Below are positions 1 through 64,000 of a DNA stretch of 64,000 nt, in pieces. A program made the translations under genes and the position numbers. How positions within the stretch are numbered: the stretch's first letter is position 1; each line of letters starts with the position of its first letter. The stretch is from positions 13,039 to 77,038 of the forward strand of contig CAYRCD010000005.1 in assembly GCA_964422735.1 (NCBI GenBank), read 5' to 3'. The notes beneath the pieces are model-generated. The model worked only from the letters and a program-made list of their open reading frames with translations. It made no database searches and was not told the origin of the DNA. This DNA comes from an uncultured Dehalococcoidia bacterium (lineage in GTDB: Bacteria; Chloroflexota; Dehalococcoidia; DSTF01; WHTK01).

Positions 1-688
1 AAGCGACGGCGCGGGCGAGAGCGCCGTCGTAGAAGAACGCGGCAATCGTGCGCCCGGAGGGAACCGTTACGCGGTAAGGGCGCGATGTGTCGAAGCCGCG
101 ATCGGCCGTCTCGGTCCACGTTTCACTGCCGGGCTCGCGCACCTTCGCGGCCTGGTGCGGGGCGAGAATAACGAACGAGATGCCGCGCTCGGCGAGAATG
201 TCGAGTGCCTCGATGTCGACCGCGGTCTCCGGCAGCCACATGCCCTCAGCCCTGCGGCCAAAGCGCTTCTCGAAGTCGGCCAGCCCCCAGAGGACCTGGG
301 TACGCTTATCGCGAGAGCTTGCCAGCGGCAGGATGACGTGGTTGAAGGCCTGAGCGATGGCGGAGCCGTGACCCGAGAAGCGCTCCCGGCTCTCGCGATC
401 AGCTGCCAGCACCGCCGCGTAGACCTCGGGCTCCTTCTCTTCGAGCCAGCTCAGCAGGGTCGGGCCGAAGTTGAAGCTCAGACGGGCGTAGTTATTGACG
501 ATGCGCTCGATCCAGCCGGAGTCGTTGAGGATGCGGGCGCGGGCGTTCGGTCCGTAGCAGTCGGCGGCAACGCGCTCGTTCCAGTCGTGGTAGGGTGAGG
601 CGCTGTCCTGGATCTCGATCACGCCGAGCCAGGGGTTTTCGCGCGGCGGCTGGTAGAAGTGGCCGTGGACGCAGACGAAACGGTCCAA
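1..688 (-). CDS. DUF3536 / glycoside hydrolase family 57 protein (3' end runs off the window)
   Basis: Not in the ORF track. Reverse strand from TTG at 688 reads MDRFVCVHGHFYQPPRENPWLGVIEIQDSASPYHDWNERVAADCYGPN, the GH57/DUF3536 N-terminal motif. Starts just after the glgB stop. Confidence 0.88.
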   Translation of the reverse strand, partial: MDRFVCVHGHFYQPPRENPWLGVIEIQDSASPYHDWNERVAADCYGPNARARILNDSGWIERIVNNYARLSFNFGPTLLSWLEEKEPEVYAAVLAADRESRERFSGHGSAIAQAFNHVILPLASSRDKRTQVLWGLADFEKRFGRRAEGMWLPETAVDIEALDILAERGISFVILAPHQAAKVREPGSETWTETADRGFDTSRPYRVTVPSGRTIAAFFYDGALARAVA

Positions 689-690
689 AG

Positions 691-2705
691 CTAGCTTGGG
701 ATCTCGGCGCGCAGGAAGACGGCCGCGAGCGGAGGCAGAGTGAGGACGACGGACCAGGGGCGTCCTTGCCAGGGAATAGGGCTGGCTTCGACGCCGCCCA
801 TATTGCCCTGGCCGCTTCCGCGGTACTCAACGGCGTCGCTATTTAGCAACTCGCGCCACAAGCCGGAGCGGGGTACGCCGACCCGATAGTTCTGGCGCGG
901 CACCGGCGTGAAGTTAGCCGCGACGAGGACTGGAGGATCGCCCTCGTCGCCCTTGCGCAGGAAGGTCAGGACGCTGTTCTCCCAGTCGCTAGCTTCCAGC
1001 CATTCGAAGCCCGATCCGTCGCAGTCATGACGGTGCAACGCCGGCTCAGAGCGATAAAGCATGTTCAGGTCGGCGACCAGCCGCTGAACTCCGGCGTGGG
1101 GACCGTACTGGGTCAAGTGCCAGTCGAGGCTGGAATCGTGGTCCCATTCGCGCCGCTGAGCGAACTCGCCCCCCATGAAGAGGAGCTTCTTGCCAGGTTG
1201 CGCGTACATGAAGGAGAGGAGAAGGCGCAGGTTCGCGAACTTCTGCCAGTCGTCCCCGGGCATCGACCCGAGCAGCGAGCCCTTGCCGTGCACCACTTCG
1301 TCGTGTGAAAGAGGGAGGACGAAGTTCTCGGTAAATGCGTAGAGTCCGCGGAAGGTCAGCTCGCCGTGGTGATAGCGACGGTAAAGCGGGTCGTGCCGCA
1401 TGTACTGAAGCGTGTCGTGCATCCAGCCCATATCCCACTTGAGCCCGAAGCCCAGCCCGCCGACGTAGGTGGGGCGCGACACCATCGGCCACGAAGTCGA
1501 TTCCTCGGCGATGGTCTGGACGTCCGGATGATAGCGGTAAACCTCTTCGTTCAAGCGCCGTAGGAAGCCTATGGCCTCGAGATTCTCACGGCCGCCGTAT
1601 TCGTTGGGGGTCCACTCACCCTCACGGCGTGAGTAGTCGAGATAGAGCATCGAGGCCACGGCGTCGACGCGGATGCCGTCCACGTGATAGCGGTCGAGCC
1701 AGAAGAGAGCGCTGCTGAGCAGGAAGGAACGGACCTCGTTGCGGCCGTAGTTAAAGATCAGACTGCCCCAATCGGGATGAAAGCCCTTCTGTGGAGAGGA
1801 GTGCTCGTAGAGATGAGTGCCGTCGAAGAAGCCGAGGCCGTGCTCGTCACTGGGGAAGTGGGACGGGACCCAGTCCAGGATGACGCCGATCCCGCGTTGA
1901 TGAAGATGGTCCACGAGGTACATGAAGTCCTGGGGGGTCCCGTAACGGGCCGTGGGAGCGAAGTAGCCGGAGGTCTGATAACCCCAGGACCCGTAGAAAG
2001 GGTGCTCCATGACGGGCAGAAGCTCGACATGGGTGAACCCGAGCTCGGTCACGTAGTCTGCCAGGGCTGGAGCGAGCTCGCGATAGGACGGCGGCTTGCC
2101 GTCCTCCGCGGCCGCTCCTCGCCAGGAACCGACGTGGACCTCGTAAGCCGCGATCGGAGCATCAAGCGAGCCGCGGTCACGCCGAGATGCAAGCCATTCC
2201 GTGTCACCCCAGGCGTAGTCGAGGGGCCACACGACCGACGCGGTCTTCGGCGGGGTTTCCGCACGAGACGCGAATGGGTCCGCCTTGTCGACGCGATAGC
2301 CCGCGTAGCGCGAACAGATCCGGTACTTGTACACGCTCCCCCGCGAAACCCCAGGCACGAAGCCCTCCCAGATGCCGGACGACGCCCGCGCCCGGAGCGG
2401 ATTGGCGGCCGCGTCCCAATCGTTGAAGTCGCCGACGACTGAGACTGCTTCGGCGTCCGGCGCCCAGACGGCGAAGAATGCGCCCTGGACGCCGTTCACG
2501 GTCAGCAGGTGAGAGCCCAGCTTCTGGTAGAGGCGAACGTGGCTGCCCTCGTTGAACAAGAAGACGTCGTCGTCGGTGAGAATAGAGAAGGGTGCGGGAG
2601 GCGCGGCCGGCATCGCCGGCGGGCGCGCCGTACCTTCGCGCGACCTTGCGGCGCGGGCAGCGTTTCCAGGCTCAGACGAGCTTCGCGCGCGCTGCGTCCG
2701 TCCAC

Positions 2706-2709
<4 letters not shown>
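691..2709 (-). CDS. glgB: 1,4-alpha-glucan branching enzyme
   Basis: GH13 motifs [57 protein letters not shown] at 2709 overlaps the treS stop (GTGA); ATG at 2613 is an alternative start. Confidence 0.95.
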
Positions 2710-6002
<3,293 letters not shown>

Positions 6003-6010
6003 GGGCAGGC

Positions 6011-8041
6011 CTACACGTAGTAGTCGAAGTCTTTTTCCGACGGCGCGCGGCGGCGCAGGCGAAAGACGTGGGCGGGCATCTTGTTCGGGTCGAGCATGAC
6101 GAAATTGCGGGCGCCCTGCCAGACGTAGCGCTCGTCGCTGAGCAGGTCATGCACCTGATAAGGCTCTTCGGCGTCAACCCCCAGGTCCCCGAGCGGGATC
6201 TGGACCCAGCCGGCTTGCGCCGCCCTGGGGTCAAGGTTGACCACCGTGAGGACCACCTGGCCACGCGGCGCAGACTTGGTGTAGGCGATCAGCGACTCGT
6301 TGTCCACGGGATGAAAGCGCAGACTCGCGTTAGCGCGCAGGGGAGCGTTCTCGCGCCGGATGCGGTTGACACGGGCAATTACCCCGCGCAGGCTGTCGGC
6401 CCCCGCGAGGTCCCAGTGGCGGACCTCGTACTTCTCCGAATTCAGGTACTCCTCGCTTCCCGGCTCCCGAGGTCGAGCCTCGCAGAGCTCAAACGCGGGG
6501 CCGTAGATGCCGTAGCTCGCCCCCAGCGTCGCGGCGAGCACGAGGCGGGCGATGAAAGCGGCCCTGCCGCCGGTCTGCAGATACTCGTGCAGGATGTCGG
6601 GCGTGTTCGGCCAGAGGTTCGGCCTGAAGAAGTGCCCCACCGGGGGTTGGCATAGCTCCTCGAAGTACTGGACGATCTCCGCTTTCGTGTTTCGCCAGGT
6701 GAAATAGGTGTACGACTGGCTGAAGCCAACCTTCGCCAGCCTGAACATGACCTTCGGGCGTGTGAACGCCTCGGCGAGGAAGATGATGTCGGGGTGCTCG
6801 CGCTTTGTCTCGCCGATCAGCCATTCCCAGAAGGCGAACGGCTTGGTGTGAGGATTGTCAACGCGGAACAGGCGAATGCCGTGGCCCACCCAGAAGTCGA
6901 CGACGCTCTTGAGCTCCGACCAGAGCGCCTGCCAGTCCTCACATTCGAGGTCAAAAGGGTAGATGTCCTCGTACTTCTTGGGGGGGTTCTCGGCGTGGCG
7001 AATCGTCCCATCAGGACGACGCCGGAACCACTCCCGGTGCTCGCGGACGTAAGGGTGGTCGGGCGAGCACTGGAAGGCGAGGTCCATCGCGATCTCAATC
7101 CCGCGTGACGCCGCCTCGTCCACGAGACGGCAGAAGTCCGGCATGGTCCCGAGGTCGGGGTCGATCGCCTTGTGGCCACCGGCCTCGGAGCCGATGGCCC
7201 AGGGGCTTCCAGGAGCCTCGGCGCCCGACTCGTTCGCGTTATCGTGTCCCTTGCGATTGGTGCGTCCGACTGGGTGGACCGGTGGCAGGTAGAGGACGTC
7301 GAAGCCCATCTCGGCCACGTAGTCGAGACGGGCGATCACATCGGCCAGAGTTCCCGGCCGACCCGGATCGGGCGAAGCGGACCGCGGAAACATCTCGTAC
7401 CAGGAGCCGTAGAGGGCCCGCTCGCGGTCCACCACGAGGCGACGGGGCGGGTCGATCGTGGTGGAGCCGCGGCGGTCGGCGTAGCGGGCCATTATCACAG
7501 CCAGGGTGTCCTCGAGGGCGATGCCGGCGCGCAGGCCCGAATCCCAGTCCTTGCCGAGGGCGGAAGCCCGTTCTTCGAGGCCGCGCCGATCGGTAGCCGC
7601 AGCGCGGGAGGCGGCCTGGACGACGAGGACTGCCCCGGCGACGAGCTCGGCGCTGAGGTCCTGGCCGGCATCGAGCCGCCTCTTGAGGTCGCGGCGCCAC
7701 GACTGAAAGGCATCGGGCCAGGCCTCGACGCGGAATTCATACTCTCCCGGTTCGGCGGGCGTGAACTCCCCGCGCCAGCGGTCATTGCCGAGCGCGCTCA
7801 TCGGCGACTCCTGCCAGTCCCCGCCGCGGCGGCGGTACTGGACGACGGCGCCGATTTCGTCCTGGCCGTCGAGGAAGATGTCGGCCTCCACCGGCACGGC
7901 CTCGCCGGCGATGGCTTTGGCGGCGAAGACGCCCTGATCGACGGTGGGCGATACGGCTTCGATTACCACACGGCGCGGCATCTTTTCGGGGGCGGCTGCC
8001 TTCAAGGCGGGGATCGCGGGCGTCACATCGGAAGCGCTCAC
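6011..8041 (-). CDS. glgE: alpha-1,4-glucan:maltose-1-phosphate maltosyltransferase
   Basis: [66 protein letters not shown] at 8041 lies 6 nt after a TACTAT box. Confidence 0.95.
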
Positions 8042-8142
8042 GATCTGATAGTAGAGCAAAGCCCGAAGCCGAGTCAGTCGGGTCTTCCCCTGACCGGCGG
8101 GAATCGCTGGCCCAACTGCGTCGAGGCCGTATCCTAGAGGCG

Positions 8143-9171
8143 ATGTCCAGCCCTCTTGGCTTTCGCGCCCGACGGCCGCAGCCCGGCGTTCTTCTCCTTT
8201 TCACGATCGCGGCGAGCCTCCTGGTGTCGGGCTGCGGCGGCTCTTCGAAGAACGCGAACGCGCCGGGACCCGGGGACCGGTTTCTCCTCACGAACCAGGC
8301 GGGATTGAACGAGAGCACCGCGAGCGGTACTCCCCGGCTGTTCCTGAAGTTCGATGACGGCTCCTTCATCCTCGATCCCGCGATTGCTCCGGACGGGAAG
8401 CGCATCGCCTTCATCCGTCAGGCGCCGGCCAGGGCCCGGCCAGACGGCAGCATCGACTTCGGCTCGGACCTTTACGTCGCCGACCGGGACGGAAAGAACG
8501 CCAGGCTGCTCGTCCTCCACGGCGCAGTCGCCGAGTTCCTTCGAACACCGGTGTGGCTCTCGGACGGGGAGATACTCTTCGGCGTGCGGGGGCGGGCCGC
8601 GGACGGCCGCGCCGACTTCCGCACGGAGCGTCTGAACCTCCAGACCGGCCAGCGTTCCCGCCTGATCGAGGGCGGCGTCGACCCGGCGATCTCGGCCGAC
8701 CGCAAGAGCATCGCCTTCCTCAAAGTTGACCCGGTTACCCAGGAGGAAGATCTGATCGTCTCCGCGACCGACCTCAGCAGCCGCCGGACAGTGGTGGACC
8801 GCAACAGCGGCCTGGCTCTGATTTCCGGGCAGGTATTCTCCCCGGACGGGACGCGGATCGCCTTCGCGGCGGTTGACGTCGGCGCGACGACGCCAACCCC
8901 TCGCTCCGGGCGGCCGAGCGATAAGACGCGGCTGGCGGCTCTCGTCCATCCCTTCGCCCAGGACGTGTGGATCGTGAACCGTGACGGCACCGGCCTGCGC
9001 AGGCTGACCGAGATCGCCGAGAACATGCCTTCGCTGACCTGGTCCGGCGACGGCGCCACGCTCTTCGCGATCGGGCCGGTGTCGTTCTGGCAGATAGAGC
9101 CCGCGTCCGGGAAATCGGAACAGATCGGGCAGGGTGTGCCCCTGGGTCAGATCGTCTGGATCGGCCGCTAG
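8143..9171 (+). CDS. TolB-like (PD40 beta-propeller) lipoprotein
   Basis: Lipobox LVSGC; repeated PAI.PDGKRIAF, WLSDG, FSPDGTRIAF, WSGDG motifs. Confidence 0.75.
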   Translation: MSSPLGFRARRPQPGVLLLFTIAASLLVSGCGGSSKNANAPGPGDRFLLTNQAGLNESTASGTPRLFLKFDDGSFILDPAIAPDGKRIAFIRQAPARARPDGSIDFGSDLYVADRDGKNARLLVLHGAVAEFLRTPVWLSDGEILFGVRGRAADGRADFRTERLNLQTGQRSRLIEGGVDPAISADRKSIAFLKVDPVTQEEDLIVSATDLSSRRTVVDRNSGLALISGQVFSPDGTRIAFAAVDVGATTPTPRSGRPSDKTRLAALVHPFAQDVWIVNRDGTGLRRLTEIAENMPSLTWSGDGATLFAIGPVSFWQIEPASGKSEQIGQGVPLGQIVWIGR

Positions 9172-9265
9172 GCCGCGCGTTGACTTTCGCGCCGGGCTCA
9201 CCAATCATCTCTGTAATTCAGACCAGCAAGCGGTAGGCGCCCTCGGGGCGTCAGGGGGCAGGCCC

Positions 9266-10465
9266 GTGAACATCGACTCTTATAACGCCTTCTCACCAGC
9301 GGTTCGAGAAGACCCCTATCCTCACTATGCCGAGTTGCGACGCAGCGGCGTGGCGCGGGTTGAGCCCCTCGGCCTCTGGGCCGTCAGCCGCTACGACGAC
9401 GTCGTGTTCGTCCTCAAGAACCACGAACTTTTTTCGTCAGCGCCTCTCAACCACGCGCTGCTCGGGGGTGCGCAGGGGCGCACCCTCATCGGTTCCGACC
9501 CGCCGGAGCACACGCGCCTGCGCAGCATCGTCAATCGCGCCTTCACGCCACGTATGGTGGCCGAGCTGGAACCGCGCATTCGGCAGATCACCGAGGAGTT
9601 GATCGACGCGATCGCCGCCGGGGATGGCCACTTCGACCTGGTCGAGGACCTTTCGGTCCCCGTTCCCGTAATCGTCATTGCCGAGATCCTGGGCATCGAC
9701 AGCGACAGACGCCACGACTTCAAGCGCTGGTCCGACGACCTGGTGTTCTCGCGCAGCGCCTCCTTCGACCCGCAGGAGCAATCGCGCCTCCAGGAAAGCA
9801 TGGGCGAATTCCGCTCCTATTTTGAGGACGTCCTGGAGGAGCGCCGGCGCCAACCGCGCCAGGACCTTATCAGCGCATTGGTGAGAGCCGAGGAGTCCGA
9901 GCGCCTGACGCCGGCCGAGGTCATGGCCTTCACCGTCCTCCTCCTGATTGCCGGCAACGAGACTACGACGAACTTGATCGCGAACGCCGTCCTCGCCTTG
10001 CTGGAGCATCCCACGGAGATGGCGCGCGTGATCGCGGACCCTGGCCTGGTACCAAACCTGGTCGAGGAGGCCTTACGCTTCGACTCGCCGGTCCAGGGCT
10101 TGTTCCGGCTGGCAACGAGAGATGTCGAGCTTTGCGGCGTGACGGTCCCGAGCGGGTCGATCGCCATGCCGCTGTTCGCGTCGGCCAACAGGGATGAGCG
10201 GCACTTCCCCGAGCCGGACCGCTTCGATGCAGGACGGGCCAACGCCGGCGATCACGTGGCATTCGGCTATGGACCGCACTTCTGCCTGGGGGCGCCGCTG
10301 GCCCGGTTGGAGGGTCGCGTGGTCCTCGAGACCCTGCTGCGGCGCCTCCGCGGCCTCGAGCGCGCCGCGGCCGGCCTCGACCGCCTCGATTCCTTCTTCC
10401 TCCGAGGCCTGGCCAGCCTGCCTCTGCGCTTCAAGACCACGGCCCGAGCGCTGGGCGAGACTTGA
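9266..10465 (+). CDS. cytochrome P450
   Basis: DPPEHTRLR, I-helix AGNETT, EALR, heme motif FGYGPHFCLG. Start moved to GTG 9266. Confidence 0.95.
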   Translation: MNIDSYNAFSPAVREDPYPHYAELRRSGVARVEPLGLWAVSRYDDVVFVLKNHELFSSAPLNHALLGGAQGRTLIGSDPPEHTRLRSIVNRAFTPRMVAELEPRIRQITEELIDAIAAGDGHFDLVEDLSVPVPVIVIAEILGIDSDRRHDFKRWSDDLVFSRSASFDPQEQSRLQESMGEFRSYFEDVLEERRRQPRQDLISALVRAEESERLTPAEVMAFTVLLLIAGNETTTNLIANAVLALLEHPTEMARVIADPGLVPNLVEEALRFDSPVQGLFRLATRDVELCGVTVPSGSIAMPLFASANRDERHFPEPDRFDAGRANAGDHVAFGYGPHFCLGAPLARLEGRVVLETLLRRLRGLERAAAGLDRLDSFFLRGLASLPLRFKTTARALGET

Positions 10466-10481
10466 CGGCGAGGAGAGAAGC

Positions 10482-11342
10482 ATGCCAGAGGCGAGCGTAA
10501 ACGGGGTCGAGACACATTACGAAGTGCAGGGGGCCGGGACACCGGTCCTGTTCATCCACGGCGGCTATGGCGGCGCCGCGACCACCCTGATTCCGGTCCC
10601 GAACGTGATCAGGAGCGTGCTGCCTCAGGACCGCTTTCACCTGGTCACGTATGACCGGCGCTGCTGCGGGCAGTCGGAATATGTCCTGAGGGAGTACACG
10701 CTCGTCGACCTGGCGGCCGACGCGGCCGCCCTGCTCGGTCATCTCGGCATTGGTCGCGCGATAATCGTCGGCAGCTCGGCCGGCGGGCCCGTCGCGCTCC
10801 AGTTCGCCCTCGCCTATCCGCAGCGCGTCCTGGCGTTGAGCCTGCCCAACACCGGCGCGAACCTGATGGACCGATCGCGGGCGGTGTCGGTCCAGCGCGC
10901 CCAGCTGGTCGAGCGCTTCCGCAAAGACGGCGCCCGGGCCGTGTTCGAGTCGCGCAAAGAGCAGCTGCGCACGCCGCCTGAAGTCGCCGGCGCCGCGGCC
11001 GCGGAGATGGCGGTGCGCCGAGAGTCGCTGGTCGCGGCACTGGCGGCGCTGCCGGAAGACGATCTCTTTCGCTACTCGACGGGCGAGATCTGCAACTTCG
11101 CGGCCTATCTCGGCTTCGACTTCGCGCCCCGTCTGCACGAGTTGAAGATGCCGGTCAGCGTTATCCATGGGACCGCGGACGCGACGGTCCCGTTCGAATG
11201 GGGCAAGGCCCTGCACGACGGCATCCCCCAATCCGAGTTCCACCCGATCGAGGGCGGCGTACACGGCATCATCGGCAACGCGGCCGCGGCCGAGGTGTTG
11301 AGGGCGTGGGGATCGAGGGTCGCGGCGCCGGCGCGGGTTTGA
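10482..11342 (+). CDS. alpha/beta fold hydrolase
   Basis: LFIHGG, GSSAGG nucleophile elbow, IHGTADATVP, C-terminal His. AGGAG RBS before ATG 10482. Confidence 0.88.
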   Translation: MPEASVNGVETHYEVQGAGTPVLFIHGGYGGAATTLIPVPNVIRSVLPQDRFHLVTYDRRCCGQSEYVLREYTLVDLAADAAALLGHLGIGRAIIVGSSAGGPVALQFALAYPQRVLALSLPNTGANLMDRSRAVSVQRAQLVERFRKDGARAVFESRKEQLRTPPEVAGAAAAEMAVRRESLVAALAALPEDDLFRYSTGEICNFAAYLGFDFAPRLHELKMPVSVIHGTADATVPFEWGKALHDGIPQSEFHPIEGGVHGIIGNAAAAEVLRAWGSRVAAPARV

Positions 11343-11405
11343 CGGAGTACCGAGCGGAAAGGCTGGGGAATGACCTGAGCTGGGAAGGGAAGGAAGCCTG
11401 AGGAG

Positions 11406-12140
11406 ATGAGGAATATCGGGCCGCTTGTCCTCGCGGGCTCGGGCGAGTACACGCCGACAATGGACCTGGTCGACCAATACCTGCTCGAGCGTCTGGGCGG
11501 GAAGCCTGTCGTCCTCATCGCCACGGCCTGCGCCATCGAGGGCGGCGAACGGATGACCTGGTGGGAGCAGCTCGGCGTCGCCCACTTCATGCGCCTGGGC
11601 ATCGAGGCGGCGCCGGTGCGCATCGCCACGCCGGAAGACGCGAACGCGGAGGAAAAGGCGGCCACGATCGCCGCAGCGGGCTTCGTCTGGTTCTCCGGAG
11701 GCAGCGCCGTCTACCTGGCGCGGACCTTCGACGGCACCCGCGCCTGGGCGGCGCTGCAGGCCATGAACGATCGCGGCGGCGCGGTCGCCGGGGCGTCGGG
11801 CGGCCTGGGCGTGCTCAACCCGCACGTGCACAACCCCAACCTTCCCGGCCCGACTGGATTGGGTCTGGCGACGCCTGTGCGGGCCATGTCGCACTTCGAC
11901 CGCATGGAGGCGCGGCGCCCGGAGATGATCGAGCGGATCGTCTCCAACCTCGCGCCCGGCCGGAAGATCGCCGGCGTCGACGAGGACACGGCCATCGTCT
12001 GGACCGAGGGCGCCTGGGTGGCCATGGGCCACAAGCGCGTGCAGGTGTTCGAGAACGGCAAGCCGCCGATGCTCTTCCGTCACGGCGACCGCATCGAGGT
12101 CCTGCCGGCGCCCGAGCGGGCGCTCCCGGTCGCGAAATAG
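11406..12140 (+). CDS. peptidase S51 / cyanophycinase-like protein
   Basis: LAGSGE, FSGGS, GASGG (Ser nucleophile), SHFD, GVDEDTA motifs; GAGGAG RBS. Confidence 0.75.
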   Translation: MRNIGPLVLAGSGEYTPTMDLVDQYLLERLGGKPVVLIATACAIEGGERMTWWEQLGVAHFMRLGIEAAPVRIATPEDANAEEKAATIAAAGFVWFSGGSAVYLARTFDGTRAWAALQAMNDRGGAVAGASGGLGVLNPHVHNPNLPGPTGLGLATPVRAMSHFDRMEARRPEMIERIVSNLAPGRKIAGVDEDTAIVWTEGAWVAMGHKRVQVFENGKPPMLFRHGDRIEVLPAPERALPVAK

Positions 12141-12141
12141 G

Positions 12142-12438
12142 CCCGGCGTCGCGGCCCTCGTCCTGAGATTGCTGGAGAAGGACCCGTCGAAGCGCCCTAA
12201 GAGCGCCGCCGAGGTTGGACAGGCGCTGGCGGGGATCGACCTGAACGCGGCCTCAGCCCTTCGACAAGCTCAGGATGGACAGATCGCCACGCTATCCGTC
12301 CATCCCGAGTCCATCGAAGGATGGACCCCACGCAGGCGCTGACCCCATGTCCGCCAGACCTTCGCCGGAAGCGAGACAGATCTCCAACAGCCACGCCTCC
12401 GCCTGCATCAGCGGGTATACGAGGTGGTGTGGCGGTAG
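12142..12438 (+). pseudogene. collapsed remnant of a Ser/Thr kinase-STAND ATPase-cyclase paralogue
   Basis: One frame reads PGVAALVLRLLEKDPSKRPKSAAEVGQALAGIDL (kinase C-lobe end), a REP-derived peptide, a stop at 12340, RQTFAGSETDLQQ (ATPase start) and HQRVYEVVWR* (cyclase end). Each part resembles the matching part of the 25134..29918 protein. Confidence 0.75.
12257..12326. repeat. REP-like inverted-repeat doublet, family A
   Basis: CCTTCGACAAGCTCAGGATGGAC-17 nt-GTCCATCCCGAGTCCATCGAAGG; each arm matches the copy at 29591-29653 at 21/23. Confidence 0.85.
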
Positions 12439-12447
12439 GGCGCCGCC

Positions 12448-13245
12448 TCACATACTCAGCTCTTCGCCGCCATCGACGCCGATGGTGTTGCCGGTCATCC
12501 AGGAGAGGCGTTCGTCGCTGAGGACCGCTATTGCCCTGGCAACGTCCTCGGGAGTCGTGGCGCGGCCGGAAGGGTTATACATCTGGGCGTGCTCCAAGAG
12601 GGTGTTTCCCTCGGGGATGCGGCGCAGCGCCGGTGTGTCGGTGACGCCCGCGCGGATGGCATTGGCGGTGACGCCGAGGGGCGCAAGCTCGAAGGCCAGC
12701 TGGCGGATGTGTGACTCGAGCGCCGCCTTGGCCGCGGAGACGGCGCCGTAGCTGCGAAGGACGCGGCTGGAGCCCGAGCTGGTCATGGCGAAGATGCGGC
12801 TGCCGCGCCGCAGGAGGCCCTTACCGACCAGGTCCTGGGCCCAGTAGAGCAGGCTGTTGCCCATGACGTCGAGCGTCATCTCGACCTGGCGCTGGCTCAG
12901 GGCTTCCTTGGGATTCTCCGCGATCACCGGCATTAAAGTCCCGAACGCCAGCGAGTGGAGCATGACGCGCACGAAGGAGTCGGTCTCGGCCGCCTTCATG
13001 GCCATCGTCGCGACGGCTTCTGCCCGCTTGGCGGCGTCGGCGGCGTTCATGTTGAAGAACACGGCCTGGCGTCCCTCGCGCCGCACCGCCTCCATGACGG
13101 CCTCGGCGTTGGGGAGGGTTGAGCGCAGGTCAAGGTGGACCCCGAAGACGTCGAGGCCCGACCGGGCCAGCTCGACGGCGGTCGCGCCGCCAAAGCCGCT
13201 GGAAGCGCCGAGGACTACGGCCCAACCGCTGAGTTTCTCAGCCAT
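12448..13245 (-). CDS. SDR family oxidoreductase, FabL-like enoyl-ACP reductase
   Basis: GASSGFG, YGAVSAAKAALE (Yx6K), ANAIRAGVTDT, WMTGNTIGVDGG. AAGGAG RBS before ATG 13245. Confidence 0.8.
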   Translation of the reverse strand: MAEKLSGWAVVLGASSGFGGATAVELARSGLDVFGVHLDLRSTLPNAEAVMEAVRREGRQAVFFNMNAADAAKRAEAVATMAMKAAETDSFVRVMLHSLAFGTLMPVIAENPKEALSQRQVEMTLDVMGNSLLYWAQDLVGKGLLRRGSRIFAMTSSGSSRVLRSYGAVSAAKAALESHIRQLAFELAPLGVTANAIRAGVTDTPALRRIPEGNTLLEHAQMYNPSGRATTPEDVARAIAVLSDERLSWMTGNTIGVDGGEELSM

Positions 13246-14608
13246 CGCTGTCTCCTTCGACACGCTCAGCACGGGGTCCATCCTCGTCCAGGTCTAGCTC
13301 GCCCGCGAAAACACCCTCGGTTTCGATAAGCCGCTCGCGGAAAGCCTTCACCCCGTCCTGATCACCCATCATCGCCTGCCTGGTTGCCACGAACAGCCGC
13401 GTGGACTCGATCACGCAGTAGCGCATGCTCTCGGCGGCGATCCGAAGCGAGTCCTCGTACTGACGCGGACGCTCTTTCGGAGGCTGGTCGCGGAAGCCGT
13501 TGACGACGATCAGGCCCAGCGGACGCTGTCCGCGGCCGGCGATGTGCTCCTCCAGACGCTGGCGCAGGCGGTAGTGGGGGGCCATGCCGACGGCTCCGTC
13601 ACTGCCCTCGGTCTCGAGAAGCAGGTTCGCTTCGCCCGTGGAGAAGACCGCGGGCTCGTCAGCCTTACTGAAGCTGGCGAAGCCGACCAGGGCCAGGGCG
13701 TCGCGGACCGGCAGGTCGAGGCCATATTTGCCTTCTTGCCAGAGCATGCGCCGGTAGCGGTCGAGGGAGCGGAACGCGTTGCGGGCCTCGTCGATCTCCG
13801 TCTCCGCCACTTCCATGCCCTCTTCGGCCTTCGCCAGGCGCTGCTCCGCCTCGGGCAGCCCGGGCAGCGCGAACGACGATATCCAGGCCGGCGCCGGCCC
13901 CTCAGCATTGAGAAGGAGGGCGTTCCTGACACTGGTCACGATCGACGCCGCGAGGCTGCCTCGGTCCATGGTGGCGAGGCTAGACGGCACCGCGGGAAGG
14001 AAAACGACGCGGCCCCCGCCCACCGCGAGCTCGACGGCGATGGCGGCGCCGCCGGGGCTTCGCGCTATCACCTTGCCGTGATTGCCAATGCCGTCGGCGC
14101 CCTCGGTAAACAGGGCACGATAGGCCACCGAGGCGCGGTGCCGCTCGAAGAAGTCGGCGAAGGGATGCTCGAAGTCGGTGGCAGCGACGTGGGTGCCGCC
14201 GGCGGGCTTGATCAGCTCGGGGCCGTAGCTGAGGCCGGCGGGCGCCGGCAGCCAGTAGTAGCGATGACAGCCGGTGAAGCCGGCGACGCGCGGATGGGGG
14301 ACGTCGGGATAGGCGAAGCAAACAACGAGGCCCCCCTTGCCGAGGAGGCGCTCGACCTCGTCCCGGCGGCGTCGCAGGAGGTCGAGGAGGCCGACTGCGC
14401 TCGCGGTCGTGGGGCCGTTTTCGATCGGTTGCTCGTTAAAAGAGGTGAAGCTGAGGCCGTCGCGGGTCACGCCCTCGACCATCTCGGACACGGCGACGGC
14501 AGGGTCGACGACGATAGCGTCGTAGTCGAAAAAGGAGAGGGCGCTGGCCCAGTCATAGTTGTCGACCGAGCTGTCAGGAAGAGCGATGCCGAGCGCGAGG
14601 ATGCGCAT
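13238..14608 (-). CDS. conserved hypothetical protein with coiled coil and possible degenerate PD-(D/E)XK-like C-terminus
   Basis: 456-aa ORF coupled to galU (TAATG overlap) and overlapping the SDR start. Domain call is by eye only. Confidence 0.6.
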   Translation of the reverse strand: MRILALGIALPDSSVDNYDWASALSFFDYDAIVVDPAVAVSEMVEGVTRDGLSFTSFNEQPIENGPTTASAVGLLDLLRRRRDEVERLLGKGGLVVCFAYPDVPHPRVAGFTGCHRYYWLPAPAGLSYGPELIKPAGGTHVAATDFEHPFADFFERHRASVAYRALFTEGADGIGNHGKVIARSPGGAAIAVELAVGGGRVVFLPAVPSSLATMDRGSLAASIVTSVRNALLLNAEGPAPAWISSFALPGLPEAEQRLAKAEEGMEVAETEIDEARNAFRSLDRYRRMLWQEGKYGLDLPVRDALALVGFASFSKADEPAVFSTGEANLLLETEGSDGAVGMAPHYRLRQRLEEHIAGRGQRPLGLIVVNGFRDQPPKERPRQYEDSLRIAAESMRYCVIESTRLFVATRQAMMGDQDGVKAFRERLIETEGVFAGELDLDEDGPRAERVEGDSDG

Positions 14609-15483
14609 TAGGGCTCGCCCAGGTCGAGAGTTCGTAGATAAGCGCGCAACTCCGGCGCGACGTCTGGGCGATTCAGGCCGAAGGCGACGTTCGCCACGAC
14701 GAACGCCAGCGGACGGCCGATGTCGAAGCGGACGCCCTCGAACTGATACGCGTACATTCCCTCCTCGTCGGCGAGCACCTGCATGGCGTCGGTGATTTGC
14801 AGCTCGCCGCCGTGGCCGCGCGGCGTCCGCTCGATCGCCTCGAATACCGTCGGCGTAAAGAGATAGCGGCCCACAATTGCCAGGCGGCCGGGCGCCGTGC
14901 CGGGCCGCGGCTTTTCGACCAGCGTCCGCAGGCGGAAGGTGCGGTCGGCGACCTCCTCTCCGGCGACGATCCCGTAGCTCGAGGTCAGCTCTTCGGGCAC
15001 TTCCTCGACGGCGACCACGCTGCCCTTAAACCGGTGGAAGCAGTCGACAAGCTGCCTCGCGGCGGGTCGAGAGCTGACGATGACGTCGTCGGGAAGGAAG
15101 AGGAGGAAGGGCTCATCGCCCACGAGGTGGCGCGCGGTGAGGACGGCATGGCCGATGCCGCCCATCTCGCCCTGGCGGACGTAGGCGAAGTTGGCCATGT
15201 CGGAGATGCGTCGGATCTCCTCGTACCGCGCCTGGTCGCCCTTTTCGAGCAACAGCTGTTCGATGTCGCGGGAGCGGTCGAAGTAGTCCTCAACGGCGCG
15301 CTTGCCGATGGCGGTGACGATGATGATGTCGGTGATGCCGGCACCGACGGCTTCCTCTACCGAGTAGTGGATCACGGGCCGGTCGACCAGGGGCAGCATC
15401 TCCTTGGGCTGGGCCTTGGTGACCGGCAGGAGGCGCGTACCGTAGCCGGCCGCGAGGATCACGGCCTTTCTTACCTGGAGCAG
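14608..15483 (-). CDS. galU: UTP--glucose-1-phosphate uridylyltransferase
   Basis: VRKAVILAAGYGTRLLPVTKAQPKEMLP, YVRQ, LVEKP, GELQITDA. Conserved VRKA residues lie upstream of GTG 15462, implying a CTG start at 15483. Confidence 0.92.
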   Translation of the reverse strand: MLQVRKAVILAAGYGTRLLPVTKAQPKEMLPLVDRPVIHYSVEEAVGAGITDIIIVTAIGKRAVEDYFDRSRDIEQLLLEKGDQARYEEIRRISDMANFAYVRQGEMGGIGHAVLTARHLVGDEPFLLFLPDDVIVSSRPAARQLVDCFHRFKGSVVAVEEVPEELTSSYGIVAGEEVADRTFRLRTLVEKPRPGTAPGRLAIVGRYLFTPTVFEAIERTPRGHGGELQITDAMQVLADEEGMYAYQFEGVRFDIGRPLAFVVANVAFGLNRPDVAPELRAYLRTLDLGEP

Positions 15484-15542
15484 TCCGGCACCTCCGCGCG
15501 ACCTCGAATGGGCGCGAAAAATTCTAGCACGGGGGGCGTGCG

Positions 15543-15605
15543 GGGACTGGGAACGCGAGCCTAGGAACTGATGGCTGACTTCTGAGGACTGAGAACTGAG
15601 GACTT
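15543..15605. repeat. degenerate heptamer tandem repeat
   Basis: GAACTGA TGGCTGA CTTCTGA GGACTGA GAACTGA GGACT (15565-15604) with weaker upstream units, between divergent galU and sodN. Confidence 0.7.
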
Positions 15606-15689
15606 TGCTATATTAGGCGTCGAGCCGAAGGCGCTCACCCTCCCCGCCGTCCTATCCGTGTCTTCATTAGCTTCCGCACAGGAGGAGAG

Positions 15690-16205
15690 ATGAATCGCTT
15701 CGCCAGTCCCTTGCTCAGGCTCCTCGACCGGGTCGCGCCGCCGGAGTCGGTTTCCGCCCATTGCGACATTCCTTGCGGCATCTATGACCCGCACGCGGCC
15801 CAGATCGCGGCCCTCACCGTCGTCCGCATGAACCAGCTCATCGGCAATCTCCAGATGGCCAGCCAGGACAAGGCCGGAATGGACGTCTACGCCAACTCGT
15901 ACTCCCGTTATGTCGCGACCAAGGAAAGCCACGCCGAGCTGTGCAAGAAAGAGATCGACATCCTTTGGCACGACTACTTCCGGCCGGAGCACCTGGAGAA
16001 GTACCCGGATCTGCACACGGTGGTCTGGAACGCCGACAAGCTCGCTTCGCGCTGCAAGCAGAACGTCGACCTCGAGGCGGCTAACGGGCTCCTGGCGGCG
16101 ACACACCAGATCGCCGAGATCTTCTGGGCAACCAAGAGCGTCGCCACCCGCAAGGGACCCTCGAACCAAACCGTGGGTGGCGAGCTGGTCTACGTCGCGG
16201 GCTAG
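15690..16205 (+). CDS. sodN: nickel superoxide dismutase precursor
   Basis: Ni-hook HCDIPCGIYDP after a 24-aa pro-sequence; LWHDYF, CKQ, IFWATK; AGGAGG RBS. Confidence 0.95.
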   Translation: MNRFASPLLRLLDRVAPPESVSAHCDIPCGIYDPHAAQIAALTVVRMNQLIGNLQMASQDKAGMDVYANSYSRYVATKESHAELCKKEIDILWHDYFRPEHLEKYPDLHTVVWNADKLASRCKQNVDLEAANGLLAATHQIAEIFWATKSVATRKGPSNQTVGGELVYVAG

Positions 16206-16313
16206 GCGGCCGATTGCCGTAACGTAAGTCCGGCAGCCTGGGACCCAGGCGCCGACGCGGGCACGCTGAGCTTGGCCGTCGAGACTGCAAGTCTCGGCTA
16301 CGGATGAGGTGTC

Positions 16314-16727
16314 ATGAGCAGTGCATCGTGGCGCCGGCCGCTCTGGCGCCTTGCTATCGGCGCCGTCGCGATCGAAGGGGTCCTGTTCGTGATCACGACG
16401 CGGCGTTTCCTTGTGGAGGGCCGGAGCATGTTGCCCGCCCTCAAGCCGGGAGACCGCGTCGCCGCCAGCCGCTATGGCTTCATCTTTCGCCGCCCAAGAC
16501 CGGGTCACCTGGCCGTCGTCCGCGCTCCCGACGGCTCGGGTCGGCTGGACGTGAAGCGGCTCGCCGCCGGGCCGGGTGCGACGGTTGGGGTGCGGGGGCG
16601 TCAGGCCATCCTCGGGCCGCAGGAGTGGTTCGTTACCGGCGACAACGCGGCCGAGAGCAGCGACAGCCGGACGTGGGGCCCTGTTCACCGCCGCGACATC
16701 GTCGGCAAGGTCTGGTTCAAGTACTGA
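16314..16727 (+). CDS. sodX: nickel SOD maturation protease (S26 family)
   Basis: VEGRSMLPALKPGD, VKRL, GDNAAESSDSRTWGPV; directly downstream of sodN. Confidence 0.88.
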   Translation: MSSASWRRPLWRLAIGAVAIEGVLFVITTRRFLVEGRSMLPALKPGDRVAASRYGFIFRRPRPGHLAVVRAPDGSGRLDVKRLAAGPGATVGVRGRQAILGPQEWFVTGDNAAESSDSRTWGPVHRRDIVGKVWFKY

Positions 16728-16820
16728 TGGCGGCCGTGCTGGAGTGCGCGATTCGGATTCAAAGGGCGATCGCGGTGGCAGAGGCCGTTCAGGCCGCGGG
16801 CCGCCAGTTTATCGCCGGCG

Positions 16821-18089
16821 CTATTGCGTTGAAGCCGGCGGGCTTCCCCGCCAGGCCGCGGCCATCGCCACCGCGGACAGAAGCGGCAGCAGGGGAAGAT
16901 GGTATCGAGGTTCACCGAAGAACACGACGTGAACCGCCGTCCAGGCGAGCGCAGTCAGCGCCACGAGCCGCGCCTCCGGACTACGCCGCCCAAGCCGCGC
17001 CAGGCCGGCGAGGGCCAGAAGCGCAAGGGCGACATAAGTCCCGCCGATCAGCCAGCGCAGCGGTCCTGCCGTTCGACGTGGAAGCGGCGTGAGTCCGTAG
17101 CTCTCGACCCAGGTCAGGGCGTCTGTATCCGGCCGCCAGAGGTACCATGCCTTCTTCAGCGTTAGCTTCGCCTCGTCGAACGGGTGCCCGGCCGCGTAGT
17201 CGATGGCGCGCCGGGTCCCGGCCTGGTTGAACACGACTTCAAGGGCGCGAAAGTCGCGCGCGGGCTCGTCCCAGAGATCCTGAGGCGTCACGTAGCGCCC
17301 CGTCGCGTAGGGGGCGTGACCAACGCGGAGGTTGTAGCCGAAATTCGTCGAGAGCAGCACCGGCGCGTCGAGCGCGAGGCTGCTGCGCACGGCCCAGGGC
17401 AGGAGGACAGCCGACGCCGCCGCGGCCGCCGCGGCCGACATAAGGCCTGCCTTCTTCAAGCTCAGGCCCTTCCAGGCCCACCAGGCCAGCGCCACGGGCA
17501 GAAGAATCAGCGCCTGGCCGCGGACAAGGCTCGCCAGCCCGAGAACCACCCCGAAAAGGATGAGCCGGGAGGTGCGCACCTCGCGCTCGTTGCCCCCGGC
17601 CGTGATCAGAATCGCGACGGCGGCCGTGAAGATCAGAGTAAATAGCGTCTCCGAGAGGAGCACCGGCGTCCAGGCGACGAGGCTGGGCATGAGCGCCACG
17701 ACAACGGCAGCCGCGACGGCAGCGCGGCCATTGGCGAGGCGACGGGCGATCGCGTACGCGGGAACGACGCTCAGAGCGCCGAACAGCGCGTTCGCGCTGC
17801 GGGCGGTCGAGAACGAGGTCCCGAAGGCCTTGAAGGCACCGGCGAGAGCGATCGAATATCCCGGCGGGTAGAACGCGGTGGGATCCGCTCCGGGGCGGAA
17901 GCCGTCGGGAGTAAAGAGCACCGAGTACCCGTCGCCGGCGGCGAGGCTTCGGGCGGTGGCGTCGTAGTATTCGGCGTCCGAAAACGGCGGCGGCACGGGA
18001 GCCGTCCATATGCCCCAGGCGAGGCGTAAGACGAAAGCGAGGAGGACGACGGCGGCCAAAGCCACACCCGTGCTCCATGGTCTAGTCAC
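16821..18089 (-). CDS. ArnT/PMT-like (GT-C) membrane glycosyltransferase
   Basis: Multi-TM; SDAEYY, YPPGYS, LLSETLF, EPRYHLP motifs. Start set to GTG 18089. Confidence 0.78.
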   Translation of the reverse strand: MTRPWSTGVALAAVVLLAFVLRLAWGIWTAPVPPPFSDAEYYDATARSLAAGDGYSVLFTPDGFRPGADPTAFYPPGYSIALAGAFKAFGTSFSTARSANALFGALSVVPAYAIARRLANGRAAVAAAVVVALMPSLVAWTPVLLSETLFTLIFTAAVAILITAGGNEREVRTSRLILFGVVLGLASLVRGQALILLPVALAWWAWKGLSLKKAGLMSAAAAAAASAVLLPWAVRSSLALDAPVLLSTNFGYNLRVGHAPYATGRYVTPQDLWDEPARDFRALEVVFNQAGTRRAIDYAAGHPFDEAKLTLKKAWYLWRPDTDALTWVESYGLTPLPRRTAGPLRWLIGGTYVALALLALAGLARLGRRSPEARLVALTALAWTAVHVVFFGEPRYHLPLLPLLSAVAMAAAWRGSPPASTQ

Positions 18090-18261
18090 AGTCCAGGATT
18101 TCTGCAATGCGCCGGTCTCATCGCCGTTCGCTGCCCGAAGGCCTCGCCGCGTGAGTCTGGGCTCCAGGCGCCGCGCTGGCCACCTCGGCCAGGGACAGGC
18201 GGCTCCGGGCCGATGCGACCCGGCTTCCAATCCTCGCCCAAGGGGATGTTCGCGAGGCGCT

Positions 18262-18999
18262 CTAGGACCGGAAGTAGCAGCGCCCTCCGGGGCGCTGGTC
18301 CAGGGGCGTCTCGCAGCTCCAGTTGGGGTCCGAAAGCTGCTCGGCCGAATACGTGCGCCGGCAAGTGGCGCACTCGAGCTGGCGGTGGGCTATCGTGCCG
18401 GCGAATGGCGGAAACAGCGACTCGAGCTCGAGGCGGATCGGGTCGGCCGGGGGCAGGAACTGGCTGAAGTCGCCGGTCGGCTCCGTGCGAGGCATGCTGG
18501 CTTTGTTGTGGCTCTTGATCTTGTCCTGGAGGAGCATAAGCCCGGTGAGGAGCGACTCAGGCCGGGGCGGGCAGCCGGGGACATACACGTCGACGGGGAT
18601 GATCAAGTTGACGCCGGGTAGCGTGCTGTAACCGAAAGCGAAAGGGCCGCCCATGGTCGCGCAGCCGCCGAAAGCAATGACCCACTTGGGCTCGGGCATC
18701 TGCAGATAGACCCGGCGCACCGACGGGGCCATCTTCCAGGTTACCGTCCCCGCGACGATCATCAGGTCGGCCTGGCGCGGTGAGGCGCGGAAGACCTCGG
18801 CGCCAAAGCGCGCGATGTCGTAGCGGGAGGTGGCGGTCGCGATCATCTCGATGGCGCAACAGGCCAGGCCGAACATCGCCGGCCACAGCGAAGAGCTGCG
18901 CGCCCAGTTCAGGATGTTGTCGACCGACGCGAGCAAGAGGTTCTGCTCCACGTCCTGCTCGACCGAGGTCGAGATTATCGAGATGCTCTGGTCGGGCAC
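18262..18999 (-). CDS. nuoB: NADH-quinone oxidoreductase subunit B with Cys-rich C-terminal extension
   Basis: [43 protein letters not shown]. Confidence 0.92.
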
Positions 19000-19117
19000 G
19001 ATGCTCTCAGCTCCCCTTCAATCCTGATCCCGGCCGAGACCGGAGTCGCAGCTGGAGGTCCATTTTGAATTCTAGTGGCCGCCCCTGGTTCGAACAACAA
19101 AGCCGCTTCGGGGGGCG

Positions 19118-20311
19118 TCAGCCGGCAGACGCCGGCTCGACGAGGGGCGAAAGGCGCCGCAACTTCTCCACGATAATCGGCAGGATGTCGAGCAAGCGGT
19201 CGATGTCGGCGCGCGTGTTGTCCTTACCTATTGAGATGCGAAGGCTGCCGCGCGCGACGTCGGCCGGGAGGCCCATGGCCGTCAGGACGTGCGAGGGCTC
19301 CAGCGAGCCGGTCGTGCAGGCTGAGCCGCTGCTGGCGGAGATGCCGTTGAGATCGAGCTGGATCAAGACGGCCTCACCCTCGACGCGCTCGACGCAGCAG
19401 CTGAAATTGCCCGGCAGGCGCCTGGTGGGGTCCGACGTTCCGGTCACAAGCACTCCGCGAAGCCGGCGGGGGATCTCGCGCCAGAGGTAATCGCGCAGGT
19501 TCCCAGCGTGGACGACGCGGCTGTCGAGCTCGTCGTAGGCCAGCTTGAGTGCCGCCGCGAACCCGACCGCGCCGGCGACGTTCTCGGTGCCGGCCCGCCG
19601 GTTGCGCTCCTGGCTGCCGCCCAGCAGCTGGCCGAGGAACGGGGTCCGCGGCCGGACGTAAAGGACGCCTACGCCCTTGGGGCCGTAAAACTTGTGGGCG
19701 GCGAGCGAGAGCATGTCGATACCCAGTCCATCGACATTTATCTCAAGCGAGCCCGCCGCCTGAACGGCATCGGTGTGAAAAACGATGTGGCGGTCGTAAT
19801 CCTTCACTATTCTGACCAGTTCGGCAATCGGTTCGAGCGTTCCCACCTCGTTGTTCGCCTGCATCACCGACACGACGGTTGTGTCGGGCCGCAGGGCGCG
19901 CTCGAGGTCCGCGGGGTCGACGAAGCCCTCGCTATCCACCGGAAGGTATGTCGCCGAAAAGCCGTCGCGCTCGAGCTGCTCTACGCTGTGGAGAACGGCG
20001 TGGTGCTCGATCGCGGTCGTGATTATGTGGGCGCCGCGCCCGCGCGACGCGAAGGCGGCGCCCCGAATCGCGGCGTTATCGCTCTCGCTGCCGCCGCTGG
20101 TGAAGACGATTTCGTTTGGCTTCGCACCCAGGACCTCGGCCACCGAACGGCGAGCGGCGTCGAGGCTGCGGCGGGCTTCGCGGCCCTCCAGGTAGATGCT
20201 CGATGGGTTGCCCCAGACGCCCGCGAGCACGGGCGTCATGGCTTCGAGCACGCGCGGGTCAAGAGGCGTGGTCGCGGCGTGGTCGAGGTAAACCCTGCCG
20301 GGCGCGATCAT
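19118..20311 (-). CDS. iscS: cysteine desulfurase (IscS/NifS type)
   Basis: YLDHAATTP, GNPSS, FTSGGSE, HTDAVQA, AHKFYGPKG (PLP Lys), SSGSACT. Confidence 0.93.
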   Translation of the reverse strand: MIAPGRVYLDHAATTPLDPRVLEAMTPVLAGVWGNPSSIYLEGREARRSLDAARRSVAEVLGAKPNEIVFTSGGSESDNAAIRGAAFASRGRGAHIITTAIEHHAVLHSVEQLERDGFSATYLPVDSEGFVDPADLERALRPDTTVVSVMQANNEVGTLEPIAELVRIVKDYDRHIVFHTDAVQAAGSLEINVDGLGIDMLSLAAHKFYGPKGVGVLYVRPRTPFLGQLLGGSQERNRRAGTENVAGAVGFAAALKLAYDELDSRVVHAGNLRDYLWREIPRRLRGVLVTGTSDPTRRLPGNFSCCVERVEGEAVLIQLDLNGISASSGSACTTGSLEPSHVLTAMGLPADVARGSLRISIGKDNTRADIDRLLDILPIIVEKLRRLSPLVEPASAG

Positions 20312-20374
20312 GGATCGAGGGTAACACTCTTACCGGGTTCCCGTTAATGACATTGAACGCAGGAGGCGGGAGCC

Positions 20375-20403
20375 TTGACCCGCCATTGAGGCACCCATAG
20401 GAT
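20375..20403 (+). promoter_or_regulatory. sigma70-type promoter for a leaderless regulator transcript
   Basis: TTGACC-17 nt-TAGGAT, ending 6 nt before ATG 20410. Confidence 0.65.
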
Positions 20404-20409
20404 CGTCCT

Positions 20410-21048
20410 ATGGAAAGCACGCGAATGAAGATAGTTGATATCCTCAGGCGCCGCAGGGAAGCGACGGTCGAGGAGTTGACCCAGAGCCTCGGCCTGGCAC
20501 AGGCGACGGTGCGGCGGCATCTCGATATCCTCCAGCGCGACGGTTACATCAGCGTCCGTCACGTCCGCCGTGCGACAGGCCGGCCCCACTACGCCTTCGC
20601 GCTGACGGGGGCGGGGGAGGACCTCTTTCCTCAGCACTACTTCCGCATCACGAACCGCCTCATAGACGAGATCATCGCCCTCGGGCCCGACGAGACCCGC
20701 GGGCGCTCGGGGCGGCAACTCGCCGCAGTGATCTTTGAGCGCATGGCCGACCGGCTGGCTTCGACGTACGGACCCAGGATCACGGGCACGGCGCTTGGCG
20801 AACGCTTGGACCAGGCGGTGACAATCCTTAATGGCGAGGGCATCGACTTCGAAATTCGCCGCGACGGCGAGTCCTTTGTGCTCCTGGGGCGCAGTTGCCC
20901 CTGCCGGCGCCTCGCCGAGGGGCATCCAGAACTGTGCCGCCACGACCAGCGCCTCCTGTCGCGCATGCTCGACGCACCAGTTGAGCGGTTATCGACGTCC
21001 CACACGGAAGACGGCTGCGCCTATCGAGTCAGCCCCGCAAGCTTGTAA
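20410..21048 (+). CDS. SufR-like Fe-S-sensing HTH transcriptional regulator
   Basis: N-terminal HTH (VRRHLDILQRDG, GRP, DLFPQHY); C-terminal Cx12C plus a distal Cys; between iscS and iscA. Confidence 0.78.
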   Translation: MESTRMKIVDILRRRREATVEELTQSLGLAQATVRRHLDILQRDGYISVRHVRRATGRPHYAFALTGAGEDLFPQHYFRITNRLIDEIIALGPDETRGRSGRQLAAVIFERMADRLASTYGPRITGTALGERLDQAVTILNGEGIDFEIRRDGESFVLLGRSCPCRRLAEGHPELCRHDQRLLSRMLDAPVERLSTSHTEDGCAYRVSPASL

Positions 21049-21110
21049 ATCCCCACCCATCGCATATAATTAGTACCGGCTTTCAATATTCGCGGCATGA
21101 GGAGAAAACG

Positions 21111-21485
21111 ATGGTCCTTGACCAGACGTTCGTGACAGTGACAGACAAGGCAGCCGCCAAGGCGCAGGCGATCTTGACCGAGCGCGGAATCGAGAACGGC
21201 GCCCTGCGCGTGTTCGTGGTCGGCGGCGGCTGCTCCGGCTACCAGTACGGCATGGCCATCGCCCGCAACCGCGAAGACGGCGATATCGCGATCGACATCA
21301 GCGGCGTGACGATCCTGGTCGACCAGGAGAGCGCCCCGCTCCTGCAGGGCGCCGAGGTCGACTATGTCGAAGACCTGATGAAGAGCGGCTTCACGATCTT
21401 CAACCCCAACGCCGTCAAGAGCTGCGCCTGCGGCTCCAGCTTCCAGACCGCGGACGGCACCGGCCAGGCCAAGGCCTGCTGCTAG
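21111..21485 (+). CDS. iscA: iron-sulfur cluster assembly accessory protein (IscA/ErpA/HesB)
   Basis: GGGCSGYQY, NPNAVKSCACGSSF; GAGGAG RBS; TATAAT at 21065-21070. Confidence 0.92.
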   Translation: MVLDQTFVTVTDKAAAKAQAILTERGIENGALRVFVVGGGCSGYQYGMAIARNREDGDIAIDISGVTILVDQESAPLLQGAEVDYVEDLMKSGFTIFNPNAVKSCACGSSFQTADGTGQAKACC

Positions 21486-21504
21486 CCGAGAAATCGATCA
21501 ACAG

Positions 21505-21537
21505 GAAACCGCCCCCGGCTCGGGGGCGTTTCTTTTC
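21505..21537 (+). terminator. intrinsic terminator
   Basis: Hairpin CGCCCCCG-GCT-CGGGGGCG followed by TTTCTTTT. Confidence 0.8.
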
Positions 21538-21569
21538 ATAGTCGCAAGAGCGAGAGATGGAGGCGTGCA

Positions 21570-22022
21570 ATGTCTTTTTGGATCGTCGTTGGTTCACCCG
21601 AGAACTTCGAGATCGCCGAGGGGCGCGGCTTCGACATGTTCGGCTTCAAGAGCACGCGGCGGCGCGAGTCGGCCGACATGAGGCCGGGCGACAAGCTCAT
21701 CTTCTACCTCACGGGCGTGATGAAGTTCGGCGGCGTGGCCGAGGTCACCTCAGAGGTGTTCGAGGACCACTCGCCGGTGTTCAAGTCGGAGAAGAAGCCC
21801 GGCGAGGATTACCCGTTCAGGGTCAAAGCCAGGCCCGACCGGCTTCTGGCCCGCGATCAGTGGCTGGACGTGAAGGAGTTCGCGACCCGCCTCGAGCTGA
21901 CGCGGCGGCGGGGTGAGCACTGGCGCCTCGCCTTTCAGGGAAACCTGCACAAGATTAGCCAGGAGGACTACGACCAGATTTCCAGCGCGGTCGACGAGGC
22001 CCGCAAGGTCCCCGCGCGCTAG
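21570..22022 (+). CDS. EVE domain-containing protein
   Basis: FWIVVGSPENF, MRPGDKLIFY, YPFRVK, WRLAFQG. Confidence 0.8.
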   Translation: MSFWIVVGSPENFEIAEGRGFDMFGFKSTRRRESADMRPGDKLIFYLTGVMKFGGVAEVTSEVFEDHSPVFKSEKKPGEDYPFRVKARPDRLLARDQWLDVKEFATRLELTRRRGEHWRLAFQGNLHKISQEDYDQISSAVDEARKVPAR

Positions 22023-22129
22023 CTCCCAGGGCTCCACCGGCTCGGGGCAGGCGCGCGCGCGAAAGGGACGCGACGCCGGCCCAGGCTTGAGCTTGTCGCG
22101 TCTTACCAACCATCCGTATCCTGAACCAG

Positions 22130-23950
22130 ATGAGCACTGCTGCCACTCGCGCCGGCTCCCCCTTCCTGAGAGCACTCCAGGAACGCGTCCTTCTCAGTGA
22201 CGGCGCCACGGGAACGGTCCTGCACGACCGCGGTGTGCCCGTGGACGAGTGTCTCGAGCGCGTGAACTTCGACCGGCCTCAACTCCTGGTGCAGCTGCAC
22301 ACGGAGTACATCGAGGCGGGCGCAGACCTGATCCAGACAAACACGTTCGGCGCGAACCGCTACCGCCTCGCGGCCTTCGACCTCGGACCGAGCGTGGACG
22401 CGATCAATCGCCGCGCGGTGGAGATCGCCCGTCTCGCCGCCACGGGGCGCCAGGTGTTCGTTGCCGGCGACGTCGGTCCCCTGGGTGTGCAGGTGGCGGA
22501 GGCCGAGGCTCTGAACGCCTTCGGTGAGCAGATGAAGGCGCTGGCCGAGGCAGGAGCCGACCTCTTGATTCTCCAGACCTTCACCTCCCTGACCGAGGCC
22601 GAGATCGCTGTGCGGGCGGCGCGGAAGGTAGCGCCGGCCCTGCCGGTGATCGCCGAAATCAGCTTCCTCGCCAGCGGCAAGACATCGGAAGGGAAGACGC
22701 CGCTGGAAGCGGCAATCGCCCTGCGCGACGCCGGCGCCGACCTGGTCGGGGCAAACTGCGGCGAAGGGCCGCCGGCGGTGCTGCGCGCCCTGCGCGAGAT
22801 GGCGAAGGCGGACGGCGTGCGCCTGATCGCCCAGCCCAGCGCCGGGCGGCCGCTCCTGGTCCAGCGCCGCGTCGTCTACGCGGCGACGGCCGAGTACATG
22901 GCGGAATACGCTCGGCGCTTCGTTGAGGCCGGCGCGGTCGTCGTCGGGGGTTGCTGCGGCACGACACCACGCCACATCGCGGCCATGCGCCGCTCCCTCG
23001 ACGCTCCGGCGACGCGGAGCGTGGCGGTTGCACCCGCGAGGGCGGCGGCGGAGCCGAGGCCTCCCCGCAACAGCCTCAAGGAAAAGCTGGCGGCGGGCCG
23101 CTTCATCGTGAGCGTCGAGATCGACCCGCCGAAGGGACTCGCCGTCAACCGAACGATTGAGGCGGCTCAGCGCGTCCACGACGTGGGCGCGGACTGCGTC
23201 AATGTCGGCGACAGCCCCATGGCGGAGGTGCGCATGAGCGCTATTGCCATGGCGTCGCTGCTGCGGGAGCGCACGGGCCTCGATCCGATCGTTCATTGCT
23301 CGACGCGCGACCGCAACGTCATGGCCCTTCAAGCCGACCTGATGGGCGCGCACGCCCTGGGCCTGCGCAACGTGCTCTGCATCAAAGGAGACCCGCACGC
23401 CCTGGGCAGCTACTCGACCGCGACCGCGGTCTGGGACGTGAACGCACTCGGCTTGATGCGGATCCTCAAGGGCTTCAACGCCGGCCACGACGCCATCGAC
23501 AACCCTGTGAGGCCGGCGACGCGCTTCTTCGTCGGCGCCGCCGTGAACCCGGTGGCCGAGGACATCGAGGCCGAGGTCAAGCTGTTGAGGCGTAAAGTTG
23601 CCGCGGGCGCCGACTTCGCTCTCTCACAGGCGGTCTTCGAGGTCGAGGCCGTCGAGCGGTTCCTGGAGCGGCTGAAAGACCCGCCGCTGCCGATTATCCT
23701 TGGGATATGGCCAATTCACTCAGCCCGACAGGCCGCGTTCTTGAACGAGCGCGTGATCCCCGTACCGGCCCGGATCGCCGAAGCGATAGAGCGGGCGGGG
23801 GACGGCGGCGAACAGCGCGGGCTCGAGCTGGCGAGCCGCCTGGTGGAGCGCGTGCGGCCGCTGGTCCAGGGCGTCTACTTCATACCGTCGTTCAGCCGCT
23901 ACGAAGGCATCATCGAGCTCACGGCCGCGGCCCGCGCACTGGCGGAGTGA
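22130..23950 (+). CDS. bifunctional homocysteine S-methyltransferase / methylenetetrahydrofolate reductase (YitJ-type)
   Basis: DGATGT, IQTNTFGAN, Zn ligands GANCG and GGCCGTTP; MTHFR part VEIDPPKG, RDRN, GDP, GADFALSQ. Confidence 0.9.
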   Translation: MSTAATRAGSPFLRALQERVLLSDGATGTVLHDRGVPVDECLERVNFDRPQLLVQLHTEYIEAGADLIQTNTFGANRYRLAAFDLGPSVDAINRRAVEIARLAATGRQVFVAGDVGPLGVQVAEAEALNAFGEQMKALAEAGADLLILQTFTSLTEAEIAVRAARKVAPALPVIAEISFLASGKTSEGKTPLEAAIALRDAGADLVGANCGEGPPAVLRALREMAKADGVRLIAQPSAGRPLLVQRRVVYAATAEYMAEYARRFVEAGAVVVGGCCGTTPRHIAAMRRSLDAPATRSVAVAPARAAAEPRPPRNSLKEKLAAGRFIVSVEIDPPKGLAVNRTIEAAQRVHDVGADCVNVGDSPMAEVRMSAIAMASLLRERTGLDPIVHCSTRDRNVMALQADLMGAHALGLRNVLCIKGDPHALGSYSTATAVWDVNALGLMRILKGFNAGHDAIDNPVRPATRFFVGAAVNPVAEDIEAEVKLLRRKVAAGADFALSQAVFEVEAVERFLERLKDPPLPIILGIWPIHSARQAAFLNERVIPVPARIAEAIERAGDGGEQRGLELASRLVERVRPLVQGVYFIPSFSRYEGIIELTAAARALAE

Positions 23951-25065
23951 CGGCCTTGCGCCACCTCCTCTGGCCGGCGGTCATCGGTATCGCCTGCTTC
24001 GCGCTTGCGGCCTGCGGCGTTGGCGCCAAGAGCGCGGCTGTCCCTGTCGATGCTCCGTCTCCGGCGCCTGAAGCCACGGCAGCATCCAACGACGATTTCC
24101 TGGTCGGGAAGCCCCAGAACCGAGCCGGGATCGGCGATGTCGACCGCGTGTTCGAGCGCTACGCCGACACGCGCGCCGACATGATCGCGCAGTACCGCGC
24201 GCAACCCTGGTTCAAGGACGGCCTGACCCGGGATGAAGCGCTGTTCGTGGAGCGGGGCCTGACCTTCGTCGCATCCTACTCGGGACCGCGGCGAGCCTAT
24301 GTCCGCCCGGAAACGATCGAGCAGAAGCTGTTCAAGTACGAGCGCGTGCCCGTGCAGCAGGGCGAGGTGGAGCTTCTGTTGATTTACGAACCCGGGCAGG
24401 ACGCGGAGCGCGAGATGACCGTCTTGCGCAACGTCATACCCGCCCTCGAAGCCATGATTGGGGTCCAGTTCCCGGAACGGGTCCTGACGGTCATCAACGG
24501 CAACTTCGAGATCAACGACTTCAACGACGGCCAGTTCATTCGCATCGCCAGCTGCTGCACGCTGGCGCCTTCGATCCTGGCGCACGAGCTTTCCCACACC
24601 TACTGGTCGATGGCGCCTTCCTGGTTCGACGAGGGCATGGCCGACATCTACTCGAACCTCGTGATCGCCCGCCTGAACAAGGAAGCCCCGAGCGGCTGGC
24701 GCAACGTGCCGGTCGACGTTGAGGCCTACTACCGCTCCCGCAAGTCGCTCTTCGAGTCGGGCCGCTTCCCGGACATGATCCTGCCTCGCCGGCTGGCCTC
24801 GGACGGACTCTACGAGGTCGCCGACTATTTCCTCCTGGACATCCGGCATCAAATCGGCGAGACGGCGTTCACGGAGGCGGTACGGGAGATCTATCTCGCG
24901 TCGGACTTCGGCCGCGTGCACCTGCGGGACAAGCGGCTTGAAGACAAGTTCCTCAAGCACTCCAGACCGGACCAGCGCCAGGGCATCATGGACCTCTTCA
25001 ACCGGATGATCTGGGGCGATAACGGCGAGCGATATCACCAGCTCCAGGAGCTGGACGGGACGTAG
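23947..25065 (+). CDS. lipoprotein, gluzincin-type zinc metallopeptidase
   Basis: Lipobox LAAC; AHELSHTYW followed by WFDEGMA. GTG overlaps the upstream stop. Confidence 0.7.
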   Translation: MTALRHLLWPAVIGIACFALAACGVGAKSAAVPVDAPSPAPEATAASNDDFLVGKPQNRAGIGDVDRVFERYADTRADMIAQYRAQPWFKDGLTRDEALFVERGLTFVASYSGPRRAYVRPETIEQKLFKYERVPVQQGEVELLLIYEPGQDAEREMTVLRNVIPALEAMIGVQFPERVLTVINGNFEINDFNDGQFIRIASCCTLAPSILAHELSHTYWSMAPSWFDEGMADIYSNLVIARLNKEAPSGWRNVPVDVEAYYRSRKSLFESGRFPDMILPRRLASDGLYEVADYFLLDIRHQIGETAFTEAVREIYLASDFGRVHLRDKRLEDKFLKHSRPDQRQGIMDLFNRMIWGDNGERYHQLQELDGT

Positions 25066-25133
25066 GGGCGCAAGCCCGTCCTTCGCAGACGTTTGACAGT
25101 CGGCCGGCTTTCCGATCAAGATCGCGCCAGCTT

Positions 25134-28100
25134 ATGCCCAGCGAACGCATTCAACGCCGGATCGACCGCCTGTTGGACACGGCGGAAGAGGCTGCCGACC
25201 GTAAAGATTGGCCGGCGGCCGCCGAAGCTGCACGCGAGGCGCTCTCGCTCGATGCGGAGAACGACGACGCTAAAGCGCTACTCGGGGCCGCGGAGAGCAT
25301 GCTCCCGGGCGCGAGGCAGCTTCCGGCGTCTGGGGACCGTGCAGCGGCCGCCGAGCGCTCCGAGGCGGCGGTCACACCTCTCCCCGCTTCTTTCGCCGCC
25401 GGCCGTTACCGGGTGCAGCGCTTCCTGGGCGAGGGCGGGCGCAAGCGCGTCTACCTCGCCCACGACACCCGCCTCGACCGCGACGTCGCCCTGGCCGTGA
25501 TCAAGACCGAGGGGCTCGACATGGCCGGCCTCGCCCGCGTGCGCAACGAAGCCCAGGCCATGGCCCGCCTCGGCGACCACCCCAACATCGTCACCGTCTT
25601 CGACGTGCTCGAGGAGGCAGCACCGGGACCACGTAGCCGAGACTTTCCAGCCTTGGCGTCCGCCGTGCCCTACATCGTCTCCCAGTACATGGCCGGCGGC
25701 TCGGTCGAAGACCTCATTGCGAAGGCTGAGGACCACCGGCTACCCACCGACGAGGTGCTCTCGATCGCCACCCAGGTCTGCGCCGCCCTCGACCACGCCC
25801 ACCGCCAGGGCATCGTCCACCGCGACGTCAAGCCCGGTAACGTGTGGCTGGCAGGAGAACCAACAAGGGATGTAGGCGGGCCGCTTCAGCCGCCCGCAGG
25901 GGGTTCTGGTGGGGACGGCCGGACGGCCGCTCGCCCTTCGAGTCCCTCAGGGCGAGACGCGGGCGCCTCGTCCGGCGCAAGCGCGGCATCTCAATCTCGG
26001 GCCTCGTCCGGTTTCGTCCCTTCGAGTGCCTCAGGGCGAGCTCTTCGAGAACCTCCGGACGAGCGGGCTGGCGCCCGCCCCCCAACCTCCCCACGGGCAG
26101 AGGCCGCCAGGGCGAGTTCCCTCCCCACCGCCAAGCTCGGCGACTTCGGGCTCGCCGTCGCCCTCGACCGCTCGCGTGTGACCATGGCGGGCATGATGCT
26201 CGGCACAGTGGCATACATGCCGCCGGAGCAGGCTCTTGGCGGCGAGAGCACGCCGAAGGCCGACCTCTACTCCCTCGGCTGCATGCTGTACGAGATGGTC
26301 ACGGGGCGGCCGCCCTTCCTGGGCGAGGACCCGACGGCGGTAATAAGCCAGCACATCAACACGCCGCCGGTGGCGCCTTCCTGGCTCACGGAGCGCTGCC
26401 CGCCCGACCTCGAAGCGGTCATCCTCCACCTCCTGGCGAAGTCGCCCGACACCAGGCCGGAGTCGGCCGCGGAGGTCAGGGCGGCGCTGGCGAAGGTCGA
26501 CCCGGCGCAGAAGTCGGCCTCGCACTCCGACTCGACCGAGAACCCGCTCGACCGCCTCGCGCGCGGCGTCTTCGTCGGGCGGCAAGCCGAGCTGGAGAAG
26601 CTGCGTAAGGCGTTCGACGAGGCCTTCGCCGGGCACGGCTCCCTCGTCATGCTCGTCGGCGAGCCCGGCATCGGCAAGACGCGCACGGCCCAGGAGCTGG
26701 AGACTTACGCGAGGATGCGCGGCGCCCAGGTGCTCTGGGGCCGGACTCACGAGACCGGCGGCGCCCCCGCCTACTGGCCCTGGTACCAGGTCGGCAACGC
26801 CTACGCCGCCGCCAACGACATCGCGGCGATCGGCCCGCAGTTGCCGCCGGGCGCCAACGGCGAGCTCTCGCGCATCTTCACCTGGCTCAGGCAGCAGCCG
26901 AACTTCGTCGAGCCGGAGCCGATCACCGACCCGGAGTCGGCCCAGTTCCGCCTCTTCGAGGCCTACGCCGCCTTCATCCGGGCGATGGCGACTCAGACGC
27001 CCCTGCTCATCGCCCTCGACGACCTCCACTGGGCCGACAAGCCCTCGCTCTTGCTCCTCCAGCATCTGGGCCGGGAGCTGTCGCGGCTTCGCGTCCTGAT
27101 CGTCGGCAACTACCGCGACACCGACCTCTCGCGCACGCACCCGCTGTCGGAGGCGCTGGCCGGCCTGAACCGCGACCCCGGCTTCGCCCGCGTCGTCCTC
27201 CGCGGCCTCTCCAGGGCCGAGGTCGCGAACTACATCCGGGCGGCGGCGAACGTCGAGCCCGGTCGCGAGGTACTCGACCGCATCTACGAGGAGACGGAGG
27301 GCAACGCCTTCTTCCTCAGTGAAGTCGTGAACCTTATGGCCCAGGAAGGCACCCTGACCAAGGAGTCGGTCTCAGAGATTCGCATCCCCGACGGCGTCCG
27401 CGAGGCCCTGGGCCGGCGCCTGAACCGCCTCTCCGAGGAGGCGAACGAGCTCCTGCAGGTGGCGGCCATCATAGGCCGCGAGTTCACCTACGATATGCTG
27501 ACGCTCCTTGGCGACCGCGACGAGGAGGCACTGCTGAAGCTGATCGAGCAGGCGCTCGATGGCCGCGTGATCGAGGAGATGGGGCAGGCGGGGCGCTACC
27601 GCTTCACCCACGCCCAGATGCAAGAGACGCTGCTGGAGGAGCTTTCGACCACCCGGCGCGTGCGTCTGCACGGCCGGGTCGCGGAGGCGCTGGAGAAGCG
27701 CTGGGGCGAGCAGTTGGCGCGGGAACGGGCGCCGCGGCTGGCCCATCACTTCGTCGAGGCGTCGATGCTCTCGCCCCGCCACGCCCAAAAGGGCGTCCTC
27801 TACTCGAAGCTCGCTGCTGAGGAGTCAGAGGCGCGCAGCGCCTGGGACGAGGCGGCGCGCCACTACGAGAGCTGCCTCACCCTGATCACGGCCTCCCAGG
27901 AGGCTCTCGGCGAGGACGAGGCGGCGCTCCTCGTGGAATTGGGACGCTGCCTCCGCTACGCCAACCAGATCAGGCCGGCCTGGCGGTCCTTGATGCGCGC
28001 GACGACCATCTACCGCGCTCGCGGCGACGGCGCCGGCATGGCCCGCGCCGCCCTCGAGGCAAGCGAGATATTACCCCCCAGAGATCGGCTCGTCGCCCTA

Positions 28101-29918
28101 TGCGAAGAGGCCCTGAATGCGCTCGGCGAGTCCGATCTCCGTCTTCGGGCGCGCTTGTTACTCATGCGTGCCGGCTGGGAGTTCGATGACGCTTCCAAGG
28201 CAGCGGCCGCGGAGGCTGCAAGGATTGCGAATACGTTGGACGATCCCGCCCTCCTTGGCCGCCTGGTAGCCAGGGAAGCATGGGAGGCTTTCGGCGAGAA
28301 GCAACTAGACGAAGGCGTTTCTCTATTTCGGCGCGCCCACGCCTTGCTCGACGATGGAGGCGACCGCCAGGGGGCAGCCAGTAGCCTCTTTTGGGTGGCC
28401 GCCTGGATATTGTTCGAGGGCAAGCTCGACGAAGGAATAGCGGCTACTCAGGACGACCTCGCTTACGGCCGCAAGTTCCGGTTCTATGAACTTAACTGCC
28501 TGGCTTACCTGCAGGCAGCGGCCTTGATCCGCTGCGACTTCCAGCAGTTCGACGCTATCCTGAACGAGGTGACGGGCGACCACCATTGGATTCCCATGCT
28601 CCGCGCCGCTAGAGCCGAGATGGCCGGCGATACGGATGCCGCCCTCAAACTGGCGCCCACCCCGGACACGCCCGGTGGCACGGCGGAAGTTCTTCTTGCT
28701 CAGCTGTTGGGAAGCCTGGCCCGGACCAGATTCAACGCCGGCCATGAGGACGAAGCAAGAAAGTACGTGGCGGAATGTAGCAAGCAGCTAGGTCAGGTGA
28801 TGCTCGCACCAAACTCAGCCGCCTTTATCACCGCCCGTCATGAATTTCGTATTTATGCGATAGCGGAGCTGGACGAATGCTTACCCGCCCTTGGCGACGA
28901 ATCTCTAATCCAGGCTCTCTATGAAGAACTCGTCGAGTGGAAGATTCTCAGGTATTCCCCAGCTGACGCCCGCGGCCTCGACCACATCCGCGGCGCCCTC
29001 GCGTTGAGGCTTGAGCGCATCGATGAGGCGGAAGCGTGGTACCGCACCGGCCTCGAGTGGTCCGAGCGCGAGGGCTGCCCCGTCGAAGCCGGGCGCTGCC
29101 TCCACGGGCTGGCCGAGGTCGCGGAGCGGCGCGGCCAGACGCGGGAGGCGCTGCAGCACCTCGACCGCGCCATCGCCCTCTTCCAGCAGCACGGCGCCCG
29201 GCTTTACCTCGACCGCGCCCTGGCGCTGAAGCTGCGCCTTCAGGGCGTCTCGTCGGCCTCGTTCAAGACGTCGATCGAGGCCGTGACGGAGTCCGTCCAG
29301 GCCGAGAGGCCCGCCCTGCCGGACTGGACCTCCGCCCCCGAGGGCACCGTCACCATCCTCTTCTCCGACATCGAGGACTCGACAGTACTCACGGAGCGCC
29401 TCGGCGACCAGGCCTGGATGGCCCTCCTCCAGAAGCACAACGACCTCATCCGGACTCAACTCCGCGCCCACGGCGGCTTCGAGGTCAAGACGATCGGCGA
29501 CGGCTTCATGGTCGCCTTCCAGAGCGCCCGGCGCGCGCTCGAATGCGCCATCGAGATACAAAGGGCGATGGCATCGCTCGAAGCTCCCGTCCTTCGAGAA
29601 CCTCAGGATGGACAAGCGGACGCTCCATCTGTCCATCCTGAGTTCATCGAAGGACGCGGGGCGTCCGAGAACACGATCAAGGTCCGCATCGGCCTGCACG
29701 CCGGCGAGGCGATCAAGGACAAGGACGACTTCTACGGCCGCAACGTCATCCTGGCCTCTCGCATCGGCGGCATCGCCACCGGCGGTCAGGTGCTGGTTTC
29801 GTCGACGCTGCGCGACCTCGTGCAGGGCGCAGGCTTCCGCTTCGACGACGGCCGCGACGTGGAGCTGAAGGGGCTGACGGGAAAGCAGCGCATCTACGAG
29901 GTCGCGTGGGGAACGTGA
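25134..29918 (+). CDS. Ser/Thr protein kinase - STAND (AAA_16-type) ATPase - TPR - class III nucleotidyl cyclase
   Basis: Kinase LGEGG, HPNIV, HRDVKPGN, DFG, GTVAYMPPE, DLYSLG; Walker A GEPGIGKT and Walker B LDDLHWAD; helical repeats; cyclase TILFSDIEDST, VKTIGDGFM, VRIGLHAGE. Confidence 0.92.
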   Translation: MPSERIQRRIDRLLDTAEEAADRKDWPAAAEAAREALSLDAENDDAKALLGAAESMLPGARQLPASGDRAAAAERSEAAVTPLPASFAAGRYRVQRFLGEGGRKRVYLAHDTRLDRDVALAVIKTEGLDMAGLARVRNEAQAMARLGDHPNIVTVFDVLEEAAPGPRSRDFPALASAVPYIVSQYMAGGSVEDLIAKAEDHRLPTDEVLSIATQVCAALDHAHRQGIVHRDVKPGNVWLAGEPTRDVGGPLQPPAGGSGGDGRTAARPSSPSGRDAGASSGASAASQSRASSGFVPSSASGRALREPPDERAGARPPTSPRAEAARASSLPTAKLGDFGLAVALDRSRVTMAGMMLGTVAYMPPEQALGGESTPKADLYSLGCMLYEMVTGRPPFLGEDPTAVISQHINTPPVAPSWLTERCPPDLEAVILHLLAKSPDTRPESAAEVRAALAKVDPAQKSASHSDSTENPLDRLARGVFVGRQAELEKLRKAFDEAFAGHGSLVMLVGEPGIGKTRTAQELETYARMRGAQVLWGRTHETGGAPAYWPWYQVGNAYAAANDIAAIGPQLPPGANGELSRIFTWLRQQPNFVEPEPITDPESAQFRLFEAYAAFIRAMATQTPLLIALDDLHWADKPSLLLLQHLGRELSRLRVLIVGNYRDTDLSRTHPLSEALAGLNRDPGFARVVLRGLSRAEVANYIRAAANVEPGREVLDRIYEETEGNAFFLSEVVNLMAQEGTLTKESVSEIRIPDGVREALGRRLNRLSEEANELLQVAAIIGREFTYDMLTLLGDRDEEALLKLIEQALDGRVIEEMGQAGRYRFTHAQMQETLLEELSTTRRVRLHGRVAEALEKRWGEQLARERAPRLAHHFVEASMLSPRHAQKGVLYSKLAAEESEARSAWDEAARHYESCLTLITASQEALGEDEAALLVELGRCLRYANQIRPAWRSLMRATTIYRARGDGAGMARAALEASEILPPRDRLVALCEEALNALGESDLRLRARLLLMRAGWEFDDASKAAAAEAARIANTLDDPALLGRLVAREAWEAFGEKQLDEGVSLFRRAHALLDDGGDRQGAASSLFWVAAWILFEGKLDEGIAATQDDLAYGRKFRFYELNCLAYLQAAALIRCDFQQFDAILNEVTGDHHWIPMLRAARAEMAGDTDAALKLAPTPDTPGGTAEVLLAQLLGSLARTRFNAGHEDEARKYVAECSKQLGQVMLAPNSAAFITARHEFRIYAIAELDECLPALGDESLIQALYEELVEWKILRYSPADARGLDHIRGALALRLERIDEAEAWYRTGLEWSEREGCPVEAGRCLHGLAEVAERRGQTREALQHLDRAIALFQQHGARLYLDRALALKLRLQGVSSASFKTSIEAVTESVQAERPALPDWTSAPEGTVTILFSDIEDSTVLTERLGDQAWMALLQKHNDLIRTQLRAHGGFEVKTIGDGFMVAFQSARRALECAIEIQRAMASLEAPVLREPQDGQADAPSVHPEFIEGRGASENTIKVRIGLHAGEAIKDKDDFYGRNVILASRIGGIATGGQVLVSSTLRDLVQGAGFRFDDGRDVELKGLTGKQRIYEVAWGT
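25633..25657 (+). repeat. GTAG-type REP, family C, inside the kinase CDS
   Basis: GTAGCCGAGACTTTCCAGCCTTGGC matches the intergenic copy at 63795-63819 at 22/25. Confidence 0.78.
25872..26066 (+). repeat. cluster of REP-like hairpins inside the kinase CDS
   Basis: GTAG-GCGGGCCGCTTCAGCCGCCCGC at 25872-25897; family A-like units at 25930-25956, 26018-26041 and 26043-26066 (CTTCGAnnnnCTCnGG). Confidence 0.78.
29588..29656. repeat. REP-like doublet, family A, inside the cyclase domain
   Basis: CGTCCTTCGAGAACCTCAGGATGGAC-17 nt-GTCCATCCTGAGTTCATCGAAGGACG. Confidence 0.85.
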
Positions 29919-29940
29919 CGGCGCCGCCGTCAACGCTCGG

Positions 29941-30432
29941 TCACCGCCGTCGCGCCTGCGCGTGCAAGCGCCGCGCCTGCCACAGGTGCTCGAGGTCGTG
30001 CTCGTGGATGCCGCGGGCGATGTCGTAGATCGAGATGCGGCCGCGGTAGGGATGGATGCCGCAGCGCTCCCAGTCCTGCTCGTCGAGCATACGCAGTAGC
30101 CACACGGTCTCTTCGCGGGCCTCCTCGCACTCGTTTAGGATCTGGTACAGCGGTTCCTGGCGATAGTCGCGCTCGGACGGCAGGATGTCGAGAGCCTCGT
30201 CGGGAAGCTCCGGCTCGCGGTTGTGGGCGATCAGCTCTATCTGGCGGCGATAGAGGGCGTCGGCATCACGCAGGTGGGCGGCGACCTCCTTCAAGCACCA
30301 CTCGTCCTCAGCCGGACGCCAGCGCAGGCCGTCCTCGCTGACCCCCATGAACTGGCCGAACAGCTCACCCGCCGCTTCCCGCACGGCCTTGAGCAGCCAG
30401 CGACGCTGGCCTGAGTCGGCGTCGTACGTCAC
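29941..30432 (-). CDS. DinB family protein
   Basis: WCLKEVAAHLRD and HDLEHLWQ motifs. Confidence 0.82.
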   Translation of the reverse strand: MTYDADSGQRRWLLKAVREAAGELFGQFMGVSEDGLRWRPAEDEWCLKEVAAHLRDADALYRRQIELIAHNREPELPDEALDILPSERDYRQEPLYQILNECEEAREETVWLLRMLDEQDWERCGIHPYRGRISIYDIARGIHEHDLEHLWQARRLHAQARRR

Positions 30433-30567
30433 GAGAGAATTCTAGCGATTCACGACCGAACATTTCCCTTCCGTCCGGCATGCACGCCCGGACTTGGGGC
30501 GGGTGCAGTGCTCGTCGTTACGTCGACTTAACCCCGTGGGCTGCGTAGCGAGGCATCGGATTCCTCT

Positions 30568-31374
30568 TCAGAGATAGTCGGCGAAGGCCGGCCTCAGCCG
30601 GGCGAAGATCCAGGCGCCGAGGACGAGGACCAAGGCCGTGGTCACCAGCGAGGGCCAGAGGTCGAGGCCGGGGAGATCATTGCTCACCATCAGGTTGCGC
30701 CAGCCCTCCATCAGAGGGGCAAGCGGGTTTGCCTTGAGGAAGTCGCCGTAAGGCTTCGGCACCTCGGACAGCGGGTAGAGGATCGGGGTGACATAGAACA
30801 GGAGGTTCAGGAGCACCTCGACGAGGTGCTCGAGGTCGCGGAAATGCACGTCGAGCGCGGACAGCCCCAGCGACAGGCCCATCATCAAGGCCAACTCCGT
30901 GCCCAGGAGCAGGGGGATGCCCACGATCCAGGCCGGACCCGGCTCGCGTCCGGCGAGGAGGAGGAAGACCACCAGCACCGGGATCGAGAGGAGGAAGTGG
31001 ACCATGTTGTTCGCGATCGTCGCCAGGGGCAGGACGTAGGAGGGGAAGGGCACTTTCTTCAGGAGGGTGCCGTTATTCACGAAAAGCGGGGTCGTGAACA
31101 TGACCGAGGTCTGGAACAACGTCCAGGGAAGCAGGGCGCTGAGGAGGAAGAGGTGATAGGGAACTTCGGTGTCCACCTTCAGGACCTTGCGCAGGGCAAA
31201 CCAGACAACGAGCCCGAAGAGCAGAGGCTTGGCCGCGGTCCAGAAGAAGCCCAGGACGGTGTCCTGGTAGCGGAGCTTGAGGTCGCGCCGCGTCAGGAGA
31301 TAGAGTAGCTCCCAGGCGTGGCGGGCCTCTTCCAGGCGCCTTTCGGCGGTCGCGGGGGCGGCGACGGCGGTCAT
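30568..31374 (-). CDS. ABC-2 polysaccharide export permease (Wzm/TagG-like)
   Basis: RRDLKLRYQDTVLGFFW, LLKKVPFP, FRDLEH, FYVTPILYP, NPL. Confidence 0.88.
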   Translation of the reverse strand: MTAVAAPATAERRLEEARHAWELLYLLTRRDLKLRYQDTVLGFFWTAAKPLLFGLVVWFALRKVLKVDTEVPYHLFLLSALLPWTLFQTSVMFTTPLFVNNGTLLKKVPFPSYVLPLATIANNMVHFLLSIPVLVVFLLLAGREPGPAWIVGIPLLLGTELALMMGLSLGLSALDVHFRDLEHLVEVLLNLLFYVTPILYPLSEVPKPYGDFLKANPLAPLMEGWRNLMVSNDLPGLDLWPSLVTTALVLVLGAWIFARLRPAFADYL

Positions 31375-31513
31375 GGGCGGAATCGTAGCATGGCGGCGCC
31401 GAGTGCTAAGTCCCGCCGAAGGCCGTACCCGCGAGCCATGCGCCTCTAAGGAACGCCCCAGCGTCTCAGGCGTGTTTGACCCACCAGAAGACGGCTGCGA
31501 TGATCCGTCGTAA

Positions 31514-32350
31514 TTGAGCGTCGCCGCCCTTCCTTACACGCTTCTCCTGCTCCTGGGACAGTTCACGGCCGGCTGCGCCTTCGTCCTTCTGGCGGTGCAG
31601 GTCCGCGGGACGTTCGAGGCGACCTTCCTCCGCACCTGCTCCTGGCTCGCCGTCGCGGGCGCGCTGCTCCTGGCCATAACGCTGCTGGTAATCGATCCAA
31701 GACCCGTCGTGGACGGCTTCAGGCTCGATTCCAGCCTCATAAGCCCGCTGCGCGCGGTGTCCATGGCCCTCATGCTGTTTAGCTTCGCTTACGGCTATTT
31801 CCTCAGACGGGAAGAGGACGCGTTTCTCGCTTATGCGACCGGCGCCACGACGGCGGGCCTCGGCGCCCTCTCGTTGATCATGCTGGCCGATCTCGTGCAC
31901 GAGCCGACCTGGAGCATCGCCGGGCCGCTGCTGACGCTGTTCTCAGGCGCCCTGACGCTCGGCGTCGTCACGGTCGCGATGATCTGGGGCCACTGGTACC
32001 TGGTGAACCCGAACTTGCCAGAAGGGCCTCTGAACGAGATGGCCCTCGTGGCGCTGGCCGCGCTCACGCTGGAGCTGGGGGTCACGGCGGTCAACGCCGT
32101 GGTGCCCGCGGGACAGAAGATCGTCTCCGACGCCCTGCTGGCCGTGGCGCTGCCCGAGAACCCGGCCTTCTGGCTGCGCATCGGCATCGGCCTGATTTTC
32201 CCCGCCATCCTGACCTTTATGGCCTACAAGTCGAGCACGGAAAGGGCGATGATGTCAGCCACGGGGCTGCTCTACATCGCGGTCGGCGCGGTGCTGGCGG
32301 GAGAGGCGCTCGGCCGCGGTCTCCTCTTCGTCACGGCCTCGCCCGTGTAG
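31514..32350 (+). CDS. hypothetical multi-pass membrane protein (about 8 TM)
   Basis: Hydrophobic segments; MIWGHWYLV and SATGLLYIA motifs. Confidence 0.65.
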   Translation: MSVAALPYTLLLLLGQFTAGCAFVLLAVQVRGTFEATFLRTCSWLAVAGALLLAITLLVIDPRPVVDGFRLDSSLISPLRAVSMALMLFSFAYGYFLRREEDAFLAYATGATTAGLGALSLIMLADLVHEPTWSIAGPLLTLFSGALTLGVVTVAMIWGHWYLVNPNLPEGPLNEMALVALAALTLELGVTAVNAVVPAGQKIVSDALLAVALPENPAFWLRIGIGLIFPAILTFMAYKSSTERAMMSATGLLYIAVGAVLAGEALGRGLLFVTASPV

Positions 32351-32456
32351 AGCGAGCGGCTTATCTATTCCCCGGGGGCGGAGCGGTCAAACCAGCGTGG
32401 GACAGGCTGAAGGGCTGGCCCACGTGAAACTCTAATGCCGAGCTTGGGAGATTGAG

Positions 32457-33407
32457 ATGCGCATTCTAGTCATTGGTCAGGCCGCCTTCGGCCAGGACGT
32501 CTTCAGCAAATTGCGCGAAGCCGGCGAAGAGGTCGTCGCGGTGGCGGCGCCCGCGCAGTCGCTTTCCGGCCGGGCGGACCGGCTGCGCGCGGCCGCCGAC
32601 GCGGCGGGCATAACCGCCGTCGAGACCTCGAAGCTCAAAGAGCTTGAAACCCAGCAGACGCTCCGCGGGCTCCGGCCCGAGCTGGGGGTCATGGTCTATG
32701 TGAGCGACCTGATCCCGATCGAGGTGCTCAACCTTCCCGAGCACGGCACCATCCAGTACCACCCTTCCTTGCTGCCCAGGCACAGAGGCCGCAGCTCAAT
32801 CAACTGGGCGATTATCCAGGGAGACAAAAAGACCGGCGTTTCGATCTTCTGGCCCGATGCCGGCTGGGACACCGGCCCGGTGCTCCTGCAGCGCGAGGTG
32901 GAGATCGGCCCCGAGGACACGACCGGCAGCCTCTACTACGACAAGCTCTACCCCATGGGGATCGAGATGATCATCGAGTCGGCGCGTCTCGTGGCCGCGG
33001 GCAAGGCGGCCAAGAGCGTCCAGGACGAAAGCCGGGCAACCTATGAGAAGCCCTGCGAGGACCCTCTCGTGCGCATCGATTGGCGGCGCCCGGTCCGGGA
33101 GGTCTTTAACCTGGTGCGAGGCTGCGACCCCAGCCCCGGCGCCTGGACCCGATACGCCGGCCAGAAGGTGCGGGTCCTGGACGCCCGCTTGCGAGCCCCG
33201 GCCGACGCCGGGCCGGGCGTCATTGCCTCAATTGCCGCCGACGGCGTCGTCGTCAGCGGCGAGGGGGGATCGCTGATCGTGCGGAAGATGCAGGGCGAGG
33301 GCGGGCCGGCCGTCGCGGCGGCGGAGTTCGCGGCGCAGGCGGGATTCAAGGCCGGCGATCGATTCTTGAACCCGAAGCCGGCGTCACACGAAAGCGCGAA
33401 GTCGTGA
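32457..33407 (+). CDS. formyltransferase family protein resembling the 10-formyl-THF dehydrogenase hydrolase domain
   Basis: MRILVIGQAAFGQDV, YHPSLLPRHRG.S.INW, SIFWPD.GWDTG, IDW, RGCDPSPGAW. Confidence 0.8.
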   Translation: MRILVIGQAAFGQDVFSKLREAGEEVVAVAAPAQSLSGRADRLRAAADAAGITAVETSKLKELETQQTLRGLRPELGVMVYVSDLIPIEVLNLPEHGTIQYHPSLLPRHRGRSSINWAIIQGDKKTGVSIFWPDAGWDTGPVLLQREVEIGPEDTTGSLYYDKLYPMGIEMIIESARLVAAGKAAKSVQDESRATYEKPCEDPLVRIDWRRPVREVFNLVRGCDPSPGAWTRYAGQKVRVLDARLRAPADAGPGVIASIAADGVVVSGEGGSLIVRKMQGEGGPAVAAAEFAAQAGFKAGDRFLNPKPASHESAKS

Positions 33408-33456
33408 CACAGCAACACCCGATGGCCACCCGCCGGCGCGCCCGGTCGAGACCTTT

Positions 33457-33796
33457 ATGGCGGTGGCGCCCGACGCCCCGAACGTGCAGCGGCGGCTGAT
33501 GTTCGGCATGGCGGCCACCTTCGCCGGCGGCAACATGTTCGCCGGCCTCTACGAGTCATCGATGACCCTGCGCCTGCCCGCGGATAAGCGGGCAAGAATT
33601 CATGGCGCTCGGGGGGGCGCGGCCGTTCGAGCCCATGCCGGGCCGGGTGATGAAGGAACACGTGGCCGTGCCCGAAGCGATGCTGGCCGACCGCGCGACC
33701 CTCTCGAGGTGGGCGAAGGCCCCCCTCGAATACGTCTCGGCGCTACCGGCCAAGCCGGCGGCTACTGGACGACGCCGGCCTCGCGCAGCTTCGTGA
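33457..33796 (+). pseudogene. TfoX N-terminal family gene, frameshifted
   Basis: RLMFG...GNMFAGL...LRLP in one frame and GARPFEPMPGRVMKE...W...YVSALPAK in the next; removing one G from 33590-33592 joins them. Confidence 0.7.
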
Positions 33797-35048
33797 CCTC
33801 TTCGCCGGCCAGCCCGGCCTCACGCAAGTAGCGGTCGCTGTCTCGACCCAGGGGCGGGGCCGCGCCCTGGGCGCGCATCACCGACTTCGAGAACTTGAGG
33901 ATCGGCGCCACCATGGTCTGGGCGCCGGAGAGGTCGTGCTCGAGCTGGACCATCATCTCGTTTTCGAGGACCTGGGGCTCCTCCGACATATCCTCGGGGA
34001 AGTTCACGGGACCGGCGGGCACGCCCTCGCGTTCGAAGACCTCCATCCACTCCGCGGACGTCTTTGCCCTGACCTTCTCCTCGATCTCTCTGACCGCCTG
34101 CTCGGCCTTTCTGAGGTATTCGGGGTCAAGGGGGGCGAAGTTTGGATCGGCGATTCCGAGGTATTCGGTTTCGAGGGCGCTGCGCACCTTCGCCCAGAGC
34201 GAGGCCGAAAGGGCTCCTATGGCCACCGCTCCATCTTTAGTCCGATAGGTGCGGTAGTAGATGTTGCTGCCGAGGAGGGCGCGATAGGGGTTTCGGGCCG
34301 CCACCAACTCCGCGTAGCTGACGCCCTGCCTCTGCATTTCGCGCCGGCGCTCGCGCGCGGGCGCTCGCATCGCCGCGTCGGCGACCGGATGTTCCATCAC
34401 CACGCCGCCCTGAAAGGCGAGAGCGGTAGCGAGCAGGGATGCCTCCACCATCTGGCCCTCGCCCGTGCGCTGGCGGTGGAACAGGGCGGACGTGACGGCC
34501 CAGGCGATTGCCAGCCCCGTGGCGTAGTCGGCGATTGCGGTGGACGTGATGAGCTCGGGGCGGCCGTCCGCGGACACCTTGCCTTCGCCCGCCATGAGGC
34601 CGGAGACGGCCTGGACGACAATGTCATAGCCGGGGCGGTGCGACCACGGCCCCCGTCGCCCGAAGGCCGTGTTGTCCACGTAGATCAGGTCGGGCCGGAT
34701 CGCCGACAGGGTTGGGTAGTCTATGTGGAGGTTGGCGGCGACGTCCGGCCGGTAGTTGATCACCACGACGTCGACGGACGGGACCAGTCGATGGACGATG
34801 TCCTGGGCGCGAGGGTCGGACAGCTCGAGGACGAGTGACTGCTTGCCCCGGTTCAGCTCCTGGAAAGTCTTCGACTCACCGGGCATGAACTGGCCGAAGA
34901 CGCGCCAGGGCTCGCCGCCGGGCGGCTCGACCTTGATCACCTCGGCGCCCTGGTCGGCGAGCATCATGCAGCCGAAGGGCCCGGCGATGATCTGGGTGAA
35001 CTCCAGAATGCGGATGCCATCGAGGGGACCGGAAGCCATAGTCATCAC
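33762..35048 (-). CDS. CoA transferase, family III (CaiB/BaiF)
   Basis: PLDGIRILEF, AGPF, GAEVIKVEPP.GEP, NRGKQS, RPGYD, AIADYATG. Confidence 0.92.
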   Translation of the reverse strand: MMTMASGPLDGIRILEFTQIIAGPFGCMMLADQGAEVIKVEPPGGEPWRVFGQFMPGESKTFQELNRGKQSLVLELSDPRAQDIVHRLVPSVDVVVINYRPDVAANLHIDYPTLSAIRPDLIYVDNTAFGRRGPWSHRPGYDIVVQAVSGLMAGEGKVSADGRPELITSTAIADYATGLAIAWAVTSALFHRQRTGEGQMVEASLLATALAFQGGVVMEHPVADAAMRAPARERRREMQRQGVSYAELVAARNPYRALLGSNIYYRTYRTKDGAVAIGALSASLWAKVRSALETEYLGIADPNFAPLDPEYLRKAEQAVREIEEKVRAKTSAEWMEVFEREGVPAGPVNFPEDMSEEPQVLENEMMVQLEHDLSGAQTMVAPILKFSKSVMRAQGAAPPLGRDSDRYLREAGLAGEEVTKLREAGVVQ

Positions 35049-35132
35049 CTGCAGCTTAGTCGCGGCGGAGCCAACCGCCGCCGCGTCATTCTACTTTGTA
35101 GGTGCTCAGAAAAGCTTCAGAACCGCCGCGGC

Positions 35133-35558
35133 TCAAGCCTCGAGCCGCTGAGCGATGACGTACCAGTACCCGTCCGGGTCCTGGAGGAGGAACTCGCGCA
35201 CGCCGAAAGGCTTGTCGGCGGGCGCCTCGGCAGGCTCGAAGCCGGCTTCTCGGATGTTCGCGAAGGCGCCGTCGACGTCGTCCACGTACAGGTACATGGC
35301 GGCGCCCACGTCGGTCCGCTGCCACGATGCGGGGTCAAAGGCATGGTCGTGCTCCTGGCTGTCGTCGTGGTCTAAGAAGCGCACCACGCCACGCGAGACC
35401 ATGATGGCCACTTCGCCGTTCTCCAGGCGCGCCCAGAAGAGCCCGCCGTGCTCGTCCGTGCTGGCTTTGACCTCGAAGCCGAGGGCGTCTCGGTAGAAGG
35501 CGAGACTGCGGTCGAGGTCGCGGACACGCAGGTAAGGGATGGCGCGGTTGACCTTCAT
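35133..35558 (-). CDS. VOC / glyoxalase family protein
   Basis: PYLRVRDLDRSLAFYRDALGF, YLYVDDVD, FGVREF..QDPDGY. ATG at 35558. Confidence 0.85.
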   Translation of the reverse strand: MKVNRAIPYLRVRDLDRSLAFYRDALGFEVKASTDEHGGLFWARLENGEVAIMVSRGVVRFLDHDDSQEHDHAFDPASWQRTDVGAAMYLYVDDVDGAFANIREAGFEPAEAPADKPFGVREFLLQDPDGYWYVIAQRLEA

Positions 35559-35655
35559 GCTTGTCTCGCTTTCAGGGTCTGTGCGAGGCGAGAGTCGCGG
35601 CCGGCGATTGACCGCGTCGCGCGGCGGGGAGCACCATTCCGGATAGGAATCGATT

Positions 35656-36627
35656 ATGAAGTATCGGTGGCTGGCCGTCCTCGCCGCGGTCGCCGTCTGC
35701 ACGGGCTGCGGAGTGCCGGACCCCAGTCTCGACCTGACGCCCGCGCCGCGCATAACGAGCGTTCCTTCCGCACGCGGGCTTGTCATCGTGCCGACGCCGG
35801 CGCCGGCCCAGACCGTCGTCGGACGCCTGCCGCCGGCAAACGCGGTCGCGACGCCAGCCCGGCCGGCGCTGTCGGGAGCGGTGATCGATCAGAAGCTGGA
35901 GAAAGGCCTGGAGAACCTGATCGCAAACAAGAAGGACGACTACGCCGTCTACGTGAAGGACCTGGGAACGAGGCGAGTCGCGGCCGTGAACGAGGACAAG
36001 GTCTTCTACGCGGCCTCACTGTTCAAGGTCCCGGTGATGTTCGAGGTCTTTCGCCAGCATGCCCTGGGGATCATCGACCTCAACGAGAGCCTCACGGTTA
36101 CCGAGTACTACGCGGCCTTCGACCTGGGCACGCAAGCGACGCGGGAGGGCGACCAGGTCACAATCGCCGACGCGCTGCGCTTTATGATGTCGGTCAGCGA
36201 CAACACCTCGGCCAACATGCTGCTGGACCGAGTCGGCTCGCCGAACGTCAGCGCCACCCTCGCCGCGCTGGGAGCGCGGGACACCAACCTGCTCACGGAG
36301 GACCTGCCGCTCACTGCCGCGGACATGGGAATACTCCTGGAGACGATCGCGGCCGGGGCCGGCCTCGACGAAGAATCGAAGGCCCAGATGCTCGCTCTAA
36401 TGGCGAGCGAGGCGGCCGACAACGGGCTTGCCGCCGGCGTGCCCAGAGGCACTATCGTCGCCCACAAGACCGGCAATTGGGACAACGCCACCCACGACGC
36501 CGGCGTCGTCTTCTCGCCGCGCGGGAGCTACGTCATCGTGGTGTTATCGTCGAAGGACCACGACACCGCCCTGATTCGCGACATATCCAGCTTCGTTTAC
36601 CTCTACTTCAACCCGGCTGGGCGCTGA
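35656..36627 (+). CDS. serine hydrolase lipoprotein, class A beta-lactamase-like fold
   Basis: Signal peptide with Cys; SxxK (ASLFK), SDN, HKTG, HDAG. Confidence 0.85.
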   Translation: MKYRWLAVLAAVAVCTGCGVPDPSLDLTPAPRITSVPSARGLVIVPTPAPAQTVVGRLPPANAVATPARPALSGAVIDQKLEKGLENLIANKKDDYAVYVKDLGTRRVAAVNEDKVFYAASLFKVPVMFEVFRQHALGIIDLNESLTVTEYYAAFDLGTQATREGDQVTIADALRFMMSVSDNTSANMLLDRVGSPNVSATLAALGARDTNLLTEDLPLTAADMGILLETIAAGAGLDEESKAQMLALMASEAADNGLAAGVPRGTIVAHKTGNWDNATHDAGVVFSPRGSYVIVVLSSKDHDTALIRDISSFVYLYFNPAGR

Positions 36628-36742
36628 GGCGCGGCGCCCGGCTTAGATTCAGCCCGGAAGCGAGAGACAGTGCCCAATCGAATCGAGGCGGCGGGCCATG
36701 AACGCCTGACTCGGGGTTCGGCAGGGACGCCATGATTCAGGT

Positions 36743-37201
36743 TCAAGGCTCACTTTGGATCTGTCCGCGGGTCGCTTCCTCAATCCTCTTCGCCTGCTCG
36801 CCCTGCACCCTGAAGAACAGCCCTTCCGCTTCCGCGAGGAGGGCGCCGCCGGCGCCGCGCAGCTCGGCCGTGACCTCGAGCGTCCGGCCGCGGTCGCGCT
36901 CGATGCGGCCGCGGACCTCGAGGGGCTCGCCGACGGGGACGATAGCGCGGAAGCGCATCTTCATCTTGCCGGTGACGGCCCAAACGCCACGACCGTAAGT
37001 CGCCCAACCCATCGCCTCGTCGAGAACGGCCGAGACTATGCCGCCGTGGACGAAGCCGGGATAGCCCTGGTGCTCCCGGCGCGCGACGAAGGGCGCGATC
37101 GCCCACTCGCCCTCCATACGGAAGTGGAGGTGGAGGCCGATCGGGTTCAGGTCGCCACAGGCATAGCACCAGCGGGCGACGTCGGACGTCCCCTCAGACA
37201 C
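36743..37201 (-). CDS. PaaI family thioesterase
   Basis: CYACG..NP.GL, HQGYPGFVHGGI.SAVLDEAMG. Confidence 0.88.
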   Translation of the reverse strand: MSEGTSDVARWCYACGDLNPIGLHLHFRMEGEWAIAPFVARREHQGYPGFVHGGIVSAVLDEAMGWATYGRGVWAVTGKMKMRFRAIVPVGEPLEVRGRIERDRGRTLEVTAELRGAGGALLAEAEGLFFRVQGEQAKRIEEATRGQIQSEP

Positions 37202-37258
37202 GCCATGGCTCCAGAAACAAGAGGCAGGAAACCAAAGACAACGGCCGGACGGCGGGAA

Positions 37259-37642
37259 TCACAGAGCATCAACCCGCGCGGAGCCGGAGATCAAGACCTC
37301 GCCCTTCTGGTTTACGCATTCGACGTTGTACTGGAGGGCGCCGTTCACCGGTCTCGCGGCGTTAGCGCGAGCCGTTACCGTATCACCGGGGCGGGCCGGG
37401 TTGCGGAAGCGAACGTCGAGGCGGCCGGAGTTGACCCAGGCCCGGCCGAAGGCAGCCGCCATCATCTCCGAGATGAACGCTAGCACGAGCATGCCGTGAG
37501 CAATTGTGCCGCCCAGCGGCGTCCCGCGGGCGAAATCCGCGTCGACGTGCACGGGGTTGAAGTCGCCGCTGGCGCGGGCATAGCCGTCGATCATGGCCTG
37601 GTCGATGGCCTTCACGACGGCAGCGACGTCCGGGGTGTTCAC
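37259..37642 (-). CDS. MaoC family dehydratase
   Basis: SGDFNPVHVD, IAHGML, VRFRNP.RPGD. GTG overlaps the upstream stop. Confidence 0.88.
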   Translation of the reverse strand: MNTPDVAAVVKAIDQAMIDGYARASGDFNPVHVDADFARGTPLGGTIAHGMLVLAFISEMMAAAFGRAWVNSGRLDVRFRNPARPGDTVTARANAARPVNGALQYNVECVNQKGEVLISGSARVDAL

Positions 37643-38043
37643 GAGGGCTCCGCGGGAGAAAGCACTGTCGCCCGCGCCGTGACGGCGGTGATCCCATTCA
37701 CGGCGAGGTCGGACTCCAGGACCGAGACCACCCAGCCGCCCCGAATCGAGCGCTGGCTCAGCCGGGCCCGGCACTCGACCTTCTCGCCTTCAAGGACGGC
37801 GGCCATGCACTCGACCGACTCGCTGGCGTGGAGGGAGCCCGGCGGAAGCGCGACCTGGCGCAGCAGCTCGCCAAGGGCAAGGGCGGCGACCGCCAGGGGC
37901 GGGACGACGCCGCCCGCGTCCGCATAGACCGTGAGAGTGTCGCGGACGGCGTCTCGGTAGGCGCGGGCGTTGGCGGCGGTGACGGTGAAATGAGCGGGTG
38001 TGAACGCGTGTCCGGCACGAAGCTCGGTGAGGCTGAGCGTCAC
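37639..38043 (-). CDS. MaoC-like N-terminal hotdog-fold partner subunit
   Basis: VVPPLAV, GSLHASES; translationally coupled to the MaoC gene. Confidence 0.7.
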   Translation of the reverse strand: MTLSLTELRAGHAFTPAHFTVTAANARAYRDAVRDTLTVYADAGGVVPPLAVAALALGELLRQVALPPGSLHASESVECMAAVLEGEKVECRARLSQRSIRGGWVVSVLESDLAVNGITAVTARATVLSPAEPS

Positions 38044-38411
38044 ACGCGGGCGGGCGGGTCGGACATATAGGTGCGGCCCCAGGTCTCGAGACGCCGCAAA
38101 GCCTCGCCTAGCTCATGCCCCTTGGGCGTGAGCTCGTATTCGACCCAGGGCGGCATTACCGTAATCACATGGCGCTCGATCACGCCCAATTCCTCGAGGC
38201 CTTTGAGGCGGTCGCGCAGGGTGCGCGAGTTGCAGCCGCCGACGGCGCCCGCGAGTTCGTTAAACCTTCGCTTACCCCGCCGCAGCTCGTAGATGATGCG
38301 CGGAACCCACTTCTGTCCCAGGAGCGCGAGCGTGGCGCGGACGGGGCAGTATGAGGCGGATTCGTCGAGGACGAGCTTGCTGTCGCTGAAGAAGCGCTGG
38401 AGCGTCGTCAC
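38040..38411 (-). CDS. HxlR family winged-HTH regulator
   Basis: CPV..TL.LLGQKW, RRFNEL, L..RLK.LE..G, PPWVEYELT.KG. Confidence 0.9.
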   Translation of the reverse strand: MTTLQRFFSDSKLVLDESASYCPVRATLALLGQKWVPRIIYELRRGKRRFNELAGAVGGCNSRTLRDRLKGLEELGVIERHVITVMPPWVEYELTPKGHELGEALRRLETWGRTYMSDPPARV

Positions 38412-38523
38412 GGCCGTATTCTACACCAGCACCGGCAAAAAATGCGGAAGCGCCTATACAAAGCATTGCAAAGCGCCGAAGCTCAGCAGGCTTGGGTTTG
38501 TGCTTCGGGCTTTGTCCTCGACC

Positions 38524-39390
38524 CTATCTCGCGGCCTGCTGCGACGGCGCCCGCTGAAGGATGATCTCGTTGCTGGGCTTCGTGACTGTGTTAGCGACCA
38601 CCTCCAGGGTGACCCACATGTTGCTGATGGGACCCGAGGAGTCGGGCTGAGGCTTCACGATCAGATGCGCTGAGCCGTCGTTGCGGGGATTGAAGGCGCC
38701 CATACTCACGGTCCGGTCACCGCGGCTGGCCCAGAGCTGGTAGGCGAGCGTAAAGCTTATCGACGGCAGGTTTTGGCAGTAGAGAGCGCCGATCGATTGC
38801 TTGGTGCTCCACACGTAGCGACAGTTCGCCTCCGGCGCCAGGCTGGTGCCCTGGAGCTCCGTCGGGATCAAGTCCGGGTCGAGAGCCAGGACGATGAGTG
38901 TCGATTGCTCTTCGAGCGTGCTGACCATCTGTCGCTGCTGGTTTTTCGTCGAGGCCAGGTCACTTTGCAAGCGGAGCAGGGCCGTTCGCTGTTCCTCATC
39001 GAGCTGCGTCAGCTGGGCGAGGCCCTGGTTTTTCTTCTCGAGCTCGTTCACCTGAGCCGAAAGAACGATGGCCCAAGTCAGGCCGCCGATAGCGAGGCCG
39101 AGGAAGACGGCGGCAGCGGCGGCCCACCAGCGCGAGCCCTGCAGGAGTGTTGAGGGCGTCAAGCGTGGCCGCGCTCCTACACCACCTAAGACCAGATCGC
39201 GAAGGCGCGGCCGAGCCCGGTAACGCGGCGTGGCCAGCGCGATATGGTCGACGGTGGTGCGGTAGGCGCGCGCCAACTCCGCGCACCCGGGGCATTCGTC
39301 GAGGTGAACTTCGACGCGCCTGGCCGCCCGCTGATCAAGAGCGCCGAGGGCGTAAGCTTCTATGTCTTCTCTTACCGAATCGCAGTCCAC
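38524..39390 (-). CDS. anti-sigma factor, RskA-like with zinc-finger (HxxxCxxC)
   Basis: YALGALD, HLDECPGC, one TM segment, YQLW; follows the ECF sigma gene. Confidence 0.85.
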   Translation of the reverse strand: MDCDSVREDIEAYALGALDQRAARRVEVHLDECPGCAELARAYRTTVDHIALATPRYRARPRLRDLVLGGVGARPRLTPSTLLQGSRWWAAAAAVFLGLAIGGLTWAIVLSAQVNELEKKNQGLAQLTQLDEEQRTALLRLQSDLASTKNQQRQMVSTLEEQSTLIVLALDPDLIPTELQGTSLAPEANCRYVWSTKQSIGALYCQNLPSISFTLAYQLWASRGDRTVSMGAFNPRNDGSAHLIVKPQPDSSGPISNMWVTLEVVANTVTKPSNEIILQRAPSQQAAR

Positions 39391-40077
39391 CTACCGTGTC
39401 CGCTCCCGTTGTTCGATTAGCGCGGCCCGGAGCTTCTGCAAACCGAGCCGAATTCGCGTCTTGATCGTGCCCAGGGGCTGGTGGAGCCCCAGGGCTATCT
39501 CATGCTGGGTGTAGCCGCCGAAGTAAGCCAACTCGATGGCGAGCCGCTGCTCCGTCGGCAGGGCGGCCAGCGCCCTCTGGACGATGATGCGGTCGTCGCT
39601 GAGGAGCGCCGAGTCGGCCGGGTCCTCAGCCGGAGCGGTCGCGAGCATCTCTTCGGCAGCGATTCCCGGCGGTGTCTCGTGGCGGAACCGCCGCCCGCGG
39701 CTCCTCCTCTCGTCGATAGCCCGGTTGCGAGCCACACTAAGCAGCCAGGTTACGAACCGGCCACGGGTGGCGTTGAACAGGTCCGGCCGCCGCCAGAGCC
39801 GGAGGAAGACCTCCTGGGCGATGTCCTCGGCCAATTGGACATCACCAACCACGCGCAGAGACACGGAATAAACGAAGTCGCCGTATCGACCGTAGAGCGC
39901 TTCCAGCGCCCTGACGTCGCGCCGGGCGAGAAGGACTACAAGTCGATCGTCGCCCGCTGTAGCGTAGTCGAGAGGTCGATCCGCCTCCGCGTCCTCGCCC
40001 GTAGCTGCTCTAATAACATCTACGTGCCAGGAACCGCTGCGGATTTGCGCGGCTGGCTCGTCCGCTTCGAAGGGCAT
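39391..40077 (-). CDS. ECF sigma-70 factor, SigK-like
   Basis: AEDIAQEVFL.LWR, WLL.VARNRAID, LAYFGGYT..EIA, PLGTIKTRIRLGL. Start uncertain. Confidence 0.9.
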   Translation of the reverse strand: MPFEADEPAAQIRSGSWHVDVIRAATGEDAEADRPLDYATAGDDRLVVLLARRDVRALEALYGRYGDFVYSVSLRVVGDVQLAEDIAQEVFLRLWRRPDLFNATRGRFVTWLLSVARNRAIDERRSRGRRFRHETPPGIAAEEMLATAPAEDPADSALLSDDRIIVQRALAALPTEQRLAIELAYFGGYTQHEIALGLHQPLGTIKTRIRLGLQKLRAALIEQRERTR

Positions 40078-40140
40078 GCTTGACCCTCCCTAGTGGCCAT
40101 AATAGCGCAGTGGAGCGATCAGGGGAGCTTTCAACCGCTG

Positions 40141-41058
40141 ATGAAATTAAAAGCCTCTATAGCCGCTATAGCAGTTGGCCTCGGTCTGACGAAGCTTGCC
40201 GGGGATTTCGCGTCCGTCAGGTATGAGGACCTCGACCTGCGCGACGCTACGCCGCCCGGCAAGACCGTCGCGATAAACGGTCTCCGCCTCCACTACGAGG
40301 AGGCGGGGAGTGGCGACCCGGTCGTGTTCCTTCACGGCCTCGGCGCCTCAACCTTCAGCTTCCGCAAGAACCTAGATGTGGCCGGTCGCGGCTTCCATGC
40401 CGTCGCAATAGATATGCCGGGCCATGGGTACTCTAGCCGCGACGTCGCCGACCTGTCGCTATCGGCGCAGACCGGCTATCTGCGGGTCTTTCTCGACGCC
40501 CTGGGGATAGACCGAGCGTCGCTGGTCGGCCACTCGATGGGTGGGACGGTTGCCCAACGCTTTGCCCTGGCGTATCCGGACCGGGTCCGGCGCCTGGTCC
40601 TCATCGCCTCGACCACCGACCGCCAGATGCGGTCGGGCTCGAAGCCGGGCCGCGTCGTGGCGCCCTTCCTGCCGGCCCTCCTGGGGGCCGTCTTTTTCAA
40701 TCCAGCATTGCGTGACTTCTGGCACCGCGCAGCCGTCGTCGATCCCGGCCACCTCACGCCGGAGGTGCTCGCCGGATACGCCCGGCCGGGACACATAAGA
40801 GGTCACATGGATGCGTACAAGCGATTTCTCGTCGACCGCACGAGAGACGGACCAATCGATGCCGCGCGGATTAGGGCGCCGACGCTGGTCCTGTGGGGAG
40901 CAAGAGACAGGCTCGTGCCTCTGCGCACGGCCGACGAGCTGGCGCGCCTGATCCCGGACTCGCGCCTGCGCGTCATCCCCAGGGCCGGCCACTGGGTCCA
41001 GGAAGAGCAACCGGAAGAGGTGAACTCGGCCCTGTTGGAGTTCCTCCGGGAACCCTGA
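40141..41058 (+). CDS. alpha/beta fold hydrolase
   Basis: FLHGLG, DMPGHG.S, GHSMGG, WGARD, AGHWVQEEQP. Confidence 0.9.
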   Translation: MKLKASIAAIAVGLGLTKLAGDFASVRYEDLDLRDATPPGKTVAINGLRLHYEEAGSGDPVVFLHGLGASTFSFRKNLDVAGRGFHAVAIDMPGHGYSSRDVADLSLSAQTGYLRVFLDALGIDRASLVGHSMGGTVAQRFALAYPDRVRRLVLIASTTDRQMRSGSKPGRVVAPFLPALLGAVFFNPALRDFWHRAAVVDPGHLTPEVLAGYARPGHIRGHMDAYKRFLVDRTRDGPIDAARIRAPTLVLWGARDRLVPLRTADELARLIPDSRLRVIPRAGHWVQEEQPEEVNSALLEFLREP

Positions 41059-41155
41059 TCGAGGGGAAGGCAGCTCGGAAGCCGAGCCGCCGGTGGCCGA
41101 CCGCCGGGCACCGGCGGATTCCTGTATCCTCAGGAAAACTTGGTTCGGAGGCGCC

Positions 41156-41632
41156 ATGGCAACCCTCGCGGAGAAGGAAGAGATAGTCGCCGGCCTGGAG
41201 CGTACCGTCGGAGAGTGCCTGGCCTTCTTCGAAGGTCCGGGCCAGCGGAGCACAGTGCGTATCGACCGCTGGGGCGCCCGCGACGTGCTGGCTCACTTCA
41301 TCTACTGGCACTACGCGACCGCCTGGGGCATCAACGGCGCCGCCCGCGGCGGACCGGCCTGGCAGCTGCCCGCGACCGAGGACCCGGCACAGATGGCCGA
41401 CAGGGTGAATGCGAACGCGCTCGCCCTGCACGAAGGTGAAGGCTTCGCCGACCTTGTCGCGCAGCTCAGGCGGGCGCAACAGCGCCTCGTGCAGGCGGCG
41501 CGGTCTTGTGATGATTGGGACGCCGCCGCGTTCCGCAGGGCCGACGCGAGTGAGACCTCCGTGGAACAGAGGCTGCGGACGATTACACGCCACTGGCAGA
41601 CCCACGTGGAGGACCTGAAGAAGGCCGGCTGA
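41156..41632 (+). CDS. DinB-like protein
   Basis: WGARDVLAHF..WH and HWQTH motifs; GGAGG RBS before ATG 41156. Confidence 0.7.
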   Translation: MATLAEKEEIVAGLERTVGECLAFFEGPGQRSTVRIDRWGARDVLAHFIYWHYATAWGINGAARGGPAWQLPATEDPAQMADRVNANALALHEGEGFADLVAQLRRAQQRLVQAARSCDDWDAAAFRRADASETSVEQRLRTITRHWQTHVEDLKKAG

Positions 41633-41703
41633 GGTCTGGGTGGCTGCCGAAGGAGCGGCCTCCTCCTATACTCTGCCCAGCCGTTGAACAGGAGGCGCAC
41701 CTG

Positions 41704-42693
41704 ATGCCCGCGAGACCATTCGTCTATATCGCTTCCCGCCTGCCCGACGACTGCCTCGAGCGCGTGAAGGCGGCCTGTGACATGAGCGTGCGCGAAGCCG
41801 CCGGACGCGTGACTCCCGAGGAAGCCCTGGCGTCGCTGGAAGGCGCCTCGGGGATGCTCAACGGCAACGGCACGCGCCTCGACCACGCCTTCTTCGCCGA
41901 AGTTCCCGGGACGGTCCGCGTCATCTCTCAAATCGGCGTAGGCTACGACAACGTCGACGTCCCCGCGGCCACGGAAGCCGGCATCCTGATCTGCAACACG
42001 CCCGGCGTGCTTACCGACGCCGTCGCAGACCTGACATTGGGCCTGATCATCTCAATCTCGCGCCGGCTGCCGGAGTTCGCGACATACACTCGAGAAGGTG
42101 GTTGGGGCGTTAGACCGGGTCCGGCGATGGGCGCCGACGTGCACGGCAAGACCCTGGGCATCGTCGGCCTGGGCCGCATCGGCCGCGCCGTGGCCCGGCG
42201 GGCAAGCGCCTTCCGCCTGCGCGTCCTCTTCCACGACCGCTTCCTGGACGGCGGCCCGGAAGCGGACATCGCCCGCTACCGAGCTCTCGACGACCTGCTG
42301 CGTGAGTCCGACTACGTCACCCTCCACGTCGATTTGAACGAGACCAGCCACGCCATGATCGGCGCCCGCGAGCTGGCGCTGATGAAGCCCACGGCCTTCC
42401 TGATTAACACCTCGCGCGGTCCTGTTATCGACCAGGAGGCGCTGACGGAGGCGCTGCAGCGGCGGCAAATCGCCGGCGCCGCCCTCGACGTCCTGGAGCA
42501 GGAGCCGCCGCGCCCGGACGACCCGATCCTGAAGCTGGAGAACGTCATGATCCTTCCCCACACGGGAACGACGACCAACGAGACCCGCCGGGCCATGATC
42601 GACCTCGCGGTCGACAACTTGCTCGACGCTGTTCGAGGCCTGCAGCCGCGGGCGATGGTGAACCCCGAGGCCTGGAGCCCCCACAGCCGTTAG
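41704..42693 (+). CDS. D-2-hydroxyacid dehydrogenase (glyoxylate reductase / D-glycerate dehydrogenase family)
   Basis: VGYDNVD, NTPGVLTDAVAD, GLGRIG, INTSRGPVID, ALDVLEQEP, LPH.GT. Confidence 0.92.
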   Translation: MPARPFVYIASRLPDDCLERVKAACDMSVREAAGRVTPEEALASLEGASGMLNGNGTRLDHAFFAEVPGTVRVISQIGVGYDNVDVPAATEAGILICNTPGVLTDAVADLTLGLIISISRRLPEFATYTREGGWGVRPGPAMGADVHGKTLGIVGLGRIGRAVARRASAFRLRVLFHDRFLDGGPEADIARYRALDDLLRESDYVTLHVDLNETSHAMIGARELALMKPTAFLINTSRGPVIDQEALTEALQRRQIAGAALDVLEQEPPRPDDPILKLENVMILPHTGTTTNETRRAMIDLAVDNLLDAVRGLQPRAMVNPEAWSPHSR

Positions 42694-42775
42694 CGCGAAG
42701 TAAGGCCGAATGGCTGCCACGGGCGCGGCCGAATGACCCTTCGGCCTCGTATGAAGGCGCCTTATCGTCATTTCG

Positions 42776-43495
42776 ATGGGTCGCGCGAGGCCGGCAGCAG
42801 TAATTGGCACGCGGGCGGCCAAGAAGGCGAGGCACCGATCGCGTGCCGCGCGGAAACGGCGTCTCAACCTCGTGCTGCTCGCCGGCGGCGCCGCCCTGGC
42901 GTCGGTTGCGGCTCTGATCGTCATCGGCGGCGCTTTTCGCAACGGAGGAGCCGCGGCCACCCACACGGGCCAGCGCGCGGGACGGACTCTCGGATCCGAG
43001 ACCGCCCTGGTGGTCCTGACGGCGTGGGAAGACTTCCAGTGTCCGGTGTGCAAGGCCGCGAACGAGTCTGTCCTGGCCCAGATCGAGCGGAACTACGTGG
43101 ACTCGGGCAAGGTCCAGCTTCAGTACCGTCACTATGCGTTCCTGGGCCAGGAGTCGATATGGGCGGCAGAAGCGGCCGAGTGCGCCGCCGAGCAGCACAT
43201 GTTCTGGGCATACCACGACGCCTTGTTCAAGGCGCAGGCCGGCGAGAACCGTGGCGCGTTCTCGAAACTGAAGCTCGGCGGCCTCGCTGCGGCTGTCGGC
43301 CTGGACCGGACCTCGTTCGATGAGTGCCTGGTGAGCGACCGTTACAGGGGCGCGATCGAGAACGAGCGACACGAAGGCGAAGCCCTGGGCGTCGTGGGTA
43401 CGCCGACCTTCTTCGTCGATGGCAAAGCGGTCGCGGACTGGCGCTCCTACGACGATTTCGCGGCCTTGATCGAGCGCGCGCTCGGCGGACGGTGA
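42776..43495 (+). CDS. DsbA family thiol-disulfide oxidoreductase
   Basis: N-terminal TM; EDFQCPVC; cis-Pro motif GTPTFF. Confidence 0.9.
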   Translation: MGRARPAAVIGTRAAKKARHRSRAARKRRLNLVLLAGGAALASVAALIVIGGAFRNGGAAATHTGQRAGRTLGSETALVVLTAWEDFQCPVCKAANESVLAQIERNYVDSGKVQLQYRHYAFLGQESIWAAEAAECAAEQHMFWAYHDALFKAQAGENRGAFSKLKLGGLAAAVGLDRTSFDECLVSDRYRGAIENERHEGEALGVVGTPTFFVDGKAVADWRSYDDFAALIERALGGR

Positions 43496-44004
43496 AGGCC
43501 AAGATCGCCTGGCGCCGCTTGCCTCTGCTTCTCGCCACTCTCGCCGGCGCCGGACTGGCGATAAGCATCTATCTGACGGCGTCCCACGCGGGTAACCGGC
43601 ACATCGTTTGTGCGGGCCTGGGTGAATGCGAGTACGTCAACACCAGCGAGTACGCGGCCGTCGGCGGCGTACCGATCTCGCTATTCGGCGCGGCGCTGTA
43701 CGCGAGTATGATCGCCGCCGCCCTGCTCTGGGCATTCGACCTCGGGGACGAACGGCGTCCCGTACTCTACTGGGGGCTTGCTCTCGCGGGCGCCGCCTAC
43801 GCGGGCTACCTGACCTACGTGGAGCTCGCGATCCTGCAGGCAATCTGCGTCTGGTGCGTCGCCTCCGCGACGATCCTGGCAGTCAGCCTTGGGCTGGCCA
43901 CAGCGGCCCTCGTTCTGGCGCCGGAAGAAGACGCGGACGAGCCTGCCGCTGTCAGGCGCCGCCCAGGCCGAGCGCGTCGGCCGCGCCCTTCATCGCTTCG
44001 ATAA
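43492..44004 (+). CDS. vitamin K epoxide reductase (VKOR) family protein
   Basis: C....EC..V..S.Y, G.P.S..G, ICVWC. GTG overlaps the dsbA stop. Confidence 0.88.
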   Translation: MKAKIAWRRLPLLLATLAGAGLAISIYLTASHAGNRHIVCAGLGECEYVNTSEYAAVGGVPISLFGAALYASMIAAALLWAFDLGDERRPVLYWGLALAGAAYAGYLTYVELAILQAICVWCVASATILAVSLGLATAALVLAPEEDADEPAAVRRRPGRARRPRPSSLR

Positions 44005-44512
44005 CTTCGGCGATGTGGGCGTCGAGGTCGACGCCGAGCGCCGCGGCGCCACTGACGATATCATCGCGGTTCACGGCGCGCGCGAAAGCCTTGTCCTTCA
44101 TCTTCTTACGCACCGACGGAACGTCGACCTCGGAGATGCTCTTGCCGGGCTTGACCAGGGCTACGGCGATGATGAAGCCGCTGAGCTCGTCGACGCCAAA
44201 CAAGGTCTTCTCCATCTCACTTTCGCGTGACACACCGGTGTGGTCGCCGTGAGACTCAACGGCGCGGGCGAGGACTTCGGGCCAGCCACGCTCGCGCAGC
44301 ACACGGGCGCCGGCAAAGGCGTGCGTCTCCAGCGTCGGGTTCTGCTCGTAGTCGAAATCGTGCAGCATACCGGCGATGCCCCATAGCTCTTCGGCGGCGC
44401 CGGCCTTGCGCGCGAAGTAGCGCATAACCGCTTCGACGGCGAGGCCGTGCTTGCGCAGGCCTTCGCTCTGCGTGAACTCACACAACAGGTCCCAGGCGGC
44501 TTTGCGTTCCAC
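43952..44512 (-). CDS. HDIG/HD-domain protein
   Basis: HGLAVE, GMLHDFDYE, SHG, DELSGF, KKMKDKAFARAVNRD. Confidence 0.85.
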   Translation of the reverse strand: MERKAAWDLLCEFTQSEGLRKHGLAVEAVMRYFARKAGAAEELWGIAGMLHDFDYEQNPTLETHAFAGARVLRERGWPEVLARAVESHGDHTGVSRESEMEKTLFGVDELSGFIIAVALVKPGKSISEVDVPSVRKKMKDKAFARAVNRDDIVSGAAALGVDLDAHIAEVIEAMKGAADALGLGGA

Positions 44513-44541
44513 AAGGCGATTATGGCATGGCGCCGTGATCC

Positions 44542-45723
44542 CTAGACCACGCCAGCGTCCTGCAGTGCCTTGATCTCCTCAGCGGTGCAGCCCGCCTGCT
44601 TGAGGATCTCCTTCGTATGCTGGCCGACGGCCGGTACCGCCTTCGGCGAGTCCTCGGCGCCCTCGATATTAAACGGCGCTTTCAGGACCTCGACCGCTCC
44701 GCCCGGTACCTCGATCGTCATCAGGCGGTTGCGGGCGACGAGCTGAGGATGGTGTAGGACCTCGCTGACGTCGTTCGAGCGGGCGTAAGCGATGGACCCC
44801 TGCTCGAGCCGCTGCTCGGCTTCTTCGACGGTGACGCCGGAGAGCGCCTCCTCGATCAGTGGCTCGAGCACGGACCGGTTCTTGAGACGCAGCTCGCCGC
44901 GCTCGAAGCGGGCGTCGGTCTTCCAATCGGGCCGGATGACCACGCTGTCGCAGAAGTTCGCCCATTCCCGCTCGTTCTGGATCGAGAGCATGACGTTGCC
45001 ATCTTTGGCCTTGTAAGGCCCGTAGGGCACGATGTTGGGGTGGAAGGCGCCGCTGCGCAGCGGCCTGCTGCCATGCATCGCCTGGAGGGCGAAAATGCCC
45101 ATCCACTCCATGATCGAGTCGAGCAGACTGATGCGGATCGCCGCGCCTGCCCCGGTCTGGTCGCGGCGGTGCAGGGCCGCGAGAATGGCTGATAGGGCGT
45201 AAAGGCCGGACGCGAAGTCGACGACGGGGACGCCACACTTCGATGGGTCGTCGGGCGTGCCGGTAATCGACATCACGCCGGCCTCAGCCTGCAATAGGGC
45301 GTCGTACGCCTTTCGGTCGCGATAAGGACCTTCCTCGCCATAACCCGTTATCGAGCAGACGATGAGGCGTGGGTACTTCTCGTGGAGCTGGCCGACGCCG
45401 AGTCCGCGACGGTCGAGCGCGCCCGGGGCGAAGTTTTGGACGACGACGTCGGAGCGAGCGATGAGCTTGAGGGCCAGGCGCTGGCCCTCAAGCTTCGTTA
45501 TGTCGAGAGTAAGGCTCTGCTTGCCGCGGTTGAGCCAGGCGAAATACGTCGAAACCCCGTGAATCGCGGTGTCGTAGGCGCGCGCGAAGTCGCCTTCGCC
45601 CAGGCGCTCGATCTTTATGACCTCGGCGCCGAGATCGGCCAGGTGGCGCGTACAAAGGGGTGCGGCGACGGCTTGCTCGAAGGCCAGCACCTTGATGCCG
45701 GCCAGGGGGAGGCTCTCGGTCAT
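44542..45723 (-). CDS. CoA transferase, family III (CaiB/BaiF)
   Basis: PLAGIKV, QAVAAP, GAEVIKIER, LNRGKQS, KAYD, PVVD.ASG. Confidence 0.92.
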   Translation of the reverse strand: MTESLPLAGIKVLAFEQAVAAPLCTRHLADLGAEVIKIERLGEGDFARAYDTAIHGVSTYFAWLNRGKQSLTLDITKLEGQRLALKLIARSDVVVQNFAPGALDRRGLGVGQLHEKYPRLIVCSITGYGEEGPYRDRKAYDALLQAEAGVMSITGTPDDPSKCGVPVVDFASGLYALSAILAALHRRDQTGAGAAIRISLLDSIMEWMGIFALQAMHGSRPLRSGAFHPNIVPYGPYKAKDGNVMLSIQNEREWANFCDSVVIRPDWKTDARFERGELRLKNRSVLEPLIEEALSGVTVEEAEQRLEQGSIAYARSNDVSEVLHHPQLVARNRLMTIEVPGGAVEVLKAPFNIEGAEDSPKAVPAVGQHTKEILKQAGCTAEEIKALQDAGVV

Positions 45724-45883
45724 TACTTGTGGGTCTCCTCGGGACCCGGCTTTCGCGAAAGCGTTGCCCGCCGGGACACGATCGGGATTCTACGAACGCC
45801 CACGGCGTTACGCAATCAACGCGGGCCGACTGGCGATTGCGCGCCGGCGCGAGACCTGTCTAAATCGCCGCGGAGTCGCGAGA

Positions 45884-47761
45884 TTGATCGAGACGTCAGC
45901 CGCGGTAGCGCCCGAACCAAAGGACCCCGCACGGTGCCCGACATTTGCAGGTCTGGGCGTCGCCGTGGTCGCCGTGGCCGCACTTCTCCGCTTCTATCGG
46001 CTGGGCGACGGCGGGCTCGGCAATCCGTTTTACGCGGCCACCGTCCGGAGCATGCTCCATTCGCTCCACAATTCCTTCTTTGTCTCGTTCGACCCCTACG
46101 GGACCTTCATGGCCGACAAGCCACCCCTGGGCCTTTGGCTGCAGACGCTCTCGGCCTTCATTCTTGGCTTTCGGGGCCTCGCGTTGATGCTGCCCCAGGC
46201 GCTCGCCGGCGTTGCCGCGGTTGCGCTGCTCCTGGTCGTAGTCAGACGATTGCACGGGGACATGACCGCGCTGGCGGCCGCCGCGGTCCTGGCAACGCTG
46301 CCGGTCAGCGTGCTCACTTCTCGCAACAACACGATGGACACACTCCTCGTCGCGCTGAACCTGGCGACGATCGCCCTGACGGTGCGAGCGGTCGAACGCG
46401 GCAGCCCAATCACGCTGGCCGCGGCGGCGGCCGTGATGGGCCTCGCCTTCAACGTCAAGGAGTTCGAGGGGCTGCTGGCGCTGCCCGGGCTCGCCCTTTA
46501 CTACTGGCTGGCTTCGGCGACGCCGGCGGCGACGCGCGCTCGGCGCCTCGCTGGCTCGGGCATTGTCCTCCTCATCGTCGGCCTGAGCTGGACATTTGTT
46601 GTAGGGCTGGTCCCGTCAGAGGACCATCCCATAGTCCTGAACAGCGACGGTAACAGCATCTGGTCGCTCACGTTCGGCTACAACGGCTTCGACCGGGTCC
46701 TCGGTGGCAAAGGATTCAACCCCGCCACGGCCCTCACGGCGCAGCCCGGATCGACCACGGTCCCCATTGGCGTTTTCTATGGAGGCGAACGCGGTCCCTT
46801 GCGTCTGTTTGGGGAGTTTCCGGGGCCGCTCGTCGCGGCAGCCGTGCCGGCCGCTCTTGCCGGCGTGGTCCTGCTGGGCGGGGACTTCCTGGAGCGCCGG
46901 CGAAGGGCGCCCGCGGTCATCTGGTTGGCCTGGCTGGGAGCCGGCGTTGCGGCGTTCAGCGCCTCGCGCCTCGGCTCCTCCCAATACCTCGAGGCGTTCA
47001 GTCCCCCGCTGGCGGTGTGCGCGGGCACGGCGGCGGCCGCCGGTTTGAGGGATGCGGGATGGCGCAGGGTTTGCGGACTCGCCGGCGTGGCCTGCTCGGC
47101 GGCCTATATGGCACTGCGCTTTAGCCAGCTCGGCGACGCCGGGGTCTTGACGGCGGCCTGCGGCGTGGGTGGCGCCGTTGCCGCGCTCGCCGCGATCGCG
47201 TCTCCGGCCACCGGCAAAAAGCGCGCAACGCCCTGGCTGGGAGGGGTCGCCGCGGGCCTGGTCGCCTGCGGAACGCTGGTAATGTCGGCGCAGGCCGTCC
47301 GAGACGCGCCGGTCGAGGGGGTCTGGCCGGGCGCGGTGTTCCTTAGCGAGGACAAGAGCAGGGATAGCCGCTTCGATCCCGGCGACGCCGCGTACTATCC
47401 ATTCACGGGCCAGATCGCCTTCCTCGACCGCTCCCTGGATTACCTGGAGGCCAGGCATCAGGACGGCGGATACCTCGTGGCCGTTCGCAGCTTTTACGTT
47501 GCGGCCGCGGTCATCTCCCAACGCGACCAGCCGGTCCTGCCCCTCTACTCCGAGTTCCTCAGCCGCCGCGAGTATCCCATCGAGAGCCTGCGCCGGCTCT
47601 TGGACGAAGGACGCGTTGAGTACTTCATGCTTTCGCTTCCGCTGCTCAAGACCCAGGACCCCGAAATCGCCGATCTGATCGCCCGGCGCTGCCCGGCGAA
47701 CGTGTCGCGCGAGGCGGGCCTCGACCCGCGCACCGGCTTCCAGCTCTACCACTGTCGTTGA
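45884..47761 (+). CDS. ArnT/PMT-like (GT-C) membrane glycosyltransferase
   Basis: NPFYAA.V.SM, FFVSFDP, DKPPLGLWLQ, SRNN.MD, GLAFNVK, FGYNG..R. Start uncertain. Confidence 0.8.
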   Translation: MIETSAAVAPEPKDPARCPTFAGLGVAVVAVAALLRFYRLGDGGLGNPFYAATVRSMLHSLHNSFFVSFDPYGTFMADKPPLGLWLQTLSAFILGFRGLALMLPQALAGVAAVALLLVVVRRLHGDMTALAAAAVLATLPVSVLTSRNNTMDTLLVALNLATIALTVRAVERGSPITLAAAAAVMGLAFNVKEFEGLLALPGLALYYWLASATPAATRARRLAGSGIVLLIVGLSWTFVVGLVPSEDHPIVLNSDGNSIWSLTFGYNGFDRVLGGKGFNPATALTAQPGSTTVPIGVFYGGERGPLRLFGEFPGPLVAAAVPAALAGVVLLGGDFLERRRRAPAVIWLAWLGAGVAAFSASRLGSSQYLEAFSPPLAVCAGTAAAAGLRDAGWRRVCGLAGVACSAAYMALRFSQLGDAGVLTAACGVGGAVAALAAIASPATGKKRATPWLGGVAAGLVACGTLVMSAQAVRDAPVEGVWPGAVFLSEDKSRDSRFDPGDAAYYPFTGQIAFLDRSLDYLEARHQDGGYLVAVRSFYVAAAVISQRDQPVLPLYSEFLSRREYPIESLRRLLDEGRVEYFMLSLPLLKTQDPEIADLIARRCPANVSREAGLDPRTGFQLYHCR

Positions 47762-47825
47762 GGACGGATGACCGGAAATTGGAAGAGGGGCCGGCGAGGC
47801 CCTGTGTCGTGTCTGAGACGCGCCT

Positions 47826-48848
47826 TCAGGCGGCGGCGCGATGAAGGACCCGGACCGGGCCTCCAACGCGGGCGCGCCAGTAATCGAGCAAGTCCGCCAT
47901 GGTCCTCTCGAAGGCAATGCGTGGCGCCCAGCCGGTCGCCGCCCGGAATTTGGAGCAGTCGCCCACCAGGACCGGGACGTCGGACGGACGCAACCGCTCG
48001 GGGTCGGTCTTTACCTCGACCTCGATGTCGGTCATTTCGAGCAGCATGTCGAGCACCGAGCCGATGGTGTAAGCCTTGCCGCTGCAGATGTTGTAGACCT
48101 CTCCCGGTTCGGCGTGCTGTACGGCCAGCCAGTAGGCCCGGACGACGTCGCGGACGTCCGTGTAGTCGCGCTCCGCTTCGAGGTTGCCGACGTAGATGAC
48201 GGGCGGCCGCTGCCCGGCCTCGATCTCTGCCACCTGGCGGGCGAAATTCGAGGTCACGAATGTGTCTGTCCGGCGCGGGCCCTCGTGGTTGAATGCCCGC
48301 GTGCGGATGATGCGCAGGCCGTAGCTCCGGAAGTACTGGTAGCCGAGGTAGTCCATCGCAAGCTTAGAGACCGCATAAGGCGAAAGCGGCCTTAGTGGAG
48401 TGCTCTCGGTGATGGGCAGGTCTTCCCGTTCGACGTGGCCGTATTCTTCGGAGGAGCCGGCGATCTGGATGACGGGTTGGATGCCGGCCTCGCGGACGGC
48501 TTCGAAGAGGTGGATGCTGCCGACCAGATTGGTCTCCATCGTCGTGGCAGGGGAAGCCCACGACGACGGCACGAAAGACTGGGCCCCGAGATGGAAGATG
48601 TAATCCGGCCGCGCTTCGCGCATTACCCGGCGCAGCGAGTGCGCATCGGCGAGGTCACCCTCCTTCAGGAGGAGCCGGCCCTTGATCCCCTCGATGTTGT
48701 CGGTCTGGGACCGGAAGCGCGTCAGCCCGTGGACTTCGAGGCCCTCATTGAGTAGAAGCTCGGCGAGATGACTCCCGACAAACCCGGTGATGCCCGTGAT
48801 GAGGGCCCTTTTCGAAGGCCGCCCCACTGCTCGCAACGTGCTTTCCAT
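47826..48848 (-). CDS. GDP-mannose 4,6-dehydratase family protein (Gmd/Rmd-like)
   Basis: ITGITGFVGSHL, HLGAQSFV, GSSEEYG, SPYAVSK, FNHEGPRR, GNL...RDYTDVRD; AAGGAG RBS. Confidence 0.88.
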   Translation of the reverse strand: MESTLRAVGRPSKRALITGITGFVGSHLAELLLNEGLEVHGLTRFRSQTDNIEGIKGRLLLKEGDLADAHSLRRVMREARPDYIFHLGAQSFVPSSWASPATTMETNLVGSIHLFEAVREAGIQPVIQIAGSSEEYGHVEREDLPITESTPLRPLSPYAVSKLAMDYLGYQYFRSYGLRIIRTRAFNHEGPRRTDTFVTSNFARQVAEIEAGQRPPVIYVGNLEAERDYTDVRDVVRAYWLAVQHAEPGEVYNICSGKAYTIGSVLDMLLEMTDIEVEVKTDPERLRPSDVPVLVGDCSKFRAATGWAPRIAFERTMADLLDYWRARVGGPVRVLHRAAA

Positions 48849-48938
48849 GCCTGATCTCTCCTTCAAGCCGCCGGCCGCACCGCCCGGCTTCATCATCAGT
48901 ATTCGGCGAGGTGCGAATTGGTATCCATGGGTGGAAAC

Positions 48939-49005
48939 CCAAGTTTTTGGTGAAATCGCCGAGAACTGCCCTGGGCGCTAAAGAGTGCTGACGGATCGCC
49001 GACTA
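48939..49005 (+). promoter_or_regulatory. tandem sigma28 (FliA/WhiG)-type promoters
   Basis: CCAA(GTTT)-N15-GCCGAGAA at 48939-48965 and TAAA-N15-GCCGACTA at 48979-49005. Confidence 0.7.
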
Positions 49006-49066
49006 TGCATCTGTGAGGGGTCGGACAGGCCCTGAGATCAATATGCAACGGAGGAGTCCAGAGTCG

Positions 49067-49507
49067 ATGAAGTTTTCCCGCAAGCAGTCATTGTTCGTAG
49101 GCATGCTCGCCGCTGGAGTGGCGCTACTGGCCGCGACAGCGTTCCTGCCGTCCCCGACGACGTTCGGCAACGAGACCGACGACCAGCGGGCCGCGGCCGA
49201 GGCGCTCGCTGAGAAATCCGCCGCCGAAAACGCCGCGAAATTCCCACCCGGCCCGCGCGTCGCGTTCCCGCCGGCCGCGGCGCCGGCACAGCCGCCCGCC
49301 GCGCCGATTGACACGCCGGCGTCAGCACCCAGCCAGCAGGCTCCCACCGGTGGCACCGACGGCGCGGCGGCGCTGCCCTCGGCCGGTAATGGCGGTTACC
49401 TCGACGCCGGGACCCAGACCAGCCTCGGTTACATGCTCATGGGTATTGGCGTAGCTCTTCTCGGCTCGGGCTCCATCGTCTGGGCTTACGGCCGCCGCCG
49501 GCGTTAG
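49067..49507 (+). CDS. secreted Pro/Ala-rich protein with LPxAG sortase-like sorting signal
   Basis: Signal peptide; LPSAG followed by a hydrophobic TM and RRRR tail; GGAGGAG RBS. Confidence 0.72.
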   Translation: MKFSRKQSLFVGMLAAGVALLAATAFLPSPTTFGNETDDQRAAAEALAEKSAAENAAKFPPGPRVAFPPAAAPAQPPAAPIDTPASAPSQQAPTGGTDGAAALPSAGNGGYLDAGTQTSLGYMLMGIGVALLGSGSIVWAYGRRRR

Positions 49508-49531
49508 CAGGCGATCGGACAGCAAGCTCGC

Positions 49532-49575
49532 GAAAGCGGACCGCTCTCCGGAGCGGCCCGCTTTCCTGGCTTTTG
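49532..49575 (+). terminator. intrinsic terminator-like hairpin
   Basis: GAAAGCGGACCGCTC-TCCG-GAGCGGCCCGCTTTC followed by a T-rich tract. Confidence 0.7.
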
Positions 49576-49582
49576 GGCAAGG

Positions 49583-51556
49583 ATGCGGATGGTTGAGATA
49601 GCGCGCCGGGCAGCTCGGCCTTCGGGACGCGGCGCCAGCATGGCCTTGGTCCTCGCCTGCGTGGCCCTGACGCTGGCCGTCGCGCTGCCGGTCTTGGCCG
49701 CTGGACGCTCCCGCCTCACATCGGACGAGTCTCTCTACACCGCTGAAGCACTGAACATCGCCACGGGCAGGGGCCTTACCTACACGACGGGCACGCCCAT
49801 CAGCCATCGCGCCCCCCTCTACCCCGCGATCCTCGCCGTTGAGCTAAGAGCAGGCGGCCTCTCACTCGACCGGGCTTACCTTGTACCCGGCCTTGCGGTC
49901 GTGGCAAACGCCCTCCTGGTGTTCTGGCTAGCGCGGAAGCTGTTCGGCAGCCTTGCCGGCATGGTCGCCGGGACGCTAGCGGCATCTTCTCCTTACGTCT
50001 CCGGCCTGGGCACCACCCTTTTCCTCGACGGACTCGAATCCACTTTCATCCTGGGATCGCTGATCGCGTACTGGCGGGCGTGCGAGGCCCCAAGCCTCGG
50101 CCGTCACGTCGCGGCCGGCTGCCTGCTGGGGATCGCATTCCTGATAAAGGAGTCCGCGCTCCTCCTTTTGCCACTGCCCCTCATAATGCCGCTCCTGGCC
50201 GGAAGGCAACGGGGCTGGCGGGCGGGCATTGCGGGCTGGACCACCGGCTTCGTCGCCGCGACGGGATGGTGGTGGGCATGGGTGCTCTGGCACACGCATG
50301 CTGTCTACCTGCTCGGTTCTGTCAACGATCAACACACGCGGCTTGCCGTGGCGACGGCGGCCGCAGCCGTCGCGGCGGTCGCGGCCGCCCTCTCGCGCGC
50401 AGGCCGGGAGCTTCGCCCCCGCCCGAGCGCCTGGACGAGAGTGACCGCCTGTGTGCTCTTCGCGGCCTGGGCCGGCATCTTCATTGCCGGCCTCGAGTGG
50501 CAGAGTTGGCAACACCCAGGCACGTATCTGGCAGACGTCCCCGATTACGCGATGAACGTCCTCCTGCCCGCTGTCAGGCCGGCGCCGCTGTTCGCCGCCG
50601 CCTGGCTCTGGGCCGCGGTCAGCGCCGCCCGGGGTGACCGCGGCGCGGCCTTGATCGCCGCGGCCGGAGGATTGGTCCTGCCCTTCGCCGTGTTCGTCGC
50701 CAGTCGCGGCCTTTCGCTGCGCGACATGCTGCCCCTGATCTACCTGTCCTGCGTGGTCCTGTCAGGCGCGGCGTCGCGACTTGTAGCTTGGGGCGAGAAG
50801 CTGGCCCGAGAAGGAGACACGGCCTTTCCCGCCCGGGCGGGCCTGGCCGTCGTCGTGGCGTCCATGGTGACGATAGGCCTGCTGGGTCTGGGCCGCGTCG
50901 ACCGAAGCAGCGCGACCAGCCCCGAGGGCGACTGGGACAACGAGCTTGCCCATAGCGTCGCCGACTGGCTGGATGCGAACGTGCAACCCGGCACGTCAAT
51001 CATGTCTACACGGCTTTATTACTCGCATGTCTACTTCCTCACGGGCGGCCGTTACCCGATACGCCAGCTGCCGACCGCCGAAGTGACCCTCCGGCCTCAA
51101 GGCCCCTCGCCTCTTGCCCGCCGTGGCGCCTTGTTTCGTTGGGAAGGCCCCCGGCTGGGAGCTAACTCGCCGGATGACGTCTGGCTCTACCTGACGCTGT
51201 ATCCGGAGAAGGGTTATTACGTGGGCCTCGCGGAGTCAGACCTGATCCATGAGCTCAAGCGCGATGGCACCGGCTATCTCGTGGTCAGCGTAAGCGACGC
51301 GGGCTTCAGCTCGCCGGCGCTCGTACCCTACTTCGATCAAGACCCTGCATTCAGCAAGGTCTTCGAGCGGCGACTGTCGGACGCGGACGCGGTGAGGGTG
51401 TACCGGGTCAACCTCGAGGCACTGGGGCCTGGGCATCGTCCGACAGCCGTCAGCGCGGCTGCGCTGGGGAGCATCGAGGGCCGGCTCGGCCCGGACGGGG
51501 CGGCAGGGTTCCTGCGTGGCCTCAGTCCCTCGGGATTCGAGGTGTGGCCCTGGTGA
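49583..51556 (+). CDS. ArnT/PMT-like (GT-C) membrane glycosyltransferase
   Basis: SDESLY, HRAPLYP, GIAFLIKES; many TM segments and a soluble C-terminal domain. Confidence 0.75.
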   Translation: MRMVEIARRAARPSGRGASMALVLACVALTLAVALPVLAAGRSRLTSDESLYTAEALNIATGRGLTYTTGTPISHRAPLYPAILAVELRAGGLSLDRAYLVPGLAVVANALLVFWLARKLFGSLAGMVAGTLAASSPYVSGLGTTLFLDGLESTFILGSLIAYWRACEAPSLGRHVAAGCLLGIAFLIKESALLLLPLPLIMPLLAGRQRGWRAGIAGWTTGFVAATGWWWAWVLWHTHAVYLLGSVNDQHTRLAVATAAAAVAAVAAALSRAGRELRPRPSAWTRVTACVLFAAWAGIFIAGLEWQSWQHPGTYLADVPDYAMNVLLPAVRPAPLFAAAWLWAAVSAARGDRGAALIAAAGGLVLPFAVFVASRGLSLRDMLPLIYLSCVVLSGAASRLVAWGEKLAREGDTAFPARAGLAVVVASMVTIGLLGLGRVDRSSATSPEGDWDNELAHSVADWLDANVQPGTSIMSTRLYYSHVYFLTGGRYPIRQLPTAEVTLRPQGPSPLARRGALFRWEGPRLGANSPDDVWLYLTLYPEKGYYVGLAESDLIHELKRDGTGYLVVSVSDAGFSSPALVPYFDQDPAFSKVFERRLSDADAVRVYRVNLEALGPGHRPTAVSAAALGSIEGRLGPDGAAGFLRGLSPSGFEVWPW

Positions 51557-51660
51557 CGCGCCGCGGGAAGAGGGTTTCCCTGCATGCACCAGGACGTGGT
51601 GTTGCCGATCCTGTTAGTGAAGGACCGGCCGAGGCCAGGCCGACAAGGAGGTAATCAGCC

Positions 51661-52683
51661 GTGAAGCTAATCGTCACAATTCCCGCTTACGACGAAGAGC
51701 AGAACATTGCCGAGGTCATCCGCGAGATACCGAGGCGCATCCCCGGCATCAGCCGCGTAGAGGTGCTGGTTGTCGACGACGGTTCGCGCGACGAGACGGT
51801 GGCGACCGCTCTGGCCGCCGGCGCCGACTACGTGGTCAGCAACGCCCTGAACCGGGGCCTGGCTCAGACATTTCGGCGGGCACTCAACGAAGCTCTGGTC
51901 CGCGGCGCGGACATCATTGTCAACACCGACGCCGACAATCATTACGATCAGACACGCATGCCCCAGCTGATAGCCCCGCTCTTGCGCAACGAGGCCGACC
52001 TCGTGGTCGGCAGCCGAGTGCTGAGCGCGCTCAAGATGAAGGCCGCCAACAAGCACGGCAACCGGCTCGCGAACTTCCTTATGCAGCGTCTCTTGAAAAT
52101 CCCCGGCATCGACGTCTCATCCGGGTACCGCGCCTACACCCGGGAAGCGGCCATGCGCCTCAACATCCTCTCCAACCACACTTACACGCACGAGACGCTG
52201 TTCAATGCCCTGGACCAGCAGCTGCGGATCGTCAGCGTGCCTCTCGAGGCCCGACACGTCGAACGGCCTTCGCGCCTGATCAAGAGCCTCCCCAGGCACG
52301 TCTGGCGCGCGGGCGGCGTGATTCTCAAATCGCTCCTGCGCTATCGCCCTCTCCAAGCCTACGGCACGGTTGGAGCATTATTCGCTCTCGCCGGCAGTGT
52401 GCCATTCGCTCGCTACCTCTATTTTGTCGCCCAGAGTCAGAGCGCCGGACACGTGCAGTCGCTAATCGCGGGCACCGCGCTCCTGTTTCTGGGCATACAG
52501 TCCGTCGTGGTCGGCTTGCTCGCCGCATCGATCGGCTGGAACCGTCAGTTGATGGAGGAGATCCTCTACCGGATGAAGGACGATTCGACGCCGGCGCCTT
52601 CGGCCGAGGTCATCGCCTTCCCGGCACCTCGTGAGCGGGTCGCGACACCGGCCAGCCACAACCGAAGAGCCAGGGCAGCCTGA
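51661..52683 (+). CDS. glycosyltransferase family 2 (polyprenol-phosphate sugar synthase-like)
   Basis: IPAYDEE, VVDDGSRD, NRGL, NTDADNHY, D.SSGYRAY, two C-terminal TMs; AAGGAGGT RBS. Confidence 0.9.
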   Translation: MKLIVTIPAYDEEQNIAEVIREIPRRIPGISRVEVLVVDDGSRDETVATALAAGADYVVSNALNRGLAQTFRRALNEALVRGADIIVNTDADNHYDQTRMPQLIAPLLRNEADLVVGSRVLSALKMKAANKHGNRLANFLMQRLLKIPGIDVSSGYRAYTREAAMRLNILSNHTYTHETLFNALDQQLRIVSVPLEARHVERPSRLIKSLPRHVWRAGGVILKSLLRYRPLQAYGTVGALFALAGSVPFARYLYFVAQSQSAGHVQSLIAGTALLFLGIQSVVVGLLAASIGWNRQLMEEILYRMKDDSTPAPSAEVIAFPAPRERVATPASHNRRARAA

Positions 52684-52709
52684 GCGATTACTCCCTGGCG
52701 CGCGTCGTT

Positions 52710-53240
52710 CTAGCCGACAAGAAGGAAGCGGTGGCGACGGCGTTTGAAGACCTCCCGCGCATCGATGATGACGCTTCTGACCTTATCGGACCCGGCCGAC
52801 GCGACGAATTTCTCGATCCGTTCTTCGTAGACCGCGCCATCCTGCCGTGCCAGCCGGCGCCACAATGTCGCGATCTCTTGCTGCGCGGCCGCGGCCACTT
52901 CCGCGGACTCGATAAGCTTCACCTTTAGCTCGTCGCGCTCGCGCTGAACCTTCTCGGTCCGCACCAACACGCTCTCAAGCTCCCGCATGAGGCGAGTATT
53001 TAGGTCCGTCGGCTGCGCGGCCGCCCCGACAAAGATCGGTATCACGCGGTAGGCGCCCGAGTCCTCGCGGCGGGCGAAGACCCTGCCATCCGAGATCAGC
53101 CGGCGAACCGTCGAGACGGAGACGCCGAGCACAGCGGCGGCCTCCGCGAGAGTCAGCGCCGGACCCTCGCCGCCGAGCACGAACCGCGCCCACAGCCTCG
53201 GGCCAACGATGTCCAGGCCGGCGCTCTCGTGGCTTTCCAA
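52710..53240 (-). CDS. HTH (MerR/excisionase-like) DNA-binding protein with coiled coil
   Basis: LTLAEAAAVLGVSVSTVRRLISDG; GAGGAG 7 nt before TTG 53240. Confidence 0.7.
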   Translation of the reverse strand: MESHESAGLDIVGPRLWARFVLGGEGPALTLAEAAAVLGVSVSTVRRLISDGRVFARREDSGAYRVIPIFVGAAAQPTDLNTRLMRELESVLVRTEKVQRERDELKVKLIESAEVAAAAQQEIATLWRRLARQDGAVYEERIEKFVASAGSDKVRSVIIDAREVFKRRRHRFLLVG

Positions 53241-53280
53241 GTCCACACTCCTCGCTTCCAAGCGATCCCGCCTGTTAAGA

Positions 53281-53307
53281 GAATCGGCGGCGGCGGGCGG
53301 AATCTGA
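53281..53307 (-). promoter_or_regulatory. sigma28-type promoter
   Basis: TCAG-N15-GCCGATTC on the minus strand, 40 nt upstream of the HTH gene start. Confidence 0.55.
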
Positions 53308-53416
53308 TAGGCGTGGATACGCGAAGGGGACGGCCTCTGACCCGCGTGGACGATTTCCGGCGGCGGCCATGGGCACCCTCTTGAAGGCCAGGTCTCAGAT
53401 TCCCTAGGCCCAAACC

Positions 53417-53443
53417 CCAAGTTTCGCCGATAGGTGCCGAAGC
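53417..53443 (+). promoter_or_regulatory. sigma28-type promoter
   Basis: CCAA(GTTT)-N15-GCCGAAGC, ending 8 nt before ATG 53452. Confidence 0.55.
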
Positions 53444-53451
53444 TATGTTTG

Positions 53452-56148
53452 ATGAGATCGCTTCCCGCCGCGGCCGGCTTGATCCTGGCCTTGTATCTGG
53501 CCGTCCGAGGCGTGGCGCCGCCGGCGCCGGAGCGGCTGCATGTCGCGGTCATTGCCGCGGAATCGTACGACGGCGCCCTCATGATCGACTCCGACGTCGA
53601 GGACCAGACGCGCCGCGCCGGCCTCATCGTCGTCGGCCGCGTGGCCAAGACCCAGGCGAAGAGCATCCCAGGTAGCGTCGAGACGACCGTCACCGTGGAC
53701 GTGGAGCGTCCACTGAAGGGCACTGCCGGCCCGACGGTTACCTTCACTCTTCCCGGAGGCGGAATCGGCAACCTGCACGTCTTCGCCGCGGGCGTACCGA
53801 ACTTCCTGCCCGGCGAGCGCGTCCTCCTCTTCATGCGCGGCCCCAACGACCCTCGCCTGGTGCAGATGTGGCAGTCGAAGTTCTCGCTGGCCGGAAACGA
53901 GGCGGTGCAGCTCGAATCGAAGACCAGGATGCCGATCGCGGACATGGAGCGGCGCGTGGGCAACGTCACGGGCCGGACCGCCTTCATCGGCGCCTCGTCA
54001 GACACGGTCTCCGTCATCGGCTTCACCACCTTCTGCCTGCCCTGGAAGTCGGCTGACCTTCCGGTGCCGTTCGAGGTGACATCGGCGAATCCGGGGGCTG
54101 GTGGCGCTACGGGCGTGAACTTTACCCGGCTCGCGTACGATTCCTGGCACAACTGGCAGGCTTTACCCGACTCCTTCCCTTCGTTCCGCTATACGGGCAC
54201 GGCGACGCACGACCCCAACAACCACAGCGATGGGTTCAACACGGTTTCTTACACCGACCTCGACAGCTGGGGCAGCGGGACGATCGGCATCAACTTCTGC
54301 ACCACCAACGCCACCGAGCGCATCGATTCCGACACGTTTATCGACAATACCGGCTGGACCTGGGACTGGGACGACAGCAACGGCATCACCGGGGGAACGC
54401 TCGCCGAGCAGTCGACCATGGAGCACGAGTTGGGCCACGGCCTTGGCCTGGGCCACAGCGACGCCACATGCGACGGTACTGCGGCCACGCCCCTCATGTG
54501 CCCCGTCGTCATGACCGGGCAGCGCAAGATCATCCTCGCCGACGACCAGGCCGGCGCGGCCGCCAATTACCCGCTCTCCGGCGCATCCCCGGGAGCGCCC
54601 GGGAGCGTAGCCGTGATCGCCGGCTCCGGCTCTAACACGGTCCAGTGGACCACGTCGTCGGGCACGCCCTTCGCGTACGACGTCGAGCGCTCGGGCGCAG
54701 GCTGCGGCGGACCGTTCAAGTCGATCGGCACCGCCCAGCGCAGCGTCACAAGCTTCGTCGATAACGACTTCGGCGCCGGTCTGGGCGCCGGTCCCTACTG
54801 CTACCGCATGAAGGCGCTCGGCCAGGGCGGCGATTCGCCTTACTCGAACACTGCTTCCGTCGGCGGCCCATCGCCGACCCCCACGCCGACCGGGACACCC
54901 ACACCAACTCCCACCTTGACTCCCACACCAACCGCGACGAACACACCGTCTCCAACGGCGACGCGGACGCCGACCGCCACGGCGACGGCGACGGCCACGC
55001 AGACGCCCGTGCCTCAGTATGGCGTCACCTGGGGCGCCCACACGACGCCGGCGTCGCTCCTCGCGGGCTCGACGAACTTCGTCAACCTTACGTTCACGAA
55101 CGCGGGACAGCTGACATGGCAGAACAGCGGCGCGAACCCCGTGAGATTCGCCTATCACTGGAAAAACGGCGCCTGTCCGGGCTCGACAACGGCAACGTGG
55201 GATGGCGTACGGACGAACCTTGGCGCTCCGGTGAGCACGGGCGCGATCGTCTCGGCCCTGTCCGCCCAGATCAACGCCCCCGCCGCTTTCGGGACGTACT
55301 GTCTCGTCTATGACCTCGTCCGTGAAGGCATCACCTGGTTCAGCTGGCAAGGCGCTAACACCCTGGCCGTCACCGTGAATGTCACCGCGCCAACCTACGG
55401 CGTGTCGTGGGGATCGACCTCTACGCCGGCGAGCCTTAACGCCGGCGTAACCACGAACGTTACGATCTCGTTCACCAACATCGGCATGCTGACCTGGGAC
55501 CCGGGCGGCGGCAATCCCGTGCATCTCGCCTACCACTGGAAGAGCGGCGCCTGCCCCGGCGGTGCAACCGCGGTCTTCGACGGACGGCGCACCAACCTGC
55601 CGGCTAACGTCGCCCCCGGCGCCGCGGTGAACAACCTATCGGCGCAGGTTATGGCGCCGTCATCGTCCGGCACCTACTGCCTGGTCTACGACCTCGTGCG
55701 CGAAGGCATTACCTGGTTCAGCTGGCAGGGTGCGGCCACGCTGACGCGGACGATAACGGTGAATGCGCCCGCGTACGCAGTTTCCTGGGGCGCGGACACG
55801 ACGCCCGCCTCCATGCAGGTCAGCACCGACAACGCCGTGACGCTGACATTCACGAACACGGGATCACTGACCTGGGATAGCCTCGGGGCGAACAGGGTCA
55901 ATCTCTCCTATCACTGGAGGAACGGCGCCTGCCCCGGCGGGTCGACGGCGGTGTGGGACGGGTTAAGGACAGGCTTGCCCGCGGACGTTCCCAGCGCCAA
56001 TACGGTCACCAACCTGAACGCGACGATCCGTGCGCCCACGGCGGCCGGGACCTACTGCCTGCAGTTCGACCTCGTGCGCGAGGGCATCACCTGGTTTAGC
56101 TGGCAGGGCGCCGCCACTCTGGCACGCACGGTAACAATCACACCCTAA
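53452..56148 (+). CDS. secreted metzincin (M10/matrixin-like) metalloprotease with FN3-like domain, Pro/Thr linker and three Ig-like repeats
   Basis: Signal peptide; HELGHGLGLGH and Met-turn LMCP; (TP)n/(TA)n linker at ~54868-55010; three 126-aa repeats. Confidence 0.82.
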   Translation: MRSLPAAAGLILALYLAVRGVAPPAPERLHVAVIAAESYDGALMIDSDVEDQTRRAGLIVVGRVAKTQAKSIPGSVETTVTVDVERPLKGTAGPTVTFTLPGGGIGNLHVFAAGVPNFLPGERVLLFMRGPNDPRLVQMWQSKFSLAGNEAVQLESKTRMPIADMERRVGNVTGRTAFIGASSDTVSVIGFTTFCLPWKSADLPVPFEVTSANPGAGGATGVNFTRLAYDSWHNWQALPDSFPSFRYTGTATHDPNNHSDGFNTVSYTDLDSWGSGTIGINFCTTNATERIDSDTFIDNTGWTWDWDDSNGITGGTLAEQSTMEHELGHGLGLGHSDATCDGTAATPLMCPVVMTGQRKIILADDQAGAAANYPLSGASPGAPGSVAVIAGSGSNTVQWTTSSGTPFAYDVERSGAGCGGPFKSIGTAQRSVTSFVDNDFGAGLGAGPYCYRMKALGQGGDSPYSNTASVGGPSPTPTPTGTPTPTPTLTPTPTATNTPSPTATRTPTATATATATQTPVPQYGVTWGAHTTPASLLAGSTNFVNLTFTNAGQLTWQNSGANPVRFAYHWKNGACPGSTTATWDGVRTNLGAPVSTGAIVSALSAQINAPAAFGTYCLVYDLVREGITWFSWQGANTLAVTVNVTAPTYGVSWGSTSTPASLNAGVTTNVTISFTNIGMLTWDPGGGNPVHLAYHWKSGACPGGATAVFDGRRTNLPANVAPGAAVNNLSAQVMAPSSSGTYCLVYDLVREGITWFSWQGAATLTRTITVNAPAYAVSWGADTTPASMQVSTDNAVTLTFTNTGSLTWDSLGANRVNLSYHWRNGACPGGSTAVWDGLRTGLPADVPSANTVTNLNATIRAPTAAGTYCLQFDLVREGITWFSWQGAATLARTVTITP
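55018..56145 (+). repeat. three intragenic tandem repeats, 378-bp period
   Basis: Units start at 55018, 55396 and 55774; each has YHWxxGACPG and YCLxxDLVREGITWFSWQGA. Confidence 0.92.
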
Positions 56149-56172
56149 ATTCTTCCCTCCCCCAGCCGAGAA
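56146..56172 (+). promoter_or_regulatory. sigma28-type promoter
   Basis: TAAA-N15-GCCGAGAA; the TAA is also the protease stop codon. Confidence 0.6.
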
Positions 56173-56262
56173 TCCAACAAGGAAGCGCATTCGGAAGGAG
56201 CCGCCGATTCCCTTTGGGTTGCCCTCAGCATCTTCGTCTAGCGCCGCAGACTAAGACCTGAC

Positions 56263-57381
56263 GTGCGCGTCGGCATCGTTTCTTACGACTTCTTCCCTGC
56301 CAGGGGAGGCCAGGGCCGCTTTACTCGCGACCTCTGGGACAACCTTTGTCAGATCGCGGATTTGGAGCTTCGCGTCTTTTCACCCGCGGCGAACAGTCTC
56401 GCCGGCCATGTGCGCGTCGGAGCATTAGCATCGCTCGGCCGCGGGCCGGGCTTCTCTCTCGTACCTTCGTGGAACCTGGACCGCTGGGCCGAGGAATACG
56501 CCATCGACCTGTTCCACCTCAATGGCGGGCCGGGCGGCGTGCTTTTGCTGCGCCGACCGCACGTCCCTTATGTCTACACGGCGCATCACACTTACGCTCA
56601 GCAGGCGCGCCTCGTGCCCGGCCAGTCCTGGAAACGCGTCCTGGCCCAGGTCGAAGCTCGCGGGTACCGCGGCGCCCTCGGCGTTGCCGCCGACACCGCG
56701 TCTACTTCCGCATCCTTGACCTCGGAGCTTGGCGTGGCGCCCGAAAGGGTGACCGTCATCCCCAGCGGCGTGAATCACCGCGAATTTCGACCCCGCAACA
56801 TCTCGCGACTTAAGGACAGCGTCCTCTTCGTCGGCCGCCTCGACGCGCGCAAGGGTCTGGAGTTCCTGCTCGACGCCTGGCCCATCGTACTCGCCGCGAA
56901 GCCTTCGGCTCGTCTGTACGTCATCGGTGACGGTCCATTACGGACAAGCGCCGAGCGCCGGGTCACGGATCTTGGGCTCGGCGGCACGGTCGCCTTTCTA
57001 GGACGCGTCGCCCAGGACAGGATGGCCACCTGGTATAACCAGGCGACATGCGTAGCCGTCCCGTCCATATTCGAGGGCTTCGGCCTGGCCGCGGTCGAAG
57101 CCATCGCCTGCGGGACGCCGGTGGTCGCGAGCGACGCCGAAGGTCTCCGAGACGTCGTGGTGGACGGAGTCGACGGCCGCCTTGCCCCTTACGGCGATGC
57201 GGAGGCGTTCGCCGAAGCGCTCATCGACGTGATCGCCCGGGGCCGCCGGCTAACGCCCGCCCGGGTCGCCGAGGTGCGGGCGATGTATGACTGGCCCGCG
57301 GTGGCCGCCCGCTATTGTCACCTGTATTACTCCGCGGCCGGATGGCCGCGAATAGGTGCCTCGATCGAGAGCGCAGCTTGA
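56263..57381 (+). CDS. glycosyltransferase family 4
   Basis: LFVGRL..RKG, EGFGLAAVEAIACGTPVVAS. Confidence 0.92.
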   Translation: MRVGIVSYDFFPARGGQGRFTRDLWDNLCQIADLELRVFSPAANSLAGHVRVGALASLGRGPGFSLVPSWNLDRWAEEYAIDLFHLNGGPGGVLLLRRPHVPYVYTAHHTYAQQARLVPGQSWKRVLAQVEARGYRGALGVAADTASTSASLTSELGVAPERVTVIPSGVNHREFRPRNISRLKDSVLFVGRLDARKGLEFLLDAWPIVLAAKPSARLYVIGDGPLRTSAERRVTDLGLGGTVAFLGRVAQDRMATWYNQATCVAVPSIFEGFGLAAVEAIACGTPVVASDAEGLRDVVVDGVDGRLAPYGDAEAFAEALIDVIARGRRLTPARVAEVRAMYDWPAVAARYCHLYYSAAGWPRIGASIESAA

Positions 57382-59309
57382 CCGCTGCTCGGACCATATC
57401 GCGGTCTGGGCCACCGCCCGAAAGGATCCTCGGGCTGTTCGTGAGCACGGTGGTCAGCATCGTGGCGTTGTCGCTCGCCGCGGTCCTCTTTCCTTCAAGC
57501 TTCTCGCTGTTCAGGGCCAATGGCGTCCTCGCGGGCTTCGAGCAGGAACACCTTGTCCTGGCGCGCAGTCTTGCCCAAGGCCACGGGCTCTCCATCGACG
57601 TAAGCGGCCTGAATCCCCTGTACGGGGGCGACCACCGGGCCCTTTTCGATGGCCGGCTCGTCCCGCGAGGCACGGTCCTCCCTTATCTCATCTACGCCGT
57701 CCCGTTCCTCGTGTCTGACACGGCCTGGATCGTTGTAACACCGGCGTTTGCGGTGCTCGCCGTTCTGGCCGCCGGCCTCATCGTCGAGAGCCGAACGGGC
57801 AGCCTCGCCGCGGCCGGCGGAGCTTGCCTGGCCCTATTCGCGGCGTCGCCATTCTTCCTGGCCGCGAGCGGCATTGCCTACGAAAACATGATCGCCCTTG
57901 CTTTCCTCCTCTGGGGTATCTACTGGACGGACCGGTTCACCCAGCGACCCCGCGTCGCCACTGCCGCCGCGGCGGGACTCATGTTCGCCGCCGTGGCCAT
58001 GACGCGCGCCGACTATGCACCGGCGCTTCTCCTCTTCGCGGGGTTTCTTGGCGGCTGGTGCGCGCTGCGGTGGTGGCGCAGTGATCCTCGCCGAAATACG
58101 GCCCTCCTCGGTTCGATCGTGGGAATCACGATCGGAGCAAGCGGGATCGCGGTTGACCTCGCGACAAACTACCTGGTGACCGGTGATCCGTTGCACACCG
58201 CGTATGGTCCGAGCGCCTGGCAGGGTTCCGTCAGCGGCGTCGCATCAAATCTGGAAGTCTTTTCGCTCGATGATTTCGTCCGGCAGGCGCGATATTTTCT
58301 CTGGGATATCGGCCGGCCTTCAACCCTGCTGCTTGGAGTCGGTATCGCTGGCATCGCGGTCCGCCGCGGCCTCACCGGCGGCGAGCTCATCTTGTTTGGA
58401 CTCGGCGGCTTTCTGATCTACTTCGACCTCGGCAGGCCGGGGCTCCATGCCACCGACGCCGCCGTTCTCATGTCGAGTCCGCCGCGCTATCTCCTCCCGG
58501 TGTATGCGACCGGAATCGTCGTCGGCTTCTCAGCCCTTCCGTCTTGCCTGCCGCGTAAACTTTCCGTTCTGCCGCTGGTCACTCCGACCATCCTGATGTC
58601 AGTGGCCCTTGTCGCCTCCGTCCGTGGCCTCCAGGAGGCCTACGAACCGACCTACGGCATACCTCGCGTAGAAAGGATCGTCACTCGCTCTCGCATCGCG
58701 CATGACTTCTCGAAGACTCAGCCAGACGCTCTGTTCGTGGGCGACCTCGATACTCGGGGTATCATCGTCACCCAACGGATCCTGGTGCCACGCCTGGCCG
58801 GCGACCTGGAGCAGGTCACCGCCGCGGTCCGTAACGAGATCGCCTCGGGGCGCAGGGTCTTCGTCGTCGACGACCCGCGCCAGCTTGTGGGGCACCCTGA
58901 TTACTCGGGATATCGAGAGGCGATCCAGGGAGCGGGCATGTTCATCTGCAGGGGCAAGGATTTGGCCCTGCCCTCTGAAGTGATCGGCGACATTCCCGGG
59001 GCAGCGCGACTCATTGCCAGTCTCACCATCCCGACCGATGGCGCCAGCGTGCTCACACCCGCTCTCACCAGGGACACGCTCTATTACTTCGGCGTGAGCG
59101 GCACTTTCACGTACAACGCGGCTGGCGCCAAATCCGACGGCGTGGACCTCGCGGTCGACCGCAGGAGGACAGCGCCCGTGCCTTCCCCCGACCACCTGTA
59201 CTGCAAGAGCTATATCGGGACCGGCGAACCGGCGGTGGTCGGCGTTTTCGACCAATCGCGGTCAGACAATGTCGGCTCGCTCAACGTCGTCATCTATCGG
59301 GCGGACTGA
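57378..59309 (+). CDS. multi-pass membrane protein, probable GT-C glycosyltransferase
   Basis: Many TM segments, PRYLLP motif, soluble C-terminal domain. TTG overlaps the upstream stop. Confidence 0.6.
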   Translation: MTAARTISRSGPPPERILGLFVSTVVSIVALSLAAVLFPSSFSLFRANGVLAGFEQEHLVLARSLAQGHGLSIDVSGLNPLYGGDHRALFDGRLVPRGTVLPYLIYAVPFLVSDTAWIVVTPAFAVLAVLAAGLIVESRTGSLAAAGGACLALFAASPFFLAASGIAYENMIALAFLLWGIYWTDRFTQRPRVATAAAAGLMFAAVAMTRADYAPALLLFAGFLGGWCALRWWRSDPRRNTALLGSIVGITIGASGIAVDLATNYLVTGDPLHTAYGPSAWQGSVSGVASNLEVFSLDDFVRQARYFLWDIGRPSTLLLGVGIAGIAVRRGLTGGELILFGLGGFLIYFDLGRPGLHATDAAVLMSSPPRYLLPVYATGIVVGFSALPSCLPRKLSVLPLVTPTILMSVALVASVRGLQEAYEPTYGIPRVERIVTRSRIAHDFSKTQPDALFVGDLDTRGIIVTQRILVPRLAGDLEQVTAAVRNEIASGRRVFVVDDPRQLVGHPDYSGYREAIQGAGMFICRGKDLALPSEVIGDIPGAARLIASLTIPTDGASVLTPALTRDTLYYFGVSGTFTYNAAGAKSDGVDLAVDRRRTAPVPSPDHLYCKSYIGTGEPAVVGVFDQSRSDNVGSLNVVIYRAD

Positions 59310-59317
59310 TTCCTACC

Positions 59318-60451
59318 GTGAAGATTGGGCTGATTACCGACTCGATAGGGAGGGGTAGCCCCGGGCTCCAACGCTACACGATGCGCTTGAGCGAAGAGTT
59401 GATTCGCATCGTCCCGGGTGATGTCACGCTGTTCCACCGCACCGCGGCGTCGCACCCCTTCTACGATGGGAAGCAAGCGGTTGGTCTCGTCGCCCCCCGA
59501 GGCGCGCTCTTCGCGAAGCAGTTGCTGTTTAATCAGGCCGTCCGCAAGTACCACCTCGACGTGCTTCACGACACCTATCACTTCCCCCCATTCCTGTTCC
59601 CGTCGGACTACGCGCGCGTCATGACCGTGGCCGACCTGACGCCTCTGCTCATGAAAACCCACAATCTGCGAAACCGCCTTGCTCACAAGCTGCTGTTTCC
59701 TCTCCTGGTAAGGCGCGCGGACCACATCGTGACCATCTCCCAGTACACGCGGGACGACATCATCCGGGTCCTCGGCGTACCGCCTGACAAGGTCACGGCG
59801 ACGCCCCTCGCCGCGGACGAGAGCCTGGCGCCGGTCGAGGACGCCGCGCACATCGCCGAAACGAGAGCGCGTTACGCCCTGCCGGAGCGCTTCTTCCTCT
59901 ACGTCGGCACCATTGAGCCACGCAAGAACCTGCCTCGCGTGCTCGACGCGCTGTCCACGCTCCGTTGTGAGCACGCGGATGTCCGCCTCGCGATAGTGGG
60001 CGCCAGGGGCTGGGGCCAGGACCTGGCGCGGCTGGCGGCGCGTCTGGATTTGACGGACAACGTGCTCTTTCTCGGCCGCGTCCCCGAGGAGGACCTTTCG
60101 GCTCTGTACAGTGGCGCGACGGCCCTCGTGTTCCCATCTCTCTACGAGGGCTTCGGCCTCCCGCCCCTCGAGGCCCTTCAATGCGCTTGCCCGGTGATAA
60201 CGTCGAACGTGTCGAGCCTCCCGGAGGTTGTCGGCGAAGCGGCCATCCTCGTCGACCCACAATCAACGTCCGCGATCGCGGAGGCGATGAAGGCCATATT
60301 GAACAACGAATGTTTGGCCCGGGAACTAAAGGCAAAAGGTCCGATTCAGGCGAAGCGCTTCTCCTGGCGCCGCTGCGCCGAAGCGACGCTCGCCGTCTAC
60401 GAACGCGTCGCGACGCTTCCAGCGCGAAGCCCGCGGCACGCTATCTCTTAG
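59318..60451 (+). CDS. glycosyltransferase family 4 (mannosyltransferase-like)
   Basis: YVGTIEPRKN, FPSLYEGFGLPPLEA, SNVSSLPEVVG. Confidence 0.92.
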   Translation: MKIGLITDSIGRGSPGLQRYTMRLSEELIRIVPGDVTLFHRTAASHPFYDGKQAVGLVAPRGALFAKQLLFNQAVRKYHLDVLHDTYHFPPFLFPSDYARVMTVADLTPLLMKTHNLRNRLAHKLLFPLLVRRADHIVTISQYTRDDIIRVLGVPPDKVTATPLAADESLAPVEDAAHIAETRARYALPERFFLYVGTIEPRKNLPRVLDALSTLRCEHADVRLAIVGARGWGQDLARLAARLDLTDNVLFLGRVPEEDLSALYSGATALVFPSLYEGFGLPPLEALQCACPVITSNVSSLPEVVGEAAILVDPQSTSAIAEAMKAILNNECLARELKAKGPIQAKRFSWRRCAEATLAVYERVATLPARSPRHAIS

Positions 60452-60473
60452 GAGACCCGGAGAAAGTCTGCCC

Positions 60474-61958
60474 TCAGGCGGTGACCTCGCCCGAGGCAAT
60501 CCTGAACCGCCAGGCCGCGGCCATGTAGACGGCGGCCGCGGCCCCGACTGAGACCCCAAGGGGCACCCATCCGGCGATCAGCAACAGGACTGCGGCCATT
60601 ACCGCGCTCGCCAGCAGCGGCCCTCTCGCCATGCCCCAGGCGTCGCGGAGTGGCAGAAGGGCTCGCGAGTCGGCGGCCATGAAGACCAGGACTGTACATT
60701 CAGCCGCCAGCGTTGCTACGGCCGCGCCGTTAAGGCTAAAGCGGGGGAGCAGGACGACGTTCAGGGCGACATTCACGATCGCCCCAAGGAACACACCGAC
60801 CAGGTAGATACGCTGCCTGTCCCGTACCAGGAGATTGGAGCCGTAGAAGCTGGACGCGAACATCACACCGGCGGTGACGTTCAGGACCAGCATCGCGAAG
60901 GCGCCTGGCCCATACGCCTGGCCATACATCGCCACCATGAGAGGCTTGGCAACCAGCGCTCCTCCGACGGCGATTGGCAGGCCAAGACCGAGGGAGACCT
61001 TCCCGTAATAGCGCAGCAACGGCCGCGGCCCAGGACCCGCGACGGCGCGAGACTGGGCCGGAAGGAATGCCGCTCGAATCATCGCCACCATCCCCGTCAC
61101 CCACAGCGCCGGGGCGTAGGCGGCCGTGTACCAGCCGATCTGCGTTTGCTGACCGAGCGCACCCATCATGACGCGGTCGAAGTAGTAATAGACCGCCGTC
61201 GTCATCATCGCCGCGGCCACCGGCCACAGGTCGCGCAGCAGCCGGCGGGCGATCTCGGCATCGAAGTGCAGGCCGCGGGGGAGAAAGCGAAAGGCAACGA
61301 TAAGGCCCATCGCCAGCAGCGCCGCGCAACTCACAGCGAGATATGCCCCGGCGAGCACGATTACAGACGCTTCCAGGGCCACCAGGGCCGCTATCGCCGC
61401 GAGCAGCACGACCGACTGAATTGATGTGACCAGCGCCTCGATGCCCATTCGCTCGTGCGCGCGCACGACCGCCTGCAGGACAAGTGTGAGAGACGAGGTG
61501 AGCATGCCGGCGCCCAGCAGGTAGATCAGCAGCCTGGTCTGGGGGTCGTGGTTTACCAGCGGCTCGACCGCGGCGAGGAAGCCTACGAACACGAGGCTTA
61601 TCGCGAGCTTGAGGATGGCGGCCGTACCGTAATACCCGGCCGCGCGTTCGCCGCGTGCCAGGTCGCGCACGCCGATAGTCGAAAGGCCCAGGTCGGCCGC
61701 GGAGAGGAAGAAGCTCACGAATGCCAGCGCGAAACCCCAGTGGCCATACGCTTCCGGCCCCAGATGCCGGGCGAGCAGAGCGGACCGGAGAAACTGCGTG
61801 ACGCCCGCGACCACCTGGGCGGCAACCAACCATCCAGCATTGGCAAGAATGCGGCCCGCCAGAAACGCCAGGCCCGTTTCAGCGTCGTCTGCTGCCCCGG
61901 GCGCGAGAGTGGGGTCGGGGGCCGGGACGGCTCGAAGGCGCGAGGCCGTTGCGGTCAA
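60474..61958 (-). CDS. Wzx-type flippase
   Basis: LARHLGPEAYG, DLGL...GVRDLAR, DRVMM...GWY.AAY, N..LN..LLP.F...GAA.AT. Confidence 0.88.
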   Translation of the reverse strand: MTATASRLRAVPAPDPTLAPGAADDAETGLAFLAGRILANAGWLVAAQVVAGVTQFLRSALLARHLGPEAYGHWGFALAFVSFFLSAADLGLSTIGVRDLARGERAAGYYGTAAILKLAISLVFVGFLAAVEPLVNHDPQTRLLIYLLGAGMLTSSLTLVLQAVVRAHERMGIEALVTSIQSVVLLAAIAALVALEASVIVLAGAYLAVSCAALLAMGLIVAFRFLPRGLHFDAEIARRLLRDLWPVAAAMMTTAVYYYFDRVMMGALGQQTQIGWYTAAYAPALWVTGMVAMIRAAFLPAQSRAVAGPGPRPLLRYYGKVSLGLGLPIAVGGALVAKPLMVAMYGQAYGPGAFAMLVLNVTAGVMFASSFYGSNLLVRDRQRIYLVGVFLGAIVNVALNVVLLPRFSLNGAAVATLAAECTVLVFMAADSRALLPLRDAWGMARGPLLASAVMAAVLLLIAGWVPLGVSVGAAAAVYMAAAWRFRIASGEVTA

Positions 61959-63142
61959 ACCGCTTCCTCAATTGTCCGCAGCTCGCTGCCGGCACCGGCC
62001 TCGAGCACGGCCCGATAGACGGCGGCGGTCGCTTGACCAATCGGAGCCCAGTTCAACTCTCGACTGAGGCGGAGGGTTTCGCCCCCAAGGCGCTCGCGTA
62101 GTACGTCGTCTCCCAGCACCATCGTCAGGACTCGCGCAAGCGCCCCTGCGTCCCCGGGCGGAACGACCAGGGTGCGGTCCAGCACGAAGTCCGGTAGGCC
62201 CCCGACTGCGCTGACGATGAGCGGGCGGCCAAAAGGCAGCGCCAGGGCGGCGACCGCGCTCTGGGCGTCGAAATGTGTGTAGGGGAGCGCAACGACGTCA
62301 GCCGCCAGGAAGAACTCTTCGACTCGGGGCGTGGGGACGAAGTCGAGGAACAGCCGCACCGATTCAGCGATCCGGTGGCGCTGGATCGCATCGGCATAAG
62401 GTTGCCAGCTGCCCCACGGCTTGCCTGCCACGACCAGGAGCGCCCTCGGATCGCGAGCCCGCACCTCCGCGAAGGCCTCGATGAGGACGTCGAGTCCCTT
62501 GTAGGACCGGATGTTCCCAAACGCGAGGACCACGCGCGCGTCCTCTTCGATCCCGAGCCTCCGCCGCGCATCGGACCGGCTGATGCCCGTGCGGGGGGCG
62601 CCGATTGCGCCCATCGGGAGCACGTCGATGCTGTCGGGCCGGCCCGTGGCCGCGGCCAGAGCCTCCCGGTTCTTCTCCGAGTGGACAATGAAGCGGTCCG
62701 CGAAGCGAAACACCGCCTGGTTTAGCCAGCGCTTCAGGTTGCCGGACTCGTGCGGGCTAACGTTATGCACCGTCATAACCACGCGGCGACCCCGCAGACG
62801 CGCGACCGCCAGCACCGTCAGGTAGACCGGCAACAGCGCGAAGCTCCACCATTGAGCGTGGACGACGCGACCGCGGAGCGTGAGTCCCGCCCAGAGCCAG
62901 GAAAAGGGGTTGTACCACGCCAGTGGTTGGCGCACGCGCACGCCGGCGAACGTCTGCTTCGGCAGCTTCTCCGCCGGAGCGCCTCCCGGATAGAGCCATG
63001 AAGGGTAAATCGACGAGAAACCCACGAACTCGAGCTCGACGTCATCGAGGTTCGAAAGACTGCTGACCAGCTCCGCCGTATACGGCGACACACCCTTGAT
63101 CGGTGGCAGTGCGCCGATCATGGAAATGCTCGTCGAGCTCAC
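61955..63142 (-). CDS. glycosyltransferase family 4
   Basis: TVHNV.PHE, FGNIRSYKGLD, ADVVALPY...QSAV, VGGLP. GTG 63142 chosen as start. Confidence 0.88.
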   Translation of the reverse strand: MSSTSISMIGALPPIKGVSPYTAELVSSLSNLDDVELEFVGFSSIYPSWLYPGGAPAEKLPKQTFAGVRVRQPLAWYNPFSWLWAGLTLRGRVVHAQWWSFALLPVYLTVLAVARLRGRRVVMTVHNVSPHESGNLKRWLNQAVFRFADRFIVHSEKNREALAAATGRPDSIDVLPMGAIGAPRTGISRSDARRRLGIEEDARVVLAFGNIRSYKGLDVLIEAFAEVRARDPRALLVVAGKPWGSWQPYADAIQRHRIAESVRLFLDFVPTPRVEEFFLAADVVALPYTHFDAQSAVAALALPFGRPLIVSAVGGLPDFVLDRTLVVPPGDAGALARVLTMVLGDDVLRERLGGETLRLSRELNWAPIGQATAAVYRAVLEAGAGSELRTIEEAV

Positions 63143-63241
63143 GCCTGTGGTTCGGCCCGGGGTTCGCTCTTTGATCCTGGCGCCTCCGTGCACCGGTGAG
63201 ATGGCCGACGGGGCGGCGGGCTAAAGGCCATCTCTAAGTCA

Positions 63242-63268
63242 ATATCGGCAACACTCCGGTCGAGTTGA
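63242..63268 (-). promoter_or_regulatory. sigma28-type promoter
   Basis: TCAA-N15-GCCGATAT on the minus strand upstream of the GT4-flippase operon. Confidence 0.7.
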
Positions 63269-63285
63269 GGCGCCTCGTTGCTAAC

Positions 63286-63456
63286 ATGGAAGAAATGAAG
63301 GATGGCGAGGACGCAACCGGCCGTTCCAGCCGCTGGCGGCGGCGGGAAACGCGGCGCGAACGAGAGCGTCGCCGGATCAAGAAGCACGGCGCCAGCCTTC
63401 AGCGCGTGTACGTGAACGCCGTCCGGAAGCGGGTCCGAAGGCTCGGTCAGACGTAA
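63286..63456 (+). CDS. small Arg-rich hypothetical protein
   Basis: 56-aa ORF MEEMKDGED...RRERERRRIKKHG... filling an otherwise empty gap. Confidence 0.5.
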   Translation: MEEMKDGEDATGRSSRWRRRETRRERERRRIKKHGASLQRVYVNAVRKRVRRLGQT

Positions 63457-63559
63457 TCGGCACTGAGACATCTGCCGATCGGTTGACAGCCGTGATATAT
63501 TTACTCACGCGCTTTAGCGCCTGACTCTCGTTTTTCCCGCGGCTGAGGCATCCAACGAG

Positions 63560-63775
63560 ATGGTGAGCGACCCCTTCGACAATTACCTCGACCTGGTGGA
63601 GGCGGCGCGCATCCTCGCGATCCACCCGCAAAGCCTGCGCCGGCTGATCAAGCAGAAGAAGGTCCCGGCGGTGATCTTCGCCGGCAAGTACCTGATCGAG
63701 CGTGACAAGCTCGAGATGTTCAAGGCGAACTACGACCCTCGCCCGGGACGCAAGCCGCTTCGCCGCCTGCTGTAG
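63560..63775 (+). CDS. small HTH (excisionase-like) DNA-binding protein
   Basis: YLDLVEAARILAIHPQSLRRLIKQKKVPA..FAGKYLI. Confidence 0.8.
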   Translation: MVSDPFDNYLDLVEAARILAIHPQSLRRLIKQKKVPAVIFAGKYLIERDKLEMFKANYDPRPGRKPLRRLL

Positions 63776-63794
63776 CAGCCTATCTAAGAACTCA

Positions 63795-63866
63795 GTAGGC
63801 GAGGCTTTCCAGCCTTGCCGGCATGCGTGCGCGGATTCGACGCCGCGGCTGGAAAGCCCCGGCTAC
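63795..63866. repeat. inverted pair of GTAG-type REPs, family C
   Basis: GTAGGCGAGGCTTTCCAGCCTTGCC (63795-63819) and reverse copy GTAGCCGGGGCTTTCCAGCCGCGGC (63842-63866). Confidence 0.85.
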
Positions 63867-64000
63867 GGGATAGACGGACCGCCTCCTAGCTGGGAGCGAA
63901 TCGCTAGTCAGCGGCCGGCGGGCCGGCGTCTCGCGGCCAAGCCTGCGCTGCCTTCACAGCGTGTGGCATTCTCAAACGCTAGACCGGCGCCTTTATCTTG

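Follow-up and report, generated by a model that had tools for sequence, protein, structure and literature searches.

Interspersed repeats at three predicted loops of a kinase-STAND-cyclase gene family in a Dehalococcoidia bacterium

A long signalling gene in a Dehalococcoidia/Tepidiformales-like MAG carries extra sequence at three places, and parts of this sequence recur between genes elsewhere in the genome. The question is whether these are original parts of the protein or repeats that entered an intact gene, and what they would do there. The gene lies in a window of 64,000 nt, by which we mean the whole stretch of DNA that was analysed (Table 1). The MAG comprises 2.53 Mb in 119 contigs, is 58.7% complete and has 66% G+C. 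In a single chain, the ORF encodes a Ser/Thr kinase (Pfam Pkinase, 1.1e-39, in two separate stretches), an AAA_16 STAND NTPase (4.1e-26), a TPR region (TPR_12, 3.7e-8) and a class III adenylate/guanylate cyclase (Guanylate_cyc, 7.9e-24), and is thus a kinase-STAND-cyclase protein. The kinase contains the HRD and DFG motifs. Among 8000 candidates scored, 3602 proteins were related to the kinase part with E <= 1e-30, and the same Pfam set was present in most of the 120 kinase relatives listed.

Table 1. Coordinates of the gene, its inserts and the related repeats in the window.
Feature	Position	Strand	Description	Basis
Kinase-STAND-cyclase ORF	25134-29918	+	1594 aa, intact, open for 1594 codons	ORF calling and Pfam
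Site 1 insert	25607-25666	+	60 nt replacing 18 nt, net +14 codons	Paralogue C11 and homologue alignments
GTAG-headed REP, single unit, B family, GTAGCCGAGACTTT subtype	25633-25657	+	Small hairpin in fold	
Site 2 insert, composite	25851-26126	+	Codons 240-331, 92 codons, just before DFG	Homologue alignments
GTAG-headed REP, single unit, C family, within site 2	25872-25897	+	26 nt, small hairpin	
Three direct 23-nt repeats within site 2	25934-25956, 26018-26040, 26041-26063	+	Akin to A-family arm core	
Site 3 insert	29583-29657	+	~25 codons, between helix and RIGLH strand of cyclase	Homologue alignments
Complete A-family palindrome, 69 nt	29588-29656	+	27-nt arms, 15-nt spacer, arms 89% complementary	
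Relic of a further paralogue	12142-12440	+	Kinase C-terminus, linker, NTPase start; A-family palindrome 12258-12321; stop codon	
Intergenic B-family REP pair, inverted (REPIN/BIME-like)	63795-63866	.	-45 kcal/mol, z -3.68	

Comparison with homologues marks the three sequences as inserts rather than ancestral loops. In two sets of homologues, drawn from one genome collection and possibly overlapping, the base state was found in 11/13 and 20/30 homologues at site 1, in 12/13 and 30/31 at site 2 and in 6/6 and 13/19 at site 3. The base state is a short turn of 4-5 residues at site 2, which gives a net gain of ~88 codons, and a stretch of 23-24 residues at site 3. The bounds of the site 1 insert are exact, since paralogue C11 has 18 nt at this position and is identical to the window over 30 nt on both sides. 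The original prediction that the gene has three extra sequences, all in frame and without a stop codon, is thereby borne out by the open ORF and by the alignments, where most homologues lack them. A joint 25606->25667, with 18 letters between, was considered as an empty-site allele and rejected; it equals paralogue C11 exactly, including flanks identical to those of the window.

All three inserts are predicted to lie in loops between conserved secondary-structure elements. In the AF2 models, site 1 (the kinase beta4-beta5 loop) falls between strands E71-77 and E94-100 in model numbering, with a mean pLDDT of 51 over residues 81-90, site 2 (the kinase beta7-beta8 turn) has pLDDT < 50 at model residues 160-223, between E153-155 and E249-251, and site 3 is coil (model residues 93-122; 56, 51 and 54 in 10-residue blocks) between H71-92 and E123-131, such low values being weak evidence of disorder because they are expected wherever the alignment has gaps.

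The inserts contain members of different repeat families. Site 1 contains a single unit with the GTAG head, small hairpin and many mostly extragenic copies of a GTAG REP, and so does site 2. The site 1 unit is matched by up to 10 distinct intergenic loci, its 14-nt head occurs nine times among GTAG-plus-hairpin sites, and positions 25633-25668 match 63795-63830, in the intergenic B-family pair, at 81%. The site 2 unit is matched by up to seven intergenic loci. A pattern scan allowing up to 4 mismatches found 19 C-family arms in the genome, this one included, three of them fully in called CDS; the copies have only the 26-28 nt unit in common, with unrelated flanks. This unit is the sole interspersed one in site 2. 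The 23-nt direct repeats have one more copy in the genome, on C53, and the remainder of the insert is GC-rich and otherwise without matches. Site 3 is occupied by a complete A-family palindrome, which lacks the GTAG head and falls outside the GTAG REPs. It matches 12258-12321 in the window over positions 29591-29654 (80%) and an intergenic copy on C8 (92% identity over 73 nt), and it stands at the identical codon position in paralogues C5, C11 and C92, on three contigs. The original prediction had seen palindromes in each insert, matching copies elsewhere in the window. Such copies exist for sites 1 and 3, and site 2 has none within the 64 kb. As to the palindromes themselves, only that of site 3 is significant (-56.7 kcal/mol, z -8.26, none of 200 shuffles as stable), with fold z of -0.66 at site 1 and of +0.20 (first 65 nt) and -0.22 (entire insert) at site 2.

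In the genome, these families are mostly intergenic. The repeat census used blastn with intergenic queries, and a base was counted once 4 or more distinct intergenic loci matched it. With genes called by a purpose-written simple caller, 11008 of 446619 intergenic bases were covered, versus 1006 of 2082731 coding bases. A census of 13-mers (count >= 8) was dropped; it covered 190580 bases, mostly coding, and was too permissive for a genome with 66% G+C and paralogues. Arms lying fully inside called CDS numbered 7/22 in family A, 8/55 in B, 3/19 in C, 10/30 in D and 0/27 in E. Genome-wide blastn returned 17-41 matching pieces per query on many contigs, own locus and both strands included. GTAG-plus-hairpin units are split into subfamilies. 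Arms of the B family form +/- pairs whose starts are separated by ~42-52 nt; such pairs lie on C5, C7, C10, C12, C17, C23, C29, C33, C46, C64 and C67. The B pair in the window recurs at nearly full length six times on other contigs. The B and C copies in the gene are single units, unlike these inverted pairs. The B pattern was present in 27 of 41 genomes.

A mobiliser of RAYT/TnpA-REP type was sought, and two candidate ORFs scored 101.1 and 114.3 bits, above the NCBIfam REP_Tyr_transpos (NF047646) cut-off of 80 bits. One of the RAYT ORFs matches PDB 4er8 (TnpArep) at 5e-8, and one carries a REP within itself. The C32 RAYT has REPs of the GTAGCGGAGGCC type on its flanks, a GTAG subfamily other than the B and C units of the gene. 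The RAYT on C46 is flanked by GGCCAGGCT-GGAA-GCCTGGCC hairpins that are B-like without GTAG, in a MAG that is 58.7% complete. These RAYTs are candidate mobilisers, and the GTAG-headed repeats may have been moved by them.

The coding copies are concentrated in one gene family. Amounting to 1.1% of coding bases, its five full-length paralogues hold 447 of the 1006 repeat-covered coding bases, a 72-fold enrichment. By segments, the family has 12 of the 30 in-CDS repeats tallied (P 2e-16); with sites shared between paralogues collapsed, it has 6 of 24 independent events (P ~2e-7). The enrichment over other CDS and the proposal that the family is a tolerant sink for REPs are both supported by these counts. 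The original prediction had further reported seeing no such insert in the other intact genes. This is true of the window, where the six repeat segments divide into three in the ORF and three intergenic, and fails for the genome, in which repeats were found in frame in genes with Pfam matches to class I tRNA synthetase, CoA_transf_3, NHL, TldD/PmbA, molybdopterin oxidoreductase, TPP enzyme, TP_methylase, Lhr, amidohydrolase and Mfd/TRCF. Related STAND-cyclase genes without the kinase (C46, C10, C45 and C51) do not figure among the 22 genes in which 18 or more bases are covered.

Within the family, repeats of five different families are found at the same sites. The combination of inserts differs in every paralogue, and all five remain open and in frame. 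The paralogues are mosaic: DNA identity between C5 and C1 is 95-100% over residues 105-220, ~45% at site 2 and 30-50% across the TPR region. In homologues from other genomes, the three loops carry inserts of unrelated sequence, in four sequences at site 1 (L029, L030, L052 and L071), three at site 2 (L054, P0006 and P0104) and four at site 3 (L036, L038, L039 and P0005). Unrelated repeat families and inserts of other lineages would pile up at these three loops because the loops are permissive.

We therefore favour, with a probability of roughly 0.78, the reading that selfish repeats of the bacterium's own genome invaded an intact signalling gene, and that the survivors are those that were in frame and in permissive loops, where they would be largely neutral. 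Short interspersed repeats of several families (RAYT-type GTAG REPs, the 64-70 nt A palindrome and others in the paralogues) would have entered the kinase-STAND-cyclase gene at three places. Insertion would occur genome-wide, and coding copies would survive where they keep the frame, bring no stop and fall in a loop that tolerates extra, disordered residues; two such permissive places would lie in the kinase, at the beta4-beta5 loop and the beta7-beta8 turn, and one in the cyclase, at a helix-strand loop. From there, the inserts would have been passed among the paralogues by gene duplication and gene conversion. At site 2, a first insert may have served as a landing pad for more, giving rise to the composite. 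Most likely, the inserts are translated and form disordered extensions of the loops, with little functional effect, although 92 codons inserted beside the DFG motif could do some harm. Tolerance, that is, a selection filter, is favoured over sequence-specific targeting because unrelated families and the different inserts of other genomes share the three loops.

The inserts could instead have been recruited for function, either as loop extensions that tune the kinase, the cyclase or partner binding in each paralogue, or through an mRNA hairpin at site 3 that controls translation or stability of the cyclase. We regard this as unlikely. The enrichment is strong and specific to the family and each paralogue has its own combination of inserts, but the insert peptides are the plain translation of the repeat consensus, just as in unrelated housekeeping genes. 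They lie in the kinase and cyclase catalytic domains and not in the variable TPR sensor region, which makes the originally predicted diversification of receptor loops a poor fit. Retention of the frame in all five paralogues is compatible with a function; however, it is needed by the host protein regardless. The stable hairpin inside the ORF is near intact in C5 (-45.8 kcal/mol) and C11 (-42.0 kcal/mol), yet in C92 it has lost its outer arm (-27.0 kcal/mol), and a comparison of C5 with C11 shows no co-variation between the variable 4-nt blocks of its arms. The site 3 hairpin thus shows no sign of maintenance and is decaying in C92. A terminator scan found no + strand terminator at the palindromes (two sites, both on the - strand, versus 2.3 expected), and Rfam gave no matches in the window at gathering scores. 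The control of mRNA proposed earlier is accordingly without support, and so is an adaptive role in general. An intein or intron was also considered and dropped, the inserts being translations of repeat consensus that is found intergenically as well, with no indication of either element.

The concentration itself deserves a separate comment. At 72-fold, it is well above what would be expected if large proteins simply had more loops, and pure tolerance does not obviously explain it. It is conceivable, if distinctly doubtful, that the family is a true hot spot, in which repeats in loops act as recombination and landing sites that drive nested inserts, gene conversion, fusion and relics. In two decayed members, a breakpoint coincides with a repeat or adjoins one. 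The relic at 12142-12440 aligns with residues 320-402 of C92 (tblastn, 44% identity, E 9e-11, internal stop) and has a fold z of -5.28. The other, C48, is a fusion of a kinase N-lobe and a cyclase C-terminus. If the hot-spot reading were true, the domain-level remodelling of a bacterial signalling family would be driven by selfish REPs.

A stricter version, in which the insertion machinery itself prefers this family through a target hairpin or exposed single-stranded DNA and the repeats in the ORF then drive deletions, fusions and gene conversion, is highly improbable. The empty site 1 of C11 has a small palindrome, GGGCT-CGC-AGCCC, and GTAG-23 REPs of T. roseum lie in small palindromic targets according to the accessible part of PMC3733652. 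GTAG-headed and headless families nevertheless use the same loops, which makes one common mechanism unlikely, the C48 junction has a repeat beside one end only, and the different inserts of other lineages at the same loops are more simply explained by tolerance.

That repeat-driven misassembly or a chimera put the repeats into the gene is barely credible, even in a MAG so fragmented and incomplete, with repeats and near-identical paralogue stretches that favour assembly errors, because frame and homology run on both sides of all three inserts and separate per-run Logan contigs cross two of them. Contigs X1 (25807-26278) and X2 (25797-26267) cross site 2 with 0 differences, and X6 (25577-25714) crosses site 1. 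Site 3 is spanned by none of the 32 Logan pieces listed, with 837 more beyond the list, and its assembly support comes from the palindrome at the equal codon position in the three paralogues. Two joints, 25530->29465 (27-letter sides) and 26036->29591 (depth 2.5), may belong to other family members or repeat loci.

Read as selfish repeats filtered by tolerance, the locus would be a well-bounded example, outside Rickettsia and Proteobacteria, of mobile palindromes absorbed into proteins as loop extensions. It suggests that 14 to ~90 extra residues can be accommodated in certain loops of the kinase and cyclase folds, and the recurrent use of three loops would map permissive insertion sites of use in protein engineering. 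Annotators should also beware that repeat-derived peptides in proteins of Chloroflexota MAGs may be scars of mobile DNA rather than conserved motifs. Whether the concentration in one paralogous family reflects tolerance or targeting is a testable question.

Among known systems, Rickettsia palindromic elements (RPE) were reportedly treated by Ogata et al. 2000 and by Claverie and Ogata 2003. The A palindrome of site 3 is like them in being in frame and compatible with the fold; RPEs lie in many unrelated genes and are translated with the host protein. RPEs are ~100-150 bp long, AT-rich and Rickettsia-specific, whereas the A element is GC-rich and measures 64-70 nt, and the repeats described here are focused on one family instead of being scattered over unrelated genes. 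The likeness is one of behaviour, and membership is not claimed for a Chloroflexota MAG of 66% G+C. The available portion of a MITE review (PMC10969869) also covers RPEs, and a further literature search on RPE returned nothing relevant. Palindromes of up to 284 bp are described in mitochondrial genes of Nematomorpha in the accessible text of PMC6649704. As in our case, these are inverted repeats within coding sequence with both arms translated (here presumably so), but they are mitochondrial, eukaryotic and much longer, and that text associates them with no interspersed family and transposase.

Closer parallels are found among REPs. REPIN-RAYT systems (Bertels and Rainey 2011, PMC3116915; Nunvar 2010, PMC2817692) are presented as extragenic in the available parts of both papers. 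They share with this genome the inverted pairs such as 63795-63866, the RAYTs flanked by REPs and the families common to related genomes, and they differ from it in that single units and a dimer-like palindrome are here inside ORFs. The intragenic terms searched for did not occur in the RepRanger paper (PMC12306157). The nearest precedent is that of Di Nocera, De Gregorio and Rocco (2013, BMC Genomics 14:522, PMC3733652), who, in the accessible part of their paper, report GTAG/CGTC REPs of which some are inside ORFs in several species. The view in the original prediction that in-frame palindrome insertion is mainly a matter of Rickettsia does not hold in the light of that work. According to the same text, an intragenic REP typically codes for 20-30 residues, some ORFs contain two, clusters encode 43-82 residues, and the REPs are read as neutral insertions in linkers or loops. 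The repeats described here are likewise GTAG-headed and mostly intergenic, with a minority in ORFs and RAYT genes in the genome, and in both cases the hosts include tRNA synthetases and repair helicases. The differences, again relative to the accessible text, are several. The host is a Dehalococcoidia/Tepidiformales-like bacterium, whereas 'Chloroflex' occurs once in that text, where T. roseum GTAG-23 is named; several families occur together, non-GTAG ones included; site 2 is as long as 92 codons; one RAYT ORF has its own REP; and the focus is on one paralogous signalling family, not on repair genes. In-frame intragenic REPs are therefore already published, and what is unusual here is their concentration in one gene family.

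In Pfam terms, the product of the kinase-STAND-cyclase ORF combines a Pkinase domain in two parts with an AAA_16 STAND NTPase, TPR repeats and a cyclase of class III. Its nearest homologues in the genome collection come from MAGs labelled Dehalococcoidia, Tepidiformaceae or Chloroflexota. The assembly (G000; 2,529,350 bases, 119 contigs, 58.7% complete, 0.85% contaminated) encodes four further full-length paralogues, named here by their contigs C1, C37, C11 and C92, the last running off its contig end, as well as decayed members; the focal copy is on C5, of which the window covers positions 13039-77038. The focal gene and its paralogues were aligned with 13 homologues from related genomes and 42 more from the genome collection, two sets that may overlap. 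At site 1, the base state is a window of 16 residues (11/13 and 20/30 homologues), against 30 in the focal gene; at site 2, it is 17 residues (12/13 and 30/31) against 105, and at site 3, 23-24 residues (6/6 and 13/19) against 49. Site 1 could be bounded to the base, facing 18 nt in C11 between identical 30-nt flanks. Because the focal gene exceeds the base state at all three sites, and base-exactly so at site 1, the extra sequence described in the original prediction is real at the coordinates given, keeping the frame without any stop.

Features of the window and of genome G000; positions are those of the window unless a contig (C) or locus (L) is named
Feature	Position	Strand	Detail
Kinase-STAND-cyclase ORF	25134-29918	+	1594 codons open
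Site 1 insert	25607-25666		60 nt
Site 2 insert	25851-26126
Site 3 insert	29583-29657
Site 1 repeat match	25633-25668 vs 63795-63830		81% identity, window repeat search
Site 3 repeat match	29591-29654 vs 12258-12321		80% identity, window repeat search
GTAG REP in site 2	25872-25897		26 nt
Direct repeats in site 2	inside 25934-26063		three, 23 nt; window repeat search
Site 3 palindrome	29588-29614 / 29630-29656		27-nt arms; window repeat search
Inverted pair, family B	63795-63866
Relic, sixth paralogue	12142-12440		kinase end, linker, NTPase start; internal stop
Intergenic repeat CTGAGGACTGAGAACTGAGGACT	15575-15604		matches at 4 other intergenic loci
ORF with tandem unit	53449-56148		899 aa; 378-nt unit x3 at 55080-56135, copies 64-72% identical
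C1 paralogue	G000:C1:55557-60329
Kinase-cyclase fusion ORF	G000 C48:17388-18374		329 aa
Class I tRNA synthetase	L103 = G000:C6:32480-36013	-	tRNA-synt_1 + Anticodon_1 + DUF5915
C32 RAYT gene	L022:1357-2151	-	101.1 bits to NF047646

Each insert had been described as palindromic and as matching copies elsewhere in the window. The window repeat search reproduced the matches of sites 1 and 3 but gave none elsewhere in the window for site 2, where the GTAG REP is the sole interspersed unit. Folding was significant for site 3 (-56.7 kcal/mol, z -8.26) but not for site 1 (z -0.66) or site 2 (z +0.20 for the first 65 nt, -0.22 for the whole insert). Far from being neutral intergenic DNA, the window copy that matches site 3 is part of the relic of a sixth paralogue, where an A-family palindrome occupies the position at which C92 has a D-type insert. 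Each query drew 17-41 matching pieces in a genome-wide blastn search, spread over many contigs and with its own location as well as both strands counted. The window also contains a short intergenic repeat (CTGAGGACTGAGAACTGAGGACT) and an ORF with a tandem unit that is probably a repeated protein domain.

AlphaFold2 models built from natural-homologue alignments had a mean pLDDT of 77.3 (pTM 0.74) for the kinase and 82.4 (pTM 0.81) for the cyclase. In the kinase model, whose residue n is protein residue n+84, site 1 is predicted between strands E71-77 and E94-100 and site 2 between E153-155 and E249-251, where pLDDT stays under 50 over residues 160-223; we take these to be the kinase fold's beta4-beta5 loop and the beta7-beta8 turn that precedes DFG. 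The cyclase model shows site 3 as a coil between helix 71-92 and strand 123-131, its 10-residue blocks having pLDDT values of 56, 51 and 54. Low pLDDT is expected at alignment gaps, and therefore the firm part of the models is the predicted placement of all three sites between conserved elements.

Genes were called with a simple codon-usage caller built for G000 (2196 genes, 82% coding), and the genome was scanned for the arms of six repeat families. Arms fully inside called CDS, out of all arms, numbered 7/22 for family A, 3/3 for A-prime, 8/55 for B, 3/19 for C, 10/30 for D and 0/27 for E. In a motif-independent census, every intergenic region served as blastn query and a base was counted if at least four distinct intergenic loci matched; repeats covered 11008 of 446619 intergenic bases versus 1006 of 2082731 coding bases. 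Small GTAG-headed hairpins make up families B and C, with B additionally forming inverted pairs. The units at sites 1 and 2 agree with GTAG REPs in their head and hairpin, and their families do so in copy number, in being mostly extragenic and in the occurrence of inverted pairs. The A palindrome lacks a GTAG head. The B pattern was present in 27 of the 41 related genomes searched and was most abundant in G000 (58 matches) despite its incompleteness; the A arm was present in 16. Among the A-arm matches listed, nearly all of those from relatives diverge in the final bases (mostly ...GGACGAACG), and most G000 copies end TGGACA. Two CRISPR-like repeats top the k-mer table of G000, at ~50 and ~30 copies.

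Candidates for the mobiliser suggested in the original prediction, a REP-associated tyrosine transposase (RAYT), are present: two ORFs pass the NCBIfam REP_Tyr_transpos equivalog model (101.1 and 114.3 bits, cut-off 80), one of them also matching the E. coli TnpArep structure 4er8. The RAYT gene on contig C32 has GTAG REPs of another subfamily on its flanks and one more inside its own reading frame, and its N-terminal extension contains REP-derived peptides. No tie was found in the 58.7% complete assembly between in-gene B or C units and either RAYT ORF.

The kinase-STAND-cyclase family is special as a repeat host in this genome. Twenty-two genes have at least 18 repeat-covered bases, and the top five are the five paralogues (171, 81, 70, 63 and 62 bases), four with two to four separate repeat sites and C92 with one; the other genes have one site each, rarely two. 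The family makes up 1.1% of coding bases, yet it holds 447 of the 1006 covered coding bases (72-fold) and 12 of the 30 tallied in-CDS segments (binomial P 2e-16), or 6 of 24 when paralogue-shared sites are collapsed to six events (P 2e-7), which bears out the suspected enrichment over other CDS. Related STAND-cyclase genes without the kinase are absent from the 22-gene list. The family is not the only host in the genome: in-frame copies occur in other genes as well. In a class I tRNA synthetase, a D-type unit is followed by a five-fold in-frame tandem of TGLTQRERENT, and repeat-like peptides (RSGDLEVAR) turn up in two more parts of the protein. Other hosts, by Pfam name, are CoA-transferase III, an NHL protein, TldD/PmbA, a molybdopterin oxidoreductase, a TPP enzyme, TP_methylase, Lhr, an amidohydrolase and Mfd/TRCF.

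DNA identity between C5 and C1 is 95-100% over residues 105-220, site 1 included (100% over residues 145-218), versus ~45% at site 2, 80-99% as far as residue 900 and only 30-50% across the TPR region. Mosaic paralogues thus point to gene conversion or recent exchange spreading some inserts; the C5/C1 mosaic itself could be gene conversion or assembly cross-talk. An ORF on contig C48, a kinase N-lobe fused directly to the C-terminal half of a cyclase next to a repeat unit (VAPLREAAR type), seems to have arisen from a family member by internal deletion; its N-lobe has its own SAGSGQ-type insert at site 1.

Five repeat families occupy the sites of these genes. Site 1 has family B; site 2 has C and A-prime in C5 and D in C1, C37 and C11; site 3 has A in C5, C11 and C92 and a further type in C1; and the kinase-NTPase linker has D in C92 and A in the window relic. 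At the loops of sites 1 to 3, homologues in other genomes have unrelated inserts of their own; P0005, the nearest protein beyond G000, has such inserts at sites 1 and 3 and none at site 2. The use of the same loops by several families and lineages is the outcome expected if selection lets insertions persist only where a loop permits them. Because of this pattern, and because the site 3 hairpin is not kept in C92 (-27.0 kcal/mol, vs -45.8 in C5), a terminator scan gave no + strand terminator-like site at the palindromes and there was no Rfam match, we favour tolerated selfish insertions over all rivals, with a probability of roughly 0.78. The decayed hairpin and the lack of terminator-like sites and Rfam matches make it unlikely that the inserts were recruited for a function. 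True targeting with repeat-driven remodelling is more doubtful still, given the unrelated repeat families, and other genomes' own inserts, at these loops.

An artefact is hardly credible, since site 2 is spanned by per-run Logan contigs in two sequencing runs (X1 and X2) with zero differences and site 1 by one in a third (X6), and three paralogues, each on a separate contig, share the codon position of the site 3 palindrome. Support for site 3 rests on these paralogues because no spanning contig is among the 32 Logan pieces listed. Some per-run contigs join kinase-like to cyclase-like sequence (25530->29465 and 26036->29591, with 10 or 34 other letters between), with short sides or low depth; these may represent additional deletion derivatives or repeat loci elsewhere.

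In-frame repeat insertion in the focal gene is a real feature, and the phenomenon is already published. Di Nocera et al. (2013, PMC3733652) describe GTAG and CGTC REPs inside ORFs of several species, mostly encoding 20-30 residues, at times two per ORF, with clusters of 43-82 residues, and often in repair genes and tRNA synthetases; the authors consider them insertions into linkers or loops that are probably neutral. The inserts of the focal gene work like these REPs and like the Rickettsia palindromic elements summarised in a MITE review (PMC10969869); to the latter the site 3 element bears a likeness in behaviour only. No report of REPs focused on one signalling family was found in the literature searched, the supplementary intragenic-REP list of Di Nocera et al. 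lying outside its scope. Two points deserve a note, the concentration in one family and the map of loops that permit insertion, and tolerance versus targeting in this family is a testable question. Compared with the known systems, what is new here is the host clade, the occurrence of several repeat families together, their strong focus on one signalling family in which three loops are used recurrently, and a RAYT gene with an internal REP.

Follow-up and report, generated by a model that had tools for sequence, protein, structure and literature searches.

Predicted sigma28-type promoters in a surface-glycan gene island of an uncultured Dehalococcoidia bacterium

The sigma28 or "flagellar" promoter consensus consists of TAAA at -35 and GCCGATAA at -10 and is used for both WhiG and FliA (PMC8325347). 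In Rubrobacter radiotolerans and R. xylanophilus, which have an RsiG-(c-di-GMP)-WhiG switch, the available text of that study describes WhiG promoters that match TAAA/GCCGATAA, are no more than 200 nt away from start codons, and precede pilus genes and five DGC/PDE genes. The uncultured Dehalococcoidia genome considered here resembles that system in having a flagellar-clade sigma factor in a unicellular, non-flagellate monoderm, with surface-structure and cyclase genes as predicted targets (DGC/PDE genes make up 5/12 mapped promoters in Rubrobacter). It differs in that the host belongs to the Chloroflexota rather than the Actinobacteria, the conserved neighbor of the sigma gene is an HD-GYP gene, and the surface targets are a sortase-anchored protein, GT-C, GT2, GT4 and flippase genes and, in relatives, archaellins, rather than type IV pili. 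Moreover, the Rubrobacter starts were mapped experimentally, whereas the promoters here are predicted from sequence (PMC8325347).

The classical FliA regulon shares with our locus the sigma family (TIGR02479 above cut-off), the two-block consensus, and the 15-nt spacer, but here no flagellar apparatus was found and the targets have no relation to flagella. A flagellar-clade sigma factor is also put to a non-flagellar, c-di-GMP-linked use in Streptomyces, whose WhiG has the solved structure closest in sequence to our sigma factor (6pfv/6pfj, E about 1e-37). Unlike in Streptomyces, sporulation targets are absent here, and the source lineage is not known to be filamentous. The Dehalococcoidia, the class of our source genome, have been named as archaellum-bearing, and the bacterial archaellin is probably O-glycosylated, with reuse of existing bacterial glycosylation machinery suggested (PMC12488501). 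The available text of that paper contains neither "FliA" nor "promoter".

The window that we analyzed is a stretch of 64,000 nucleotides, in which a 16-kb island encodes surface-glycan functions (Table 1). The source genome is 58.7% complete and has a G+C content of 66%; GCCGA is frequent in it, and the gene calls cover only 79% of it. A preliminary description had called GT2, GT4 and GT-C enzymes, a flippase, a sortase-type substrate, a secreted protease, and HTH proteins in the island and had placed these genes in a co-regulated glycosylation programme under six sigma28 sites. The gene calls proved right, the protease being a metalloprotease-like protein with an HELGH motif and the HTH proteins two members of HTH_17.

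Table 1. Predicted promoters, other proposed sites, and genes of the island and its left flank (window coordinates).
Feature	Coordinates	Strand	Remarks
Left-flank GT-C	45617-47761	+	PMT_2 + YkcB_C; left flank overall 45617..48848
Left-flank NDP-hexose 4,6-dehydratase	47826-48848	-	
Unsupported site	48939..48965	+	CCAAGTTT...GCCGAGAA; 14 nt upstream of P1; 6.2 bits
P1, predicted sigma28-type promoter	48979..49005	+	TAAA-N15-GCCGACTA; 61 nt before ATG at 49067
146-aa secreted Pro/Ala-rich protein, sortase substrate	49067..49507	+	C-terminal LPSAG, hydrophobic segment, RRRR tail
GT-C glycosyltransferase	49589..51556	+	PMT_2 42.6 bits, cut-off 26.1; 8 TM-like segments
GT2, polyprenyl-phosphate hexose synthase-like	51661..52683	+	Glycos_transf_2 72.9 bits
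HTH_17 DNA-binding protein, 178 aa	52710..53246	-	33.5 bits, cut-off 27
Unsupported site	53281..53307	-	TCAG-N15-GCCGATTC; upstream of HTH_17 gene; 5.7 bits
Weak sigma28-type site	53417..53443	+	CCAAGTTT...GCCGAAGC; ends exactly 8 nt before ATG at 53452
898-aa secreted protein, metalloprotease-like	53452..56148	+	HELGH at residue 325, C-terminal domain
P3, predicted sigma28-type promoter	56146..56172	+	TAAA-N15-GCCGAGAA; ends 90 nt before GTG at 56263
Tight operon GT4 / 655-aa membrane protein / GT4	56263-57381, 57342-59309, 59318-60451 (56263..60451)	+	Pfam GT4 domains
Operon GT4 (61955-63193) + Wzx-like flippase (60474-61958)	60474..63193	-	Glycos_transf_1, Polysacc_synt
P4, predicted sigma28-type promoter	63242..63268	-	TCAA-N15-GCCGATAT; ends 48 nt before GTG at 63193
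Second HTH_17 protein, 71 aa	63560..63775	+	HTH_17 36.9 bits

All six 27-mers are present at the positions and on the strands described, with the 4-mer separated from GCCGA by 15 nt in every case and each site facing its adjacent gene, but the six are unequal in strength. Only 48979 and 56146 have TAAA as the -35 4-mer; 63268(-) has TCAA, 53281(-) has TCAG, and 48939 and 53417 have CCAA, these last two being the sites that carry the extended -35 CCAAGTTT, as had been noted. Mismatches to TAAA/GCCGATAA number one at 56146, two at 48979 and 63268(-), three at 48939, four at 53281(-), and five at 53417. We scored the sites with a 23-site matrix built from non-island sites, the core positions of which are circular because its training sites were chosen by regular expression, and with an independent 14-site matrix. 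Three sites score high, with 19.5 bits at 48979(+), 18.3 at 63268(-), and 18.1 at 56146(+) on the first matrix and 14.8, 16.2, and 16.7 bits, respectively, on the second; on the first matrix 53417 reaches 10.0 bits, with 48939 and 53281(-) lower still. Based on these scores and on comparison with related genomes, three or four of the six look like real sigma28-type promoters.

We consider it probable that a retained sigma factor of the FliA/WhiG family starts three or four surface-glycan units of the island, most likely by recognizing TAAA-N15/16-GCCGA(A/T/C)(A/C)(A/C). In the first unit, 48979 would drive the small wall protein, with read-through into the GT-C and GT2 genes. This is the only site that appears conserved broadly, across several families: orthologous upstream regions have TAAA/TCAA-N15/16-[GA][CT]CGA sites at -54 to -98, and at least 13 bits on the independent matrix is reached in 6/19 of them, vs 0/19 at control spacings. 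The small protein matches no Pfam family and has five database relatives, none informatively named (one is labeled "hypothetical protein"), but its orthologues retain TFGxETD, PPAAP(I/V)(D/E), and LP[SN][AT]G motifs, and there are five sortase matches in the source genome. In 12/21 loci the small-protein gene is followed immediately by a GT-C (PMT_2) orthologue. GT2, for which the best NCBIfam matches (AglJ, dolichyl-phosphate hexose transferase, and PpgS) are all under their equivalog cut-offs, is probably the last gene of the unit; the gaps inside the proposed unit are 81 and 104 nt, with a weak hairpin at 49550-49564, and GT2 could be read by read-through from 48979. Its own GCCGA box at 51604, proposed as a control element, is background.

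Together, the wall protein, GT-C, and GT2 would form a protein O-glycosylation module, in which the GT-C may glycosylate the small protein. As in actinobacterial Pmt/GT39 O-mannosylation, a PMT_2 GT-C has as neighbors a polyprenyl-phosphate-hexose-synthase-type GT2 and a candidate substrate that is secreted and rich in Pro/Ala/Thr/Ser. In contrast to those systems, the sole match to the Pmt equivalog model is weak (23.9 bits vs 800) and comes from the island's other GT-C. To our knowledge, no Pmt system has been described in which the enzyme is paired in a dedicated way with a single small sortase substrate.

Two further operons would be driven by 56146 (GT4, 655-aa membrane protein, GT4) and by 63268(-) (GT4, flippase), the extents of both being predicted; the genes of the first overlap or sit 8 nt apart, and those of the second overlap by 4 nt. 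The 655-aa protein has five TM-like segments and a weak match to the LA_3751/3752 putative glycosyltransferases. The TAAA of 56146 shares bases with the TAA stop codon that ends the 898-aa gene and is partly explained by it. In the sister genome G001, where the order GT4 to 655-aa gene and the GT4-flippase pair are both preserved, the counterpart of 56146 is TCAA-N16-GCCGACAA at equal distance (18.6 bits vs controls of -3.7 and -2.9), and that of 63268(-) is AAAA-N15-GCCGATAA (16.2 bits vs 1.6 and 2.3). Counterparts of this pair were seen in G001 only; the G017 orthologue lacks the first, and none was found for the second in G039, G026, G017, or G027.

The fourth site, 53417, would be a weaker and probably leaderless promoter for the 898-aa protein, a leaderless transcript being implied by its distance from the ATG. 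The 8-nt gap is identical in G000, G001, and G003, and orthologue sites score better than that of the source genome (G003 15.8, G001 13.8, G019 16.5, and G007 16.8 bits), so that, of the five orthologous regions whose upstream sequence is long enough, four contain sites of 13.8-16.8 bits. The protein has a signal-peptide-like N-terminus and no sorting signal, and its Peptidase_M10 and metallo_LGF matches are weak and below cut-offs.

Given that broad conservation is confined to 48979, that the GT4 and flippase sites have counterparts in a single sister genome, that the TCAA and CCAA variants show no spacing excess, and that 53417 scores so low, it might be argued that 48979 alone belongs to the sigma28 class, with other promoters serving the GT4, flippase, and 898-aa units, whose matches would be chance or relics. 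We regard this as unlikely. The loose pattern [TC][AC]A[AG]-N15-GCCGA has 594 matches in the genome, 22 of them in promoter position (intergenic and no more than 200 nt ahead of a gene on the same strand), and the island holds five of these 22 vs 0.14 expected, while at spacings of 12-14 and 16-18 its count is 0-2; 53281(-) was left out of this count because its HTH gene was missed by the gene caller. The site cluster as a whole therefore exceeds chance. The G001 counterparts also score well above their control spacings, the identical gap before the 898-aa gene in three genomes would be hard to obtain by chance, and a sigma70-consensus scan of the island found one site vs 1.6 expected, located elsewhere than the proposed sigma28 sites.

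The source genome does encode a sigma factor of the family that the preliminary description called for (TIGR02479 FliA_WhiG, 193.6-193.9 bits, cut-off 189.6), and a match was found in 41/41 genomes searched, the source genome included. Among solved structures, Streptomyces WhiG (6pfv, E 2e-37) is closest to it, followed by E. coli FliA (6pmi, E 5e-32). On the WhiG equivalog model it scores 172 bits where the cut-off is 343, so by this measure it does not count as a WhiG orthologue. An HD-GYP phosphodiesterase gene adjoins the sigma gene, and the pair is kept in 17/18 loci. The late flagellar context that had been invoked does not apply: no flagellin was found in the source genome, FlhA was found in 0/41 genomes, and FlgM in 0/5.

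That the TAAA-N15-GCCGA element is real but read by another alternative sigma factor or by a DNA-binding regulator seems to us improbable. Relatives have a second group-3-like alternative sigma factor (35-41% identity), the window contains an ECF sigma/anti-sigma pair at 38524-39861, and the island itself encodes two HTH_17 proteins. However, the element is the published WhiG and FliA consensus in the available text (PMC8325347), its two-block form with a fixed spacing of 15/16, 20-110 nt before start codons, suits a promoter, and the best-scoring match for that specificity is the FliA/WhiG-family sigma factor, which we infer to be the reader of these sites.

A spacing-specific sigma28-type promoter class exists in the source genome. 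In promoter position, TAAA-Nk-GCCGA occurs six times at k=15 vs 0-2 times at each of 21 other spacings (k 6-27), and at 16 bits or more the 23-site matrix finds 13 promoter-like matches at k=15, four of which are training sites, vs 0-2 at the remaining k between 9 and 22. G001 shows the peak again (8/14 at k=15 and 8/15 at k=16 vs 1/5 at k=12 and 1/7 at k=18), and the motif has been retained before orthologous genes with diverged spacers. With the independent matrix and training sites removed, there is no clear peak in the source genome (at 13 bits, 8 promoter-like matches at k=15 vs 1-8 at other k; at 15 bits, 3 vs 0-3), so the genome-wide signal is matrix-dependent and comes from few sites. 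At k=15 the source genome has no excess of the relaxed -35 variants TCAA, TAAG, CCAA, and TCAG, and for this reason 63268(-) and 53417 depend on the comparative evidence alone. It is very improbable, and already disfavored, that all island matches are chance and the island an ordinary constitutive polysaccharide cluster: GCCGA occurs at its genome rate there, TAAA-Nk-GCCGA totals that ignore gene context do not peak at k=15 (12 vs 2-26), and the independent matrix has no clear peak, but against this stand the sharp promoter-position peak and its repetition in G001, the motif kept before orthologues, and the island enrichment.

Elsewhere in the genome, the predicted targets of the sigma factor are mainly GGDEF cyclase genes. 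Four predicted sites precede GGDEF-containing units, one precedes a unit with a class III cyclase, and GAF-GGDEF orthologues have the motif at -62 to -83 in 12/30 loci. Given this shared promoter type, the island would be the surface-glycan arm of a sigma28/c-di-GMP lifestyle programme. A conserved zinc-ribbon protein gene is also a predicted target (footprint in 6/23 vs 1 and 0 at controls). In relatives the predicted targets include archaellin genes, which are present in 30/41 genomes, while neither archaellin nor T2SSE-type ATPase genes were found in the incomplete source genome.

The co-regulated programme is thus supported in part, for the units behind 48979, 56146, 63268(-), and 53417; control of the HTH genes and the dehydratase is not supported. 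GCCGA alone occurs 115 times in the island vs 116.06 expected from the genome rate, so the three weaker boxes (48900-48907 minus, 51604, and 63474) are background. That at 63474, before the last HTH gene, scores 8.1 bits; the island scan at 8 bits or more with N15/N16 lists nothing for the other two and no sigma28-type site upstream of the dehydratase. The left-flank GT-C has an orthologue in G003 directly upstream of the small-protein gene. The 178-aa HTH_17 gene, which we infer from its RBS and translation to start at a GTG at 53246, is not at the corresponding place in the G001 or G003 loci; 53281(-) before it has no conserved counterpart, and TCAG-N15-GCCGA shows no excess at spacing 15. 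Likewise, the upstream regions of G001 and G003 contain nothing that corresponds to 48939, and the T-run of this site comes after a small hairpin at 48928-48941. Neither these two sites nor the bare GCCGA boxes are likely to be promoters of the sigma28 class. The sequence AAACCC(C)AAGTTT is common to the 48939 site and to 53412-53424, the sole two copies in the genome.

Sigma28 belongs to textbook flagellar biology, and few non-flagellar uses of it are known, namely Streptomyces sporulation, Rubrobacter pili, and Chlamydia late genes. The preliminary description of the glycosylation gene cluster at 47826..63775 of the window (the island) placed it under a sigma28 of the FliA/WhiG type, and the host genome (G000, in which the window is G000:C5:13039-77038; 2.53 Mb in 119 contigs, 58.7% complete, 0.85% contamination, 66% G+C) does encode a sigma factor of this family, of 239 aa (G000:C3:76620-77336), which TIGR02479 matches at 76644-77315 with 193.6 bits (cut-off 189.6). 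The solved structures closest to it are those of Streptomyces WhiG (6pfv, E 2e-37), E. coli FliA (6pmi), and Aquifex FliA (1rp3), and by the NCBIfam equivalog test (172 bits vs 343) it is not a WhiG orthologue. All 41 genomes searched, G000 included, have a match to the sigma factor (5 families, 18 genera), most of them one match at 53-77% identity, and the closest named records with the gene are uncultured Dehalococcoidia/Chloroflexota MAGs at 58-74% identity. The flagellar analogy in the same description did not survive: Flagellin_N has no matches in G000, FlhA (FHIPEP) was found in 0/41 genomes (26 high-quality ones among them) and FlgM in 0/5, and the predicted regulon is not a flagellar late-gene regulon.

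The gene after the sigma gene encodes an HD-GYP phosphodiesterase in 17 of the 18 loci with enough sequence, and this neighbor and the GGDEF genes among the predicted targets point to a c-di-GMP link. Among the sigma/HD-GYP loci (L001, which is G000:C3:75144-78815, L010-L020, L082-L088, and L096), we noted that the junction between the two genes carries a sigma28-type site in several relatives (24.4 bits in the sister genome G001, 20.2 in G006, 16.8 in G014). The sigma locus of G000 itself has no site of at least 13 bits.

As a criterion for sigma28 promoters we used TAAA (-35) and GCCGATAA (-10), about 15 nt apart, with no more than two mismatches in total, which are the "flagellar" consensus and the mismatch limit in the available part of PMC8325347. 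Sites were scored with a 23-site matrix built from non-island sites only (20 from relatives and G000 paralogues, 3 further G000 sites) and with an independent 14-site matrix (the GGDEF family and three G000 sites), whose training sites were left out of the counts in the genome scan. Spacers between TAAA and GCCGA are written as Nk, with k in nucleotides. A match is called promoter-like if it lies outside called genes and no more than 200 nt separate it from a called gene downstream on the same strand; the calls in G000 come from a simple GC3-based ORF picker, which under-calls, as its 2118 genes cover 79% of the genome.

On re-reading the sequence, all six sites proposed for the island were in place, and roughly half of them held up as predicted sigma28 sites. 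Mismatches number two at 48979, one at 56146, and two at 63268 on the minus strand, all within the limit, and three at 48939, four at 53281(-), and five at 53417. The 48979 site scores 19.5 bits with the 23-site matrix and has a conserved footprint, and we accept it as a predicted sigma28-type promoter. The 56146 site (18.1 bits), whose TAAA overlaps the TAA stop codon of the 898-aa gene, has a counterpart in G001, TCAA-N16-GCCGACAA, at the same distance (-117 vs -117) and with 18.6 bits against -3.7 and -2.9 for the controls, and none at the orthologue in the relative G017, which sits inside an operon; it is probably a real promoter. The same can probably be said of 63268(-) (18.3 bits), located within the ~100-nt divergent region between a GT4 gene and a small basic ORF, for which G001 has AAAA-N15-GCCGATAA (16.2 bits; controls 1.6 and 2.3) and four other orthologues have no counterpart. 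The 53417 site reaches 10.0 bits in G000. At orthologues of the 898-aa gene, sites of 15.8 (G003), 13.8 (G001), 16.5 (G019), and 16.8 bits (G007) were found in 4/5 regions with enough upstream sequence, and the gap from the end of the 8-mer to the ATG is exactly 8 nt in each of G000, G001, and G003. Given the better orthologue sites and the identical gap, it is plausible, if weakly so, that 53417 is a conserved promoter of a leaderless mRNA with a degenerate -35 in G000. Conservation is thus broad for 48979, extends to 4/5 orthologues for 53417, and is limited to G001 for 56146 and 63268(-).

The remaining two sites are unsupported as sigma28 promoters. The one at 48939 follows a small hairpin, scores 6.2 bits, and has no counterpart in the upstream regions of G001 or G003; 53281(-) scores 5.7 bits, and the HTH gene behind it is absent from that place in relatives. 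The HTH promoters and the weaker GCCGA boxes of the preliminary description were over-read: GCCGA has 18,405 copies in the genome and occurs in the island at the genome rate (115 observed vs 116 expected), so these boxes are background. The box placed at 63474 (63454-63481, plus strand) is the opposite strand of a palindrome, CCGATCGG. Covering the same palindrome on the minus strand, at 63476-63503, is an N16 site, GTAAAT...ACCGATCG, which scores 14.3 bits with one matrix and 16.0 with the other. It is situated 283 nt upstream of the GT4 gene, immediately past the small basic ORF, into which it points back. The ORF is divergent from the GT4/flippase operon, and a similar ORF was seen by eye at the counterpart position in G001.

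A GTTT extension of the -35 is a feature of enterobacterial FliA promoters, and it had been invoked for the island as well, but the 23 training sites show no conservation of it. The -35 sides of the two CCAAGTTT sites (48939 and 53417) are AAACCCAAGTTT at 48935-48946 and AAACCCCAAGTTT at 53412-53424, which share AAACCC(C)AAGTTT; this 12-13-mer occurs nowhere else in the genome and may represent a variant -35 or be bound by another regulator, for example an island HTH_17 protein. AAGTTT-N11-GCCGA has four matches in the genome, two of them promoter-like and both of these in the island, with no promoter-like match at other spacings; these are too few to call.

In the genome as a whole, TAAA-Nk-GCCGA has no peak at 15 (12 copies, in a range of 2-26 for k=8-25), whereas at promoter positions there are 6 at k=15 vs 0-2 at each of 21 other spacings (6-27). 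With the 23-site matrix at 16 bits or more, k=15 yields 21 matches, 13 of them promoter-like (4 of these are training sites), against 0-2 promoter-like matches at each of the remaining spacings in the range k=9-22. In G001, which is 96% complete, the promoter-like fractions are 1/5 at k=12, 8/14 at k=15, 8/15 at k=16, and 1/7 at k=18. The 14-site matrix at 13 bits gives no clear peak in G000 (8 promoter-like at k=15 vs 1-8 elsewhere), so roughly a dozen sites carry the genome-wide signal, which is matrix-sensitive. The relaxed -35 variants TCAA, TAAG, CCAA, TCAG, and CAAG and partial -10 variants had no N15 excess in G000. Based on the sigma gene, the spacing, the weight matrix, and the replication in G001, we infer that a sigma28-type promoter class exists in G000, and by their sequence, spacing, and conservation and the presence of the sigma factor the predicted island promoters belong to it.

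The island holds 5 of the 22 promoter-like matches to the loose pattern of the preliminary description at k=15 (0.14 expected from its length; 0-2 at spacings 12-14 and 16-18) and 3 of the 13 promoter-like matrix matches of at least 16 bits; the binomial values for this enrichment are post hoc, as the region was chosen for its matches, and survive correction for ~160 windows of equal size. Scans of the island for the sigma70 consensus found 1 site vs 1.6 expected, and for terminators 16 vs 9.2 expected, mostly within genes.

Footprints in relatives were examined for three gene families. GAF-GGDEF genes, of which G000 has three paralogues, have TAAA/TAAG/TCAA-N15/16-[GA]CCGA between -62 and -83, relative to the alignment start, in 12/30 loci, with spacers that have diverged among loci; distant paralogues in families f2 and f3 have no motif. 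Upstream of the small LPSAG protein, the gene behind 48979, the element is found at -54 to -98 in nine relatives (G003, G001, G007, G019, G014, G017, G036, G027, and G022), and with the independent matrix 6/19 upstream regions reach 13 bits and 10/19 reach 12.4 bits, against 0/19 at control spacings 11/12 and 19/20 (maximum 10.1 bits). The third family is a 90-aa zinc-ribbon protein (G000:C73) found in 25/41 genomes, for which 6/23 upstream regions reach 13 bits vs 1 and 0 at control spacings. On inspection by eye, a GCCGAAA-type -10 is retained between -77 and -107 in about 15 of the 23, next to a -35 that varies; evidently, poor -35 boxes are tolerated at genuine sites of this clade. The zinc-ribbon gene (G000:C73:11262-11534; L008:5263-5535; orthologues L170-L192) encodes a protein of 85-97 aa with CxxC...CxxC and has one of the top-scoring predicted sigma28-type promoters, which is kept in G001 and G003. 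Nearly all of its orthologues end in Ala-Ala, as does the sigma factor, where this end is invariant or near-invariant; the shared ends may mark a degradation tag or a regulatory partner, conceivably an anti-sigma.

Family matches and translations of the island ORFs bore out the gene assignments made earlier (see table). The 146-aa small protein begins MKFSRKQSLFVGMLAAGVALLAA, has a TM-like segment from residue 120, and carries LPSAG, with A where the canonical motif has T; LP[SN][AT]G is retained in its orthologues. G000 has five sortase (PF04203) matches, and with its sorting-signal features the protein is a candidate sortase substrate. Database homologues come from 5 relatives, none named beyond one "hypothetical protein". 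Both GT-C proteins are above the Pfam PMT_2 cut-off and have 8 TM-like segments apiece; the Pmt equivalog model was matched weakly, by the 714-aa protein alone (23.9 bits vs 800), and we assign PMT_2 membership at the family level only. The three best NCBIfam matches of the GT2 all score below their equivalog cut-offs. Of the parts of a Wzx-dependent glycan assembly cluster, a flippase and three GT4 genes are present, no priming transferase was recognized among the island ORFs scanned, and profile searches gave no firm family for the 655-aa membrane protein. Residues ~510-898 of the 898-aa protein, its C-terminal half, are multiplied in the relative G014 (9 matches), which suggests a mobile or expanding surface-domain family.

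Genes of the island region (window coordinates) and members of the predicted sigma28 regulon elsewhere in the genome (contigs)
Feature	Location	Strand	Remarks
GT-C, PMT_2 (91.8 bits) + YkcB_C, 714 aa	45617-47761	+	Pfam
NDP-hexose 4,6-dehydratase	47826-48848	-	
Small protein, 146 aa	49067-49507	+	signal peptide, Pro/Ala-rich middle, LPSAG, hydrophobic segment, RRRR
Second GT-C, PMT_2 (42.6 bits)	49589-51556	+	Pfam
GT2	51661-52683	+	best NCBIfam matches AglJ, dolichyl-phosphate hexose transferase, PpgS
HTH_17 protein	52710-53246	-	
Secreted protein, 898 aa	53452-56148	+	HELGH motif
GT4	56263-57381	+	
Membrane protein, 655 aa	57342-59309	+	
GT4	59318-60451	+	
Polysacc_synt flippase	60474-61958	-	
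GT4	61955-63193	-	
Small basic ORF, 53 aa	63295-63456	+	Arg/Lys-rich, no Pfam family
Second HTH_17 protein	63560-63775	+	
Three GAF-GGDEF genes	C18, C67, C20		predicted regulon
Fourth GGDEF gene, in a unit	C32		predicted regulon
Membrane protein, then class III cyclase	C11		predicted regulon
TetR + PAS genes	C89		predicted regulon
Zinc-ribbon proteins	C73, C16		predicted regulon
GH130 + GT4 genes	C24		predicted regulon
DivIC	C10		predicted regulon
VWA protein	C75		predicted regulon
Cupin, thiolase, acyl-CoA dehydrogenase	C4		predicted regulon

A PMT_2 GT-C orthologue directly follows the small-protein gene in 12/21 loci (families f1, f3, and f4), and in G003 the other GT-C is directly upstream of it. 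In the proposed 48979 unit the internal gaps are 81 and 104 nt, with only a weak hairpin at 49550-49564, and transcription from 48979 would read through into the GT-C and GT2 genes. The small secreted Pro/Ala/Thr/Ser-rich peptide with its sorting signal, a dedicated GT-C, and a GT2 resembling polyprenyl-phosphate-hexose synthases would then make up a module for protein O-glycosylation similar to Pmt/Ppm systems, a proposal that draws on what is known of GT-C enzymes. A lipid-linked glycan would be assembled and flipped by the products of the GT4/membrane-protein/GT4 operon and the GT4/flippase operon.

Outside of the island, at L007/L103 (G000:C67:306-1621 and 2360-4045), two sortase genes lie directly upstream of a GAF-GGDEF gene with a predicted sigma28 promoter. 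Elsewhere in the window we noted a protein of 1581 aa (25173-29915, plus strand) that combines kinase, AAA_16, TPR, and class III cyclase domains and whose coding sequence contains TAAA-N15-GCCGA at 25202. Also present are an ECF sigma accompanied by an anti-sigma of the RskA type (38524-39861, minus strand) and a third PMT-family GT-C (16821-18227, minus strand).

In the Rubrobacter WhiG regulon, according to the available part of PMC8325347, 5 of the 12 mapped promoters are in front of DGC/PDE genes, and a pilus cluster contains 3. The G000 target set, predicted from sequence, mirrors this mapped set. Among sequencing runs listed as containing the G000 DNA, eight entries from two studies are DNA and none is RNA. 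The sigma28 promoter class itself is known, and what is new here is the phylum, Chloroflexota, and the target set. If the predictions are true, sigma28 use extends in this phylum to a sortase-anchored Pro/Ala-rich protein and its dedicated GT-C, to the operons with GT4 and flippase genes, and to a number of GGDEF cyclases, which would give a concrete regulon to a lineage without a cultured member.

Archaellin genes (Arch_flagellin, PF01917; L132:1501-2166, which is G001:C155, and loci L134-L163) are present in 30/41 genomes of the order, 29 above the cut-off; in the 58.7% complete G000 neither an Arch_flagellin gene nor a T2SSE-type ATPase match was found. Among 28 archaellin upstream regions, 7 hold a site of at least 12 bits, against 0/28 at control spacings. 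Six of these sites lie at one conserved position, -124 to -141 from the domain start (21.1 bits in G001, 20.5 in G033, 19.1 in G003, 18.7 in G015, 14.4 in G005, and 12.3 in G016), and in G001 an exact TAAA-N15-GCCGATAC is found 54 nt before a PF01917 gene. A predicted flagellar-type promoter before archaellin genes in relatives bears on the transcription of the bacterial archaellum, a subject on which the searchable papers about this machine are silent. A paper on this machine names Dehalococcoidia and reports probable O-glycosylation of the filament, and neither "FliA" nor "promoter" occurs in its available text (PMC12488501). In the open full-text literature we found no paper joining FliA or "sigma factor" with the archaellum in Chloroflexota. 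One speculative reading, which we consider possible rather than likely, is that a flagellar sigma outlived the flagellum in this archaellum-bearing order and was rewired onto a horizontally acquired archaeal filament, c-di-GMP enzymes, and a surface-glycan program, of which the island would be one arm, regulated together with the rest and serving to glycosylate and anchor surface proteins, an O-glycosylated archaellin possibly among them. If true, this would be an example of a host regulator adopting machinery that came from another domain of life.

We also noted in G001 an exact TAAA-N15-GCCGA in non-coding DNA (L122, G001:C57:25602-25625, minus strand), ~3.3 kb upstream of a same-strand T2SSE-family ATPase gene (L164, G001:C57:21404-22258, minus strand). 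A pilus-type operon controlled by the same sigma factor, as in Rubrobacter, may be located here.
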